From: an uncultured Acidobacteriota bacterium
Lineage (GTDB): Bacteria; Acidobacteriota; JAQAZP01
Reading direction: 5' to 3'
NCBI GenBank assembly: GCA_963836075.1
Contig: CAWIIB010000009.1
Span: 192,001-256,000, forward strand
Length of the DNA stretch: 64,000 nucleotides
Position numbers and translations under genes: made by a program. Under the pieces are notes generated by a model, which made no database searches, was not told the origin of the DNA, and saw only the letters and a program-made list of their open reading frames with translations. Numbering within the stretch: the stretch's first letter is position 1; each line of letters starts with the position of its first letter. Of the stretch, positions 1-64,000 are shown piece by piece.

Positions 1-55
1 CACCGTCGAAGATGCGGTCCGGCTGCAGGGCAGCAAGATCAAGGGCAGTAGACAT
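1..55 (-). CDS. 5' end of a gene running off the window, possibly a second TusA-family sulfur carrier
   Basis: ATG at 55 with GGAGGAG RBS; MSTALDLAALQPDRIFDG resembles the segment preceding the 'D-G-G-D-L-x-C-G' motif of TusA-like proteins; operonic with the DsrE and TusA genes. Confidence 0.4.
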   Translation of the reverse strand, partial: MSTALDLAALQPDRIFDG

Positions 56-74
56 CCGGATCACTCCTCCGGGG

Positions 75-440
75 TCAAAATCCTACGCAGGGTGAGCCGT
101 TGGACAGCCACTCCACCAGGGCCGCGCCGCCGGCCGGCTGAGCGCCGTCCACCAGCTGGTCCTCGGTAATCCCGCGCAACTTCAGGCAGGGCGAACAGAC
201 CAGGATCCTTCCGCCGGCGGCGACGAACTTCTCCACCAGGTCCTTCAGCGGGGCAAAAGGCTCGCCCACGTTTACCTGCTCCATCTCGCCCTTCACCGCA
301 GCCCAGACACCGTCGGTGCTGAGGAAGACGATGGTTTCCTTATCGCTGCCCACGGCGGCGTTGGCCACCACGAAACCCACCGTGGCCTTGTCCGGGTCCT
401 GCTTGCAGTGGGTGATGGATACGCAAAATGTGTTTGACAC
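75..440 (-). CDS. DsrE/DsrF-like family protein
   Basis: 121 aa; VFLSTDGV and VCSPCLKLRGI (CxxC) motifs typical of the DsrE family; GGAGG RBS. Confidence 0.85.
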   Translation of the reverse strand: MSNTFCVSITHCKQDPDKATVGFVVANAAVGSDKETIVFLSTDGVWAAVKGEMEQVNVGEPFAPLKDLVEKFVAAGGRILVCSPCLKLRGITEDQLVDGAQPAGGAALVEWLSNGSPCVGF

Positions 441-456
441 GAGTGCACCTCCGACA

Positions 457-705
457 TCATTGACGATCGGGCTTTCGCTCGATCAGGTAGTAAGGATGCG
501 CCGACTCCACCAGGCGGTTGCCGGTGAGACGGCACCAGGCAGGTATTTCGACTTTCGAGCCCACATCGCGGGTGGCCAGCAGGATCTTCGACCCCGAATC
601 ACATTTGCGGATGAAGAGGTTCAGGTCGAGGAGCAGTTGTCCGCACCCCAGTTCAAGGGCGTCGAACACATCCTCAAAATGCCAGTGGCCAGGAACGGTG
701 GACAT
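457..705 (-). CDS. TusA/SirA-family sulfurtransferase
   Basis: 82 aa; DALELGCG and EIPAWCRLTGN motifs. Confidence 0.8.
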   Translation of the reverse strand: MSTVPGHWHFEDVFDALELGCGQLLLDLNLFIRKCDSGSKILLATRDVGSKVEIPAWCRLTGNRLVESAHPYYLIERKPDRQ

Positions 706-878
706 CTGTAACCGTATCTATCTCTGTTGTAGGCTATCCGAAGTTTCGGATTATACTGCCATCCGACCCGTACCGCTACGTGCGGGACGGGACTTTTTTC
801 GATTCCTTGACGCCGCCCGGGGCTACGCCTATTCTGGGATACGGCACGAGCAAACAATTCCGTCCAGGGGGATGGCCG

Positions 879-2544
879 GTGAACAGCCCGAAGCAGCACG
901 GAAACAGCAGAACCGGGACCTGGTATCGAGACCCCGAACGGTTGCTCTTCGTCCTGCTGATCCTGGTCCACCTCTTCCCTCTCTGGTATTTCGACTACTT
1001 CCCCTCCCAGGACGGGCCGGCCCACCTGAACAACGCCAATGTGATCCGGGCCTACAACCTGCCGGAGAGCACCCACTTCCGGCAGTACCTACCAGCTGAG
1101 CAAGCACCCCGAACCGAACTGGTCCGGTCACCTGATCCTCGCCGGCCTGACCTGGGTGGTTTCGCCGCTCACCGCGGAGAAGATCCTGCTCAGCATCTAC
1201 GTCCTGCTCTTTCCCCTGCTGCTGCGCTACGCCCTGGTGCAAATACGGCCCGATGCCGGTTTTCTCGCCATCCTCGTCTTCCCCTTTATCTACGGCTACC
1301 CGCTCCATCTGGGGCTCTACAACTTCTCCCTCGGCCTGGCCCTGCTCTTCCTCCCCCTGGGCTACTATCTCAAGCACGGCGGGCGGTTTACCCTGGGCCG
1401 CACACTGCTGCTGGCCCTGATGCTGATGGTGCTCTACTTCTCGCACTTTATCGCCCTGCTGGCGGCCGGCCTGGCCATCGGCACCATGACCCTGTGGCAA
1501 ATGGCGGCGCAGTGGCTTGACCGGCGGAAGCGGGGTGAGAGCACCGGCCCGGCAGACCTGGCGCGGCTCTTCCGGCAGTACGCCCTGGGCCCGCTGGCCG
1601 CCCTGCTGCCCCCCGCCCTGCTGGCCGCGGCCTTTCTGGAGCGGCAGGGCGCCGGCCACATCACCGGGAACTCGATCCGGGAGCTGGCCCTCGCGGCGGC
1701 GGGCCTGTTCTCGCTGGTCTCCTTCCACCCCCGGGAGCAGTACTGCACCTGGACGCTGGCCGCGATCTTCTTCATCGTCGCCGGCGGGCTCTTCCTGCTG
1801 CGGCTGGTCCGCCGGGAGCTGGGGGTGAAGGAGGGGCTGCTGGTTGTTGCCGCCGCCTTCGGCCTGGTCTACCTGCTGGCTCCGGCAAAGATGTCGGGCG
1901 GCGCGGTGATCAACGAGCGGCTGATGCTGCTGCCCTTCCTGATGCTGGTCCTCTGGTTCGGGACGGCGGCGTGGCGGGGCGCGGCCCGGGCCGGGCTGCA
2001 GGCGGCCGCCGCGCTCATCGCCCTGGCCCTCTTCGGCATGCACGCCCAGGACTATGCCCGGGTCAACGACTACCTCGACGAGTATCTCTCGGCGGCGGAG
2101 CTGATCGAGCCGCAATCGACGCTGCTGGCCCTCTCCTTCTCCCACCAGGGGCACACGCCCCAGGGGCGGGTGCTCACCCGGCGCTTCGGCCCGTTCATCC
2201 ATGCCTCGGGCTACATCGCGGCCCAGCGGAACGTGGTGGACCTGAAGAACTACGAGGCCACCACCGGCCACTTTCCGGTGGTCTACCGCCCCGAACTGGA
2301 CCCCTACACCCACATCGGCGTGAACCACGGCCTGGAACGGCAACCGCCGCTGGTCAACTTCCTCGACTACGCCGAACGGACCGGCGGCAGCGTCGACTAC
2401 GTCCTGCTCTGGGGTATCCGCGACCGCCAGCGCTACCTCGAACCGACCCTGGAGATCTTGTACCAGCTGAACCAGGGCTACGAGCTGATCCACACCTCCC
2501 CGCAGCGCGGATACACGCAGCTGTGGCGCCGCAAGGATTTTTAA
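879..2544 (+). CDS. Polytopic membrane protein, GT-C glycosyltransferase-like (one frameshift near 1089)
   Basis: First TM followed by YFPSQDGPAH loop, then many TM helices; removing one C at TACCTAC (~1089) joins the ORF 780 frame to the ORF 1156 frame (QYYQLSKHPEPNWSGHL). Confidence 0.6.
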
Positions 2545-2579
2545 GCACCCCACAACCAGACCGGCACCGATGGGTCACA

Positions 2580-2653
2580 GGTTCTCCAACTGTTGCCTCC
2601 GAGCGACGTTGGAGCGCTTCGCGACCGGAGCGAGGGGTAACAGTTGGAGAACC
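2580..2653. repeat. Palindromic intergenic element, copy 1 (REP-like)
   Basis: Arms GGTTCTCCAACTGTTGCC / GGTAACAGTTGGAGAACC around core GAGCGACGTTGGAGC..GCGACCGGAGC; lies between convergent genes; core shared with 7766-7853. Confidence 0.75.
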
Positions 2654-2669
2654 AGGGCCACCGCACCGG

Positions 2670-3431
2670 TCAGAGCAGCCAGGGGATCAGCGCCTTCCGC
2701 TGCGGAGGGTAGTCGGGGAAGGTCTCACGATACCAGCGGTGGTGGTGCAGCGCCCGCGGCACCAGGTTGGCCGCGGTCCAGACCAGGAAGGCCACGCCGG
2801 GCAGCGACCAGGTGAGCAGGGCCCACCCGGCCCACTCGATGATCTCACCGAAGTAGTTGGGGCAGGAGATCAGTTCATAGAGGCCGCCGCGGGGGATGCC
2901 GTAGCGCCCGCTGCACTGCTGCCGCAGGCGGCGCAGGCGGCCGTCGGCCCAATGGTTGATCACCATGCCGAGGAAGAAGAGCAACAGGCCGGCGATGAAC
3001 CGGGGGTCGCTGCACCAGTGGCGGTACTGGTCGGCGGCGAGGGTGAAGAGCCAGCGGCCGTTGAGGTAACCGTTGACCACGTTGAACAGCATCCCGGAGA
3101 GGACGATGAACAGCGGCATCGACCCGCCGCCGCGCATGCGGAAGGGGAAGACCAGGGCCCGGTAGATGTAGTGGGACTGCCAGATCAGCAGAAAGAGGAG
3201 GGGGACGGTGGAGAAGGGGTCCCGGCCCAGCAGCCAGAAGGCGCCGAAGACCACCACCACCGTGCTCTCCATCATCACCCAGCCGGCCCGGGCGCTGATT
3301 TGCGGGCCCCAGCCCGGCCGCAGATGGCGGCCGTAGGGCGCCGGAATGAACAGCAGGACCAGGAAGGTCACCGCCGAGAGGCCGAACCAGCCGGTGATCA
3401 ACCACTGGAAGAAGCCGTGTTCATCGATCAT
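2670..3431 (-). CDS. 3-oxo-5-alpha-steroid 4-dehydrogenase (steroid 5-alpha-reductase, SRD5A family)
   Basis: APYGRH, GWVMME, HYIYRA, YGIPRGGLYELISCPNYFGEIIEW, NLVPRALHHHRWY and YPPQRKALIP motifs, all hallmark SRD5A motifs. Confidence 0.92.
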   Translation of the reverse strand: MIDEHGFFQWLITGWFGLSAVTFLVLLFIPAPYGRHLRPGWGPQISARAGWVMMESTVVVVFGAFWLLGRDPFSTVPLLFLLIWQSHYIYRALVFPFRMRGGGSMPLFIVLSGMLFNVVNGYLNGRWLFTLAADQYRHWCSDPRFIAGLLLFFLGMVINHWADGRLRRLRQQCSGRYGIPRGGLYELISCPNYFGEIIEWAGWALLTWSLPGVAFLVWTAANLVPRALHHHRWYRETFPDYPPQRKALIPWLL

Positions 3432-4408
3432 CGAGCCAGCTTCCCGTGGGATTCGAACCAGTTGTAGACATCTTCCACTGTTTCACGCACCGGCCGGGCC
3501 GTGTGGCCCAGTTCGCCGGCGGCCTTGCCGCACTCCACCCGGCGGTTGCCCCGCAGGGCGCCCAGGGCTTCCGGCGTGAAGAGGGGCCGGGTGCCGGTGA
3601 GCCGGGCCGCCAGCAGGGCCGGTGGTGCGGCCAGGCGGGCCAGCCACATGGGTGAGGTGAAGAGCGGTGCCCGCACCCCGGTCACCTCCGCCGCCAGACG
3701 GGCCAGGCCGCGGATCGACAGCCAGTGGCCGCCCAGAAGATAGGTCTGTCCGGGCCGGCCGGCTTCGGCGGCCCGCATGGCGCTGGAGACCACGTCCCGC
3801 ACATCCACCCAGTTGAATCCGCCGTTGACCAGCCCGGGGAGCCGCCGGTGGTGCAGGTCGAGGAAGACCTGGCCCATGGCCGAGGGCTTGTAGTCTCCGG
3901 GGCCGATGACCCCCGTGGGGTTGACCACCACCACTTCCAGGCCCTGGGTATTCCCGGCCAGCGCTTCCGCCTCGCCCCGGGCCTTGCTCTGGTCGTAGGC
4001 GTACGCCTCCTCGCCCACTGGAGGGCGACTCTCATCGAGCGGCTGGTCCAGCGGGTTCTGGCGCAGGGCGTGGATCGAGCTGAAGTGCACCAGCCGGCGC
4101 ACACCGCACTGCAGACAGGCGGTGACCACGTTCCGTGTGCCATCCACATTGACCTGCTGTACCGCTCCCCCGTCGCCGCCGGCAATGGAGATCCGCGCGG
4201 CCAGGTGGTAGACCAGGCCGGCCCCGCGAAAGGCCCGGACCAGCGAGTCGCGGTCCAGCAGGTCGGCCTCGGCCAGCTCCAGCGGCAGCCCGTCCAGGGC
4301 GCGGGTATCCCGGTGCACCAGGGCCCGGCACGACTGCCCTTTCTCCAGCAGCGCCCGGACCAGGTTGGCGCCGATGTGGCCCGCTGCGCCGGTGACGACA
4401 ATCATCAT
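3428..4408 (-). CDS. Extended SDR, NAD-dependent epimerase/dehydratase (3beta-HSD / HpnA / dihydroflavonol reductase-like)
   Basis: TGAAGHIG Rossmann motif, YDQSK catalytic motif, VNPTGVIGPGD; stop overlaps the SRD5A start (ATGA). Confidence 0.85.
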   Translation of the reverse strand: MMIVVTGAAGHIGANLVRALLEKGQSCRALVHRDTRALDGLPLELAEADLLDRDSLVRAFRGAGLVYHLAARISIAGGDGGAVQQVNVDGTRNVVTACLQCGVRRLVHFSSIHALRQNPLDQPLDESRPPVGEEAYAYDQSKARGEAEALAGNTQGLEVVVVNPTGVIGPGDYKPSAMGQVFLDLHHRRLPGLVNGGFNWVDVRDVVSSAMRAAEAGRPGQTYLLGGHWLSIRGLARLAAEVTGVRAPLFTSPMWLARLAAPPALLAARLTGTRPLFTPEALGALRGNRRVECGKAAGELGHTARPVRETVEDVYNWFESHGKLAR

Positions 4409-4604
4409 TGCACCACGAAAGGTCGAGAATGTGTAAGTTCAGTCCGCTTGCCGGAACAGTTTCTTAATGGTGACACACCCGGAGCGCATTGACAATTGTC
4501 CCTATTGCCTATCAGAGAACTTGATCAAATGTGGCCCCCCCGGTAGAATGCCGGCAGAGAAGCACTTCAACCTGCACATAAAGAATCGGGAAGGGGACTA
4601 TGCC

Positions 4605-5822
4605 GTGAAACGTATTCTGCTCGTCATTCTGGTGATCTGCGGCCTGGCACTGTCAACCCGGGGGTTCGCCTCCGGCTGGGACAACTCACTGATCGGGGCC
4701 CGGGCCGGCGGCATGAGCTCGGCCTTTGCCGGGCTGGCCGACGATGCCACCGCCATCTTCTACAATCCCGGTGGGTTGGCCTTCACCGGGGACAAGGGCG
4801 AAATCATCCTGGTGGGCAAGCAGTACTGGCCCGAACACAGCTACACCCCGTTCGGCGGCGACGAGGTGGTGACCAAGACCCCCACATTCCTCCCCGAACT
4901 GTTCGCCTACACCCGTCTGGACGAGCACGTCACCATCGGCCTCGGCATCTACAACGCCTATGCCGGCGGCGGCATCGAGTGGCTGGCCGAGGATGTGGGG
5001 ATCGGTGTTGACGGTTCGATCTACGTCACCTCCATCACGCCCACGGTCAGTTTCCGGTTCAACGACTGGCTGGCCCTCGGCCTCAATCTCAACTACTACC
5101 TCGGCAAGAGCGACCAGTCGTACCAGGATCCCAACGCCGGGTACACCGATGTCAGCAGGTTCAGCTCGGACGAGGACGACTACTCCCTGTCCATCTCCAG
5201 CGGCATCTTTTTCAAGCCCAGCGACCGCTGGTCAGCCGGCCTCACCTGGCACGGCCCCAGCGACATGAACCTCACCGGCAAGACCGACCTGGAGACCTTT
5301 GTTTTCGCCGGCACCTTCGACTCCAGCACCCGGTTCAGCCTCCCCTGGTGGACCGCCCTGGGCGGCGCGTTCCACATCTCCGACAAGTGGAAGCTGGTGG
5401 CCGAGTGGGACTACTTCGACTGGTCGTCCATGGACAAGCTGGACAAGACCATCTCCAACACCCCCTTCGGTGATATCACCGAAGAGCAGTTCACCGGGTT
5501 CGACGACGCCAGCTACTTCCAGTTCGGCACCGAGTATGACATCTCGGAGAGCTGGACCATCCGCGGCGGCCTCTCCTACGAGCAGCGGGCGGTGCAGGCG
5601 GAATACCTCTCGCTGACCAACGTGGACGTGAGCAAGCGGCACCTCTTTGCCGGGGCCACTTACAATTACAACAAGTGGCACTTCGACCTCGGCGGGTTCT
5701 ATTCCATGGGGAAGGAACTCTCCACACCGCAGGACGGCGAACCGATGGGGCGGTTCAACCTCCCCGGCACCTACAACATCGATGCCGCCGGACTGCTCTT
5801 CGCGGTGGGCCGGACGTTCTAG
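4605..5822 (+). CDS. OmpP1/FadL/TodX-family outer-membrane transporter for hydrophobic compounds
   Basis: GTG start with signal peptide; GARAGGMSSAFAGLADDATAIFYNPGGL N-terminal signature; amphipathic beta-strands; C-terminal Phe. Confidence 0.88.
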   Translation: MKRILLVILVICGLALSTRGFASGWDNSLIGARAGGMSSAFAGLADDATAIFYNPGGLAFTGDKGEIILVGKQYWPEHSYTPFGGDEVVTKTPTFLPELFAYTRLDEHVTIGLGIYNAYAGGGIEWLAEDVGIGVDGSIYVTSITPTVSFRFNDWLALGLNLNYYLGKSDQSYQDPNAGYTDVSRFSSDEDDYSLSISSGIFFKPSDRWSAGLTWHGPSDMNLTGKTDLETFVFAGTFDSSTRFSLPWWTALGGAFHISDKWKLVAEWDYFDWSSMDKLDKTISNTPFGDITEEQFTGFDDASYFQFGTEYDISESWTIRGGLSYEQRAVQAEYLSLTNVDVSKRHLFAGATYNYNKWHFDLGGFYSMGKELSTPQDGEPMGRFNLPGTYNIDAAGLLFAVGRTF

Positions 5823-5999
5823 CCCCCATTTCTCACCGTGCTTCGTCGCGAGGAGACGGAGATGCCCGTGAACACAAGGCTTGCGAGGAAGGCCCGGCGA
5901 AGGCGTATTTTCAATACGTCGAGGTGGGCCGACCGAGCATAACGCAGTGGGCTCCGGCATATCCGGCTCCGCAGCAGATGGACTGTGAGAAATGGGGGC
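5822..5999. repeat. ~180-bp non-coding element with terminal inverted repeats (MITE/REPIN-like)
   Basis: GCCCCCATTTCTCAC at 5822 pairs with GTGAGAAATGGGGGC ending at 5999; internal palindrome CGTATT-TTC-AATACG; lies between convergent stops. Confidence 0.7.
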
Positions 6000-6008
6000 A
6001 AGGTGGAA

Positions 6009-6797
6009 TCAGCGGAGCAGCTCTTCCGCTCTGACGGCGTATTTCCCGCACAGAGCTTCGCAGGGATATTTCGCGCAGATGTCCAGGACACGCTGGAGGC
6101 TGGTGGCCGCTTCGTATGGCTGGCCATCGGCGAAGAGCGCCTCGCCGAGGAAGTAGTGGTTGGCCGGGTGGCCGGGGTGATCGGCCACTGCCAACTGGAG
6201 CAGTTCGATCCCCTCCTCCACATCACCCGGTCCGGCGGGCCACCCCGGCGCCTTGACCAGCAGGGTGCCCAGGGCCCTGAGTGGCGCCCCATCGTCGTAA
6301 GACGGGTCCAGATCCACCGCCCGCTCGAAGAATTCGTGGACCCGGCCCAGCTTGCCCGGCCCGGGGATGCGGGCCGATTCCAGTTGCAGGCCGAGCAACG
6401 CACCGCATAGAAAAACCGTGTCCACCCGTTCGCCGATGGTGGCGAGAGCGGTTTCGGCATATTCCACCCCCCGGCCGGCCAGTTCTCTCCGCCCAGCGCC
6501 GTCCAGCGATTCGTCGAACTCCAGCAGCCAGGCCGTGGCCCGCGCCGCGTGGAGGTTGGCCATGGGGTGCTCCTGTTGCCGGTCCAGCACGGCCTCGGCC
6601 GCTGTCAGCGAGAGGGCAACCCCTTCGACGGGTCCGCAGGGGTTGAAAGAGGAAACGGCCAGGTGAAGCAGGTCGGGGATCTCATCAGGGAGGACCGGCT
6701 GGTCGGCCTGGGCCGGTTCGGGCGGACGGTGGGGCGCCCCGCAACCGGAGCCCAGCAGCACAAGCAGGATGAGGATGGTGACGGTCCTGGGGATCAT
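6009..6797 (-). CDS. TPR-like lipoprotein, TatT/BstC-like sterol-binding protein
   Basis: Lipobox LLGSGC; helical repeats; GAPLRALGTLLVKAPGWPAGPGD...HPGHPANHYF segment resembling BstC (recalled, not searched); ATGA-coupled to the upstream gene. Confidence 0.7.
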   Translation of the reverse strand: MIPRTVTILILLVLLGSGCGAPHRPPEPAQADQPVLPDEIPDLLHLAVSSFNPCGPVEGVALSLTAAEAVLDRQQEHPMANLHAARATAWLLEFDESLDGAGRRELAGRGVEYAETALATIGERVDTVFLCGALLGLQLESARIPGPGKLGRVHEFFERAVDLDPSYDDGAPLRALGTLLVKAPGWPAGPGDVEEGIELLQLAVADHPGHPANHYFLGEALFADGQPYEAATSLQRVLDICAKYPCEALCGKYAVRAEELLR

Positions 6798-7645
6798 GGA
6801 ACTGGGTCCACTTTTCCGTATTGACCGATCAACCCGTCGAACACGCCTTCGGGCACCGGCCTGAAGCCCGAGATGCCGTACGTCTCGCATATCGCCGATC
6901 CTTCATCACCGCTGCAGAAATCGGCAGTGGCGGCGAGGAGCGCCTTTGCGTCCTCGTCCGTGGCGGTCCCCTGCACGGCGAAGATGCCGGTGTTGGGCAG
7001 CGGCGGTGAGGACCAGATGGTGGCCAGCTCCCCGGCAAAAGGCAGCGAGGCCAGACCGCCGTTCTCGGTGTCATCGAGGATCACCGCGTCCAGGTCTCCC
7101 CGGCACAGCTTGCGCAGCGACGACAGCGCCCGCCCCTGGGTGGCGGTGAGGTCGGTGCCGAAGCTGAACCGTCCCGCCAGCACCACCCGCTCCACGAAAT
7201 CGGCCTCGGCCAGCGGCGCCCCGGCCAGCGTCTTGCCCTTCAGGCCGTCAAGCGTGGTGGGCCCCCCGTCCTTGCGGGCCACGATGTGGTAGCGGTGGGT
7301 GTCGCTGCCCTCCAGCAGGATCTGGTTCAGCGGCTCCAGGCCCAGGCTCGCCCGCTGGTCGAGGAAGAACCCTGGCGTGGTGAGGATGAACCCCGGCCGG
7401 TGATCGGCGATGTGGGCCAGGGCGTCTTCGGCGCGGTTGAAGTAGCAGGCGCTGACCGACTCCGGCGGCCAGCCGGCCCGCACCGCGATCTCCTTGATCA
7501 GCCGGGTCACCTGCTGGCCCGCCTCCTCCGAGGCGCTGGGCCCGCCGGGCCGCACCACCACCAGGTCGCGAGGACCGGAGTATGCCACGGTGGAGACAAC
7601 AACCGCCAAAAGGAGCATGAACACAAAAATGCGAAATCGGGTCAT
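6794..7645 (-). CDS. PhnD/SsuA-like periplasmic substrate-binding protein, BstB-like
   Basis: ATG at 7645 with GGAGG RBS and signal peptide; RYHIVARKD..TLDGLKGKTLAG and GDLDAVIL motifs of phosphonate-type binding proteins; no ABC permease or ATPase nearby. Confidence 0.72.
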   Translation of the reverse strand: MTRFRIFVFMLLLAVVVSTVAYSGPRDLVVVRPGGPSASEEAGQQVTRLIKEIAVRAGWPPESVSACYFNRAEDALAHIADHRPGFILTTPGFFLDQRASLGLEPLNQILLEGSDTHRYHIVARKDGGPTTLDGLKGKTLAGAPLAEADFVERVVLAGRFSFGTDLTATQGRALSSLRKLCRGDLDAVILDDTENGGLASLPFAGELATIWSSPPLPNTGIFAVQGTATDEDAKALLAATADFCSGDEGSAICETYGISGFRPVPEGVFDGLIGQYGKVDPVP

Positions 7646-7765
7646 CCGGTCAGTCTCCTCCCTCCGGCAAACAGGCTTCAGCCGGGTATTTACAGCAATT
7701 TCACATTCTGAACGATACCAGATGCCGCCGGAATGGCGCAACGGAACGATCCGGGGCCGGGGGAA

Positions 7766-7853
7766 TCGGGCCAGGTCGTGCACTGTTGCTGCTGAGCGAC
7801 GTTGGAGCCGCAGGCGACCGGAGCCAAGCGTAACAGTGCATGACCTGGCCCGA
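7766..7853. repeat. Palindromic intergenic element, copy 2 (REP-like)
   Basis: Arms TCGGGCCAGGTCGTGCACTGTTGC / GTAACAGTGCATGACCTGGCCCGA; same core as 2580-2653. Confidence 0.75.
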
Positions 7854-7859
7854 AAGTAT

Positions 7860-10569
7860 TCAGCGCTTGCTGGAGCTGAACCGTGAGAGCACCTCGAGCA
7901 CCAGGGGGATGACGTAGAGGGCGGCCAGGGCCGAAATGAGGATGCCGGCGGTGAGCATGGCGCCGAAGCTGACCAGGGCGGTGTGCCGGGCCAGCATCAG
8001 CGAACCGAACCCGGCCATGGTGGTCACCGCGGCCAGGCTGATCGCCTTTCCGGTGGTGCCCACGGCCAGCGGCAGGTCGATGCCGTTGCCCTCTCCGGCC
8101 CGGTGCACCATGTGGACCCCGTAGGCCACGCCGAGGCCGAAGAGGATGGGGAAGGCCACCTGGGTGGCCATGGTCAGCTTCACCCCCAGCAGGGCCATGC
8201 CGCCCAGCAGCAGGGCCGCCATGAAGACCAGCGGAATCAGCGCCGCCAGCACCTGCCGCGGCCGCCGCAGGTCGACAAAGAGCATCAGCACCACCACGAT
8301 ACCGGCAGCCCAGGTGGACTGGGTGAAGCCGCGGCGGATCATCGGCACGGTCACCGCGTAGGTGGCGGCAAACCCGGTGACCCGGTCCGGGCGGTCCTGG
8401 TCACCAAAGACCTCCGCCGCAATCCCGCGGGTATCGGCCATCAGGCGGTTGAGAAAGACCGGGTCCCAGATCGGTTCGCTGGCAAAGGCGAGCACCGCCA
8501 TCCGCCCGCTGGCCCCCAGCAGGCGGTCACGGACACCGGGATCGAGGGTATCCATGGTGATCGGGTCGGCGGCCAGCATCTCGTCCAGCCGGACACGCAA
8601 ACGGTCCCGCTGGTCGAAGAGCTCCTCCTCGAAAGCAGCCTGGCGTGAATCCGCCCCGGGCGCGGCCAGCAGGTCGATGATCTCCATGAACCGATCGCGA
8701 AGATCGCCCACCGCCTCCACCGCTCCCGTCTGGCCGGCGGCAAAGGCGTCCTCCTCCGCTTCGTCCAGGCGTTCGATGATCCGGTCCAGCTGCCCGGCCA
8801 CCGCCCCGGGGCTCTCCAGCACCCGGCCCCCGTCAACCGGGGGCAGGAGCGCGGCGATCCCGGCCAGCAGCGGGCGTTTGGCCTCCGCCTCCTCCGGGAT
8901 GGCCGGGGCCAGCGACTCCACGTGGCTCACCGTCTCCGCCTCCAGCAGCGCCTGGTGCAGCTGCCGCACCTGGTCCATATCGTCGGCCACCACGGCGATG
9001 AACTGGTCGCTGAAGTGTGAACCCTGCTCCATCTTGTGCAGCACTTCCAGCGTCTCGCTGTCCGCGGGGAGCAGGTTGTTCAGGTTGTGGTCGAATCCCA
9101 CCCCCGGTGTTTTCCAGGCCGCCAGGGCCAGCAGCACCAGCAACAGCACCAGCGGCACCGCCGGACGGCCCAGCAGCAGGCGGGCCGACTTTTCCAGCAG
9201 GGGCGAGGCCACCTCCTTTTCCACCCGCTTCATCCCCGGAGGGAACTGGACCAGCAGCGGCGGCAGCAGCAGCACGGTGGCCAGCAGCACCGAAGCCACG
9301 CCGGTGCCGGCGACGATGCCCAGCTCGGAAAAGGCCGGCTGGTCGGTGAAGCCGATGGCCAGGAAGGCCACCACCGCGGTGATCCCACCGGTGATGATCC
9401 CCTGGCCGGCGGTGCGGAAGGTGCGGTGGATCGCCCTGGCCGGCTCGGCGCCCCGGGCGCGCTCCTCGTCGAAGCGGCGGGTGAAATAGATGCCGAAATC
9501 GATGCCCAGGCCGAAGAGGATGCCGACAAAGACCGACGAGAGGTAGTTGAGGTGGCCCACGGTGAACAGGGTCAGCGCCAGGTTCCAGATGATGCCGCAG
9601 ACCAGGGGGACGAAGACGAGGATCGTGCGGTGCAGCGAGCGGAAGGCGATGAGGAAGATGGCCAGGATGAGCACCGAGGCGATGAGCGAGACACGGGGCA
9701 GGTCGGTGACCAGCAGCGTGTAGTCCTCCTCGATGGCCGACGGCCAGCCGGTGAACCCGGCGGTGACCCCGGGAAAGGCCAGCAGCGCCTGCTCCGTCTC
9801 GCTGCGCACGTGGGCCATGAAGGGGACGATGAAGTCCGCCTCATCGGTTTTTTCGGCCTGCTGGATGAAGAGAAAGGCGGCGTGGCGGTCCTCGGAGAGC
9901 ATGTAGCCGTCACGGTCGATCCAGGAATAGGCCCCGCGCATGTCCGCGGCCAGCGCTTCGAGGGAACCGAACAGATCCGGCCCGGGCGGCGGGGCGCCGT
10001 TCTCCAGGAACTCCTGCCAGCGGTCGAGGAGGTCGATGGCCATGGAAAAGGCCGGGTGCTCGATGCTCTCCAGGCCGGTGCCGCCGGTCTCGCGCAGCAG
10101 GAGCTCCAGCAGGCCGGCCAGGTCGCGGTCGGCCAGCAGCAGCGACGTGCGTTCAGGGTCGGCGGCGATGTAAGCGTGTGTCGCCTCCAGCTGCTCGCGG
10201 GTGAGGTAGTAGAGGCCGGCGCGGCGGAACGCGTCGAGATCCACCCGGTAGAAGACGTTGCGCACCCAGCGGGGGTCGACCTGCAGCCGCCCGGCCACCG
10301 CGTCGGCAGCGGCCTTGACCTGCCCCGGATCACCCTCCAGCATGCAGACCAGCTGGGTGGGGGAGCCGAAGTCGTTCATGTAGTCGTTGAACGCCGCCTG
10401 CACCGGCAGGTCGTCACGCACCATTCCCTGTCGGGTGGTCTGGATTTCCAGGCGGGGCAGCAGAATCAGCGACACGGTGGTGAGCAGGATCGCCAGCAGG
10501 TAGACAAGGATGCGGCCCCGGGAGGATGCCAGCCGGGTCAGGGCGTCGAAAGATGTGATCGCGGAGCAT
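7860..10569 (-). CDS. MMPL/RND-family lipid transporter (HpnN/BstA-like); frameshift near 10551
   Basis: Two TM bundles with [12 protein letters not shown] and [12 protein letters not shown] motifs; TTMAGFGSL; ATG 10569 has a GGAAGGAGG RBS and joins the main frame (MLRDHIFDALTRL) if one T is removed. Confidence 0.88.
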
Positions 10570-10634
10570 CTGCGGATGGGCCTCCTTCCAGAGCCACTCC
10601 ATTGTATGTGCCGCCGGGAAAAGTGTAAACCCGG

Positions 10635-10663
10635 TTGACAGCGGGACCGGCTGGTCCTATACC
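10635..10663 (+). promoter_or_regulatory. sigma70-like promoter of secA2, probably leaderless or near-leaderless
   Basis: TTGACA-17 nt-TATACC, with the ATG 6 nt downstream. Confidence 0.55.
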
Positions 10664-10669
10664 AGAGGG

Positions 10670-13148
10670 ATGACCGACGACCCCACAGAATCCGTCCCCC
10701 TGGAGTCCCCCACCCTGCTGCAGCGGCTGCGGCGCCTGGTGGGCGGCACCGTGGAATACGACCTGCGACCCTCCGCCGGCCCCTTGGAGGCGGTGAACGC
10801 GCTGGAACCCCGACTCTCCCGGGAAGATGACCGCCGGCTGCAGGAGCGGGCCGCACAGCTCCGCCGGCGAGCCGGCGAGGGCGCCAGCCTGGACGAGCTG
10901 CTGCCGGAAACCTTTGCCCTGGCCCGCGAGGCGTCCCGCAGGCTGCTGGGTCTGCGGCCCTATGACGTACAGATCCTGGCCGGGATCGGCCTGCACCAGG
11001 GCCGGGTGGTGGAGATGCAGACCGGCGAGGGCAAGACCCTGGCCGCGGTGGCCCCGGCGGCGCTGAACGCGCTGGGGGGAAACGGCGTGCACGTGCTGAC
11101 GGTCAACGACTACCTGGCCCGCCGCGACGCCGGCTGGATGGGGCCGGTCTACGAATTTCTCGGCCTCAGCGTGGGGGTGGTGCAGGAGGGCATGAGACCT
11201 CGAGCAGCGGCGCCGGGCCTATGGCTGCGACGTGACCTACCTCACCGCCCGGGAGGCGGGCTTCGACCACCTGCGCGGTTTTCTCGCGCTCGACACCGGA
11301 CGAGCTGGTGCAGCGTCCCTTCCACTACGCCGTGGTGGACGAGGCCGACTCGATCCTCATCGACGAAGCGCGGATCCCGCTGGTCATCGCCGGTGACGCG
11401 GCCGTGGCCCCGGGTGGGCCTGGAGCGCTGGCCCGCATCGCCCGCCGGCTGAAGCTGGATACCGACTTCCAGACCGACGAATACGAGCGCAACATCAGCC
11501 TCAGCGGGGCCGGCGCCCGCCGGGCGGAGGAGATCCTCGGCTGCGGCAACCTCTACGACGAGGAACAGACCGAACTGCTGGCCGGCCTGACCAACGCCCT
11601 GCACGCCGAGCACTTCCTGCGCCGGGACGTGGACTACATCGTCCGGCAGGGCAAGGTGGAACTGGTGGACGAGTTCACCGGCCGGGTGGCCGAACGGCGG
11701 CAGTGGCCCCACGGCCTGCAGGCGGCCATCGAGGCCAAGGAGAAGGTGCGCCTGATGCCCGAGGGCCGGATCCTCGGCTCCATGACCCTGCAGCACTTCA
11801 TCCAGTCCTACCCCCGGCTGAGCGGGATGACGGCCACCGCCCAGACCTCGGCCGACGAGCTGAAACGGGTCTACGGCCTGGAGGTGCTGGTGGTCCCCAC
11901 CCACCGGCCCTGTATCCGCGAGGACCACCCCGACCTGGTCTTCACCCACCGTCGCGGCCAAGGAACAGGCGCTGATCGCGGAGATCGCCGCAGAGCACGG
12001 CACCGGCCGGCCGGTGCTGGTGGGCACGGCCAGCGTGGCCGAGTCGGAACGGCTGGCCGGCAGACTGCTGGAGGAGGGGATCTCCTGCCGGGTGCTCAAC
12101 GCCAAGAACGACGAGCAGGAGGCGGCAGTGGTGGCCGAGGCCGGCGCCCCCGGGGCGGTGACCATCTCCACCAACATGGCCGGCCGGGGCGTGGACATCC
12201 GTCTGGGCGGCAGGGATGAGGCGCACCACGACGAGGTGGCCGCCCTGGGCGGTCTCTATGTCATCGGCACCAACCGCCACGAGAGCCTGCGGGTGGACCG
12301 GCAGCTCCGCGGCCGCGCCGGGCGCCAGGGGGATCCCGGTTCCTCGCGGTTCTTCATCTCCCTCGAGGACGACCTGATCCAGCGCTTCGGGGTCAAGAAC
12401 CTGATCCCCGCGGGCCAGGTCCCCGCAACCGCAGGACGAGCCGCTGGAGAGCCGGGTGATCCGGCGGGAGATCGACCGGGCCCAGCGGATCGTGGAAGGC
12501 CAGAACGTGGATACCCGCAAGACCCTCTGGAAATACGCCCAGGTGATCGAGACACAGCGGCGCTACCTCCAGGACTGGCGCCAGACACTGCTCCACGGCC
12601 GGGAACAGCCGGGGCTGCTGGCCGAACAGTGCCCGGAAAAGTGGAACCGGCTGCTGCCGCTGGTGGGGGGCGACGTGCTGGCCGGGGTGGAGCGGAAGCT
12701 CACCCTGCTGGTCACCGACCGCTGCTGGAGCGGCTACCTGGCCGAGATGACCAGGGTCCGCGACGGGATCCACCTGGCCTCCCTGGGAGCGAAAGATCCC
12801 TACACCGAGTATCACCGCGAGGCCCGGGACGCCTTTCCCCTGCTGCTGGAGCAGGTCGACCGCGAGGTGGTCGAGACCTTCCTGCGGGTGGAGGTGTCCA
12901 GCGATGGTGTGGACTGGGCCGCGGAGGGACTGCTGGGCCCCTCCTCCACCTGGACCTACCTGGTCACCGACCAGCCGTTCAAGACCGGGCTCTTCGGCAG
13001 CCTGGCCGGCCGCCCCTCCGCCGGAATCTATGCCGCGGCCATCTTCGGGCCGCTGCTGGCCGTGGCCATGGTCATCCGGGCCTGGCAGCTGCGCCGGCGC
13101 AACAAGGCCCGGGCCCGGGCGGAGCAAGCCGCCGAAGATGGCGACTGA
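10670..13148 (+). CDS. secA2: Accessory SecA translocase (SecA2-type); about 4 frameshifts (~11200, 11280, 11950, 12420)
   Basis: [48 protein letters not shown] and [18 protein letters not shown] motifs spread over four ORFs; short overall length; hydrophobic C-terminal tail instead of a Zn-finger. Confidence 0.85.
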
Positions 13149-13253
13149 ATTCACGAAATCCTCACACTGGCCGGCTTTCTCTCCGGGTTATGCTCTGATA
13201 GGGTAAACGGAGTCTGCTATCTGAATCAGAAACCTCTGGGGAGTGATGGACCG

Positions 13254-13697
<444 letters not shown>

Positions 13698-13699
13698 CC

Positions 13700-14892
13700 A
13701 TGGCCACCGAAGCCTGCATCACCAAGACGCCCAAGGGGCTGGGGTTCTTTGAAAAATATCTCACCGTCTGGGTGGTGCTCTGCATCCTGGCCGGTATCCT
13801 TCTCGGCAAGACCGCTCCCGAGGCCGCCGTCTTCCTCGACGGCCTGGCCATCTACGGTCCACGGTGCGCCGGTGGTCTCCATCCCCATCGCCATCTGTCT
13901 CTTCTTCATGATGTACCCGATCATGGTCAAAATCGACTTCACCGAGGTGCTCCGGGCGGGCAGGAACTTCAAACCGGTGAGCCTGACCCTGATCGTCAAC
14001 TGGCTGATCAAACCGTTCACCATGTACGCCATCTCGATCTTCTTCCTCGGCACGCTCTTTCTCGGATTCATCGGCCCCGAAGCCACCGACCTGGTGAAGA
14101 TGCCGCTGGGCCTGGACCTGCCGGTGGGCGAGAGCCACGGTGTGGGCACGGTGGTGATGCAGGACGGGGTGAAGATGCTGGAGGTGCCGCTGTGGCGCAG
14201 CTACCTCGCCGGCTGCATCCTGCTGGGCATCGCCCCCTGCACGGCCATGGTGCTGGTCTGGGGCTTTCTGGCCCGGGGCAACGACGGCCACACCCTGGTG
14301 ATGGTGGCCATCAACTCGCTGGCCATGCTCTTTCTCTTCGGCCCGCTGGGCGGCTTCCTGCTCGGCGTGGGCCGGCTGCCGGTGCCCTGGCAGGCGCTGC
14401 TGCTGTCCATCGGCATCTACGTCGCCCTGCCCCTGGTGGCCGGGTATCTCTCGCGCAAGTGGCTGATCGGCCACAAAGGGCGAGACCTGGTTCAACGAGA
14501 AGTTTCTGCACGTTCTCACCCCGGTGACCATCATCGCCCTGCTGCTGACCCTGGTGCTGCTCTTCTCCTTCAAGGGCGAGGTGATCCTGGCCAACCCGCT
14601 GACCATTCTCTGGATCGCCATCCCGCTCTTCCTCCAGACGGTCTTCATCTTTGGCCTGACCTACCTCGGGGCCAGGCTGATGAAGCTGGAATACGTCGAT
14701 GCCGCCCCGTCGGCGATGATCGGCGCCTCGAACCACTTCGAGGTGGCCATCGCCACATCCACCATGCTTTTCGGCCTCTCCTCGGGAGCGGCCCTGGCCA
14801 CGGTGGTGGGGGTGCTGATCGAGGTGCCGGTGATGCTGATGCTGGTCAGGTTCTGCCTCCGCACCCAGGGCTGGTTCGGCCGCGCCTCTTAG
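13700..14892 (+). CDS. acr3: ACR3-family arsenite efflux transporter; frameshifts near 13858 and 14478
   Basis: [40 protein letters not shown] and [20 protein letters not shown] motifs. Confidence 0.92.
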
Positions 14893-14905
14893 CCGGTCGC
14901 GGCCA

Positions 14906-14973
14906 GAATCGATCTGTTCAGCGGGACAGAGAGCGGGGATTTCTTGACACCGGGAAAGGAAATAACTATACAT
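14906..14973 (+). repeat. ~70-bp repeat (left copy) containing a sigma70-like promoter; inverted copy at 16839-16908
   Basis: GAATCGATC..CAGAGAGCGGGG..TTGACACCGGGAAAGGAAATAACTATACAT; TTGACA-17 nt-TATACA, ATG at 14980. Confidence 0.8.
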
Positions 14974-14979
14974 CAACTC

Positions 14980-16818
14980 ATGAGACCATCCGCCCAGTGC
15001 GTGTTGCTCACCTTCGCCCTGTCGCTCTCCTCCGCCGCCGGCGCAGGTTCGCTGCACCCCGGCCTGGAGAACTACCTGTCGGGCCTGCCTGCCCACCGGG
15101 TGGAGATGGTGATCGTGCGCCTCGCCGACCAGGCCGATATCCGTTCGCTCAACAGCCAGTTGAAACAGGAGAAGGCCACGCTGGCCCGACGCCACCGCGA
15201 GGTGGTCGAACACCTGCGAGGGACCGCTGAAGCCACCCAGGGCCGGTTGGTCGCCTACCTCGAGCAGCGATTCCTCGCCGGCGAGGTGCGCGGCTTCCGC
15301 CGCTTCTGGATTGACAACATGGTGGGCGTCGAGGCCACCGTGAGGGAGATCCGAGAGATCGCCCGCCGGCCCGACGTGGAGATGGTCTACATCGACTACA
15401 TCATCGAGCCGATCGAGCCGGAGAAGATCGAAGGGCCTAAGACGCTGGAGGGCCCGGGGCGGCAGGACGGCGACGCCGCGCGGACCGTTGAGCCGGGCAT
15501 CTCCGCGATCAGGGCGCCCGAGGCCTGGGCCCTGGGCTACACAGGCGCCGGCCGGCTGATCGCCAACATGGACACCGGCGTGGACGGCAGCCACGAGGCG
15601 CTGGCCTCCCGCTGGCGCGGGCTCGGCGAGCCGGCTGCGGAGTGCTGGTTCGACCCGGTGACCTCCACCACCTTCCCCTTCGACTCCGGTTCCCACGGTA
15701 CGCACACCATGGGTACCAGCTGCGGCCACACCGCTTCAAACGAGATCGGCGTGGCCCGGGACGCGCAGTGGATCGCCGCCGCTGTGATCAACCGGGTGGA
15801 CATCCCGACGACAATGACCGATGCGGTGGCCGCCTTCCAGTGGTTCGCCGACCCGGACGGCGACCCGGGGTCCATTGACGACGTGCCCGACGCGGTGGGC
15901 AACTCCTGGGGCATCAGCCCGATCTACCACGGGTCGTATATCACCGGTCCCTGTGACGAGACCTTCTGGGCGGTGATGGACAACTGCGAGGCCGCCGGCT
16001 GCGCGGTGATCTTCTCCGCCGGCGGCGGGGGGCCCGGCGCCTCCACGCTCAGCACCCCGGCCGACCGGGCGGACAGCCCGTACAATGCCTTCGCCGTGGG
16101 CGCGGTGGACGCGACCTATTCCGGCTTCCCCTACCCCGTGGCCGGCTTCTCCAGCCGCGGCCCCGGCTGCAACGACCGGATCAAGCCCGAGGTGGTGGCG
16201 CCGGGCGTCGCCGTGCGCAGCTCGGTGCCGGGCAACGGCTACTCCGTGTACAGCGGCACCTCGATGGCCACGCCGCACGTCACCGGCTCCATCGCCGTGC
16301 TGCGCCAGGTCGACCCCAACCTGGACGTGGAAACGATGAAGGAGATCCTGCTCGCCACCGCCGTGGACCTCGGCCCTGCCGGGGAGGACAACGCATACGG
16401 CATGGGGATCATCGACCTCGAAGCGGCGGTGCTTGCCGCCGCCCAGGCCACCGGGACCATTGCGGTGGGCATCAACTGCCTGCCGGACAGCGGCACCCTG
16501 CCCTTCGGCACCCAGATCACCGTCTCCCTGGACAACCTGGTGGGCGACCCGCGCAGGGTTTCGGCCCGGCTGGCGCTGACCCTGGCCGGCGGCGCCCATT
16601 TCGGCAGCTTCCGCTCGGGGTATGCCAACCTTCCACCCCACGGAAACCATACCGCCCAGTGGAACCAGTATCTCCCGGCGATGGGCCCCCTGGCGGGGCC
16701 CAACGTCTTCACCCTCACCGGCCACGACGTGACGCCGGCGCCTTACAACCAGCCGCCCTACGCGCCCTCCGGCGACTGCGACGCCGGCAGCGCCACGGTG
16801 ACCGGCATCGCTCCGTAG
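14980..16818 (+). CDS. Secreted S8 (subtilisin/bacillopeptidase F-like) serine protease with C-terminal NQPP domain
   Basis: Signal peptide, I9-like prodomain, DTGVD / HGTHTMG / GTSMATPH triad; last ~120 aa is the shared C-terminal domain. Confidence 0.9.
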
Positions 16819-16838
16819 ATACATTCTCGTCCATACCC

Positions 16839-17320
16839 ATGTATAGGCATTTCCTTTCCCGGTGTCGAGAATTCCCCCCGCTCTCTGGCCTGCTGTGCGG
16901 ATCGATTCCCGTTGCTGCTTCTCCGGGCACCCGCCTTTCCGGGTCAATCCACGGTCGCATGAGGTCATTCTGACGATTCACCACCGACGAACCTCTCTTC
17001 GGGACGCACGCCGCCCCCTGCTGTCCGCCACCGTCCTCGGGCCTCAGGCCGGCTCCCACTCGTCCCAGCCGGGCGGCACCTGCGAATACTTCTCTTCTTC
17101 CTGGCACGGCGCGGTATGATCATTCCGCTCACACCCCACGGCCCACCCCGGCGGCCCGTGGGCCCGGGGAACGACTTTGCTCACCCCCAGCTACACGAGG
17201 ATACGGCGAATCACCGCGAACTGCGCCGTTGAGATGAACGAGATGACCTTCATCTCGCCCCCGCAGGGCTCGCAGCGCGGGGGTCCACATCGAACATCAG
17301 GCAGATCAGCTCCGCTCGGC
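16839..17320 (-). mobile_element. Degenerate IS91/ISCR-family element: transposase C-terminal remnant plus ori-like end
   Basis: RAELICLMFDVDP / RCEPCGGEMKVISFI..VIRRILV*LG..PRAHGPP resembles the IS91-family C-terminal consensus (WAxLIxxVYEVDPLxCPxCGGEMxxIxFI..VIxxILxHLG..RxPP), with a frameshift and a stop; ends in GAAATGCCTATAC, similar to oriIS ends. Confidence 0.65.
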
Positions 17321-17522
17321 CACCTTACCGCATCTCGGCCCTGAGCCCCGAGAACGCGCGGGTGGGCATCACCGGCCGTACCGAGGAAACGGGCCCCCAG
17401 CCGGATGCGGGGGGCCCGGTCGGATAGAGCGGCCTGGAAACCGGCCGCCCGGAGAGTTTTCGTGTCGATCGCACGGCAGGCGCCCCGGGGCTGAGGGGGT
17501 AGCCCGGCCCCGGGGCCCGGCG

Positions 17523-18710
17523 TCAAGGAGCCATGGCGGTTACCGTGCACGCGTCAGCGGCGGTGTCGCCCGAAGGCGGGTAGGGCGGCTGATTGAACGG
17601 TGACGGGGTGACGTCCTCGGCCATCAGCTCGAACTGGTTGTCCCCGATCACCGAGCCGAGCGCCGGTATGGTAACCGGGAACATGGTGTCGTAGCTGCCG
17701 CCGGCTGCGATGTTGGTGGACCCGGCCCTCCAGTTCAGGAACTGGCTGCCCGCCGCCAGGCTGATGTCGATCCGGGCGGCCACCCGGCGGACCTGCTGGT
17801 CGTACAGGTTGTCCAGCGCCACGGTCATCTGCGTGGTGAACGGGACGGTACCCGTGGCGGGCGAGCAGGAGAGGCTCGCACCGATGAGCGCGGCGGTGCC
17901 GCCGCAGGGCACGTTGCCGAGCCGCCAGAGGACACCACCCGTCCCCGCTACCCAGGCCTCACCGGCGTCGCAGCGGAGCCCGACACCGCTGATGGAGGAC
18001 ACCTCGGTGGGGAGCGCGTGCAGCTGGACGAAGTCGCCCTCCGGCGTGAACTCGCCCATGCCGTCCTCGGAGCTGCTGACGAGGAAAAGGTTGCCCGTCG
18101 CGGTCGACACGTCGATGTCGCCGTAGTACACGCTGAAGGTGGCCGTGGTCTGGAAGGTCGACAGCACGGCGCCCGTGACCGGGTCGATCTCCGCCACCCG
18201 GTTCTCGTCGTCGGTGCCGGGCACGTTGTCCTGGACGAGGAAGAATGTGCCACGGAGGGGGTGGTATGCGCCGCCCACCACGTGGCTGATGCCGAACTCG
18301 GTGACGAGCGTGGCGAGGACGTCGCCGGTGACCGTGTCCAGGGCGTAGATCTCCGCCACGTCCGTCTCGCCGTTGATGAACAGCAGCGATCCGGCGGGGA
18401 CGGCGCTGTCGCCCATGATGAACGCCTCGGGCGCCACATCCAGGTCCACGTCGTTGGCCGACTCTCCCGGGCGGGCGATGGAGGTGAGGTATGTGCCGTC
18501 CGGAGCGTAGCCGTGCACCAGGTCGCCGCCGCAGCCGTACGCCCAGACGGTCTCGGCGGTCTGGCCGGCCGCAACACTGCATAGGCTGCTGACCTCCGCA
18601 GGGTTGAAGCTGTCCAGGACGGTGATTTGCGCTGATGCGGGGATGGTCAAAACGGCGGTTGCGAGAACCAGGCCGAGGGCCAGGGTGAAACGGGCTCGAT
18701 GACGGGTCAT
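17523..18710 (-). CDS. Secreted protein with probable beta-propeller domain and C-terminal NQPP domain
   Basis: GAGGAG RBS, signal peptide ending ASA-Q, beta-rich acidic domain; ends NWRAG..DVTPSPFNQPPYPPSGD..CTV. Confidence 0.8.
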   Translation of the reverse strand: MTRHRARFTLALGLVLATAVLTIPASAQITVLDSFNPAEVSSLCSVAAGQTAETVWAYGCGGDLVHGYAPDGTYLTSIARPGESANDVDLDVAPEAFIMGDSAVPAGSLLFINGETDVAEIYALDTVTGDVLATLVTEFGISHVVGGAYHPLRGTFFLVQDNVPGTDDENRVAEIDPVTGAVLSTFQTTATFSVYYGDIDVSTATGNLFLVSSSEDGMGEFTPEGDFVQLHALPTEVSSISGVGLRCDAGEAWVAGTGGVLWRLGNVPCGGTAALIGASLSCSPATGTVPFTTQMTVALDNLYDQQVRRVAARIDISLAAGSQFLNWRAGSTNIAAGGSYDTMFPVTIPALGSVIGDNQFELMAEDVTPSPFNQPPYPPSGDTAADACTVTAMAP

Positions 18711-18829
18711 GACGGATCTCCTCGTGAAGCGGCGGGAACGCCCTGCCCCGTTCCACGGAAATGCTAACGGGCCGGCTCCCTCGCAAGAGTGTCGGATTGC
18801 GGCAAAAATATCGTACGAGAAAGAAACAA

Positions 18830-18846
18830 TCGATAAATATTATCGA
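18830..18846. promoter_or_regulatory. Perfect 7-3-7 palindrome, candidate operator
   Basis: TCGATAA-ATA-TTATCGA in an AT-rich patch ~120 bp upstream of the 18710 start. Confidence 0.45.
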
Positions 18847-19374
18847 CATTTCGGTCGGCACTTTGCCGCCCTGGTCGAGCGGCGCGGATCGGCGGAACGA
18901 GCCTAATTCACGGCTCTCAAGGATCCCCGGCGCCCGGGACGCGCGCCGGAGCCCGTGGCGGAAAGGCGCCGCGCCGAACGGGAGAACGGTCGGCCCCCCG
19001 ACGCACGGGGGGCGGGTTTCGGCGAAATCGTGACACCGCGCCGGCGATCGTGCCGCCCCGCCCGATTCTTCGTGGACAACCTGCCCATAGCGCGGACCGC
19101 CAGGTGCAGGTCGGTCCGCTCCGGCCGCCGAGGTCGGTAAATGCTCGTTGCGGCCTGGTCCACTTGGGACCAGGAGGAGCAAAATCGGGGCCGGAGGTCA
19201 GCGGATGAGGAAAAAGGGAATTCAGGGATACGGACGGCAAGTGCGGTTGCCGGCAAAGTAACCCGTGAATGTCAGCTTACCTACGAGACACCTATATGAC
19301 TAAGTGCTGCTTCGACAAGGCGCTCCGAACGAGCAGGAAACTGAAGAAGGAAGCGTTGAAAAGAGGACAGGTAG

Positions 19375-21003
19375 CTAATTAAATGAGGCGGTGACCGTGC
19401 AATGAGCCGAATCGGTATCGCCCGACGGCGGGTAGGGAGGCTGGTTGTACGGGCTGGCGGTGACGTCCGCACAGTGCAGGGCGAAGACGGTCTCGCCCAC
19501 CAGCGTTCCCACGGCCGGAAAAACCTGAACCCAGGAGGTTGACCAGGTCTCCTCGGGCTGGAGATTGAGATACCCGGCCCGCCAGTTGCTGAAATGCTGG
19601 CCGCCGGCGAGGAAAAGGTCGATCCGACCGGCCACGGTGCGAATCTGGTCCTTATAGTTGCTGCTGATGGTCACCTCCATCCGGCTGGTGAAGGGCAGGG
19701 TGCCGGACGAGGGTGTGCAGGCCATGTAGGCGCCCACCGATTTCCAGCCTGAGCCTGACAAAGGGTAGTGATAGCCGACATCCGCGACCCAGCGGTCACC
19801 CACCCCATCCGTTCGAGAGGTTCCCTCGATAACTGGGGCCACCGGGTTGCCGGCATCGACACAGGGGCTGTCCGCGGCTTGCCCGGCGGCAATCTGGCTG
19901 AGGTAGTAAGCGCCGGCGGGCCCGGTGACATAGAGCGGATCGGCGGAGAAATTTCCCTGCCCCGGATAACCCGAGCCGCAGCACCAGGTGATGTCGAAAG
20001 TGCCGTGCACGCTCTCCCAGTAGTTGCTGGTGAAGATGGTGTGATGCACCACTCCCGACCCATACACTCCGCCCCCGTTGGAGTCGGCAATGTTCTGGTC
20101 AATGGTGCAAAAGGAGATCACCACCGGGGCGCTGCAGTGGATGGCTCCACCGTCGGTCTGCGCGATGTTGTAGAAGATCAGGTTGTTACAGATCTGGGCG
20201 GCCGGGCCGTCACACCAGATCCCCCCTCCACGGTATGCATGGTTGGCGTACACCTGATTGCCGCTGATCTGCGGAGCCCCCGACCCGGCACAGCCGATGG
20301 CGCCGCCGCTATGCCCGCTGCCGTTGTCGATGAACAGGTTGCCGCTGATGGTGGGAGAGGCGTCAATGGTGTAAAGACCTCCCCCGAACCAGGCCCCGTT
20401 TCGTTCGAACGTATTGCCGAGGACCTCGGGGGAGGAGGCGACGCAGACCACACCCCCGCCGTCACCGGTCTCGAGGCCGTCGGCCACGTTGTCGTGGAAG
20501 GTGTTCGCTTCAATCAGCGGTGCCGCCCCGCCCAGGCAGCAGATCCCGCCGCCGTCCTCCAGGGCGAGGTTATCCTCGATCACGTTCCCGCGGATGGTGG
20601 GGGAAGCGCCGTCACAGAGGATGGCCCCGCCGTTGAGCACGAACCCCCCGGTGATGCCGAAACCTTCCACAACCGCATCGCGACCCTCGCCGCTGAGGAA
20701 CCGGAGCGCGCGGTGGCGGTCGGCGTCGCTGCCCTGGCTGTGAATGATACAGGCGGCAGGCCCGTTCTCGGAGATCAGCGTGATCGCCCTGCCGCCAAAG
20801 TCGAGGTCGCGATTGCCGTCGCCGGTCCAGGTTCCGTCGGCCACCAGCACCGTGTCACCCGGGGCGGCGGCATCGATTCCAGCCTGGATGGTGGGATGCT
20901 CCGCCGGGACCCTGATCACCGCGGCCGGGGAAGGCTGTGCACCGAATCCGAGCGAAAAAAGAATAACCACGGCAAGCGTCAGGGTGATGGCATTCGTTTT
21001 CAT
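19375..21003 (-). CDS. Secreted right-handed parallel beta-helix (GGA/GGG-I repeat) protein with C-terminal NQPP domain
   Basis: Signal peptide; VPAEHPTIQAGIDAA; repeated N-x-A..GGGI; YYLSQIAAGQAADSPCVDAG; shared C-terminal domain. Confidence 0.85.
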   Translation of the reverse strand: MKTNAITLTLAVVILFSLGFGAQPSPAAVIRVPAEHPTIQAGIDAAAPGDTVLVADGTWTGDGNRDLDFGGRAITLISENGPAACIIHSQGSDADRHRALRFLSGEGRDAVVEGFGITGGFVLNGGAILCDGASPTIRGNVIEDNLALEDGGGICCLGGAAPLIEANTFHDNVADGLETGDGGGVVCVASSPEVLGNTFERNGAWFGGGLYTIDASPTISGNLFIDNGSGHSGGAIGCAGSGAPQISGNQVYANHAYRGGGIWCDGPAAQICNNLIFYNIAQTDGGAIHCSAPVVISFCTIDQNIADSNGGGVYGSGVVHHTIFTSNYWESVHGTFDITWCCGSGYPGQGNFSADPLYVTGPAGAYYLSQIAAGQAADSPCVDAGNPVAPVIEGTSRTDGVGDRWVADVGYHYPLSGSGWKSVGAYMACTPSSGTLPFTSRMEVTISSNYKDQIRTVAGRIDLFLAGGQHFSNWRAGYLNLQPEETWSTSWVQVFPAVGTLVGETVFALHCADVTASPYNQPPYPPSGDTDSAHCTVTASFN

Positions 21004-21142
21004 GTCCGCGCGGCCCTCCCGGGGTTGGCAAGAGAGTATTCATTCATTATATATAGGCCTGTCGAGCGTAACCGACAACCAAAGAATTCGATCCACCGGG
21101 CCGGAACAGGTATCGATCGAGTCAGCAAAGGACGAGGTGGTG

Positions 21143-23281
21143 ATGAAAATCAGACCGACGGCACTGGCGCTGCTGCTCCTGGCCCTGGCCATAACAGGCG
21201 GCTGCCGCCATGGAGATGAGATGACACAGCAAGAGCAGGCCGTGCCGCCGGTGGCCCGGGTGGAACCGCACCAGCTGGAGGCCCACGGTCACCTGCGCAC
21301 CGACGAGTATTACTGGCTCCGCGAGCGCGACGACCCGGCGGTGCTGGCCTACCTGGAAGCCGAGAACAACTACACCGCCGCCATGACCGCCCACACCGCC
21401 CAGCTGCGGGAGCAGATATTCGAGGAGATCAAGGGCCGGATCAAGCAGGCCGACAGCAGTGTGCCCTGGCGCCGGGACGGGTACTATTACTACACCTGCT
21501 ACGAGGAAGACCGGCCGTACCCCATCCACTGCCGGAAAAAAGGCTCCCCCAAGGCTGCGGAGGAGATCTTCCTCGACGTCAACCGTCTGGCCGAAGGACA
21601 CGACTTCTACTCGGTGGGGAGCTGGGATGTGAGCCCGGACGGGAACATCCTGGCCTATGCCGACGACACCGATGGCCGCCGCTTTCACACCATCCGCTTC
21701 ATCGACCTGGTCAGCGGCACGGCGCTGGACGACCGCATCGAACGCGTCACCTCGAACTTCGTCTGGGCCGAGGACAACCGGACCCTGTTCTACATCCGCC
21801 AGGACCCGGTGACCCTCCGCTCGCACCAGGTCCTGCGCCACCGCCTGGGAACCGCTCCGGCCGCAGACCGGCTGGTCTTCGAGGAACAGGACGAGACCTT
21901 CTCCTGCTCCCTGTCCAAAAGCGGGTCACGGGACTACATCATCATCCACTCGGAGCAGACGCTGAGCGGCGAAAGCCTGATCATCGACGCACGAAACCCG
22001 GACCAGGAGCCCACCGTGTTCCTGCCCCGGCGCCGGGGGCACGAGTACGAGATCGACCATGCCGGCGGGTTCTTCTACGTCCAGACCAACCTCGAGGCGA
22101 AGAACTTCCGCCTGATGCGCACCCCGACCGGACAGATTGCGGAGGTCAACTGGGAGGAAGTGGCCCCGCACCGCGAGGATGTCCTGCTGGACGGCTTCGA
22201 ACTGTTCAGCGACTACGTGGTGCTCAACGAACGCCACCGCGGCCTGGCCCGCTTCCAGGTGCTGCCGCTCTCCGGTGCGCCGGCGCACTACGTCGACTTC
22301 GGCGAGCCGGCCTACGAGGCCTCCCCCGAAAACAACCACGAGATCGAGACCCGCAAGCTGCGCTTCCGTTTTTCCTCCATGGCCACGCCGGATACGGTCT
22401 ACGACTACGACATGGAGACGCGGGAGAAGATCCTGCTCAAACAGGACGAGGTCCTCGGCGGATTCGACCCGGCACACTACCGCACCGAACGGCTGTTCGC
22501 CCGGGCGGCTGACGGCCGGGAGGTCCCCATCTCGCTGGTCTACCGCCGGGAGATGAAGAAGGAGGGGGGCAACCCGCTGCTGCTCTACGGCTACGGCAGT
22601 TACGGCTACAGCACCGAGGCCGGATTCAGCGCCGAGCGGGTGAGCCTGCTGGACCGGGGGTTCATCTTTGCCAAGGCCCATGTGCGGGGCGGCGAGGAAC
22701 TGGGCCGGCAGTGGTATGAGGACGGGAAGCTGTTCAACAAGAAGAACACTTACACCGACTTCATCGCCTGTGCCGAATACCTGGCAGCCCAGGGTTACGC
22801 GGGCCCCGGACAGCTCTATGCCCGGGGGGGCAGCGCCGGCGGCCTGCTGATCGGCGCGGTGATCAACATGCGGCCCGACCTGTTCCACGGGGTGATCGCC
22901 GACGTGCCCTTTGTCGACGTGGTGACCACCATGCTCGACGACACGATCCCGCTGACCACCAGCGAGTATGACGAGTGGGGGGATCCCAACCGCAGGGACT
23001 GCTACGACTACATGCTCTCCTACTCGCCCTACGACAACGTGGCGGCCCGGGACTACCCGCACATCCTGGTCACCACCGCGTACCAGGACTCCCAGGTCCA
23101 GTACTGGGAGCCGGCCAAGTGGGTCGCCCGACTGCGGGCGCTGAAGACGGACGACAACACCCTGCTGCTGCTCACCCTTATGGACGCCGGGCACGGCGGC
23201 ACCTCGGGCCGCTTCAAGCGCTACCGGGAGACGGCGTTCGACTACGCCTTCCTCCTCGACCTGGCACAGCCGGCCCCCTGA
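21143..23281 (+). CDS. ptrB: Oligopeptidase B (S9A), with lipoprotein-type signal peptide
   Basis: DEYYWLR, LLYGYGSYG, HVRGGEELGRQWYEDGK, GGSAGG nucleophile, DSQV, AGHGG; ITGGC lipobox. Confidence 0.93.
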   Translation: MKIRPTALALLLLALAITGGCRHGDEMTQQEQAVPPVARVEPHQLEAHGHLRTDEYYWLRERDDPAVLAYLEAENNYTAAMTAHTAQLREQIFEEIKGRIKQADSSVPWRRDGYYYYTCYEEDRPYPIHCRKKGSPKAAEEIFLDVNRLAEGHDFYSVGSWDVSPDGNILAYADDTDGRRFHTIRFIDLVSGTALDDRIERVTSNFVWAEDNRTLFYIRQDPVTLRSHQVLRHRLGTAPAADRLVFEEQDETFSCSLSKSGSRDYIIIHSEQTLSGESLIIDARNPDQEPTVFLPRRRGHEYEIDHAGGFFYVQTNLEAKNFRLMRTPTGQIAEVNWEEVAPHREDVLLDGFELFSDYVVLNERHRGLARFQVLPLSGAPAHYVDFGEPAYEASPENNHEIETRKLRFRFSSMATPDTVYDYDMETREKILLKQDEVLGGFDPAHYRTERLFARAADGREVPISLVYRREMKKEGGNPLLLYGYGSYGYSTEAGFSAERVSLLDRGFIFAKAHVRGGEELGRQWYEDGKLFNKKNTYTDFIACAEYLAAQGYAGPGQLYARGGSAGGLLIGAVINMRPDLFHGVIADVPFVDVVTTMLDDTIPLTTSEYDEWGDPNRRDCYDYMLSYSPYDNVAARDYPHILVTTAYQDSQVQYWEPAKWVARLRALKTDDNTLLLLTLMDAGHGGTSGRFKRYRETAFDYAFLLDLAQPAP

Positions 23282-23305
23282 GCGCGCCGGCGGCCGGTGC
23301 CGCGG

Positions 23306-24877
23306 TCAATCCGTCCCGTCGTTCTTTTCCGTGATTTCGCCGTCACCGCAGCCGCGGTTGTAGAGCCAGGACAGCTCCCTGAGGTAGCGGGCCGACTGCT
23401 GCTCCAGGCGGTCCAGTTGCCCCCGCCGGCAGCGCCAGGCCCAGTTGCCGGCAACGGTACCGGGGGTGTTGAACCGCGCTTCCGAGCCGAGGGACAGCAG
23501 GTCCTGCAGCGCGATGACGGCCATGTTGCAGGTGGACGCGTATGCGGCGCGCACCAGGTCCCAGGAGACGTCGTCGCCGCTGACCCGCAGGTAGCGGCGC
23601 AGCTGGTCGCGGATCTCCTCCGACCCCAGGCTCTGCCACCAGCCATGGCTGGTGTCGTTGTCGTGGGTGCCGGGATAGACCACACAGTTGCGCCTCAGGT
23701 TGCAAGGCAGGTAGAGGTTGTCCGGCTCACCGGTGAAGGCGAACTGCAGTACCGCCATCCCCGGCAGGCCGGTGGCCCTGGTGAACTCCAGCAGCTCCGG
23801 GGTGATCTCGCCCAGGTCCTCGGCGATGATCTTCGCTTCGGGAAACCGCTCGTTCACCGCCCGGAAGAACGGCAGGCCCGGCCCCGGAACCCACTCACCG
23901 CCCCGCGCATCCTCTGCATCGGCCGGGATGCGCCAGAACGCCTCGAAGCCGCGGAAATGGTCCAGGCGCACCACATCGAACAGGTCGAGGTTCATCCCCA
24001 GGCGCCGCAGCCACCACTCGTATCCCGATGTCTCCAGTTCCTGCCAGTCGTAGATCGGATTGCCCCACAGCTGGCCGGTCTCGGAGAAGTAGTCCGGCGG
24101 CACCCCGGCCACAAAGCGCGGCTGCCCCCGGCGGTCCAGTTCAAAGAGCCAGGGGTTGGCCCAGGTGTCGGCACTGTCCCCCGCCACGTAGATCGGGGCG
24201 TCGCCGATGATACCGACACCCCGCTCCGCGGCATAGCCGCGCAGACGCTTCCACTGGCTGAAAAAGAGATACTGGAAGAACGCGTGCTCGTCGGCCGCAG
24301 CGGCCAGTTCCTTGCGGAAGGGCGTGGAGGCCGCCTTGAGATACGAGGCATACCCGGCCGGCCACTCCTGCCAGGGCGCGCCCTTGAACCAATCCTTCAG
24401 CGCCATGTAGAAGCTGTAAGGAGCGAGCCAGTAGTCGCTTTCCTCCCGCCACTTCCCGAAGGAACCGTATTCACCAGAGAGCACTTCACCCCGCTGGACG
24501 AACCGCTGGTGGGCCAGCCGGAGCAGCGCCGGTTTCAGTTTCACGATGGAACCGTAATCCACCCTGCCGGCGGGGAGGACGCGCAGCGGGTGCAGTTCCG
24601 CATCCTCCAGCAGGCCGAAGGAGACCAGTTCCTCCAGGTCGATCAGCAGCGGGTTCCCGGCAAAGGCCGAGAAACACTGGTACGGGGAATGGCCGAACCC
24701 GGTGGGCCCCAGCGGGCAGATCTGCCAGTACTGCAGTTCCGCCGCAACCAGGAAGTCGATCAGCCGCCGGGCGTCCGCGCCCAGCGTCCCGATGCCCTGG
24801 CCGCCGGGCAGGGCGGTGGGGTGCAGCAGCAGGCCGGCGCTGCGGCGGTCCAGCCAGTTGAAAATCGGAGTGTCCAT
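23306..24877 (-). CDS. malQ: 4-alpha-glucanotransferase (GH77)
   Basis: LLHPTALP, SPYQCFSAFAGNP, GVPPDYFSETGQLWGNP, RLDHFRGF, IAEDLG and GTHDNDT motifs. Confidence 0.96.
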   Translation of the reverse strand: MDTPIFNWLDRRSAGLLLHPTALPGGQGIGTLGADARRLIDFLVAAELQYWQICPLGPTGFGHSPYQCFSAFAGNPLLIDLEELVSFGLLEDAELHPLRVLPAGRVDYGSIVKLKPALLRLAHQRFVQRGEVLSGEYGSFGKWREESDYWLAPYSFYMALKDWFKGAPWQEWPAGYASYLKAASTPFRKELAAAADEHAFFQYLFFSQWKRLRGYAAERGVGIIGDAPIYVAGDSADTWANPWLFELDRRGQPRFVAGVPPDYFSETGQLWGNPIYDWQELETSGYEWWLRRLGMNLDLFDVVRLDHFRGFEAFWRIPADAEDARGGEWVPGPGLPFFRAVNERFPEAKIIAEDLGEITPELLEFTRATGLPGMAVLQFAFTGEPDNLYLPCNLRRNCVVYPGTHDNDTSHGWWQSLGSEEIRDQLRRYLRVSGDDVSWDLVRAAYASTCNMAVIALQDLLSLGSEARFNTPGTVAGNWAWRCRRGQLDRLEQQSARYLRELSWLYNRGCGDGEITEKNDGTD

Positions 24878-25008
24878 CAGAACCCTGAACGCTCACCGGT
24901 CGCAGGGTCAGCGGCTTCTCCCAGACAATCCTGGAGACGCCCTGCAAAAAACCGGCATGGGAAAGGGATATTGTCGGCGGGCCCCGTTGGGCCCGCCGCT
25001 CTCGGATG

Positions 25009-27405
25009 CTATTGCAGGACGCCCCCGGCCACGTTCCCGCCGTGGGTCACCGAGCTGCCGTACGCGTCGAAATCGATGCCGGTGATCGGGGTGGCCGTGC
25101 CGCCGGTGACGTCGAAGGCCCTGACCTGGGCCCCGACGGACGCGTCCGGCCCGGGCATGGTCAGGATCTCGTCCCTGCCGTCGCCATCCACGTCGCCCGT
25201 ACCAACCTGGACACCATTTTTCGTTCCGTCGTAGGCGAAGAAACTCACCCCGGACAGAGCGGCCAGCGTGGCGCCGTCATAGTTCCAGCCCCGCACGTGG
25301 GCGAAGAAGATCTGGCCCGGACCGGCGCCGGTGATTATCTCGTCGATGCCGTCACCGTCGATGTCGCCGCAGGCCACATTGACCCCGTACTGGAGACTGC
25401 CGTAGGCAAAGTAACTCACCGCCGGTATGGCCGCGGCAGCGCCGCCGTCCACGTTCCAGCCCCGGACGTGGGGGCCGAAGACCGCGCCGGGGCCGGCGCC
25501 GGTGACGATCTCGTCAAACCCGTCGCCGTCGATATCGCCGGCGCTGACGTTGGTCCCGTACTTCAGCGTGCCGTAGGCAAAGTAGCTGACCCCGGAGATG
25601 GGGGACACCGAACTGCCGCCGTCGTGGTTCCAGCCGCGGACGTGGGGGCCGAACACGGCGCCCGGGCCCGGGCCGGTGATGATCTCGTCCTTGCCGTCGT
25701 TGTCGATGTCGCCGCAGGCCACGTTGACGCCATACTTCAACGTGCCATAGGCAAAGAAGCTGATCGAACTCACCGCCGCGCCCTCAGGGGTGAAGGCCCG
25801 CACGTGGGGGCCGTACACCGCGCCCGGTCCCGGGCCGGTGATCACCCAGTCCCGGCCGGTGCCGTTGATGTCGCCACAGGCCACGTTGACCCCGTACTGG
25901 TCCGGGCCGTACACCGTCCACTCGGCCTCCGGGGCGCTGACGCTCTGCAGGTTCCAGACCCGGGCCAGCGCCGGGTTGGAGGCCACCGGGCCGGGCCCGG
26001 TGACCAGGGTGCCCACGCCGCCGGTGCCGCCGATGCCGTTGAGCGTGTTTGCCCCGGTGCCCAGCGGGTCGAGCCAGTCGCTCAGCCGGTCGGCGGCGGT
26101 GGCCCCGTTCCAGGACCAGGAGACCGCGCCATAGATATCGGAGAGGTCGTTGCTGCAGGCCGCCGAGCCGCCGTAGAGCTGGCCGACGAAGTGGTGATTC
26201 TGGTTATACAGCGGGCAACCCGAGGAGCCGCCCTCGGTGGAGCCGGCATCGTAGTCGCTGACCCGGACCATCCGCCCCCCGTCCGCGCTGGTGGTGGGGT
26301 CGTCCTCGAAGGAGATCCGCTTCTCCTGCACGTTGGGGTGGTGGATCGCCACCGCCGAGGTGGCCTGGGTGCCCGAATGGTCCCAGCCGGCCCAGAAAAC
26401 GTTCCACTCGGGATTGGGAGCGTCGTCGAGCTGCACCAGGCAGAAATCCGAAGCCGAGCCGTCGGCCAGTTCGGTGGCTCCGACCTGACTCATGGTCAGG
26501 TCGCCGTCACCGGGCTGGCCGCTCTCCGTGCTCCAGGGCTCACGGCACCAGCTGTTCTCGTAATTCCAGTAGATCCGCATCGTGTGGTCGTTGCCCGCAG
26601 TGACCCCGCAGTGATTGGCGGTGATGAAGTAGGGGGTGAAGTCGTTGGCCGTGTTGTTGATCATCGACCCGGTGCAAATTTTGTAACCCTGGAGTTGGAT
26701 GGCGCCCACCGAGCGGATCTCGTTGCGCCAGGGGTCTCCTTCAGGACAGACCACGTCGATGTTGCACGACTGGGAGCGCTCACCGTCAGCCGGTTCGCTG
26801 AAGAACCCGCGGTAGCCGTGGTTCACCACGCCGAGCAGCACCTCGAGATTTTTCATCTCGTCCACCGGCACCGTGATCTCCACCACCAGTTCATCACCAG
26901 GCAGGACGGGGGACCAGTATTCACCGTGCTCCCGGTTGTCCTTCACGGTGAGCGGACCATACCTCAGCGAGTAGTCGGGAGTGTAGAGGAACATCTCGCC
27001 GCCCTCGGGCATCACCCAACGCCAGAACCCGAGGTTCAGCGAGCTGGCTCCTTCAGAAACCACGTGCAGCCGCCACATCACCCGCTCGCCGGAGAGCGGC
27101 TCCCAGGTGCCCGAGTCGTCGGTGGACCGCAGCACTTCCAGGGGCATGGCAAAGCGCCACGGCTCGTTGAGTTGGTCGGCGATCTCGTCTTCCATGCGGA
27201 CCTGCACCATGTCCAGTTCGGGCATGGTCAGCGTGTCCACACTGCTCAGCGGCTGAACAGCTTCCATCTCCGCGGCCGGGCGGATCTCCGAATTCACCGG
27301 TTCGATCAATGCCATGGCCGGCAGCGCAGTCATGAGACTCAGCAGCATGATGGCAATGCTGCCGCTGATGAGCCGGATCGTTGCACCACAAGCGATTTTC
27401 TTCAT
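25009..27405 (-). CDS. Secreted lysyl endopeptidase-like (Achromobacter protease I type, S1) protease with C-terminal six-repeat GPGPG/calcium-blade propeller
   Basis: Signal and propeptide; CNIDVVCPEG; TANHC, DFCL and GSSG triad motifs; last ~330 aa is six repeats. Confidence 0.88.
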   Translation of the reverse strand: MKKIACGATIRLISGSIAIMLLSLMTALPAMALIEPVNSEIRPAAEMEAVQPLSSVDTLTMPELDMVQVRMEDEIADQLNEPWRFAMPLEVLRSTDDSGTWEPLSGERVMWRLHVVSEGASSLNLGFWRWVMPEGGEMFLYTPDYSLRYGPLTVKDNREHGEYWSPVLPGDELVVEITVPVDEMKNLEVLLGVVNHGYRGFFSEPADGERSQSCNIDVVCPEGDPWRNEIRSVGAIQLQGYKICTGSMINNTANDFTPYFITANHCGVTAGNDHTMRIYWNYENSWCREPWSTESGQPGDGDLTMSQVGATELADGSASDFCLVQLDDAPNPEWNVFWAGWDHSGTQATSAVAIHHPNVQEKRISFEDDPTTSADGGRMVRVSDYDAGSTEGGSSGCPLYNQNHHFVGQLYGGSAACSNDLSDIYGAVSWSWNGATAADRLSDWLDPLGTGANTLNGIGGTGGVGTLVTGPGPVASNPALARVWNLQSVSAPEAEWTVYGPDQYGVNVACGDINGTGRDWVITGPGPGAVYGPHVRAFTPEGAAVSSISFFAYGTLKYGVNVACGDIDNDGKDEIITGPGPGAVFGPHVRGWNHDGGSSVSPISGVSYFAYGTLKYGTNVSAGDIDGDGFDEIVTGAGPGAVFGPHVRGWNVDGGAAAAIPAVSYFAYGSLQYGVNVACGDIDGDGIDEIITGAGPGQIFFAHVRGWNYDGATLAALSGVSFFAYDGTKNGVQVGTGDVDGDGRDEILTMPGPDASVGAQVRAFDVTGGTATPITGIDFDAYGSSVTHGGNVAGGVLQ

Positions 27406-27632
27406 CGGATCTACTCCTCCGTCTTCCGTCTTTCTTTATAGTCTTTGTGAACCAGTCACGTATTCTACTTGATCGACACCGGGATACGAAGCCCTGTTAT
27501 CCCGGAATCCCGGACCGGAAAACTCCTGATTGAACCAAACCACTGGAAATGCGTTACTAATGGGGAATCGGACACCGGCTCCACAATAATGGACGCCACA
27601 ATCGGCCGACCCGGCTCTTAGGGACTCCTAAC

Positions 27633-28346
27633 ATGAACTATTTGCTGATTTTACTCGTTCTGGGCACCATCATCCTGATTCACGAGTTCGGCCACCTGCT
27701 TGCGGCCAAGGCCACCGGGATCCCCATCCGCCGCTTTTCGGTCGGTTTCGGCCCCCGTATCTGGGGTTTTCAGCGAGGCGGCACCGAGTACCGGGTCTCG
27801 CTGGTCCCCATCGGGGGATACGTGCTGCCCGAGGGCGAAAGCGAGGAGGAATTCCTGGGTTACCCGGCCTCCCGGCGGATCCTCTTCTCCCTCGGCGGGC
27901 CGCTGGCCAACATGGCCGCCGCCTTTGCCGGCCTGGCCGCGGCCTACGCGGCCAACCTGGGCCCCTCCTTCTCCTCGCTGGTGGTCCAGCCGGCAGCCGA
28001 CCTCTACCGGCTTCTCTCGGAGATCGTGCTCCTGCTGCCGGCCCTGTTCAGTACCCCGGACCAGATGTCCGGCGTGGTGGGCATCGTCTCCTGGGGCGGG
28101 CGCCCGGAGGGGATGACCATCGCCGCGCTGCTCACCTTCTTCGTGCTGCTCAACGTCAACCTGGCCTTCTTCAACATGCTGCCCCTGCCCCCGCTGGACG
28201 GGGGAAAGATCCTCTTCGCCCTGCTGGAGAAGGTCTACCGGCCCCTGCAGCGCCTGCACCTGCCCATGGCTCTCACCGGCTGGCTGCTGATCATCTCGCT
28301 GATGCTCTATGTCACCGTCTTCGACGTGAAACGGCTGCTGGGCTGA
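27633..28346 (+). CDS. Site-2 protease (M50, RseP-like) lacking a PDZ domain
   Basis: IHEFGH, FSVGFGP, PIGGYV and NMLPLPPLDGG motifs; only 237 aa. Confidence 0.9.
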   Translation: MNYLLILLVLGTIILIHEFGHLLAAKATGIPIRRFSVGFGPRIWGFQRGGTEYRVSLVPIGGYVLPEGESEEEFLGYPASRRILFSLGGPLANMAAAFAGLAAAYAANLGPSFSSLVVQPAADLYRLLSEIVLLLPALFSTPDQMSGVVGIVSWGGRPEGMTIAALLTFFVLLNVNLAFFNMLPLPPLDGGKILFALLEKVYRPLQRLHLPMALTGWLLIISLMLYVTVFDVKRLLG

Positions 28347-28443
28347 CCAACACGAACCGGTACCCTTCTGTTGCAGCCCTACCCCACTGTGGCAACCCTC
28401 ACATGATCACGACAAACCGGGATTCGTCCTATCGAAATACACC

Positions 28444-28473
28444 TTGACGGAACAGGTGTGTGAACCTATACAT
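28444..28473 (+). promoter_or_regulatory. sigma70-like promoter upstream of the LVIVD gene pair
   Basis: TTGACG-17 nt-TATACAT, followed by an AT-rich ~200-nt leader and an AAGGAG RBS. Confidence 0.5.
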
Positions 28474-28676
28474 AAGATATATAAAGACTTTCAATGGAGA
28501 TGGCTCGTAAAAACGATGCCTTTCCTGCCACTCTTCACAGTCCAGAATTAAAAAATTCACAAAATGAACAGTATCCTGTTTCTCACTGTTCTCACTATTT
28601 TTTTGAAAATCTCACTCTTGTTCGTTATCTGAGTGCGTACCAGCTTTTCCCCAAGCAGGCGTAAAGGAGATAATCG

Positions 28677-31600
28677 ATGATCACGAAAAGATTCGCATTA
28701 CTTATGATGATTCTCATCCTGGCGCTGGCGCCCACCGTCGCCCCGGCCCAGCAGACCTTCACCGAGGACTTCAGCACCACGACCTACATGGATGCGTTCA
28801 ACACCACCGCCGACTGGAACACCACAGACGGCGAGCTGAAGCTCTTTCCGTTCGTAATCACCCTCGCCGGGTCTTATGACACTGCCGGTGAAGCCTGGGA
28901 CATGGTGCTGTCGGGCAATCACGCTTTTGTGGCCGATTACTCATCCGGTCTTCAGATTGTGGACATCAGCGATCTGGCCAATCCCGTCCTTGCCGGCAAC
29001 TACGACACATCAGGCCAGGTGAGAGGCCTAGCCGTTTCAGGGGACCATGCCTTCCTGGCCGACGGGTCCCCAGGCCTGCTGGTAGTCGACATCAGCGATC
29101 CGACGAATCCCACCCTGGCCGGAAGCTACAACACAGCGGACAACGCCTTTGATGTCGTGGTGTCCGGTGACCACGCCTTCGTGGCTGATCGTCTATCCGG
29201 TCTGCAGATTATCGATATCAGTGATCCAACGACCCCCTCGCTTATTGGCAGCTATGACACATCCGGCTCTGCCTATGGAGTGGCCGTTTCCGGTGACCTC
29301 GCCTTTGTGGCTGACATGTCATCTGGTCTGCAGGTGATCGACGTCAGCGATCCCACCACCCCCGTGCTGGCCGGCAGCTATACCACACCATCGTTGGCCC
29401 GGGATGTGGAGGTCTCCGGAAATTATGCCTACGTTGCCGATGGGGCCTCCGGCCTGCAGGTAGTCGATATCAGCGATCCGGCTAATCCCGTGCTTGCCGG
29501 TAGCGGTGACACGCCAGACAATGCCCAGGATCTGGTGATATCTGGTGATCGCGCATTCGTGGCCGATGGAGATACAGGCCTGCTGATATTCGATATCACC
29601 GATCCCACCAGCCCCTCACTTGCCACTGAATACGACACTTCAGGCAGCGCCTCTGGCGTGGCGGTGGCGGGCAACCATGCCTTTGTGGCGGACGGAAATA
29701 CCGGCCTCCAGGTGATCAGGATCAGCCAACCCACGAGCCCCATGCTCGCCGGCAGCTATGAAACGCCAGACCTTGCCTTAGGCGTGGCGGTATCGGGCGA
29801 TCACGCTTTCGTGGCCGACCAGATCTCCGGCCTGCAGGTAATTGACATCAGCAATCCCACCATCCCCACCATCACCGGCAGCTACGACACTCCAGGCTAT
29901 GCACATAGCGTGGCGGTGTCGGGTGACCACGCCTTCGTGGCGGACAATAATTCCGTGCAGGTGATTGACATCAGTGATCCTACCATCCCCGTGCTCGCCG
30001 GCAGCTACGACACACCGAGCACAGTCCGTGGCGTGGCGGTGGCGGGCGATCACGCCTTTGTGACAAGCTACTATTCCGGCCTGCAGGTGATCGACATCAG
30101 CGACCCGACGAACCCCACGCTGTCCGGCAGCTATGCCACATCAAGCTTTGCACGTAACCTGGCGGTGTCGGGTAATCACGCCTTCGTGGGAGACGCCTAT
30201 TCCGGCCTCCAGGTGATCAACATCAGCGATCCGACAAACCCCACACTGGCCGGCAGCTATGACACACCGAGCGATGCAAGAGGCGTGGCGGTGGCGGGCG
30301 ATTACGCCTTCGTTACTGACATAGACTCCGGCCTGTTGGTGATCGACATCAGCGATCCTACCAACCCCGTGCTGGCCGGCAGCTATGATACACCGGGCTC
30401 CTCAGCATATGGCGTGACGGTATCGGGCGATCACGCGTTTGTGGTGGACTTCATTTCCGGCTTGCAGGTGATCGACATCAGTGATCCCGCGAACCCTACA
30501 CTGGCCGGCACCCTTGACATGTCAGACGGTGCCAGGAGCGTGGCGGTGTCTGGCGACCACGCCTTCGTGGCGGGCTACAATTTCGGCCTTCAGGTGATAC
30601 AGGTAAGGCAAAGCGAGGTCGATCAATCGCAGAACATTGGTCAGTCACTGGCGATGGACGGGACGTCGGACGCCATCATTCGCGCTCGCCTCACCAGCAC
30701 GGAGACCGGCGGGTTGGGCTGGGATCTGAGCGCTGACGCGGGGACAGACTGGACGGCCGTCACCTCAGACGGTTCCTGGACCCGGGTCGCGCCCACCGGG
30801 ACGGATCTCCACTGGCGCTCGACGCACACCTTTGCCGGGCCTGGCATAAACCCCACGGTCTCGGAATTGACTATCGACTGGCTCAATGAGTTCGGGCCAA
30901 TCAATTCGGTCACCGATGTGCCTGACGATCAAGGGGGTTGGGTGCGCATCGACTTCACCCGCTCCGGCTACGACTTCGCCGACGAGGCCAGCCTGCCGGT
31001 GGTCGGCTACAACATCTACCGCCGTGTTGATGGAGCTGCGCTGACAACCCTGATCGGGGATGCCGAGTCTCTTGAAGCGGATACAGGGTCAATGCACACA
31101 GCGGGCAAAAGCCTCCCCTATCCCCTGCCGGGCATGAAGATCACTCGCCTCGGGGACCGGATCTTCGTCAACGCGTCGGGGGCCACAACCGACCGGGCAG
31201 GCACGTTTCCACCCGGCACCTGGGAGATCATGACCTACGTGGCGGCGACCCAGTCGGACACCTACCAGGTGAGCGTACCCACCCTCGCCGGCACTACCAC
31301 CTACCTGGTGACCACCCACACCACCACACCCTCGGAATGGTTCGTCAGCCCCACCGCCAGCGGCGCCTCGGTGGACAACATCGCCCCGGCGGTGCCGATG
31401 AACCTCCTCTTCAGCGGACCTGACGTTTTGAGTTGGGACGAAGCGCCCGAACCGGACTTCGGCTACCACACGGTCTATGGCTCGGAGAACCCGGTCTTTG
31501 ATCCGTCGGCAACCCTGATCGGCTACACCATCGCCCAGACCTATGACGTGTCGGGGTCGGTCGCCAGCTATTACCACCTGACCACCTCGGACCATTCGGA

Positions 31601-32009
31601 CAATGAGAGCGGTGCGGCGAGCATCATCGCCGGTCCGTCTTCGACGGTTGCCACCACACTCTCCTGTCTGCCCTCTTCAGGCACGCTGCCCTTCACCACC
31701 ACGATCTCGGCGGAACTGATCAATCTCTATACCGGCCAGACACGCCGGTTGGCCGCACGGTTTGACGTGACCCTGGCCGGGGGCGGGTTCTTCGGCAACT
31801 GGCGGGCCGGCTACACCAACGTGGCCGCCGGGAGCAGCTACAGCACCTCGTGGAACCAGGCTATCCCGGCGCTGGGCGCACTGGTGGGCAGCAACCTCTT
31901 CACCCTCCGGGCGACGGACGTGACCCCAGCGCCGTACAACCAGCCGCCCTACCCCGCGGCCGGCGACACCGACACGGCACAGTGCACGGTGGTGGGGAAT
32001 GCGCCATAA
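28677..32009 (+). CDS. Secreted LVIVD-repeat protein (14 repeats) with C-terminal NQPP domain
   Basis: Signal peptide; 14 x ~42-aa HAFVAD..GLQVIDISDPTNPxLAGSYDT repeats; DVPDDQGGWV domain; FN3-like segment; shared C-terminal domain. Confidence 0.9.
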   Translation: MITKRFALLMMILILALAPTVAPAQQTFTEDFSTTTYMDAFNTTADWNTTDGELKLFPFVITLAGSYDTAGEAWDMVLSGNHAFVADYSSGLQIVDISDLANPVLAGNYDTSGQVRGLAVSGDHAFLADGSPGLLVVDISDPTNPTLAGSYNTADNAFDVVVSGDHAFVADRLSGLQIIDISDPTTPSLIGSYDTSGSAYGVAVSGDLAFVADMSSGLQVIDVSDPTTPVLAGSYTTPSLARDVEVSGNYAYVADGASGLQVVDISDPANPVLAGSGDTPDNAQDLVISGDRAFVADGDTGLLIFDITDPTSPSLATEYDTSGSASGVAVAGNHAFVADGNTGLQVIRISQPTSPMLAGSYETPDLALGVAVSGDHAFVADQISGLQVIDISNPTIPTITGSYDTPGYAHSVAVSGDHAFVADNNSVQVIDISDPTIPVLAGSYDTPSTVRGVAVAGDHAFVTSYYSGLQVIDISDPTNPTLSGSYATSSFARNLAVSGNHAFVGDAYSGLQVINISDPTNPTLAGSYDTPSDARGVAVAGDYAFVTDIDSGLLVIDISDPTNPVLAGSYDTPGSSAYGVTVSGDHAFVVDFISGLQVIDISDPANPTLAGTLDMSDGARSVAVSGDHAFVAGYNFGLQVIQVRQSEVDQSQNIGQSLAMDGTSDAIIRARLTSTETGGLGWDLSADAGTDWTAVTSDGSWTRVAPTGTDLHWRSTHTFAGPGINPTVSELTIDWLNEFGPINSVTDVPDDQGGWVRIDFTRSGYDFADEASLPVVGYNIYRRVDGAALTTLIGDAESLEADTGSMHTAGKSLPYPLPGMKITRLGDRIFVNASGATTDRAGTFPPGTWEIMTYVAATQSDTYQVSVPTLAGTTTYLVTTHTTTPSEWFVSPTASGASVDNIAPAVPMNLLFSGPDVLSWDEAPEPDFGYHTVYGSENPVFDPSATLIGYTIAQTYDVSGSVASYYHLTTSDHSDNESGAASIIAGPSSTVATTLSCLPSSGTLPFTTTISAELINLYTGQTRRLAARFDVTLAGGGFFGNWRAGYTNVAAGSSYSTSWNQAIPALGALVGSNLFTLRATDVTPAPYNQPPYPAAGDTDTAQCTVVGNAP

Positions 32010-32061
32010 AGTGTTGAGGTAAACCGCAGCGCCCCCGCCGGGGCTGGTAAGGAGAGGATCG

Positions 32062-35000
32062 ATGATCATGAAAAATCTCGCACTGGCAATGATGCTCTTC
32101 ATCCAGGCACTGGCGCCCACCATCGCCCCGGCCCAGCAGACCTTCACCGAGGACTTCAGCACCACGACCTACATGGACGCGGTCAACACCACCGCTGACT
32201 GGAACACCACAGACGGCGAGTTGAAACTCCACCCGTTCGTCCTCACCCTCGCCGGATCCTATGAAGGTTCAGTTGAAGTTTGGGACGTGGCGGTGTCCGG
32301 CGACCACGCTTTCATGGCCGATGATTCAGACGGCCTGCAGATCATTGACATCAGCGATCCCACAAACCCGGTACTGACCGGCAGCTATGTCACAGCAAGT
32401 GCCAGAGGCGTGGCGGTGTCGGGTGATCACGCTTTCGTGGCGGCAGGGTCCTCCGGTGGCCTACAAATCATTGACATCACTGATCCCTCGAGCCCAGTGC
32501 TGGCAGGCAGCTTCGACACGCCGGACTATGCCTGGGGTGTGGCTGTGTCTGGTGATCATGCTTTCGTGGCCGACGGAGCCACCGGTCTGCTGGTTGTGGA
32601 CATCAGCGATCCGACGAACCCTGCACTGGCCGGCACATACAACACATTTGACTATGTCAGACGTGTGGAGGTCTCCGGCGATCACGCATTCGTACCCGAC
32701 GGGAATTCCGGTCTGCTGGTGATCGATATCAGCAATCCGGCAAACCCGGCGCTGGCCGGCAGCTATGACACTCCAGGCAGTGCCCGGGGTGTGGCGATAT
32801 CCGGCGATCACGCCTTTGTGGCAGACTATTCAGCCGGCCTGCAGGTAGTCGATATCAGCGATCCCACAACCCCCATTATTGCCGGAAACTATGACACCTC
32901 AGGATATTCCTACGACGTGGTGGTGTCCGGTGATCGTGCGTTCGTGGCCGACTGGTCCTCCGGCCTCCAGGTAATTGATATCAGCGATCCCACAAATCCA
33001 GTACTCAGCGACAGCTACGACACGCCGGGCAATGCCGCAGCCCTGGTGGTGTCGGGTGACCACGCTTTCACTGCGGATCTGCAATACGGATTGCAGGTGA
33101 TCGAGATCAGCCAGGCCGTGAACCCCGCACTCGCCGGCAGCTGCGATACGCTGGGCTTTGCCCGTGGTGTGGCAGTGGCGGGTGATCACGCCTTCGTGGC
33201 GGACGATTTGTACGGCCTGATGGTGATCGACATCAGCGATCCCGGGAACCCCGAAATTGTCGGCTACTGCGACACACCAGACGATGCCGCTGGCGTGACG
33301 GTAGCGGGCAACCACGCCTTCGTGGCGGACGACCTGAGCGGTCTGCAGGTGATCGACATCAGTGATCCCACCAGCCCAGTGCTCTCCGGCAGCTGCGACA
33401 CACCAGGCGTTGCCGTGGGGGTGGCTGTATCGGGCGACAATGCTTTTGTGGCTGACTACTTATCCGGACTGCAGGTAGTCGACATCAGCGATCCCGCGAA
33501 CGCCTCACTGGTCGGCAACTACGACACCCCAGGCGCGGCCTATGACGTAACCGTGTCTGGCGACCACGCCTTCGTGGCAGATCTGACAGGCGGCCTGCAG
33601 GTGATCGATATCAGCGATCCCACAAACCCCGTACTCGCCGGCAGCTGTGACACACCAAACAGTGCCCGAGGCGTTGCGGTGGCGGGCGACCACGCCTTCG
33701 TGGCAGACCTGACATCCGGCCTGCAGGTGATCGACATCAGTGATCCCGCGAACCCCACGCTCGTCGGCAGCTTCGCCACACCAGACGATGCCGGCGGTGT
33801 GGCGGTAGCGGGCGACCTCGCATTCGTGGCGGCGTGGCAAAGCGGCCTGCTTATGATCGATATCAGCGATCCTACGAACCCCATGCTCACCGGCAGTTAC
33901 GATACGTCAGGCCAAGCCGAAGGCGTGACGGTGTCAGGCAATCACGCCTTCGTGACCGATGGGTATTCCGGCCTGCAGGTGATCCAGGTGAGCCAAAGCG
34001 AGGTCGATGCTTCGCAAAACATCGGTCAGTCATTGGCGGTCGATGGAAATACGGAAATGATCCCCCGCACCCGCCTCTCCACCAACTTTGGAGTCACAGG
34101 TGTGGGTTGGGAACTCAGCGCCGATGAGGGGGCGAACTGGACAGCGATCACGTCAGACGACTCCTGGACACGGATCGCGACTCCCGGGGATGACCTCCGG
34201 TGGCGCTCAACCCACACCTGGTTACCGGGCGTCAATCCCACGGTCTCGTATCTGAGGATTAACTGGCTAAACGAGTTCGGGCCGATCAACGGGATCACCG
34301 ACGTACCTGACGATCAGGGTGGCTGGGTGCGTATCTACTTCACCCGCTCGGGCTATGACTTCGCCGACGAGCCCAGCCTGCCCGTGACCGGCTACTACGT
34401 TTGTCGACTCGTTGATTCTCCCGTGCTCACGACCCTGATCGGGGATGCCGAAGCACATGCTGCAATCGCATCTCCGAAACTGTCCTCCGGAGAGGACCTG
34501 TTCCCCTGGCCCCTGCCAGAAATGAATGCCACTCGAATCGAGGACCGGTTCTTCGTACGGGCGCCGGCTTCCGCAACTGATCGAGCCGGCACGTTCCCGC
34601 CTGGCACCTGGGAGGTGGTGGCCTCCGTGCCGGCATACCAGTTGGACAACTATCTGGTAAATGCACCCACGCTGGCCGGCACCACCACATTCCTGGTGAC
34701 CACCCACACCACCACGCCTTCGGAATGGTTCGTCAGCCCCACGGCCACCGGCGAATCGATCGACAACCTCGCCCCGGGGGTGCCGACGAATCTGCTCTTC
34801 AGCGGGCCTGAGCGAACTGAGTCTGGGACGAGGCTCCCGAACCGGATTTCGCCTACCACACAGTGTACGGCTCGGAGAACCCGGTCTTTGACCAGTCAGC
34901 AGTCCTGATCGGCTACACCATTGGCCAGACATACGATGTCTCAGGATCGCCCTCCAGTTACTACCACCTGACAACCTCGGACCATTCGGACAACGAGAGC

Positions 35001-35396
35001 GGTGCGGCGAGCGTCGCCGGCTCTTCGTCGACGGTTTCTGCCACGCTGTCCTGTCTGCCCTCATCGGGCACTCTGCCCTTCACCACCACGATCTCGGCGG
35101 AGCTGATCAACCTTTATACCGGCCAGACCCGCCGGCTTGCCGCACGGTTCGACGTATCCCTGGCCGGGGGCGGGTATTTCAGCAACTGGCGGGCCGGATA
35201 CACCAACGTGGCCGCCGGGAGCAGCTACAGCACCTCGTGGAACCAGGCCATCCCGGCGCTGGGTGCGCTGGTGGGCAGCAACCTTTTCACCCTCCGGGCG
35301 ACGGACGTCACCCCGGCGCCGTACAACCAGCCGCCCTATCCCCCGGCCGGCGACTCTGACACGGCACAGTGCACTGTGGTGGGGAACGTGCCATGA
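32062..35396 (+). CDS. Tandem paralog: LVIVD-repeat protein with C-terminal NQPP domain; frameshift near 34815
   Basis: Same architecture as 28677-32009; ORF 34863-35396 is its colinear C-terminus. Confidence 0.88.
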
Positions 35397-35433
35397 GGAT
35401 CGTTCTGGAACCGGGGAGGAGGGGCTGGGCGTT

Positions 35434-36673
35434 TCAGAACTCCTGCCAGGAGATGGCGGTCACGTTGGGTGTCAGTTGCTGTCTTCTCGGACACCGGCAG
35501 ATCAGGTAGCCCCGCGTTGCCAGACCCTGGTGAAGTTCAAGGAATTTTTCAATGTGCCGCGCATCCCGCGGTGCAGGACTTTCGGTCCATTTGACCTCCA
35601 CGGGAATGGCCTCATCCGGAGTTTCAATGATCCCATCGACTTCGGCGCCGGTCATTGTTCTCCAGGTGGACAGCCGATACCCTCGCCCCAGGTACCGGCA
35701 CCGATAGGTACAGTTCCGTCAGGACCCATTGCTCGAAGATGTGACCGGCGTCGAGCCGGAGCAACGAATCATTGAGCGGGAGATCGGCCAGAATGTGACG
35801 TACGCCAGGGTCGAACACCAGGAAACGGGGGCCCTGCAGGATTTTTTTTCGGCTTCTGCCAAACGGTGGAATTCGAAGACCCACATAGGTGTCCTCGAGA
35901 ACCTGGTAAAAGTTACGCAAGGTGTTGACCGCCACTCCAACCTGACCGGCCAGCTTCGTAAAATTCACGAACTGACCGGATTCAAGAGCAGCGAGGCGCA
36001 GAAACCTGACAAAGGCACCCATGTCCCCGACCAGGTGCTCCTGCCGGATTTCGTTTTCAATATAGAGTTCAACATATGCCGACAACGTCTCGGCCCACGT
36101 GTCCCTCGATTCCTGGTACAGTCCGGGGAGGCTGCCGAAAATCAGGTGTTCCTCGAGAGGACGACAGGGAAAGCGGTTCTCCAGTTTCGGGGAAAGCGGC
36201 AGAATCTCACACGGGCGATGCTCGGCCTGGAGTATCGGCGAGAGTAGCAGGGAATGAGCCTGGCCGGGCAGCAGATTCACCGACCGGTGCCTCAGCTTTC
36301 GGGCAGAACTGCCGGTGAGGAAAAAGCGGTATCGTCGTGGGTTCTGGTCGTGAAGCAGTTGCACATCATCGAGCAGCCCGGGCACCTTCTGGATCTCATC
36401 AATGAAAACCGTGTCCGTCTCTTCCGCCGCGGCGAGTTCGCGGACCAGCAGACCTTCGTCCGATTCATAGCGGCGTCTCACCTGGCGATCCTGGAGATTC
36501 AGTACAAAAGTCCGACTTCCCCCCGGCAGGCAGTGGGCGAGAAGGGTTGACTTTCCTGTCTGCCTCGCCCCGAACACCAGTTTGACTTTCGGCCTTTCAC
36601 CCGCTTTCGTGCCATGGCTCGGAGGGGGCGTTAACCGTGTCTCCAGAAATCGGGAATAGTATAGATCCTTCAT
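35434..36673 (-). CDS. AAA+ ATPase with DUF4143 and C-terminal PD-(D/E)xK domain; frameshift near 35705
   Basis: GARQTGKS, FIDEIQK, LTGSSARKL, GHIFEQWV, AEVDGII..VEVK. Confidence 0.85.
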
Positions 36674-36785
36674 ATCGATCATCATGTTGCATATATTACC
36701 GTTAATTATGCATCGCATGTAGCAATTTTCAAGAGGCAATGACTCTGGCACGATCTGGTCACCGATCACAGGTACTGGATCTATC

Positions 36786-37793
36786 TCAGAAATGCGTGAA
36801 CCCGGCGGGGTCGGTCTCGATCCACTCATCGCCGCGGCGGATCCGGATCCCGGGGCCGGCGGTGATCTCGCCGATGGTGTGCAGTTCGATTCCCAGTTCA
36901 TCGCGGCTGGCCGTCCGGGCCGGCTGCTCCAGCTCGGGCGGGACGCAGAAGAGCAGCACGTAATCCTCACCGCCCCTGAGCGCCCACTCCAGCGGATCGG
37001 CGCCGGCTGATTCCGCCGCCCGGCTCAGCGCGCCGGAGAGCGGCAGCAGACTGCTGTCGATGTCGGCCCCCGCCCCGCTCTCCCGGCAGATGTGGCCCAG
37101 GTCCTGGAGCAGGCCGTCACTGACGTCGATCATCGCCCGGGCCATCCCCTCCCGGGCCAGCAGGCGGCCCAGTTCCACCTGGGGCCGCGGCTCGAGGTGC
37201 GCCCGCAGCAGCTGTTCACGATCGGCGGTGTCGATCCCGCCGATGGCGCCGCCCAGCAACTGGAGGCCGGCGGCGCTCTCCCCTACCGGGCCAGCCAGCA
37301 TCACCCGGTGCCCCGGCCGGGCACCGCTCCGTTTCACCACCTGGCCGGACGGGGCCCGGCCGAGGAGGGTGAGGCTGAACACCAGGTCGTTGGGGGTGCG
37401 GATGGTGTCACCGCCGAGCAGGTCCACCCGGTATTCTGCTGCGCAGGCCAGCAGGCCGTCGCGGAACTGGAGGAGGAACTTTTCCTGCAGGTCGGGGGTC
37501 AGCCCGAGGGCCAGGAAGGCCGCCGCCGGTTCGCCGCCCATGGCGGCGATGTCCGAAACGTTCACCGCCAGGCTCTTCCAGCCCAGCTTCCAGGGCGAGG
37601 CGCCGGAGCGGAGGAAGTGCACGCCCTCGGCCAGCATGTCGGTGGTCACCAGCAGGCTCGTCCCGCCGCCGGTGTCGAGCACCGCGCAGTCGTCGCCGAT
37701 CCCCTCCGTGACCCAGGCGCGGCTGGCGCCGGCCTTCTCCCGGAAAAGGTCGATGATCCCGAATTCACCGCGCTGTCCAAGACTGTCGTCCAT
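36786..37793 (-). CDS. thiL: Thiamine-monophosphate kinase
   Basis: GEFGII, GIGDDCA, TDMLAEGVHF, NVSDIAAMGG, GGDT, IDVSDGL, GGEDY and GFTHF motifs. Confidence 0.96.
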   Translation of the reverse strand: MDDSLGQRGEFGIIDLFREKAGASRAWVTEGIGDDCAVLDTGGGTSLLVTTDMLAEGVHFLRSGASPWKLGWKSLAVNVSDIAAMGGEPAAAFLALGLTPDLQEKFLLQFRDGLLACAAEYRVDLLGGDTIRTPNDLVFSLTLLGRAPSGQVVKRSGARPGHRVMLAGPVGESAAGLQLLGGAIGGIDTADREQLLRAHLEPRPQVELGRLLAREGMARAMIDVSDGLLQDLGHICRESGAGADIDSSLLPLSGALSRAAESAGADPLEWALRGGEDYVLLFCVPPELEQPARTASRDELGIELHTIGEITAGPGIRIRRGDEWIETDPAGFTHF

Positions 37794-37997
37794 CTACCAT
37801 CTCCTGATCCCGAACAGTCTACCTCTCCCGCCCCGCCGATTCCAGGAAGTTGACGATGGGCGATGCAGGGGTCAAAATCTATCCGGGTGATGCGATGGTC
37901 GGGCCCGACGCCCGGCGTTCATGGCCCGGATTCGGCGAATCCGTTACCTCAAACTGCGCACCGCTTCATCGCGGGTTGCAATCGCGGCAGGCACGAC

Positions 37998-38273
37998 ATG
38001 ATCTACTATTTCATGAAGGGCGTGGGGATACTGGGAATCGTGCTCTTTGGCAGCCGGTTCTTCGTGCAGTGGGTGGTCAGCGAACGGGCCGGCAAGAGTG
38101 TGATGCCAAAACTCTTCTGGTATCTCAGTATTCTGGGGTCGCTGCTCCTGCTGGCCTATTCCATCTATATCAGAGATGGCATCTTCATCACCGGGCAATC
38201 CTTCGGCGTCCTGATCTATTCCCGCAACCTCTGGTTGATCAGGCGGGAAAAACTGAAAACCGCGTCGGCCTGA
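37998..38273 (+). CDS. Lipid-A-disaccharide synthase N-terminal domain (LAB_N) membrane protein
   Basis: RFFVQWVVSERAGKSVMPKLFWYLS..GQSFGVLIYSRNL signature. Confidence 0.85.
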   Translation: MIYYFMKGVGILGIVLFGSRFFVQWVVSERAGKSVMPKLFWYLSILGSLLLLAYSIYIRDGIFITGQSFGVLIYSRNLWLIRREKLKTASA

Positions 38274-38284
38274 TCCGAACCGGT

Positions 38285-41017
38285 TCAGAACCGCCCCGCG
38301 GCCACGGTCGCCCCGTCGGTCCACCCCGCGGGCATGGCCTGCAGGGTAAACCACTGGGCCACTCCCGCCCCGTTGTAACGATAGACCGCCACCATCGAAT
38401 CCGCCCCCTGGTCCGGCCCGGCGCCGATCACCAGTTCCGAGCGGCCGTCCCCGTCCAGGTCCGCACCGGCAAAGAGCTGGGCCCCATGGCTGTACTGGGC
38501 CGGCGGCAGGGCAAAGAAGCTGCAGCCGGGCAGCGGCGTCACCGCCGTGTCGTCGTAGTTCCATCCGCGGATATGCGGGCCGAAGACACTTGACGGACCG
38601 GGTGCGGTGATAATCTCGTCGATGCCGTCGCCGTCAATGTCGCCGCAGGCCACCCGCACGCCGTATTTCAGGGTGCCGTATGCGAAGTAGCTCACCGCCG
38701 GGATGGCTGCCGCACTGCCGCCGTCAACGTTCCAGCCCCGGACGTGCGGGCCGAACACCGCCCCCGGCCCGGCGCCGGTGACGATCTCGCCGAACCCGTC
38801 GCCGTCGATGTCACCGCAGGCCACATTGACCCCCCACTTGGGGGTGCCGTAGGCGAAGTAGCTGACACCGGGAATAGCGGAGGTGCCGGGAGGAGATCCG
38901 GTGACGTCGAAGGCCCGGACGTGAGGGCCGAAGACCGCGCCCGGCCCGGCGCCGGTGACGATCTCGTCCCTGCCGTCACCGTCCAGGTCGCCGGCCGCCA
39001 CGTTGACCCCGAACTTCAGGGTGCCGTAAGCGAAGAAGTTTACGCCGGGGAAGGACTGGCCGTTCGGCCTGAACGCCCGCACGTGGGGGCCGTAAATGTC
39101 GCCCGGGCCGGCGCCGGTGAGGATCTCGTCCAGGCCGTCGCCGTCCAGGTCGCCGGCGTGCACGTTGACCCCGTAGCGGTCGGCGCCATACGCCGTGAAC
39201 TCCAGGTCGTGAGCCGCGTCCTGCAGCGCCGGGAAAAGCCTGACCAGCGGCGGGTTGGCAATGTCGGGGCCGGCGCCGGCCAGCAGGCTGCCGCCGCCGT
39301 AGTGCACCCCGATGTCGGTGATGCCGCTGTCACTGGAACCATCGGTACGGGTGGTGCCCGAAGCTCCGCCGGCGGCCGGGTCACCGGCGTCGACACAGGG
39401 GCTGTTCACCGCCTGGCCGGCGGCGACCTGGCTGAGGTAAAAGGGCCCGCCCGGCCCGTCGACAAAGACCGGATCGGCGTCGATCATCCCTTCACCCCAG
39501 TTGAGAGTGCAGCCGGTTTCCACCTCCAGCGAGCCGATGCCGCCGTCCACGTCGCAGTAATCGATATCCAGCGAGAGGCCGAGGTCGTCGTACTCGAGGT
39601 AAATCTCCTTGCCCTCGGGTGAACTGTTGCCCCAGAAAATCCCGTGGACCACGGTGAGCGTCGTGCCTTCAGAGCAGTGGAGCCCGCCACCCCCTCCCCA
39701 GACCACGGTATTGGCCGTAATGGAGTTGTTCTCCAGGGTCAACTCCCCCCCCTGGTTGACCACAATTCCTCCCCCGCGCTGGTTGACTTCGTTGTCGTGG
39801 ATTGCATTGTTCGCCAACAAACCGCTATCCAGCTGATGGAGCCTGACGCCCCCGCCAAAGGATGCGCTGTTGTGCCCCACGCGGTTGCCCACCATCAGGA
39901 GATTGCCGCCCAAACAGTCAATACCACCGCCCGCAACCGCACTGTTGCTGTTCACCTGGTTCCGGCTGATCTCGGCTGTATGATCGGCGCTGCTGTTGTA
40001 GACATATGCAATACCGCCGCCCTCGGAGGTGGACGTGTTCAAGAGGAGGGTGTTGTCCCGAATCACGGTGTCCGACGACTGCGTGTAGATCCCGCCCCCG
40101 CTGCCGCTGGACTCGTTGCCCGTGAAAACGTTGTCGGCGATCAGCACCGAACCGGCAAATTCACAGCAGACTCCGCCCCCGTTATCAGCAAGGTTGCCGT
40201 TGAACATATTTCCCTTGATCGCCGCGGACGAGTCCTCGGCACAGCAGATCCCCCCGCCCGGTCCGGGCGTGCTGTTGCCGGCAAACACATTGTCAGAAAC
40301 CACCGGCTCCGAAGCACCATAGATATACATTCCACCGCCAGCACCGTCCGTCGAGATGCTTGTAACGTTCGAACTGAGGGTGCAGCCGGTAATCTCCGGT
40401 GAGGACTGCCAGCTGTAAATGCCGCCACCGTAATATTCCACCGAGTTGCCGGTCACGGTGCATCCCCTGACCCGGGGCTGGCCCAACATGCAGAACAGGC
40501 CGCCGCCGATATCGGCAGCATTTCCCTCGAGCACACAGTCCGTTATCAACGGCGATGCGTCAGCGCAGTAAATCCCGCCGCCGTGATTGGCGGAGTTGAC
40601 CGCCACCCGGCAGTTATCGATGGACGGTGAGGATTCGAAGCAGTAAATCCCGCCGCCGAGGGTCCGCAGTTCCACCTGGTCGAAAAAGCCGTTGCCGTTG
40701 GTCAGGGTGAAACCGCGGAGCAGTGATCCCGCCCCCTCGCCACCGCTGAAGGACACAACGCTGCCGTTCAGGTCACCGTCGATGATGGTGGACACCGGCC
40801 CCTGCAGGCTGCTCACCGTGATCTGTTTGCCGAGGAAGTCGATGTTCTCGATGTAGGTTCCCGGCCTGACCTGGATGAGGTCACCCATGCCGGCGGCCTG
40901 GATGGCCCCCTGGATGGTGGCGTGGTTGTCGGGGACATAGATGGTGGCGGCATGAAGCGGGGCCGCGAGGAAAAAGAGCAGCAGAATGGTTCCGGAGAGA
41001 TTTCGTACTGTAATCAT
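38285..41017 (-). CDS. Secreted parallel beta-helix protein with C-terminal six-repeat propeller
   Basis: Signal peptide; VPDNHATIQGAI; GGGI repeats; FYLSQVAAGQAVNSPCVDAG; six GxGP repeats at the end. Confidence 0.86.
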   Translation of the reverse strand: MITVRNLSGTILLLFFLAAPLHAATIYVPDNHATIQGAIQAAGMGDLIQVRPGTYIENIDFLGKQITVSSLQGPVSTIIDGDLNGSVVSFSGGEGAGSLLRGFTLTNGNGFFDQVELRTLGGGIYCFESSPSIDNCRVAVNSANHGGGIYCADASPLITDCVLEGNAADIGGGLFCMLGQPRVRGCTVTGNSVEYYGGGIYSWQSSPEITGCTLSSNVTSISTDGAGGGMYIYGASEPVVSDNVFAGNSTPGPGGGICCAEDSSAAIKGNMFNGNLADNGGGVCCEFAGSVLIADNVFTGNESSGSGGGIYTQSSDTVIRDNTLLLNTSTSEGGGIAYVYNSSADHTAEISRNQVNSNSAVAGGGIDCLGGNLLMVGNRVGHNSASFGGGVRLHQLDSGLLANNAIHDNEVNQRGGGIVVNQGGELTLENNSITANTVVWGGGGGLHCSEGTTLTVVHGIFWGNSSPEGKEIYLEYDDLGLSLDIDYCDVDGGIGSLEVETGCTLNWGEGMIDADPVFVDGPGGPFYLSQVAAGQAVNSPCVDAGDPAAGGASGTTRTDGSSDSGITDIGVHYGGGSLLAGAGPDIANPPLVRLFPALQDAAHDLEFTAYGADRYGVNVHAGDLDGDGLDEILTGAGPGDIYGPHVRAFRPNGQSFPGVNFFAYGTLKFGVNVAAGDLDGDGRDEIVTGAGPGAVFGPHVRAFDVTGSPPGTSAIPGVSYFAYGTPKWGVNVACGDIDGDGFGEIVTGAGPGAVFGPHVRGWNVDGGSAAAIPAVSYFAYGTLKYGVRVACGDIDGDGIDEIITAPGPSSVFGPHIRGWNYDDTAVTPLPGCSFFALPPAQYSHGAQLFAGADLDGDGRSELVIGAGPDQGADSMVAVYRYNGAGVAQWFTLQAMPAGWTDGATVAAGRF

Positions 41018-41154
41018 GGCAACCCCCGACAATGCCTGGAGACAGCGGTCCCCTCAGCTGTGTTCGTTATTGGCAGTGGGGGTTATTCTTATGATTTATA
41101 TAGCGCTTATCTTTACCACTTGCGCAAAACCCTGTCAACCTGGGCCTGCCGGGA

Positions 41155-41796
41155 TCACCTGGGCCGGAGAACGGCAAAGGTCTGGGAGTGGACCATCCGC
41201 GTCAGCTTGATGATCCGTTCCACTTCGATGCCCGCCTCCCTGGTCTCCTCCAGGAACTGGTCGATGCTGTGAAAGGTGATCTGCTTGACCATCGGCTTTA
41301 TCTTTTTTACCAAACGCTGGACGTGGTGAAAAGTTCCGCTGCGGTAGAAGGTGAGGATCACCCGCTTGCGGGTGACCCGGTTCAGTTCCCTGAGGGAAGC
41401 ACAGCGCTGCTCCGGCCGGTGCAGGTGCTGGAACAGACGAATGACCACCGCCAGGTCAACGCTCTTGTCGGGCAGGGGGAGCCGGGCCGTGCTGGCTCCG
41501 GCAAAGTGGTTCCTGCCGGTCCCGGCCACAACGTCGTCCTGTTGCTCCGCGGCCCTGAACAGCATGTGCGGACTGAGGTCGAAGGAGAGCAGGCAGTCGG
41601 TGCGCGGCAGGAGCAGTGGCGTGAACCGGCCGTACCCCGAGGGGATGTCGAGGATCCGCTCCACCCGCGGCATCTCGTCAAGGAGCGAAACCAGCAGTTG
41701 CTGCTCCCGCTCGGAGATCCCCCGCTGGACCCACGAGGCATACCGTTTGTCATGGTAGACCGAGACCTTGTCCCGGCTGTCGAAGATCATCTTCAC
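41155..41796 (-). CDS. Class I SAM-dependent methyltransferase
   Basis: ILDIPSGYGRF motif I, DLSPHML, LPLPDKSVD, RLFQHL. Confidence 0.85.
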   Translation of the reverse strand: MKMIFDSRDKVSVYHDKRYASWVQRGISEREQQLLVSLLDEMPRVERILDIPSGYGRFTPLLLPRTDCLLSFDLSPHMLFRAAEQQDDVVAGTGRNHFAGASTARLPLPDKSVDLAVVIRLFQHLHRPEQRCASLRELNRVTRKRVILTFYRSGTFHHVQRLVKKIKPMVKQITFHSIDQFLEETREAGIEVERIIKLTRMVHSQTFAVLRPR

Positions 41797-41813
41797 GGAT
41801 CAGGCCTTCACCC

Positions 41814-44800
41814 TCAGTTCCGCAGCCCACCCACCTTGACCCCGTGGGTCACTTCGGTGGTGCTGTAGGCATTGAAGTCGACACCGCCCAGGGCGGTGAG
41901 CGTCTGGCCGTCGTAGTTCCAGCCGCGCACCCGGGGTGCGTGGGTCTCGCCCGGACCGGGCCCGGTGATGATCTCGTCGATACCGTCCCCGTCCAGGTCG
42001 CCGCAGGAGACATTGGCCCCCCACTGGGTGTAGTCGTAGGCGAAGAAGCTCACCGCCGGGATCGACTGGGCCGAACCCGTCCCGTCCCAGTTGAAGGCCC
42101 GCACGTGGGGGCCGAACACCGCACCCGGACCGGCCCCGGTGACAATCTCGTCGATGCCGTCACCGTCGATGTCGCCGCAGGCAACGTTCACCCCAAACTT
42201 CAGTGTGCCATAGGCGAAGAAGGAGACCCCGGGGATGGACGAGGCGCCCCCGCCGTCACAGTTCCAGCCCCTCACGTGGGGGCCGTACACCGCGCCAGGA
42301 CCGGCGCCGGTGACGATCTCGTCGTAGCCGTCACCATCGATGTCGCCGCAGCTGACGTTGACCCCCCACTTGGGGGTGCCGTAGGCGAAGTAGGAGATGC
42401 CGGGGATCGACGTGGGAGTGCCGGCCCCGTCCCAGTTCCAGCCCCGCACGTGGGGCCCGAACACAGCGCCGGGACCGGCACCGGTGACGATCTCATCGTA
42501 GCCATCGCCATCCAGGTCGCCGCAGCCGACGTTGACCCCGTACTTGTTGGTGCCGTAGGCCAGAAACGAGACCCCGGGCAGCGGCGTGCCGTCGTCCTGG
42601 AACCCCCGCACGTGGGGGCCGAACACCGCACCGGGGCCGGCACCGGTGAGCACCTCCGGCCCGGCCGCACCGTCCAGCTCGCCCAGGGCCACGTTGACCC
42701 CCCAGCGGTCCACGCCGTAGGCGTGCCACTCGGTGTAGCTCCGGCCGGCGGCCACGCCGTACACCCGCACCAGGGTGGGGTTGAACTCGCCCGGGCCGGG
42801 CCCCGTGACCACGCAGGCCGGTGGGCACGAAGTCAGCAGCGTTGTTGTGCAGGATCATCAGGTCGACCCAGTAGAGCAGTGTCACCTCGGGGGCCTGGTC
42901 CCGGTCCATGTCGGCCGCCGCCAGGAAACCGTTGGCGCTGCCGGTGGTGAATGAACGGGGAGGCCCGAACCCGCCGCTCCCGTCATTGAGCAGCACCGCC
43001 AGATCTTCAGTTTCCAGCGCCAGGGACAGCAGGTCCGGAGCGCCGTCGAGATCCATGTCCGCCGAGGTGAACCGGTAGCCCGCCTCCTGGCCGGTCTCAT
43101 GGGTGACGGCAGCGGAAAAGGTGCCGTCCCCATTGTTGAGCAGCACCGAACAGACTCCCGCGTTGAAACTGGAGGTGGCCAGGTCGAGGTCACCGTCACC
43201 ATCGAAATCGTCCGAGGGAAACCCCCACCGGATCGATGCAGTCGTACCGCTGGGGCGCGGCAAAACTGCCGTCACCGTTGTTCCTCACCACCACCAGGTT
43301 GCCGCCCACCGACTCCTCCTCGTCCATCGCCGCGTCCAGGTCGCCGTCATCGTCCACGTCACCGAGGACGATGGCCGTGGCCCGGTGGGTGGCGGTGTAG
43401 TACGTGGTGGCGCCGAGAGAACCAGTCGCCGTTGTTGAGCAGGATGCCAAGCTGGGTGGAGCCGCTGCGGCAGATCACCGCTGCGTCGAGGTCGCCGTCG
43501 CCGTCCAGGTCGCCGATGGCCGCGGCCTCCGGGTTGAAGCCCACCTGGTAGTTGACCGGGGGAAGCAGCCCGCCGCTGCCGTCATTCATCATGATCGAAA
43601 TGGTGCGATCGTCGTCATCGATGAGCAGGACATCGCTGATGCCGTCACCACTCAGGTCACCGGTGGTCATACCCGCCGGGTAGATGTCGGGCTGGTAGTC
43701 CACCGGCTCGGAGAAACCGCCGGGATATTCGTTGAACAGGACCTTCAGCAGCGGGGGGTCGGGTACGTTGTCAAAGCCGACCACCAGATCATTGTCGCCG
43801 TCGCCGTCGAGATCGTCCACGGCCACCCGGTACAGATACGTCACATCAAAGGACAGTTCCTCGTGGCTGCGAAACGTGCCGTCACCGCGGCCCAGCAACA
43901 CCGCCGCATGCTGCTCCCCGGGAGGGCAGAGCATCACCGCATCGAGGTGGCCGTCACCGTCCAGGTCATCGAGGCTGATTTTTTCCCCCGGTTGAAACAG
44001 TATTCCGGTTCCCCGAATGTGTCGTCCCCGTTATTCAGTGTCACGGTTACTCTGAAATAGTTGTAGACATCATTTGCGTTGGCGACGATATCCAGGTCAC
44101 CGTCACCGTCCAGGTCACCCAGGTCCCAATCGTCCGGGTTGTTGCCAATATCGATCAGACGCTCCATGCGGAACGTCCCGTCACCGAATCCCCTCAGGTA
44201 TGAAAGCCGTTCAGCCGAGGAGAACCCGCCGGCCACAAAGTCGAGATTGTCATCGCCGTTCAGATCGGCCGTGGCCATGATAATCCGGTAGTCCCAGTCG
44301 GAGATGCTGCTTGTCGGCCCCTGGGCGAACGATCCGCTTCCATTGTTGAACAACACCGTGTAATGCTCGCCGGGGAAATCATCGTTGACGCTCACCAGGT
44401 CGAGGTCACCGTCCTCGTCGAAATCACCGCTGGTGAGCCCGTCCACCGTCCAGCCGAGCGAACTGAGCGAACCCAGCGTAAAAGTACCATCCCCCTGGCC
44501 GGTATACAGTTCCACGGTCTGCAATACGGGCACGGCCACATCGTTGACACCGTCACCGGTGAACTCGCCGATCACCAGGCTGCCGTAAATACCGGTGGGT
44601 GTCTGGCCGGCCTCGGTGAATGTGCCGTCGCCATTGCCCAGCAGTGCGGTGAAATGAAAATCCGGGTAGTTGCCGCCGCTGATCACGTCGGGATACGCAT
44701 CATCATCCACCATGGCCACATGCAGGTGGTAGGCTGAATGGAAAGAAAGCAAGGTGACCGCCGGCTCGGAAAAAGTTCCGTCACCAACGCCGAGGCGAAC

Positions 44801-45037
44801 CACAACACCATCCACCGCACCACCCTCATAGTTCCGAGCCAGGCCCACCAGGTCGGAGATGCCGTCGAGGTCGACATCCGCCGTCCGGATATCAATCAGT
44901 TCGTTCCCTCCGAGATAGAACTGCCGGGCCGTATCGAAGAGATACTCGGCAGAGCAGGGAACCGAAATCAGGTGGATCAGAGCGAGAAAAATGGCTGGGA
45001 TCAGCAGAACAGGAATCGGGCAACGGCTCATTCGCAT
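41814..45037 (-). CDS. Secreted VCBS/FG-GAP repeat protein with C-terminal six-repeat propeller; about 4 frameshifts (~43980, 43417, 43225, 42813)
   Basis: Four consecutive ORFs colinear with the two intact paralogs; CSAEYLFDTAR N-terminus; DxDGDGDxD and NxGDGTF repeats. Confidence 0.8.
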
Positions 45038-45073
45038 GGCATTCAACTCCGGTGTAGTGAAATCAGCACTATC

Positions 45074-48000
45074 CTAGTTTCGCAGCCCACCCACCTTGAC
45101 CCCGTGGCTCACCTCGGTGGAGCCGTAAGCATAAAAGTCCACACCATCAAGGGCGGTGAGCGTCTGGCCGTCGTAGTTCCAGCCCCGCACCCGGGGGAGG
45201 TGGGACTCGCCCGGCCCGGCCCCGGTGATGATCTCGTCGATGCCGTCATCGTCCAGGTCGCCGCAGGAGACGTTGGCTCCCCACTGGGTGTAGCTGTAGG
45301 CAAAGAAGCTCACCGCCGGGATCGACTGGGCCGAGCCGGTCCCGTCCCAGTTGAAAGCCCTGACGTGGGGGCCGAATACCGCACCCGGCCCGGCACCGGT
45401 GACCATCTCGTCGATGCCGTCACCGTCGATGTCGCCGCAGGCAACGTTGACCCCGAACTTGAGAGTGCCGTAGGCGAAGAAGGAGACCCCGGGGATGGAC
45501 GAGGCGCCCCCGCCGTCGCAGTTCCAGCCCCGGACGTGGGGGCCGTACACCGCGCCCGGTCCGGCGCCGGTGACGATCTCGTCGTAACCGTCGCCGTCGA
45601 TGTCGCCGCAGCTGACGTTGACGCCCCACTTGGGCGTGCCGTAGGCGAAGTAGGAAATCCCGGGGATCGGTGCGGGCACACCCGACCCGTCCCAGTTCCA
45701 GCCCCGCACATGGGGGCCGAACACTGCGCCGGGGCCGGCGCCGGTGACGATCTCGTCAAAGCCGTCGTTGTCCAGGTCACCGGCACAAACGTTGACCCCG
45801 TACTTCAGGGTGCCGTAGGCGAAGAATGAAACCCCGGGCAACGGGGTGCCATCGTGCTGGAACCCCCGCACGTGGGGGCCGAAGACCGGCCCGGGACCGG
45901 CCCCGGTGAGCACCTCGGGCTCGGGCGTGCCGTCCAGCTCGGCCAGGGCCACGTTGACCCCCCAGCGGTCCACGCCATAGGCCGACCACTCGGTGTAGCT
46001 GCGGCCGCCGTCACCGGGGAAGTATCGCACCAGGGTGGGGTTGAACTCACCCGGCCCCGGACCGGTGACCAGCAGGCCGGAGGAAGATAAATCGGCAGCG
46101 TTGTTGTTGATGATATAGACTCGGGAGCCTCCAGTAACGATCGCCTCCGGAGCCTGATCCCCGTCCATATCTGCCACGGCCATATCGAACAGGGTACGGC
46201 CGGTGGTCCAGAGAAGCGGAGCACCGAAGCTCCCGTCACCTTCACCGGGAAGGACCATCAGATCATTGGTCGAGTAACTCAGGGCCAGCAGATCGGTATG
46301 ACCATCCATCGTTATATCCGCCGAAGAGAATCGCATGAGATATTCTTGATTTGACCCATAGGTCTCAGCCGTTCCGAACGTACCATCCCCGTTGTTCAGC
46401 AGGATCGAGCAATACCCACCCGAGAAGCTCCCGGTCGCAATGTCGAGGTCGCCATCATGGTCATGGTCATCCAGCGCCACACCGTAGGGATCGCTGGCAT
46501 CGTATCGCTGGGGCGCTGAAAAGCTGCCGTTGCCGTTATTCTTCAGCACCAGCATGTTGCCGCCATAGCCCTCGGGTTCATGTACCACTACGTCGAGGTC
46601 GCCGTCACTATCAAGATCTCCCAACGCTACATCGCTGGTCCAGTTTGTGGTTGTGAAGTATTGAGGCACGCCGAATGTTCCGTCACCATTGTTGAACAGT
46701 ATGCCCAGATTGTCCGTGCTCTGGTGGGCCACCGCAATGTCGGTATCGCCGTCTCCGTCCAGGTCGCCCAGAGCCGCAGCCACCGGCTCGTCTCCCACAC
46801 CGTAGTTCTCTGGCGAAAGCAGTGCACCGTCACCGGCATTGAGCATGATGGAGACCGAATCTCCTTCATAATCGATGATCAGGAGGTCACTGATTCCATC
46901 TCCACTCATATCGCCGGAGACGAAACGATAGGGGCTGACATCGGGCTCGAAGCTCAGCGGCTCCGAGAAGCCTCCCGGAAATTCATTGATGAAGACCTGG
47001 ATCAGTTCGGGACCGCCACCGGTATAGTATCCGACCACGAGATCGGCCAGGCCATCGCCGTTCATGTCCTCAACTGCGCACGGATAAGCCGGGTGGTCTT
47101 CGTGCGTCTCAACGCGCTGAGGACCACGAAAAGTGCCATCCCCCGCACCAGGGACGATTGCCACCTGCTCGTCAACATAGGAAGGGAGGAGCATCGCATC
47201 GGGATAGCCGTCACCATCCATGTCCTGGACAACGATCTGTGCGCCGTAAACGTTCCCGTCTTCGGGTTCTCCGAACGCACCGCTGCCGTCGTTGCGGTAG
47301 ACGTATATTCCCCAGCCGCCCACGAGATCGAGGTCGCCGTCCTCGTCGATATCGAAAAGACACCAGTCAGCGGGAGCCTCGCCGGGCAGTAAGAATGTCT
47401 CTTCGTCGACCGTGCCGTCACCGTTCCCCGCGAAAAAAGGAAGATCCCAGGTCGGGGCCAGCACGTCCAGATGGCCATCCCCGTTGACGTCGTCCACCAG
47501 CAGGTCCTCGGAGTAATGGTCGTCGGAGAGGGAGTGTCCCGTGCCGGGAGTGAAACCACCGCTGCCATTGTTGAGCAGGATCGAGAGATCCATATGGTAG
47601 GGCCCGATATAGTGGGTGTTCACCAGGTCGAGGTCCCCGTCCTCATCGAAGTCGCCACCGGCCACCACATGGACCTCATGCCCCAGGGCAGTTGCTGCGC
47701 CCAGGGAGAATGTGCCATCCCCCTGGCCGATGTAGAGACGCACGGAGTTGCCCTCGGTGGCGGCGATGTCGGTGGTGCCGTCGCCGGTGAAGTCGCCCGG
47801 CTCAGTGGACAGGAATTCATGACTGCTGGTGTAGGTCGCCCCCTGCGAAAAGGTGCCGTCGCCGTCCCCGATCAGCGACCTCAACTGGTGAACGTCGAAA
47901 TCCGGTTCGGTGCCGTCCAGGACCACGTCCGGATATGAATCGTCATCCAGACGCGTGACGTGCATTCTCGAATAGCCGGATCTGCTGCCCAACCCGGTGG

Positions 48001-48280
48001 CCACCGGCTCCGCGAACTCGCCGTTGCCGGTTCCAAGCCTGACCACCACGGCATCTTCTGTCTCCTGGTACCAGGAGACGAGACCCACCATATCGGCAAT
48101 CCCGTCATTGTTGACATCGTCCGTGCTGATCTCGAGCACTTCCATGCCATCCCCGAAATTGAACTGCCGTGCGGTGTCGAGGAGATACTCCGCGGCGCAG
48201 GGAACCGAAAAAATGTGGAATCCGGTCAGGAGGATGACCGGGATCAGTAAAGTTGGAATCCGGCAGCGGCTCATACGCAT
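45074..48280 (-). CDS. Secreted VCBS/FG-GAP repeat protein with C-terminal six-repeat propeller
   Basis: 1068 aa; signal peptide; many DxDxDG calcium-blade repeats; ends HGVKVGGLRN. Confidence 0.88.
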   Translation of the reverse strand: MRMSRCRIPTLLIPVILLTGFHIFSVPCAAEYLLDTARQFNFGDGMEVLEISTDDVNNDGIADMVGLVSWYQETEDAVVVRLGTGNGEFAEPVATGLGSRSGYSRMHVTRLDDDSYPDVVLDGTEPDFDVHQLRSLIGDGDGTFSQGATYTSSHEFLSTEPGDFTGDGTTDIAATEGNSVRLYIGQGDGTFSLGAATALGHEVHVVAGGDFDEDGDLDLVNTHYIGPYHMDLSILLNNGSGGFTPGTGHSLSDDHYSEDLLVDDVNGDGHLDVLAPTWDLPFFAGNGDGTVDEETFLLPGEAPADWCLFDIDEDGDLDLVGGWGIYVYRNDGSGAFGEPEDGNVYGAQIVVQDMDGDGYPDAMLLPSYVDEQVAIVPGAGDGTFRGPQRVETHEDHPAYPCAVEDMNGDGLADLVVGYYTGGGPELIQVFINEFPGGFSEPLSFEPDVSPYRFVSGDMSGDGISDLLIIDYEGDSVSIMLNAGDGALLSPENYGVGDEPVAAALGDLDGDGDTDIAVAHQSTDNLGILFNNGDGTFGVPQYFTTTNWTSDVALGDLDSDGDLDVVVHEPEGYGGNMLVLKNNGNGSFSAPQRYDASDPYGVALDDHDHDGDLDIATGSFSGGYCSILLNNGDGTFGTAETYGSNQEYLMRFSSADITMDGHTDLLALSYSTNDLMVLPGEGDGSFGAPLLWTTGRTLFDMAVADMDGDQAPEAIVTGGSRVYIINNNAADLSSSGLLVTGPGPGEFNPTLVRYFPGDGGRSYTEWSAYGVDRWGVNVALAELDGTPEPEVLTGAGPGPVFGPHVRGFQHDGTPLPGVSFFAYGTLKYGVNVCAGDLDNDGFDEIVTGAGPGAVFGPHVRGWNWDGSGVPAPIPGISYFAYGTPKWGVNVSCGDIDGDGYDEIVTGAGPGAVYGPHVRGWNCDGGGASSIPGVSFFAYGTLKFGVNVACGDIDGDGIDEMVTGAGPGAVFGPHVRAFNWDGTGSAQSIPAVSFFAYSYTQWGANVSCGDLDDDGIDEIITGAGPGESHLPRVRGWNYDGQTLTALDGVDFYAYGSTEVSHGVKVGGLRN

Positions 48281-48319
48281 AGTTCGTGCCCTCGTTGTTT
48301 AAACCCGGATAAAACCCTA

Positions 48320-51300
48320 TCAGTATCTCAGCCCACCCACCTTGACCCCGTGGGTCACTGTCGACGTGTCGTAAGCGTAGAAGTTGACACCACCCAGGGC
48401 GGTGAGCGCCAGGCCGTCGTAGTTCCACCCCCGCACCCGGGGCGGGTTATACCACGCGGGACCGGGACCGGTGATGATCTCGTCGATGCCGTCATTGTCC
48501 AGGTCGCCGCAGGAGACGTTGACCCCCTGCTGGCCGAAATCGTACGCAAAGAAGTTTACCGCCGGGATCGACTGAACCGCTCCGGACCCGTCCCAGTTCC
48601 AGGCCCGCACGTGGGGACCGAACACCGCACCCGGCCCGGCGCCGGTGACCATCTCGTCAATGCCGTCACCGTCGATGTCGCCGCAGCTGACGTTGACCCC
48701 GTACTTCAGAGTGCCGTAGGCGAAGAAGGAGACACCGGGGATGGACGAGGCGCCCCCGCCGTCGCAGTTCCAGCCCCGGACGTGGGGACCATACACCGCA
48801 CCCGGGCCCGCCCCGGTGACGATCTCGTCGAAGCCGTCGCCGTCGATGTCACCACAGCTGACATTGACCCCCCACTTGGGTGTGCCATAGGCAAAGTAGG
48901 AGATGCCGGGGATCGGCGTGGGAGTTCCCGACCCGTCCCAGTTCCAGGCCCGCACGTGGGGGCCGAAGACCGCGCCGGGTCCGGCGCCGGTGACGATCTC
49001 GTCAAAGCCGTCGTTGTCCAGGTCGCCGGTGCAGACGTTGACCCCGTACTTGTTGGTTCCGTAAGCCAGGAACGAGACCCCGGGCAGGGGCGTACCGTCG
49101 TGCTGGAACCCGCGGACGTGGGGACCGAAGACCGGCCCGGGCCCGGCGCCGGTGAGCACCTCGGGCTCGGGCGTACCGTCCAGCTCGCCCAGGGCCACGT
49201 TGACCCCCCAGCGGTCGATTCCATAGGCCGGCCACTCGGTGTAGGCCCTGCCCATGTTAAAGGGGAACAGACGCACCAGCGGAGGGTTCTCCTCACCGGC
49301 GCCGGGCCCGGTGACCAGCAGCCCGGTGGCCACAAGATCCACGGCGTTGTTGTTGATCAGGTGTATGCCGGGGTACACGGCCGCCAGAACGACTTCCTGA
49401 TCCCCGTCGCCGTCCACATCGCCAAAGGACCACATACTTATCGAGTCGCCGGTGGAAAAGCTTCCATGCAAGGTGAAGGAGCCATCCCCGTTGCCCAGAA
49501 CCAGCACCAGGTCGAGGCCGAGGTCATCGAGGAGCAGCAGGTCGGGGGCACCATCCAGATTGATGTCCGCTGAGGTGACGTTCTTGCTCCATCGGTGGCC
49601 CGAGTGGTAGGCAGCGGCACTGCCAAACGTGCCGCTCCCGCTGTTGAGCAGAACCGAGACGATGCCGCTGGAAATGCTTCCCGTGGCCAGGTCAACATCG
49701 CCGTCGCCATCGAAGTCGGCAGCAGCGATGCCCGACGGATCGGTGGCGTCATAGAGTTGGGGCGGAGAGAAACTTCCGTCACCGTTGTTTCTCAGCACCA
49801 CCACGTTCCCGCCTTCCGATTCCGGTTGATCCATGGCCGCATCGAGGTCGCTGTCGCCGTCCAGATCAATCAGAATGATATCGGTGGCCCGCCGGGTGGC
49901 CTCGTGGAATACCGGTGCAGCAAGCGTCCCGTCACCATCGTTGAGCATGATGCCCAGTTGATTTTCAGTCCGGTAGGCCACGGCCGCATCGAGGTCGCCG
50001 TCACCGTCAAGATCGCCCAGGGCAACGGCATTTTGATTGAACACCGTATCGTAGATCTGGCCGGTGGGAAACGTACCATCACCGGCATTGAGCAGGACTT
50101 CCAGACTGTGATTGTTTCCGTCGCGGACCAGAATATCGGTGAAACCGTCGCTGTCCAGGTCACCGGTGGTCAATCCCGTGGGGATCACGCCTGCATCGAA
50201 GCCCGCTGGTTCGGAGAACCCGCCCGGGTCCTGGTTGAGAAGAACCTGGATCGATTGGGGAGCAGACACGCCCGCAGCCACATCCGGATCACCGTCACCA
50301 TCCAGATCGTCCATGGCCAGGCTGAGTTTGTCCCATTCCAGGTGGAGCAATTTTTCACAGTGGAAAGTGCCGTCCGGCCGTCCCAGCAGAACACAGGCAT
50401 ACTCCGAGGGGGAGATCATCAGGGCGTCAAGCACGTCGTCGCCATCCATGTCGGCCAGGGCCACGGAATATCCCCACCCGAAACAGCGCCGTGGCTCATC
50501 GAAAGTCCCGTCGCCATTGTTGAGCAGGACTTCATGTCCTCCATGGGCAACCAGGAGATCGAGGTCGCCGTCGGCATCGAGGTCGCCAACCTGCCACCCC
50601 CCGATGGGAGTGACCAGCAAGCTGGACGCGCCGAAGCTGCCTTCACCGTTGCCGAAGCAGAGATAGAGCCTCCCCTGCTCCCCCCGGTAGAGGAGATCGA
50701 GTTGCCCGTCGCCATCCATGTCGTGCAGCCCCATGGATCCGGCGATCTCCACCAGGGGGTAGGGCCGGATGGAGACGAACGTGCCGCTGCCGTCATTGTG
50801 CAGGACGAATGACCGTTCAGCCGCCACACCCTGCTCGCTTCCCACCACCAGGTCGAGATCTCCGTCCCCGTCAAGATCGCCGGAAGCGGCGCAGTTGATT
50901 GAGTGGAGCAGCGCGGTGGACTGGCCCTGGTCAAGGGTGCCGTCCCCCTGCCCGACCAGCAGCCGCACCGACTGGGGCTGGCTGATGATGACATCCACCA
51001 CGCCATCCCCGGTGAAGTCGGCAGGCTCGATGACCCGGTCCGTGCCGGGCTCAAAAACATCTCCGGCGGAAAAACGGCCGTCGCCGATGCCGAGGAATAT
51101 CTTGAGCGCCGTGGTGCTGCCGGTTTTCGAGAGCAGCAGGTCCGGGTAAGGATCATCATTGAGCAGGGCGAAGCGGAAATCCCCGTTCAGCTCACCGACC
51201 AGAGTGATGACCGGTTCAGCGAACTCGCCCTCACCCGTTCCCAGGCGGGTTACAATGGCATCGGTTGCATCTTCATACCGTTCGCAGAGGCCCACCATAT

Positions 51301-51490
51301 CCTCGATCCCGTCAGCGTTCAGATCCGCCGTGTCCAGGTCGTCCGCCCGCTCCCCGCCCAGATGGAAATGTCGGGCCGTGTCGAAAAGATATTCGGCGCT
51401 ACAGGGAACCGGGAGGAGGTGGAGTCCGGCGAGGAAGAGGACCACCAGGAGAGGCCATATTCCGCGACCATGAAGGAGTATCATCACCAA
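48320..51490 (-). CDS. Secreted VCBS/FG-GAP repeat protein with C-terminal six-repeat propeller
   Basis: 1056 aa; same architecture; ends HGVKVGGLRY. Confidence 0.88.
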   Translation of the reverse strand: MVMILLHGRGIWPLLVVLFLAGLHLLPVPCSAEYLFDTARHFHLGGERADDLDTADLNADGIEDMVGLCERYEDATDAIVTRLGTGEGEFAEPVITLVGELNGDFRFALLNDDPYPDLLLSKTGSTTALKIFLGIGDGRFSAGDVFEPGTDRVIEPADFTGDGVVDVIISQPQSVRLLVGQGDGTLDQGQSTALLHSINCAASGDLDGDGDLDLVVGSEQGVAAERSFVLHNDGSGTFVSIRPYPLVEIAGSMGLHDMDGDGQLDLLYRGEQGRLYLCFGNGEGSFGASSLLVTPIGGWQVGDLDADGDLDLLVAHGGHEVLLNNGDGTFDEPRRCFGWGYSVALADMDGDDVLDALMISPSEYACVLLGRPDGTFHCEKLLHLEWDKLSLAMDDLDGDGDPDVAAGVSAPQSIQVLLNQDPGGFSEPAGFDAGVIPTGLTTGDLDSDGFTDILVRDGNNHSLEVLLNAGDGTFPTGQIYDTVFNQNAVALGDLDGDGDLDAAVAYRTENQLGIMLNDGDGTLAAPVFHEATRRATDIILIDLDGDSDLDAAMDQPESEGGNVVVLRNNGDGSFSPPQLYDATDPSGIAAADFDGDGDVDLATGSISSGIVSVLLNSGSGTFGSAAAYHSGHRWSKNVTSADINLDGAPDLLLLDDLGLDLVLVLGNGDGSFTLHGSFSTGDSISMWSFGDVDGDGDQEVVLAAVYPGIHLINNNAVDLVATGLLVTGPGAGEENPPLVRLFPFNMGRAYTEWPAYGIDRWGVNVALGELDGTPEPEVLTGAGPGPVFGPHVRGFQHDGTPLPGVSFLAYGTNKYGVNVCTGDLDNDGFDEIVTGAGPGAVFGPHVRAWNWDGSGTPTPIPGISYFAYGTPKWGVNVSCGDIDGDGFDEIVTGAGPGAVYGPHVRGWNCDGGGASSIPGVSFFAYGTLKYGVNVSCGDIDGDGIDEMVTGAGPGAVFGPHVRAWNWDGSGAVQSIPAVNFFAYDFGQQGVNVSCGDLDNDGIDEIITGPGPAWYNPPRVRGWNYDGLALTALGGVNFYAYDTSTVTHGVKVGGLRY

Positions 51491-51612
51491 CCCCTTTATA
51501 TATCAGTCAGATAGAAATGATTGGAAATAAAACCGACCCATTTCGGCCCCGATGACGTGGCCGATTTTGTTCATAATAAACAGGATACCGCAACCGGGCA
51601 AGTGACGGGCAG

Positions 51613-51641
51613 AAAAAAGGCCCGGGAAAAACTCCCGGGCC
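51613..51641 (-). terminator. Rho-independent terminator
   Basis: GGCCCGGGA/TCCCGGGCC stem followed by T6 on the minus strand, just downstream of the stop at 51678. Confidence 0.8.
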
Positions 51642-51677
51642 GTGTTGGTTATCTTCAGTTGTCAGCCAGCGGCATCA

Positions 51678-54229
51678 TCAGGGGGATGTCGCCACCACCG
51701 TGCAGGCGTCGCTGTCGGTGTCGCCCGACGGTGCAAACGGCGGCTGGTTGTAGGGAGCAGGGGTCACATCCTCACCGATGATGGTGAAGACGTTGCTGCC
51801 CACCAGCGAGCCGAGGGCCGGCAGGCCCTGGTTCCAGAAGGTGCTGAACACCTCGCCGGAGCTGAGGTTGGTCCAGCCGGCCCGCCAGTTGGTGTACGGG
51901 GTGCCGTTGCCGATGACCACGTCGATCCGGCCGGCGGCCCGGCGGTTCTCTGTAGTCAGGTTGGCCAGCGATACCGCCATCTGGGTGGTGAAGGGCAGCA
52001 CGCCGCTGGCCGGGGTGCAGCCGATGGTGGTGGCCACCGTGTCGGTGGGAGTCACCGTGCCGCCGAGACCCCAGATCTCAACGTCGTCGATGTTCCAGCC
52101 GGAGAAGAGCCAGCTGGAATCGGTGGTGCCCATGGTCCAGCGCAGGTAGACGGTGGACTGTCCGTCGGCCACGGCGGAGATGTCGTATTCCACCTGGCTC
52201 CAGGAGGAATCGGTGATCTCTTCACCGTTCTCCCAGACCGTGGTCCAGGTGGAGCCGTTGTTGCTCACCCGCACGTAGGCATGGTCATAGGACGGCTGCT
52301 CCACGTTGAGGTAGCGCCAGAACTTCACCGAGACCGAGCTCAGCGACGAGCAGTCGATGGCGGTGCTGGTGAGGTGCGTCTCCGACATGCTGTTGGTGTA
52401 GTCGCCGGAGAGGTTGTAGCCGTACACGCTCGGGCCGGTGTAGCCGCTGGTGGGATCGGGGTTGCCGTACTCGCCGCCGCCGCCGGTGGGGGTCCCGTGG
52501 GCCCAGAGGCCCTGGGTGGTCCAGCCGGGGTTGCTGCTCAGGTCGTAACTGTAGATCAGGCCCGGCACTCCGACCTGCAGGCTCACCGCCCGGGTGGTGT
52601 CACCCTCGCCAGTGGTGTTGTTGGTGAAGGTGACCGTGTCGCTGTATCCGCCGTCAGCCAGGGAGCCGGCCCCGGAGTTGATCGAGACGGTGACCGTGGT
52701 GCTGCCGCCGCCGGGGATCGAGCCGCCGCCGGTGGAGAGGGTGACCCAGGAAGCAGTCTTGGTCGCGGTGAAATTGATGCTGCCGGCGTTGTTGTTCTCC
52801 ACGGTGTAGACCATGCTCGAGGGGGTGAACGGTCCGCCGCTCTGGCCTTCGGAATCAAGACCGCCGGCCGGGGTGACCCGCATGCCGGACGAGCCGGGGA
52901 TCAGGGTGTCGAGGGTGGTGGCGCCGCTGCCGATGGGGTCGAGCCAGTTGCTCAGGCGGGTGGAGTTGCTGCCGCCGCCGGTCCAGGAAGTGTAGAGCCG
53001 GCCGTACCAGTCGGCGGTCTGGCTGGTGCAGGAGGCGTAGCCGCCATGCAGCTGGCCAATGATGCGGTGGTTCGGGTCGTAGAGCGGCGAGCCGGAGGAA
53101 CCGGGCTCGGTGGTCCCGTCATCCCAGTCGGTGACCTTGATGTGGGTCGAGTTACCGGGCACGCTGTCGCCCAGGTAGCTGGTGATCGAGGTGGGATCGT
53201 TCTCGAAGCTGATCGCCTTCTCGTCGGTGCCCGGATGGTGGATCGCCACGGCGCTGGAGGTGGCGCTGTTGACACGGCTCCAGCCGGAGTAGGTCACGCC
53301 GAAGTCCGGGTCGGGCATCTCTTCCATTTCCACCAGACAGAAGTCGGAGGAGCTGTAGTCGGCACGGAAGATCACGCCGCTGTTGAAATCGCTCAGCGAT
53401 CCGCCGCTGAGGTCGCCGCAGTTGGGGCTCTCGTAAGTTCCAGTAGACCACCACCGACTGGTCGTTGCCGGTGGAGATCCCGCAATGGTAGGCGGTGAGG
53501 AAGTAAGGTGTCTCGTCCTCGGCGGTATTGTTGATCATCGCTCCCGGAGCAGTACCAGGTGCCGTTGATGGTGTAGACACCCGACGAGGGGATCTCGTCC
53601 CGCCAGTCGTCGCCTTCGGGGCAGATCACGTCGTTGTTGCAGCTTCCCTGCAGGATATCGAGGGTTTCGCCAAAGTAGCGGTAGCCGATGTTGACGGAAC
53701 CCAGCTCCAGTTCCAACCGGTCGAGGTATTTCTCGGGGACCGTCACTTCGATGATGATGTTGTCGCCCAGCACCACCGGGGTCCAGAGCTCGTTGGCCTG
53801 GTTGTTGTCGGCCGCGGTGAAGTCGCGGGAAACCACGTAGCTCTCATCAGCGGAGTAGAGCAGCAGCGAGCCGCCCTCGGGCATAACGTAGCGGGTGAAA
53901 CCGAGGTTGAGGGAGAGCGCGCCCAGCGACTCCACCCGCAGCCGCCAGAGCTTCATCCCCTCACCCAGGTCTTCCCAGGTGCCGTGGGTCGCCGGTGAAA
54001 CCTTGACTTCCTTGGGCACGGCGAACCGGGCCGGTTCTCCCATGGCTTCACGCTCCTCATCCTCCCAGGCCAGCAGCTCGATGTTCAGCGACGGAAACAC
54101 CACCGCATCAACAGACTCCAGATCCAGCACCGGGTGATTCGAGGTGACCGGAACGGCGGCCGCAGTGGGCAGGGCCAGCAGAGTCAAAAACGCACACAGA
54201 AATGTCCAGGAAATCAGCTTCACGCGCAT
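51678..54229 (-). CDS. Secreted lysyl endopeptidase-like S1 protease with Ig/BACON-like, jelly-roll and C-terminal NQPP domains; frameshifts near 53540 and 53432
   Basis: GGAGGAG RBS; CNNDVICPEG; TAYHC, DFCL and GSSGSP motifs across three ORFs. Confidence 0.85.
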
Positions 54230-54637
54230 CAATACTCCTCCCAAAAGGTAACCGGAACGTGTGGAGACAGCGGGAATCGGCGGGGATATCGCTCGTTAGA
54301 CTCCCTCAACTGACTGTGGTGGGCTCCTTTATGGCCATCGTGGCCGGGAGCCCTCACTCTCATACAACAACTGTAAACAATATAGGTTATGAGCGGTTTA
54401 AAATCAACACCAAGTTTATCTTTATCGTCCAAAGTGCTTGCACCAAAAGAACAAAACACCTATTATCAGTGCTTATAAAGGTCGACGGGTACGCTGGTTG
54501 AAAGCAGTTCGCATGCCCCGAACCGTTCATACCGGCCACGGACTCCATTCCAGGTGCCCGCCATTGCCATTCCTGGCGGGCAGACCCAGGTTATGTAAAG
54601 CCATCCTTGCCATTACGTGAGAAGGAGGAGAGTGAAG

Positions 54638-57190
54638 ATGTTGAAACGGATCGCAATCCTGACAGTAATAACGGCCCTGTGCTGCTGGCCCCTCTCGGCC
54701 CCGGCCGCACCGGTGGCGCCCGAAGGCGAACTGCTGGTCATGGTGGACGGGGGGAACCCCGATGCCGTCCGGATGCTGGACGGTCTGGGCGCACCGGTCT
54801 ACCACCGGGCCACTGGCCGTCTGCTGGCCGGCGTGGACAGCGCAGGTCTGGAAGTCCTGGGCGACAACGCCGTTCTGCTGGACCGCACGCCCTGGTCCGC
54901 GGGCACCAGCTACTACTGGATGATGATCCGTGACGGCAGGGACGCCGCCTTCCCCGCCGCCGCCGGTATCGAGCTGCTCTTCCGCGATGGCGGGGTGGCG
55001 CTGATCAAGGCCGGTCTCGACGAGGCCGAAAAACTCTCCATGGCCGGGCACGAGCTGGCCATGGTGACCCGCAGCCACAAGACGCTGGCCGCCCCCACAA
55101 AGAGCACCGCGCTCAGCGGCACCCGGGCCTTTGGCGGCGAGATCGACGACATGGTGGCCGACATCAACCAGCTGAGCTACACCAACAAACTACAGAACCT
55201 GGAAGATTTCGGTACCCGCTACTCCTACGCCCCGGAGAACGACGACGCCGGCGACTGGATCTACAACCAGTTCACCGGCTTTGGCCTGGACACCGAGCGC
55301 CACTGGTTCAGCATCGGCGGCAACCAGCGGATGAACGTGATCGCCACCCTGCCCGGCTACGTCTACCCCGACGAGGTGGTCTTCATCTGCGGCCACTTCG
55401 ACAGCACCTCCGAAGACCCCTACAACTCGGCCCCGGGCGCCGATGACAACGGCAGCGGCACCGCGGCCACCATCGAAGCGGCGCGGGTGCTCTCCAACTA
55501 CACCTTCGAGCGGACAATCAAGTTTGCCGCCTGGTCCGGCGAAGAGCAGGGCCTGGTGGGATCTAGCGCCTACGTGGACGACATCGCCGCCGCCGGGATG
55601 GACGTGGTGGCGGTCTACAACCTGGACATGATCGCCTACTCGGGCAACGACCCGGCCCCGCCGGACCTGGTGATCTACACCAATGGCAACTCCCTGCCGG
55701 TGGCCAACCTGCTCAGTGACGCCATCCTCTACTACGTGCCCGCCGAGGTGGAGCCGGTGATCGACACCAGCGCCCTCACCGCCAGCGACCACGCCTCTTT
55801 CTGGGACCACGGCTACCAGGCGATCCTGGGCATCGAGGACGAGGCCTGGGGCAGCGACTTCAGCCCGTACTACCACAGCACCAGCGACCTGGTGGTCAAC
55901 TGCGACCTGGCCTACGCCACCGCCTGCACCAAGGCCGGCGTGGCCGCGGTGGCCGAAACGGCAGTGCCCTTCAACCCCACCGGGATGCGGGTCACCCCCA
56001 CCACAAGCTTCTACACCGAGGGCCCCAACGGCGGGCCGTTCACTCCGCAGACCTTCGACTACACCCTGACCAACTACGAGAGCTACGCCATCACCTACAC
56101 GGTGACCGAGAGCACGGCCTGGCTCGACAGCAGCTCCACCGGCGGCACCCTGCCCGCCCTGGGCACGGCCACGGTGACCCTGTCGATCAACAGCACGGCC
56201 AACGGCCTGGCCGACGGCGGCTACACCGCTGACGTCGACTTCGTCAACACCACCAACCACGACGGTGACACCACCCGCACCGTGGAGTTGACGGTGGGCG
56301 TACCGGTGATGCAGCAGCAGTGGACCATGGACAGCAACCCCGGCTGGACCACTCAGGGCCTCTGGGCCTGGGGCCAGCCCACCGGCGGCGGCGGGCAGTA
56401 TGGCAACCCCGACCCCACCAGCGGCCACAGCGGCCCGAACGTCTACGGCTACAACCTCTCGGGCGACTACGAAAACTACCTCAACGAGACGCACCTCACG
56501 TCCAGCGCCATCGACTGCTCCACCCTGAATACGGTGATCCTCAAGTTCTGGCGCTACCTCAATGTCGAGCAGCCGGTCTACGACCACGCCTACGTCCGGG
56601 TGAGCAACGACGGCAGCAACTGGACCCAGGTCTGGACCAACACGGCCGAGATCACCGACTCGTCCTGGAGCCAGGTGGAATACGACATCTCCGCCGTGGC
56701 CGACGGCCAGTCGACGGTCTACCTCCGCTGGACCATGGGTGAGACCGATACCGCCTGGCAGTATTCGGGCTGGAACATCGACGACGTGGAGATCTGGGGC
56801 ATCGACGGCTCGTCCCAGCCCACCGACACGGTGCAGGTGGCCATCGGCTGCAGTCCGGACAACGGCGTGCTGCCCTTCACCACCCAGTTTGCGGTGTCGC
56901 TGTCCAACCTGACCACCGAGAACCGCCGGGCCGCCGGCCGGATCAACATGGTGATCGGCAACGGCACCCCGTACACCAACTGGCGCGCCGGCTGGACCAA
57001 CCTCAACGACGGCGAGACCTACAGCACTGTCTGGAACCAGAGCCTGCCGGCCCTCGGTTCGCTGGTGGGCGACAACGTCTTCACCCTCATCGGCGTGGAC
57101 GTCACCCCGGCGCCCTACAACCAGCCGCCATTCGCCCCGTCAGGCGACACCGACAGCGACGCCTGCACGGTGGTGGCGACAGCGAAGTAG
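54638..57190 (+). CDS. Secreted M28 aminopeptidase with Ig/BACON-like, jelly-roll and C-terminal NQPP domains
   Basis: GHFDS, PGADDNGSG, GEEQGL, NLDM, SDH and YYHS zinc-ligand motifs; AGGAGG RBS; signal peptide. Confidence 0.9.
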   Translation: MLKRIAILTVITALCCWPLSAPAAPVAPEGELLVMVDGGNPDAVRMLDGLGAPVYHRATGRLLAGVDSAGLEVLGDNAVLLDRTPWSAGTSYYWMMIRDGRDAAFPAAAGIELLFRDGGVALIKAGLDEAEKLSMAGHELAMVTRSHKTLAAPTKSTALSGTRAFGGEIDDMVADINQLSYTNKLQNLEDFGTRYSYAPENDDAGDWIYNQFTGFGLDTERHWFSIGGNQRMNVIATLPGYVYPDEVVFICGHFDSTSEDPYNSAPGADDNGSGTAATIEAARVLSNYTFERTIKFAAWSGEEQGLVGSSAYVDDIAAAGMDVVAVYNLDMIAYSGNDPAPPDLVIYTNGNSLPVANLLSDAILYYVPAEVEPVIDTSALTASDHASFWDHGYQAILGIEDEAWGSDFSPYYHSTSDLVVNCDLAYATACTKAGVAAVAETAVPFNPTGMRVTPTTSFYTEGPNGGPFTPQTFDYTLTNYESYAITYTVTESTAWLDSSSTGGTLPALGTATVTLSINSTANGLADGGYTADVDFVNTTNHDGDTTRTVELTVGVPVMQQQWTMDSNPGWTTQGLWAWGQPTGGGGQYGNPDPTSGHSGPNVYGYNLSGDYENYLNETHLTSSAIDCSTLNTVILKFWRYLNVEQPVYDHAYVRVSNDGSNWTQVWTNTAEITDSSWSQVEYDISAVADGQSTVYLRWTMGETDTAWQYSGWNIDDVEIWGIDGSSQPTDTVQVAIGCSPDNGVLPFTTQFAVSLSNLTTENRRAAGRINMVIGNGTPYTNWRAGWTNLNDGETYSTVWNQSLPALGSLVGDNVFTLIGVDVTPAPYNQPPFAPSGDTDSDACTVVATAK

Positions 57191-57216
57191 AAGGAGAAGA
57201 GGGTACGGCAGATGTT

Positions 57217-57374
57217 GGGGACGTACATGAATTTATGAATTTTTCTGCCGGGGGACATCAGGGACGTACATAAGACTATAACTTTAGGTGGTCAGCACGG
57301 CCTTGAGGTTCGATGTTGGCCATCCAATTCCTTACAAGCGGGTAGCATAAAGTTATAAAGTTATGTAAGTCCCC
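57217..57374. repeat. AT-rich element with GGGAC..GTCCCC inverted ends (REP/MITE-like remnant)
   Basis: GGGACGTACATAAGACTATAACTTTA (57261) is an imperfect inverted match to TAAAGTTATAAAGTTATGTAAGTCCCC (57348); extra GGGGACGTACAT at 57217. Confidence 0.6.
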
Positions 57375-57388
57375 AGTGTACGGTGTAC

Positions 57389-57431
57389 AAAAAAACCGGG
57401 ATTGGGGAGTTCCCACTACCCCAACCCCGGT
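57389..57431 (-). terminator. Rho-independent terminator
   Basis: CCGGG.TTGGGG / CCCCAA.CCCGG stem with a T-run on the minus strand. Confidence 0.7.
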
Positions 57432-57484
57432 AAAAATCGCTGTGTTGCTCTCGTTACGGTTCTGATCTGGAACAGAACCTCACG

Positions 57485-57568
57485 TCAGGTGGATGGCAGT
57501 ATCGCGATCAACATGGTCAGGAGCGCTGTCCAGATCAGGATCTCCAGATACTGTTTGCTCCTGGTCAC
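57485..57568 (-). CDS. Candidate 27-aa single-TM peptide
   Basis: AAAGGTGG RBS, GTG start, MTRSKQYLEILIWTALLTMLIAILPST, followed by a terminator. Confidence 0.35.
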   Translation of the reverse strand: MTRSKQYLEILIWTALLTMLIAILPST

Positions 57569-57634
57569 TCTGTCCACCTTTGCTAAAAGATGACCTCGTG
57601 GTCACTGCAATGTTCACTCCAACAGGTTGTGTAA

Positions 57635-57982
57635 TCAGTGGGCGGCGGGGTGGACGAGGTGCGAGTAGTCGATGGCCGGGTCCATTTCGTTGGGCACCAG
57701 CATCATTCCCCCGCTGCCGTCGTCGGCTTCCACCGACCTGACGTAGTTATCGTCCACCAGTTCCCTGATCAGCCGGTCGAAATTCCGGACCCAGGTGCGG
57801 TAGGCGATCACGTTGTCCTCCACCTCGAAATCAATTTCATCACGGTCGTAGCCGGTGATGGCCCAAAAAACCGAACGCTCCCACTGATCCGGGGTGGTGG
57901 ATTTTAACCGCCGAATCTGCTTGATCATCTCAGACTTCATCACCGTCGCGGTGTCGCTGACCAGGATGCCTTCGTTGAGCAT
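57635..57982 (-). CDS. Hypothetical acidic protein
   Basis: 115 aa; GGAGG RBS; natural protein-like composition; no family recognised. Confidence 0.7.
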   Translation of the reverse strand: MLNEGILVSDTATVMKSEMIKQIRRLKSTTPDQWERSVFWAITGYDRDEIDFEVEDNVIAYRTWVRNFDRLIRELVDDNYVRSVEADDGSGGMMLVPNEMDPAIDYSHLVHPAAH

Positions 57983-58297
57983 AGCGTGCCTCCCAGGTGT
58001 AATGGCCTAGGTGTAACGGTCTTTGAAGCATTGTGGGAATTGGGGGGATTGGGGTCAATGACAATCTTCAGGGAGATCTTCCCCGCCAAGACGGTCATCG
58101 CATCCCCGGCAAGCGACCTGTCGATATAAGCTCTGATAATACATACATTTGACAGGATTTAGACCCGGTGGGCGAGCCGGGAAAGAACCAGGTTCGGTGG
58201 GACGACCAGCCGGCCATTCGACCTTTCCCGGGCAATGATTCACGCGAATGATAGACTAAATTTTATGATCATTGGCCCGGAAGGACAAACCGGCCGC

Positions 58298-58765
58298 TCA
58301 GTCGAGGAAATCGGAGAAAAAGAAGAGGTAGGCCACCTGCATCATCCGCTCCGAGGAAGAGGCGCCGTCCACATACCCCACCACCGAATGACTGCGGTCC
58401 CGCACCACCCCCTCGTCCGAGATGGTGCCCAGGGTGGAGTGGCTCCGGTCCTGCACCCGGCCGTCCTCATTGATCCGCCCCTCGGTGGAGTGGCTGCGGT
58501 CCTTCACCAGGCCGCTGGTGGTGAGGTAGCCCTTGATCGAGTGGCTGCGGTCGCGAAAGGTGCCGTTGTCGTCGATGCGGCCGATCACCGAGTGGCTGCG
58601 GTCGCGCACCGTGCCGTCCTCCTTGACGTAGCCGAGCACCGAGTGGTTGCGGTCGCGGACGGTGATGTCGCCGGCGGCGGCCGGCTGAGCCGCAGCGGAC
58701 AGGAGCAGGAACGCTCCCAGGATCAGAACCGATATCATCGATATCCTGTGAATGCCTGGTTTCAT
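58298..58765 (-). CDS. Secreted small beta-hairpin repeat protein (beta-flower-like)
   Basis: Signal peptide and six 17-aa repeats VxDRSHSxxGxIxxxG. Confidence 0.75.
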   Translation of the reverse strand: MKPGIHRISMISVLILGAFLLLSAAAQPAAAGDITVRDRNHSVLGYVKEDGTVRDRSHSVIGRIDDNGTFRDRSHSIKGYLTTSGLVKDRSHSTEGRINEDGRVQDRSHSTLGTISDEGVVRDRSHSVVGYVDGASSSERMMQVAYLFFFSDFLD

Positions 58766-58786
58766 CCTTTGACCATACCCGAACGT

Positions 58787-61244
58787 CTACCGGGCTGACA
58801 GCTGCTGCCCGGCTGCTTTCCCCCGGGGGCCTTCGTTCCGCACCCCGGCGATCTTTCCGCCGTGGCTCATCCACTCACCGAACACCAGATCGTACGAGCC
58901 GGAGACCACGCTGACTTCCCCGGATGCGAGGCTGTAGGCGGTGACCACCGCGGGCTCATCCGGACCGGCGCCGTTGATCACGACAATATCGTCGATGCCG
59001 TTATCGCTGATATCGGCGGCGGTGACCACTGCACCGTAGTGCCCCGTGCCGGCGATGAAGTTCACCCCGGGCACCGGCGAGACCTCGAGGCCATTGTAGT
59101 TGAACGCACGGATGTGCTGCGAAAAACTCGCCCCCGGTCCGGGTCCGGTGATGATCTCGTCCCTGCCGTCACCGTCGATGTCTCCGCAGGCCACATTCAC
59201 CCCCCACTTGGGCGTGCCATAGGCAAAGAAGCTGAGGCCGTTGGCCGGAACCATTGTACCGGCCTCGTAGGACCAGCCGCGGACGTGGGCGCCATACACC
59301 GCCCCCGGTCCGGCACCGGTGATGATCTCGTCCCCCAGCACCCCGTCCACCTCCCCGCCGGCGACGTTGACACCCCACTTGGGTGTGCCGTACGCAAAAT
59401 ACGATACCCCGGGAAACGGTTCGCAGCTGCTTCCGTCATAGCTCCAGCCGCGCACGTGGGGGCCGAAGACCGCGCCCGGTCCGGCGCCGGTGATGATCTC
59501 GTCCCGGCCGTCGCCATCCAGGTCGGCCGCGGCCACGTTCACCCCGTAGCGCAGGGTGCCGTAGGCGAAGAAATTGACGTCGGGCATCGGCACTCCCACC
59601 AGGTACCAGCCGCGGACCTGGGGACCGTAGGCCGGGCTCGGGCCGGGCCCGGTGATCACGTCGTCGAAACCGTCGCCGTTGATGTCGCCGCAGGCCACGT
59701 TGACCCCGTAGCCGCCGGCGCCGTAAGCCAGCCACTCGCCCTGGGGGGTCCGGACCAGCGGCGGGTTGTACGGCCCGGGGCCGGGGCCGATGACCAGGCG
59801 GATCGACGATGTGGTTTCATCCCACGGCTCCCACTCGAAGGTCTGCTCGGCGGGAGTGGGATCGATGTTGCCGTCGGTGTCCCGGGCCCGGACCAGGAAA
59901 ACATGATCGCCCTCGGTGAGATCGTCAAAGGTGGCCCAGGTCTCCGAACCATATGACGACCAGTTGCCGTCATCGAACCTCCAGGAGTAGAGCAGGTCTT
60001 CGGGGGGATCGGGATAGTCGATACCGGTGAAGGTAAAGGTGATCACCGGCGAATCCTCCAGGCCCGACGGACCGGAGAGGATCGTGGTCTCGGGGGGGCT
60101 CTGGTCGCCTCCCGCCAGCGGGTAGTGATACCCCATGTCCAGCAGACCGCTGTCCTGCATCGCGTCGGTACGGGTGGTGCCGGTGACCATCGCTGCTGCC
60201 GGGTCGGCGGCATCCACACAGGGGCTGGTCAGCGGTTGCCCGGCGGCAACCTGCCCGAGATAGAACTCGCCCAACGGGCCGGCAACAAACAGCGGGTCGG
60301 CATCGATCATCCCCGGGCCCCAGAGGACGGAGCTCAGGTCCTGGAACACGGCTCCCTCCCCGCCTTCCACATCCGACCAGTTGACGGTCAGCACCGACCC
60401 GAATCTTACCGAGATCTCCTGACCGGCGGATATGGCCTCGTCGTGCCAGAAGATCGAGCTCTCCACCGTGACGGTGGCGGAACTGACGTACAGGCCTCCG
60501 CCCTCGCCGACGTAGTGCGTGCCGAAGGCCCAGTTTCCCGAAAACGTGCAGCCTCTGATCACGGTGGCACCGCCGCCATGGCCAATAAGGGAGATCCCGC
60601 CCCCGTCCCCCGACGAAAACCCCGCTGCGGCGTTGTTGGCGAAGAGATTGTTCTCGATCAGGGCAGGGGAATCGACGAGACAGACGGCGCCCCCTGACCC
60701 GCCGCTGAAATCGTTAACCAGCCAGCCGGCACGGTTATCAATAAAGACGTTCCCGGAGATCACCGGAGAGCCGTCGCTGCAATAGATGGCGCCGCCCGAA
60801 CCGGTGGCCCAGACATCCGACGCGATATTGTCCCGAAAAATGTTGCCGGTGATGGTGGGCGAGGCGCCGCTGCAGTAAATGGCACCGCCGTCGGGAGCAA
60901 TGCCGTTGCGAATGGTGAACCCCCGGAGCACCGAACCGGTCCCCTCCCCGCTCTGGAAACTGAACCGCACGATACCGCTCGCCGTACTCATCGGACTCGC
61001 AGTCGATGATGCAGTTTGTGGGGCCGTTCTCCGACCGCACGGTGATCGCCTTGCCGTCAAAACGGATTTCACGATTCCCGTCGCCGGTGTAAATCCCGTC
61101 GGCCACCACCACTTCATCCCCGTCAGCAGCGGCATCGATGCCGTCCTGGATGGTGGGCTGGTCGGCGGGAACAAGGATCACCTCTGCCGGAGCCGGTGAA
61201 GCGAAGGAGAGCATCAGGGCCAGAACCAATACCACGCTGCGCAT
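58787..61244 (-). CDS. Secreted beta-helix protein with Ig-like domain and C-terminal six-repeat propeller; frameshift near 60970
   Basis: GAGGAGG RBS; VPADQPTIQDGIDAA; FYLGQVAAGQPLTSPCVDA; PPETTI..VRARDTDGNIDPTPA Ig-like domain; six repeats. Confidence 0.83.
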
Positions 61245-61390
61245 GGACCGTCCTCCTCTGTAATGGACAGCGACATTCCGGCTATCACGGAAAAATCGTT
61301 CCCTTTATACATAAACCGTCCGGCCACCGAAGACAAGCGCTAACCTCCGCCGCAGCGGCCTGCAGAATCATGTAACGAACCATTGCCCGA

Positions 61391-61405
61391 ATTTCGTAAC
61401 GAAAT
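61391..61405. promoter_or_regulatory. Perfect 15-bp palindrome between divergent genes, candidate operator
   Basis: ATTTCGT-A-ACGAAAT, with a second GTAACGAA at 61372. Confidence 0.35.
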
Positions 61406-61505
61406 CTGGCCGGGGCCGGATGCACTTGCAACACCGGCAGGCGAACATTAGACTGAATTGTCCATGAAAAGCCGTTCGAAGAAAAAACCCGGAGAGGCCA
61501 GCGGG

Positions 61506-62966
61506 ATGAACGAGACCAGCAACGAACGCCACTACGACCTGATCGTCATCGGTTCCGGCCCGGCCGGCCAGAAGGCTGCCGTTCAGGCCGCCAAGCTGGG
61601 CCGGCGGGTGATGGTGGTGGAGCGGCGTTCGGTTCTGGGCGGCGTCTGCACCCACACCGGCACCATCCCCAGCAAGACCATGCGCGAGGCGATCCTGCAC
61701 CTCACCGGGTACCGCATGCATGACGTGTATGGCAAGTGGTCCCATGACCGCCGCGAGATCGGGGTCAGCGACCTCTACCGCCACGTGAACAACGTGATCA
61801 AGCACGAGATCGAGGTCAAGGAGCGCTACCTGACCAAGAACGGGGTACGGATCATCTACGGCTCGGCCAGGTTCTCCGGCCCCCACTCGGTGCTGGTGGG
61901 GGAGATCGGTTGCCAGGATACCGAGTATTCGGCGGACATCATCCTGGTGGCCACCGGGACGGTGCCGCGCCACGACCCGGACATCCCCTTTGACCGCGAG
62001 ATCATGCTGGACAGCGACGACATCCTGCACCTGGACCACCTGCCCGTATCGATGGCGGTGCTGGGCGGCGGGATCGTCGGCCTGGAATACGCCAGCATGT
62101 TCGCCGCCCTCGGGGTGCAGGTGACGCTGTTCGAACGGAACAACACCCTGCTGCCCTTCATCGACCGCGAAATCACCGACACCCTGCTCAAGATGCTCCG
62201 CAAACGGGACATGGTCTTCCGGCTGGGTGAACACGTCGAGGACGTGTCGGTGGTGGAGGTGACCACCCAGGGCCGCCCGTCCAGGGCCATCCGGATCCGC
62301 ACCGCGGAAGGCGACCCGTTGACCACGGAAAAGGCGCTCTACTGCATCGGCCGCACCGCGGCCACCGCCGACCTCAACCTGGACGCCGCGGGCCTGGTGG
62401 CCGACGAACGGGGACAGCTGGCGGTGGACAAAGGGTTCTGCACCAGCCAGCCGGGGATCATGGCCGCCGGCGACGTGATCGGCTTCCCCTCCCTCGCCTC
62501 AACGGCGATGATGCAGGGACGGATGGCGGCCAGCAGCGCCTTTGGCGCAGAGATCCTCCAGATGCCGGCCACCTATCCCATCGGGATCTACACCATCCCC
62601 GAGATCTCGTTCTTCGGCAAGACCGAGCAGCAGCTCAACGATGAAGGGACGGCCTACGAGATCGGCCGCGCCGGGTATCGCGAGATTGCCCGCGGGCCGA
62701 TGCTCGGCGACACCAGCGGCCTGCTGAAACTGGTCTTCGATCCCGAGACGAGGAAACTGCTGGGCACCCACATCATCGGCACCCAGGCCAGCGACCTGGT
62801 CCACGTGGGCATGGTGGCCCAGAGCCTGGGCGCCACCCTCGACTACTTCGCCGACACGGTGTTCAACTACCCCACATTGGCCGAGGGTTACAAGATCGCC
62901 GCCTTCAACGGCATCAACCGCCTCAAGGGCCTGAAAGACAGCCCCTCCGGACACTACGCCGGCTGA
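61506..62966 (+). CDS. sthA: Soluble pyridine nucleotide transhydrogenase
   Basis: GSGPAG, GGVCTHTGTIPSK (single Cys, SthA-type), GDVIGFPSLAS, GIYTIPEIS, FNYPTLAE; alternative start at 61464. Confidence 0.92.
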   Translation: MNETSNERHYDLIVIGSGPAGQKAAVQAAKLGRRVMVVERRSVLGGVCTHTGTIPSKTMREAILHLTGYRMHDVYGKWSHDRREIGVSDLYRHVNNVIKHEIEVKERYLTKNGVRIIYGSARFSGPHSVLVGEIGCQDTEYSADIILVATGTVPRHDPDIPFDREIMLDSDDILHLDHLPVSMAVLGGGIVGLEYASMFAALGVQVTLFERNNTLLPFIDREITDTLLKMLRKRDMVFRLGEHVEDVSVVEVTTQGRPSRAIRIRTAEGDPLTTEKALYCIGRTAATADLNLDAAGLVADERGQLAVDKGFCTSQPGIMAAGDVIGFPSLASTAMMQGRMAASSAFGAEILQMPATYPIGIYTIPEISFFGKTEQQLNDEGTAYEIGRAGYREIARGPMLGDTSGLLKLVFDPETRKLLGTHIIGTQASDLVHVGMVAQSLGATLDYFADTVFNYPTLAEGYKIAAFNGINRLKGLKDSPSGHYAG

Positions 62967-63032
62967 GCCCGATTCCGCACTCCTCCCCCTGGCACATTCC
63001 TTGAATCAGTAGTTCTCCGCCGATAATAAATC

Positions 63033-63062
63033 TTGACATGTGTATCCGTGAGTGGCTACATT
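63033..63062 (+). promoter_or_regulatory. Promoter with internal inverted repeat, probable TA autoregulatory operator
   Basis: TTGACA-18 nt-TACATT; TGTATCC-N6-GGCTACA spans the spacer and -10 box; ATG 4 nt after the -10 box. Confidence 0.55.
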
Positions 63063-63066
63063 TACC

Positions 63067-63261
63067 ATGACAAAGAAGAGACGCGGGAACCACATATTCA
63101 AAACCTGGTCGGGCGACCATGGGCCGCTTCATGTGCATGTCTATCGTGACGGCCGATTGGTTGTGATATACGATCTGGAGAACAGGAGACCGGTTACAGG
63201 TCGGCTCTCCCGACAGATTCTGCGACTGATCAAGGAGTTAGAGGAAGAGGGTCTGCTATGA
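63067..63261 (+). CDS. DUF4160-like small protein, putative toxin
   Basis: DHGPLHVHV motif; 64 aa; ATGA overlap with the next gene. Confidence 0.75.
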   Translation: MTKKRRGNHIFKTWSGDHGPLHVHVYRDGRLVVIYDLENRRPVTGRLSRQILRLIKELEEEGLL

Positions 63262-63728
63262 AGATAATAAAGGTCGCTCACAACAACCGGCGGAAGGTCT
63301 TCGAGGTCACCACCAGGAAAGGCACGAGCACCTTCCCCTATGCCAAGACCGATCCCCAGCCTTCGCCCGAAGACAGGATCGCTTCGCTGTTCGTGGATGA
63401 GGAACTGGCCAATGAAGGCTTCACCTACTTCTTACAGTCAGGGCGTGAAGGAAGCGTACTCCTGGATGAAGTGCTTTATTTCAACCGCGACCCCGGCTTC
63501 ATGACCGACATGCTCCTCTACAACCTGACTCTGGAGGCGCAGAAAAGAGTGGCGAGGTCGCCCCTGGGAACCCGCGAGCTGATCCGCCGGCTGGGCACCT
63601 CGGCGGCCCAGTACTACCGCCTTCTGGACCAGACGAACTACCGTAAATCCGTGCGTCAGATGCTCTCCCTGCTGCACTTGCTCAATTGTGAAGTGGAATT
63701 CGTGATCCGGGACAGAAAGAGTGCCTGA
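63258..63728 (+). CDS. Putative antitoxin with C-terminal HTH
   Basis: TRELIRRLGTSAAQYYRLL helix-turn-helix; translationally coupled to the DUF4160 gene. Confidence 0.7.
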   Translation: MKIIKVAHNNRRKVFEVTTRKGTSTFPYAKTDPQPSPEDRIASLFVDEELANEGFTYFLQSGREGSVLLDEVLYFNRDPGFMTDMLLYNLTLEAQKRVARSPLGTRELIRRLGTSAAQYYRLLDQTNYRKSVRQMLSLLHLLNCEVEFVIRDRKSA

Positions 63729-63869
63729 TTGTAAGGAAGACAACCGCGGTTGCCGGACACTACGCCGGCTAAACTTTTCATGGACAATGAGTCCCCCTGG
63801 TAAGATAATTCCAACGATTCACGTTTCTCACTCTCGTATCAACCTAACAGCGCTGGCCCTGGTAAAGCC

Positions 63870-64000
63870 ATGGGAAATAGCACAGCGAAAGACGGCCGTA
63901 GGGACCGGCTGGCGCCCCTGCTGCTGCTCCTCGTCTTCATCGTCCTCGGCGCCTGGGCCAGGCTGGTCAACGCCGGCAGCTCGGCGTCACTCTGGTTCGA
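63870..64000 (+). CDS. 5' end of a GT-C (PMT/ArnT-like) membrane glycosyltransferase
   Basis: TM helix followed by RL..SLWF(D); truncated by the window edge. Confidence 0.5.
   Translation, partial: MGNSTAKDGRRDRLAPLLLLLVFIVLGAWARLVNAGSSASLWF

Follow-up and report, generated by a model that had tools for sequence, protein, structure and literature searches.

A domain of about 120 residues forms the C-terminus of seven exported proteins encoded in a 64,000-nucleotide stretch of DNA from an uncultured Acidobacteriota bacterium (hereafter the window), and it is probably a C-terminal address tag that is portable between exported proteins and specific to this lineage. Within this genome the tag is carried by 191 of 4314 ORF-genes (~4% of genes), and among 401 genomes sampled from the phylum it was found in three, all belonging to one of 227 genera, which agrees with an earlier note on this DNA that had called it lineage-specific.

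Tag-bearing genes of the window

The earlier note had named seven genes that end in the domain. Translations and alignments show that all seven exist and end in it, and their N-termini, judged by eye, are signal-peptide-like, as had been claimed. Copy 1 (16456-16815, plus strand) closes an exported S8 peptidase of the subtilase type (14980-16818, plus strand; Pfam PF00082, 1.1e-40), whose start was taken as the Met ahead of the signal-peptide-like stretch. Like copy 1, the remaining copies are supported by alignment and by own-genome matches, and copy 5 is 93% identical to copy 4. Copy 2 (17526-17885, minus strand) ends an exported protein of 395 residues (17523-18710, minus strand), and copy 3 (19378-19737, minus strand) ends an exported right-handed β-helix protein (19375-21003, minus strand; PF13229, 7.8e-16). 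Copies 4 (31647-32006, plus strand) and 5 (35034-35393, plus strand) sit on tandem paralogues, namely an exported LVIVD-repeat/choice-of-anchor B protein (28677-32009, plus strand; PF08309, 2.3e-176; TIGR04312, 135.6 bits) and a second LVIVD gene (32062-35396, plus strand; PF08309), which in this record is broken by a frameshift into ORFs 32062-34908 and 34863-35396. Copy 6 (51681-52040, minus strand) belongs to an exported trypsin-like peptidase (51678-54229, minus strand) that is frameshifted into ORFs 53393-54244, with the signal peptide, and 51678-53375. Copy 7 (56828-57187, plus strand) belongs to an exported M28 aminopeptidase (54617-57190, plus strand; PF04389, 4e-35; NF038128, 28.4 bits at a cut-off of 30). 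The last two proteins have in common a BACON_2-like domain and a choice-of-anchor-J-like module, as judged from Pfam and NCBIfam. Pfam thus bears out the cargo that the note had assigned to the S8, β-helix, M28 and both LVIVD genes. Its 'S1' call is backed by a sub-threshold Trypsin_2 match (24 bits against a Pfam cut-off of 27.6), and its 'propeller', the protein with copy 2, matches no Pfam or NCBIfam family.

The seven copies are 50-93% identical (93, 53, 56, 50, 57 and 53% to the first row of alignment A1), with 28 invariant columns. Chance likeness is excluded, because matches of these copies to their own genome reach E-values of 1e-41 to 1e-62. All motifs quoted earlier were recovered (C-x-P-x-SG-x-LPF, RR-x-A-x-R, NWRAG, PALG, DVTPxPYNQPP[YF], GD and C-x-V), except that in the S8 copy SFRSG replaces NWRAG and the second Cys is absent. 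This copy had been described as the most divergent, but by identity the β-helix copy (50%) diverges no less than it does (53%).

Copy number, cargo and predicted fold of the tag

The 6.2-Mb genome (completeness 94.7%) contains 190 near-full copies of the tag, 183 of which end within six residues of the stop codon; the earlier description 'always single and terminal' thus holds for almost all of them. Paralogues share a median identity of 48%. Across the 183 terminal copies, 22 positions are at least 90% conserved, and nine of these (91-106) lie in or adjoin a loop at residues 92-107; the final residue is Pro in 160 copies. Both Cys are present in 126 copies, neither in 27 and only one in 30 (odds ratio 21), a co-occurrence that points to an oxidising compartment. 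Signal-peptide-like starts, scored by a crude heuristic, were seen in 124 of 183 carriers and in 218 of 600 control ORFs (Fisher p = 1e-13), and many of the carriers that fail the heuristic are short ORFs, probably cut by frameshifts.

The tagged cargo comprises peptidases (S8, C25, M28, C1, M23), GH43, GH32, PPAD, β-helix, FG-GAP, PKD and LamG proteins as well as cytochromes c, and clustering of the 160 residues ahead of each of 178 copies gave 70 unrelated groups, of which 47 have a single member. This diversity bears on a possible role as C-terminal propeptide or intramolecular chaperone, in which the domain would aid folding, or inhibit the enzyme until export, and would then be removed. 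PPC domains are C-terminal β-sandwiches, a description that also fits the tag, and many carriers are peptidases. However, a chaperone adapted to its cargo would be expected to change along with it, yet one conserved domain follows 70 different upstream contexts; many carriers, among them β-helix, FG-GAP, LamG and cytochrome c proteins, are not enzymes, and neither PF04151 (PPC) nor any other family was matched at E <= 10. We therefore regard such a role as very improbable.

Searches of Pfam and NCBIfam with 50 copies, and a sequence search of the PDB, gave no match to the tag even at E <= 10. Judged by its sequence, the ~120-residue domain is an uncatalogued family, as the earlier note had proposed. 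That note had also named two observations that would speak against its view, a match to a characterised domain and frequent internal or cytoplasmic occurrence; both were looked for, and neither was seen. In a library of 1.84 billion representative proteins the tag matched 498, and in 146 of the best 150 representatives it was C-terminal. Eight of these 150 carry two copies, in tandem in seven, although this list is biased toward tandem carriers since the scores of two copies add up. Tandem copies are rare.

An AlphaFold2 model of copy 4 (first row of alignment A2) predicts an eight-strand Ig-like sandwich with a pLDDT of 96.9, in agreement with the all-β prediction made earlier; residues 92-107 form a loop without secondary structure. 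By fold, the RbmA FnIII domain comes closest (Z 12.2, r.m.s.d. 2.4 over 103 residues, TM 0.73); its PDB entry title names a Vibrio biofilm scaffolding protein. CARDB (3idu, Z 10.1) and CBM-like sandwiches are listed as well, and in the Atlas the neighbours by features are clusters named CARDB, with scores of 0.85-0.89, below its guide of 0.9. These neighbours could be taken to mean that the tag is a ligand-binding module of CBM or adhesin type, which would hold enzymes on a common external polymer (the cell's own exopolysaccharide, a biofilm matrix or detrital substrate) with no dedicated receptor. The wealth of degradative enzymes among the cargo and the occurrence of tandem copies, which are common among binding modules but uncommon among translocation signals, would fit. 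But the fold matches are generic, with 70 chains at Z >= 8 and 1101 at Z >= 5, and cytochromes, FG-GAP and β-helix proteins are tagged too. CBMs do not as a rule sit strictly at the very end of a protein or occur on 4% of a proteome. We consider this reading improbable; should the ligand be a glycan of the cell's own surface, it overlaps with docking there.

Anchor slot, export machinery and proposed role

The tag comes after a conserved cargo module in this lineage, whereas homologues of that module elsewhere, 60-87% identical to it, carry other tails. The 280-residue module that precedes the tag is choice-of-anchor-J-like (NCBIfam), and in a preprint the 'choice-of-anchor' name denotes surface proteins with alternative anchors (bioRxiv 10.1101/2023.03.06.531300). 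Among 120 homologues of the module, 30 end in the tag, at least 27 in dockerin-like repeats, three in T9SS/FlgD_ig-type tails, 12 in a short F.D.FE.G tail and eight in two further unnamed tails. All three dockerin-type homologues tested (P0311, P0266 and P0249) match NF041540; P0294, P0302 and P0291 carry the T9SS-type tail after the same module, and P0294 matches TIGR04183. One cargo module thus bears at least five different tails across lineages, three of them unnamed, a pattern suggesting that shared cargo often changes its tag and that several systems for sorting or anchoring await description. The slot shared with GC-type dockerins and T9SS domains lends independent support to the sorting or docking role suggested in the earlier note, as a functional reading of sequence data. 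Since dockerins and T9SS domains have this slot in common, sequence alone does not part docking from translocation.

Translocation would mean that the tag acts as an outer-membrane signal with a T9SS-like role in a cell without T9SS, being read in the periplasm by an undescribed, lineage-specific translocon or shuttle and perhaps cleaved later. The strict extreme C-terminal position, the conserved last strand and the terminal Pro fit such a signal, as do the share of tagged genes, a load typical of T9SS cargo sets, and the T9SS type A domains that other lineages have in this slot of homologous cargo. T9SS C-terminal domains have an Ig-like sandwich fold, in general terms that of the tag, and the cargo spectrum of the Porphyromonas T9SS resembles the C25, PPAD and S8 proteins tagged here.

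The machinery searches argue against it. PorV (NF033710) gave no match in the genome, with a positive control in Bacteroides thetaiotaomicron; SprA (TIGR04189, PF14349) gave none either, with both models silent in the controls too, and six of the 15 ORFs of at least 1500 residues were scanned, none being SprA-like. A search of the genome for T9SS type A domains had no match, and the tag has no sequence similarity to them. A PorU-like C25 protein is encoded (201.9 bits at a cut-off of 420) but does not track the tag across genomes: it has no orthologue in the tag-bearing sister genome G002, and of 38 genomes from other families of the phylum, 17 have homologues, none of these 17 being tag-bearing. 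The neighbourhoods of tagged genes revealed no general or lineage-specific machinery, and the existence of tandem copies also speaks against a translocation signal. Taken together, we hold a translocation signal to be unlikely.

Slam/DUF560 (PF04575) had no match in the genome, with control genomes equally silent, and the GC-type dockerin NF041540 was not found there. The genome does have an operon in which a secretin gene accompanies T2SS-type E and F genes. One secretin ends in a cohesin-like domain (PF00963, 6e-8), a tail that 24 of 41 phylum genomes share, although 21 of those 24 are without the tag; an expanded cohesin-like partner for the tag was not seen.

We tentatively favour surface retention by docking, a dockerin-like role on an unrelated fold, because of the tag position, the export signals, the Cys pair, the modularity, the anchor slot and the tandem copies. 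The cargo would be exported via Sec with its N-terminal signal peptide, as seen by eye for the seven genes and scored roughly genome-wide. The tag would fold in the periplasm into the predicted sandwich, with its first and last strands joined by a disulfide, as the Cys-pair co-occurrence suggests. A general route, in the simplest case the secretin-based T2SS-like operon, may then take the protein across the outer membrane, and a shared surface component, protein or glycan, may bind the nearly invariant Pro-rich loop DVTPxPYNQPP[YF]PPxGD. From the strand order rather than coordinates, this loop is predicted to lie on the sandwich end that faces away from the cargo junction. As a result, some 190 hydrolases, adhesin-like repeat proteins and cytochromes would be kept on the cell surface. 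The uniform end of the tag and its terminal Pro fit a signal read from the free C-terminus at least as well as docking.

C-terminal tags determine the destination of bacterial exoenzymes, and each known kind (T9SS domains, sortase and exosortase signals, dockerins) has brought a dedicated machinery to light. In the present lineage, where no known machinery was found, ~190 proteins per genome bear an uncatalogued folded tag. More speculatively, and we consider this doubtful, the tag might be the visible half of an undescribed sorting system in which a lineage-specific receptor or translocon reads the disulfide-pinned Ig-like domain via its NQPP loop on ~4% of the proteome. Such a system would be unrelated to T9SS, exosortase and cohesin-dockerin, and its tag one of several invented independently on the same horizontally shared cargo modules. 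The narrow distribution of the tag, one of 227 sampled genera, and the absence of a cultured strain limit the reach of the finding; an HMM for the tag would flag the surface and secreted proteome of sediment-type Acidobacteriota and fill a gap in Pfam and NCBIfam.

Comparison with known systems

PEP-CTERM/exosortase signals resemble the tag in being C-terminal on many exported proteins of one lineage. We rejected this assignment, as the tag sequences contain no transmembrane helix, PEP motif or basic tail, in line with the earlier note, and exosortase (PF09721) has no match in any of the three genomes of the genus. Of 38 genomes from other families of the phylum, 13 encode exosortase, and the genome studied here has a single PEP-CTERM match. 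CARDB (PF07705) and the FnIII- and MG-type Ig-like sandwiches, including RbmA FnIII, share the overall fold, but these domains are internal and repeated, whereas the tag is strictly terminal and single. None of the 50 copies matches PF07705 at E <= 10, and the likeness to CARDB is one of fold alone.

The T9SS type A domain (TIGR04183/PF18962 Por_Secre_tail, with FlgD_ig variants) is likewise a single β-sandwich at the extreme C-terminus of diverse signal-peptide-bearing exoproteins, a position that the tag shares, and its load per genome is similar. Unlike it, the tag matches neither TIGR04183 nor PF18962, whether searched with the eight window products or, at E <= 10, with the 50 copies, and a profile-profile comparison by hhalign with three type A tails on homologous cargo gave a probability of 0.3%. 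Furthermore, the tag spans ~120 residues against 72-75 positions of the type A model, its paralogues are unusually alike, and it has the Cys pair and the Pro-rich loop.

The GC-type dockerin (NF041540) is, as the tag, a C-terminal module on diverse exoenzymes, and of the alternatives to the tag in that slot it is the most frequent. Whereas dockerins consist of short Ca-binding helical repeats, the tag is unrelated in sequence and fold, its model being all-β and twice as long, and no sequence match to PF00404 or NF041540 was found. The non-covalent docking of dockerin to cohesin is nevertheless the same role as that proposed for the tag.

Seven exported proteins with a common C-terminal domain

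Seven genes of the window had been described in the earlier note as ending in one common domain, and ORF listing and translation confirmed their coordinates; the last ~120 residues of the products align readily. Compared with the copy of one LVIVD protein, the others show 93, 53, 56, 50, 57 and 53% identity, and 28 columns are invariant in the alignment of the window copies. The cargo parts are indeed mutually unrelated as judged by Pfam, which reports S8, a beta-helix, two LVIVD proteins, a sub-threshold Trypsin_2 with BACON_2, and M28; a 395-aa protein yielded no Pfam match. NCBIfam assigns the LVIVD proteins to choice-of-anchor B and finds choice-of-anchor J near threshold in the S1 and M28 proteins. 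The tag region itself is covered by no Pfam or NCBIfam model in any of the window products. When inspected by eye, the N-terminus of each of the seven carriers resembles a signal peptide, in line with the earlier assignment.

Two of the carrier genes are broken by frameshifts in the record (ORFs 32062-34908 and 34863-35396; ORFs 53393-54244 and 51678-53375). SecA at 10670-13148 on the plus strand is divided among two or more ORFs (11308-12219 and 12456-13148), which suggests that indel errors in the assembly lie behind this split, as for the two tag carriers. The window also encodes six FG-GAP repeat proteins without the tag, all on the minus strand, some of which are fusions with trypsin-like or beta-helix domains. 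Three of them (41814-42812, 45074-48280 and 48320-51490) share a terminal FG-GAP module ending in THGVKVGGLR[NY], conceivably the second C-terminal unit to recur in this genome; the other three (25009-27405, 38285-41032 and 58787-61174) end in related Gly-rich tails.

Copy number, predicted fold and distribution of the tag

To count the domain, an HMM built from the seven window copies was run against all stop-to-stop ORFs of at least 60 aa in the source genome, G000 (6.23 Mb in 10 contigs, 94.7% complete), of which the window is C9:192001-256000. It matched 223 ORFs, 190 of them along 100 or more of the 120 model positions; the other rows are fragments and insignificant matches. The terminal position noted in the window holds genome-wide, with 183 of the 190 near-full copies ending within 6 residues of the stop codon. 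Among the seven non-terminal ones, three end 7-10 residues before the stop and two are incomplete matches with 50-80 residues after them; truly internal copies number two in the genome, one of them 184 aa ahead of a second copy, which is terminal. When genes are called roughly by codon usage, the tag is found in 191 of 4314 ORF-genes.

The 183 terminal copies have a median pairwise identity of 48% and 22 positions conserved at 90% or more, nine of which fall in the segment D91-V-T-P-x-P-Y-N-Q-P-P-[YF]-P-P-x-G106-D (positions 91-106). Proline is the last residue in 160 copies, 110 of the 183 end in 'AP', and a threonine usually precedes the domain (25 junctions examined). Both cysteines are present in 126 copies, neither in 27 and one in 30; this co-occurrence (odds ratio 21) is consistent with a disulfide joining the first strand to the last. 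By a crude heuristic, a suitable signal-peptide start was found in 124 of 183 carriers versus 218 of 600 control ORFs, and many of the carriers that failed are short ORFs. Clustering of the 160 residues that precede 178 of the copies gives 70 unrelated groups, 47 with a single member, and a choice-of-anchor-J-like module precedes only 13 of these copies. Thus, the domain moves as an independent unit. That it acts as a propeptide is highly improbable, since this reading sits poorly with cargo other than enzymes and with the 70 unrelated contexts upstream.

AlphaFold2, supplied with a 50-copy alignment, returned an eight-stranded model (pLDDT 96.9, pTM 0.85) in which residues 92-107 are a loop devoid of secondary structure. 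The up-and-down strand order, rather than coordinates, puts the N- and C-termini together at one end of the predicted sandwich, opposite the NQPP loop. The structural check proposed earlier gave a confident sandwich whose neighbors in Foldseek and VIA-align are only generic Ig-like, FnIII, MG and CARDB domains. The model resembles RbmA (TM 0.73, Z 12.2), the Ig-like domain of AlkC (Z 11.0), CARDB 3idu (Z 10.1) and transglutaminase and complement domains (Z about 10), with 70 chains at Z of 8 or above. A search of the ESM Atlas returned only CARDB-named clusters with scores under the Atlas guide of 0.9. An intramolecular Thr-Gln ester bond, considered from structural matches to CPE0147, was set aside given a low TM-score of 0.46 and no conserved His in the copies.

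The earlier note had not recognized the domain as a named family, and comparison of 50 copies with Pfam, NCBIfam and PDB sequences, all at E ≤ 10, likewise gave nothing recurrent. HMM-HMM alignment by hhalign yielded probabilities of 0.3% against T9SS tails and of 0.2% and 0.3% against two other C-terminal tails on homologous cargo; the tag thus has no detectable homology or superfamily link to any of these. The family is missing from Pfam (2025) and NCBIfam (June 2026), and no source annotating the tag-bearing library proteins gives the tail a name. In the open-access literature searched, we found no paper mentioning the domain or the motif 'PYNQPP' and nothing relevant on C-terminal sorting domains or secreted proteins of Acidobacteriota.

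A profile search of 41 genomes around the source genome, a set that includes the unpublished genome G025, found the tag only in the three genomes of the genus, each with at least 109 scored matches (288, 182 and 158 first-look candidates). The same three matched among 401 genomes across the phylum, corresponding to one of 227 genera; 11 candidates were scored per genome in this run, and its tally may also include G025. A motif scan of the GTDB species genomes returned 156 encoding stretches, all in two assemblies titled 'Acidobacteriota bacterium' and 'uncultured bacterium'. Among 1.84 billion representative proteins, a profile search recovered 498 at E ≤ 1e-3, of which 457 reach E ≤ 1e-10. 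The tag family is sharply bounded, its twilight zone being nearly nil. In the best 150 of the 498 representatives, the tag is C-terminal in 146 and internal in three, and eight carry two copies (seven in tandem); the Pfam cargo census took in 67 of these 150.

Candidate reading machinery

Known sorting systems were sought in the source genome. SprA (two models) and Slam gave no matches, with the control genomes silent too; PorV gave none, with the control detected. T9SS type A domains were absent from the genome and present in one of the 41 surrounding genomes, G025 included. No match was obtained for the GC-dockerin and a single one for PEP-CTERM. No exosortase was found in the three genomes of the genus, against 13 positives, the unpublished G025 included, among 38 genomes from other families of the phylum. 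None of six scanned ORFs, out of 15 of at least 1500 aa, encodes a SprA-like barrel; two of the six are TamB-POTRA-Omp85 fusions. These two proteins of ~2180 aa, at loci L145 (G000:C9:2267510-2274076) and L146 (G000:C9:1011951-1018484), each join an AsmA/TamB-type region to POTRA repeats and an Omp85 barrel within a single polypeptide, and look like TamB-TamA fusions.

In the neighborhoods of tagged genes, only TPR-CHAT proteins with ECF sigma pairs stand out, in a test biased by the use of neighbors only as queries. By this biased test, all seven family members are no more than three genes away from a tagged gene (L127, 3867-7895, minus strand; L128, 965-5050, plus strand; L129, 1206-4514, minus strand; and four more in the genome). 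Those at L127 and L128 adjoin an ECF sigma factor and an uncharacterized protein of 261-265 aa. These cassettes look regulatory and would control particular tagged proteins.

Peptidase_C25, the gingipain family, has 25 matches in the genome, which is a large expansion, and several of these genes bear the tag. An untagged, PorU-like member (L126, 10241-12985, minus strand; G000:C1:1027253-1029103) scores 201.9 bits against NF033707, whose cut-off is 420, in a genome without a detectable T9SS. Its neighbors are an S24/S26-like peptidase, an HprK-related kinase A homologue and a radical SAM/SPASM-PqqD gene. We rejected it as a tag sortase or dedicated machinery: it has an orthologue in one sister genome (G001) and none in the other, equally tag-bearing one (G002), and of the 38 genomes from other families in the set with G025, none of them tag-bearing, 17 encode homologues at 29-34% identity.

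Of three secretin matches, one lies within a PilMNO-PilQ cluster. The lipoprotein-like secretin at L132 (7994-10519, minus strand; G000:C1:2169994-2172519) belongs to an operon that also includes a pseudopilin gene and genes of T2SS-type E and F; it ends in a cohesin-like domain (PF00963, 6e-8) joined through an acidic low-complexity linker of ~110 aa. Such tails occur on ORFs of ~730-960 aa in 24 of the 41 phylum genomes (again with G025) and are therefore not specific to the tag, which makes this tail a doubtful candidate for the docking site. Its predicted complex with the tag scored 0.00, a value that favors neither side of the binding question.

Tails of the anchor slot and reading of the tag

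The tag of the M28 and S1 proteins follows a 280-aa module ending in GWNIDDVEIWG. Homologues of this module (43-87% identity, mostly 60-87%) sit on C25, trypsin-like, M28, M4, C1, S8 and PPAD enzymes, and their few source names include Thermoanaerobaculales, Phycisphaerae, Planctomycetota, CSSED10-310 and Sumerlaeota. Among 120 distinct proteins in the module matches listed, the module is followed by the tag in 30, by Asp-rich, dockerin-like repeats in no fewer than 27 (counted with a crude motif, which misses some), by a ~20-aa F.D.FE.G...W tail in 12, by unnamed domains of ~118 aa ending in SATCP in five and of ~125 aa ending in SNAQDL in three, by T9SS/FlgD_ig-type tails in three, by other short tails in four and by unclassified ones in 36. 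NCBIfam confirmed the GC-type dockerin NF041540 on library proteins P0311, P0266 and P0249 and the T9SS type A domain TIGR04183 on P0294. The tag thus fills a position held elsewhere by known sorting or anchoring modules.

The ~118-aa domain (P0227, P0228, P0234, P0253 and P0317; ending STEKDLSATCP) and the ~125-aa domain (P0225, P0229 and P0231; ending SNAQDLVLG[FWY]) follow the same module, which is choice-of-anchor-J-like, in other lineages. The 12 carriers of the F.D.FE.G...W tail are C25 peptidases, and one (P0269) bears the label Thermoanaerobaculales.

Taken together, the domain is probably a C-terminal address tag for exported proteins. As to its type, we tentatively favor surface docking over a signal for translocation across the outer membrane, because no translocon candidate was found, tandem copies exist and dockerin is the commonest alternative in the same slot. 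A translocation signal would account for the invariant end point and the terminal proline, and we regard it as unlikely on the former grounds. A module binding matrix or substrate, a reading that overlaps with docking, appears more doubtful still.

According to a preprint, 'choice-of-anchor' families take their name from exactly such behavior, in surface proteins with alternative anchors (bioRxiv 10.1101/2023.03.06.531300). A C-terminal tag domain on diverse exoproteins is already known as a kind of feature; new here are the lack of any known reader, the restriction to one lineage and the fold family itself.
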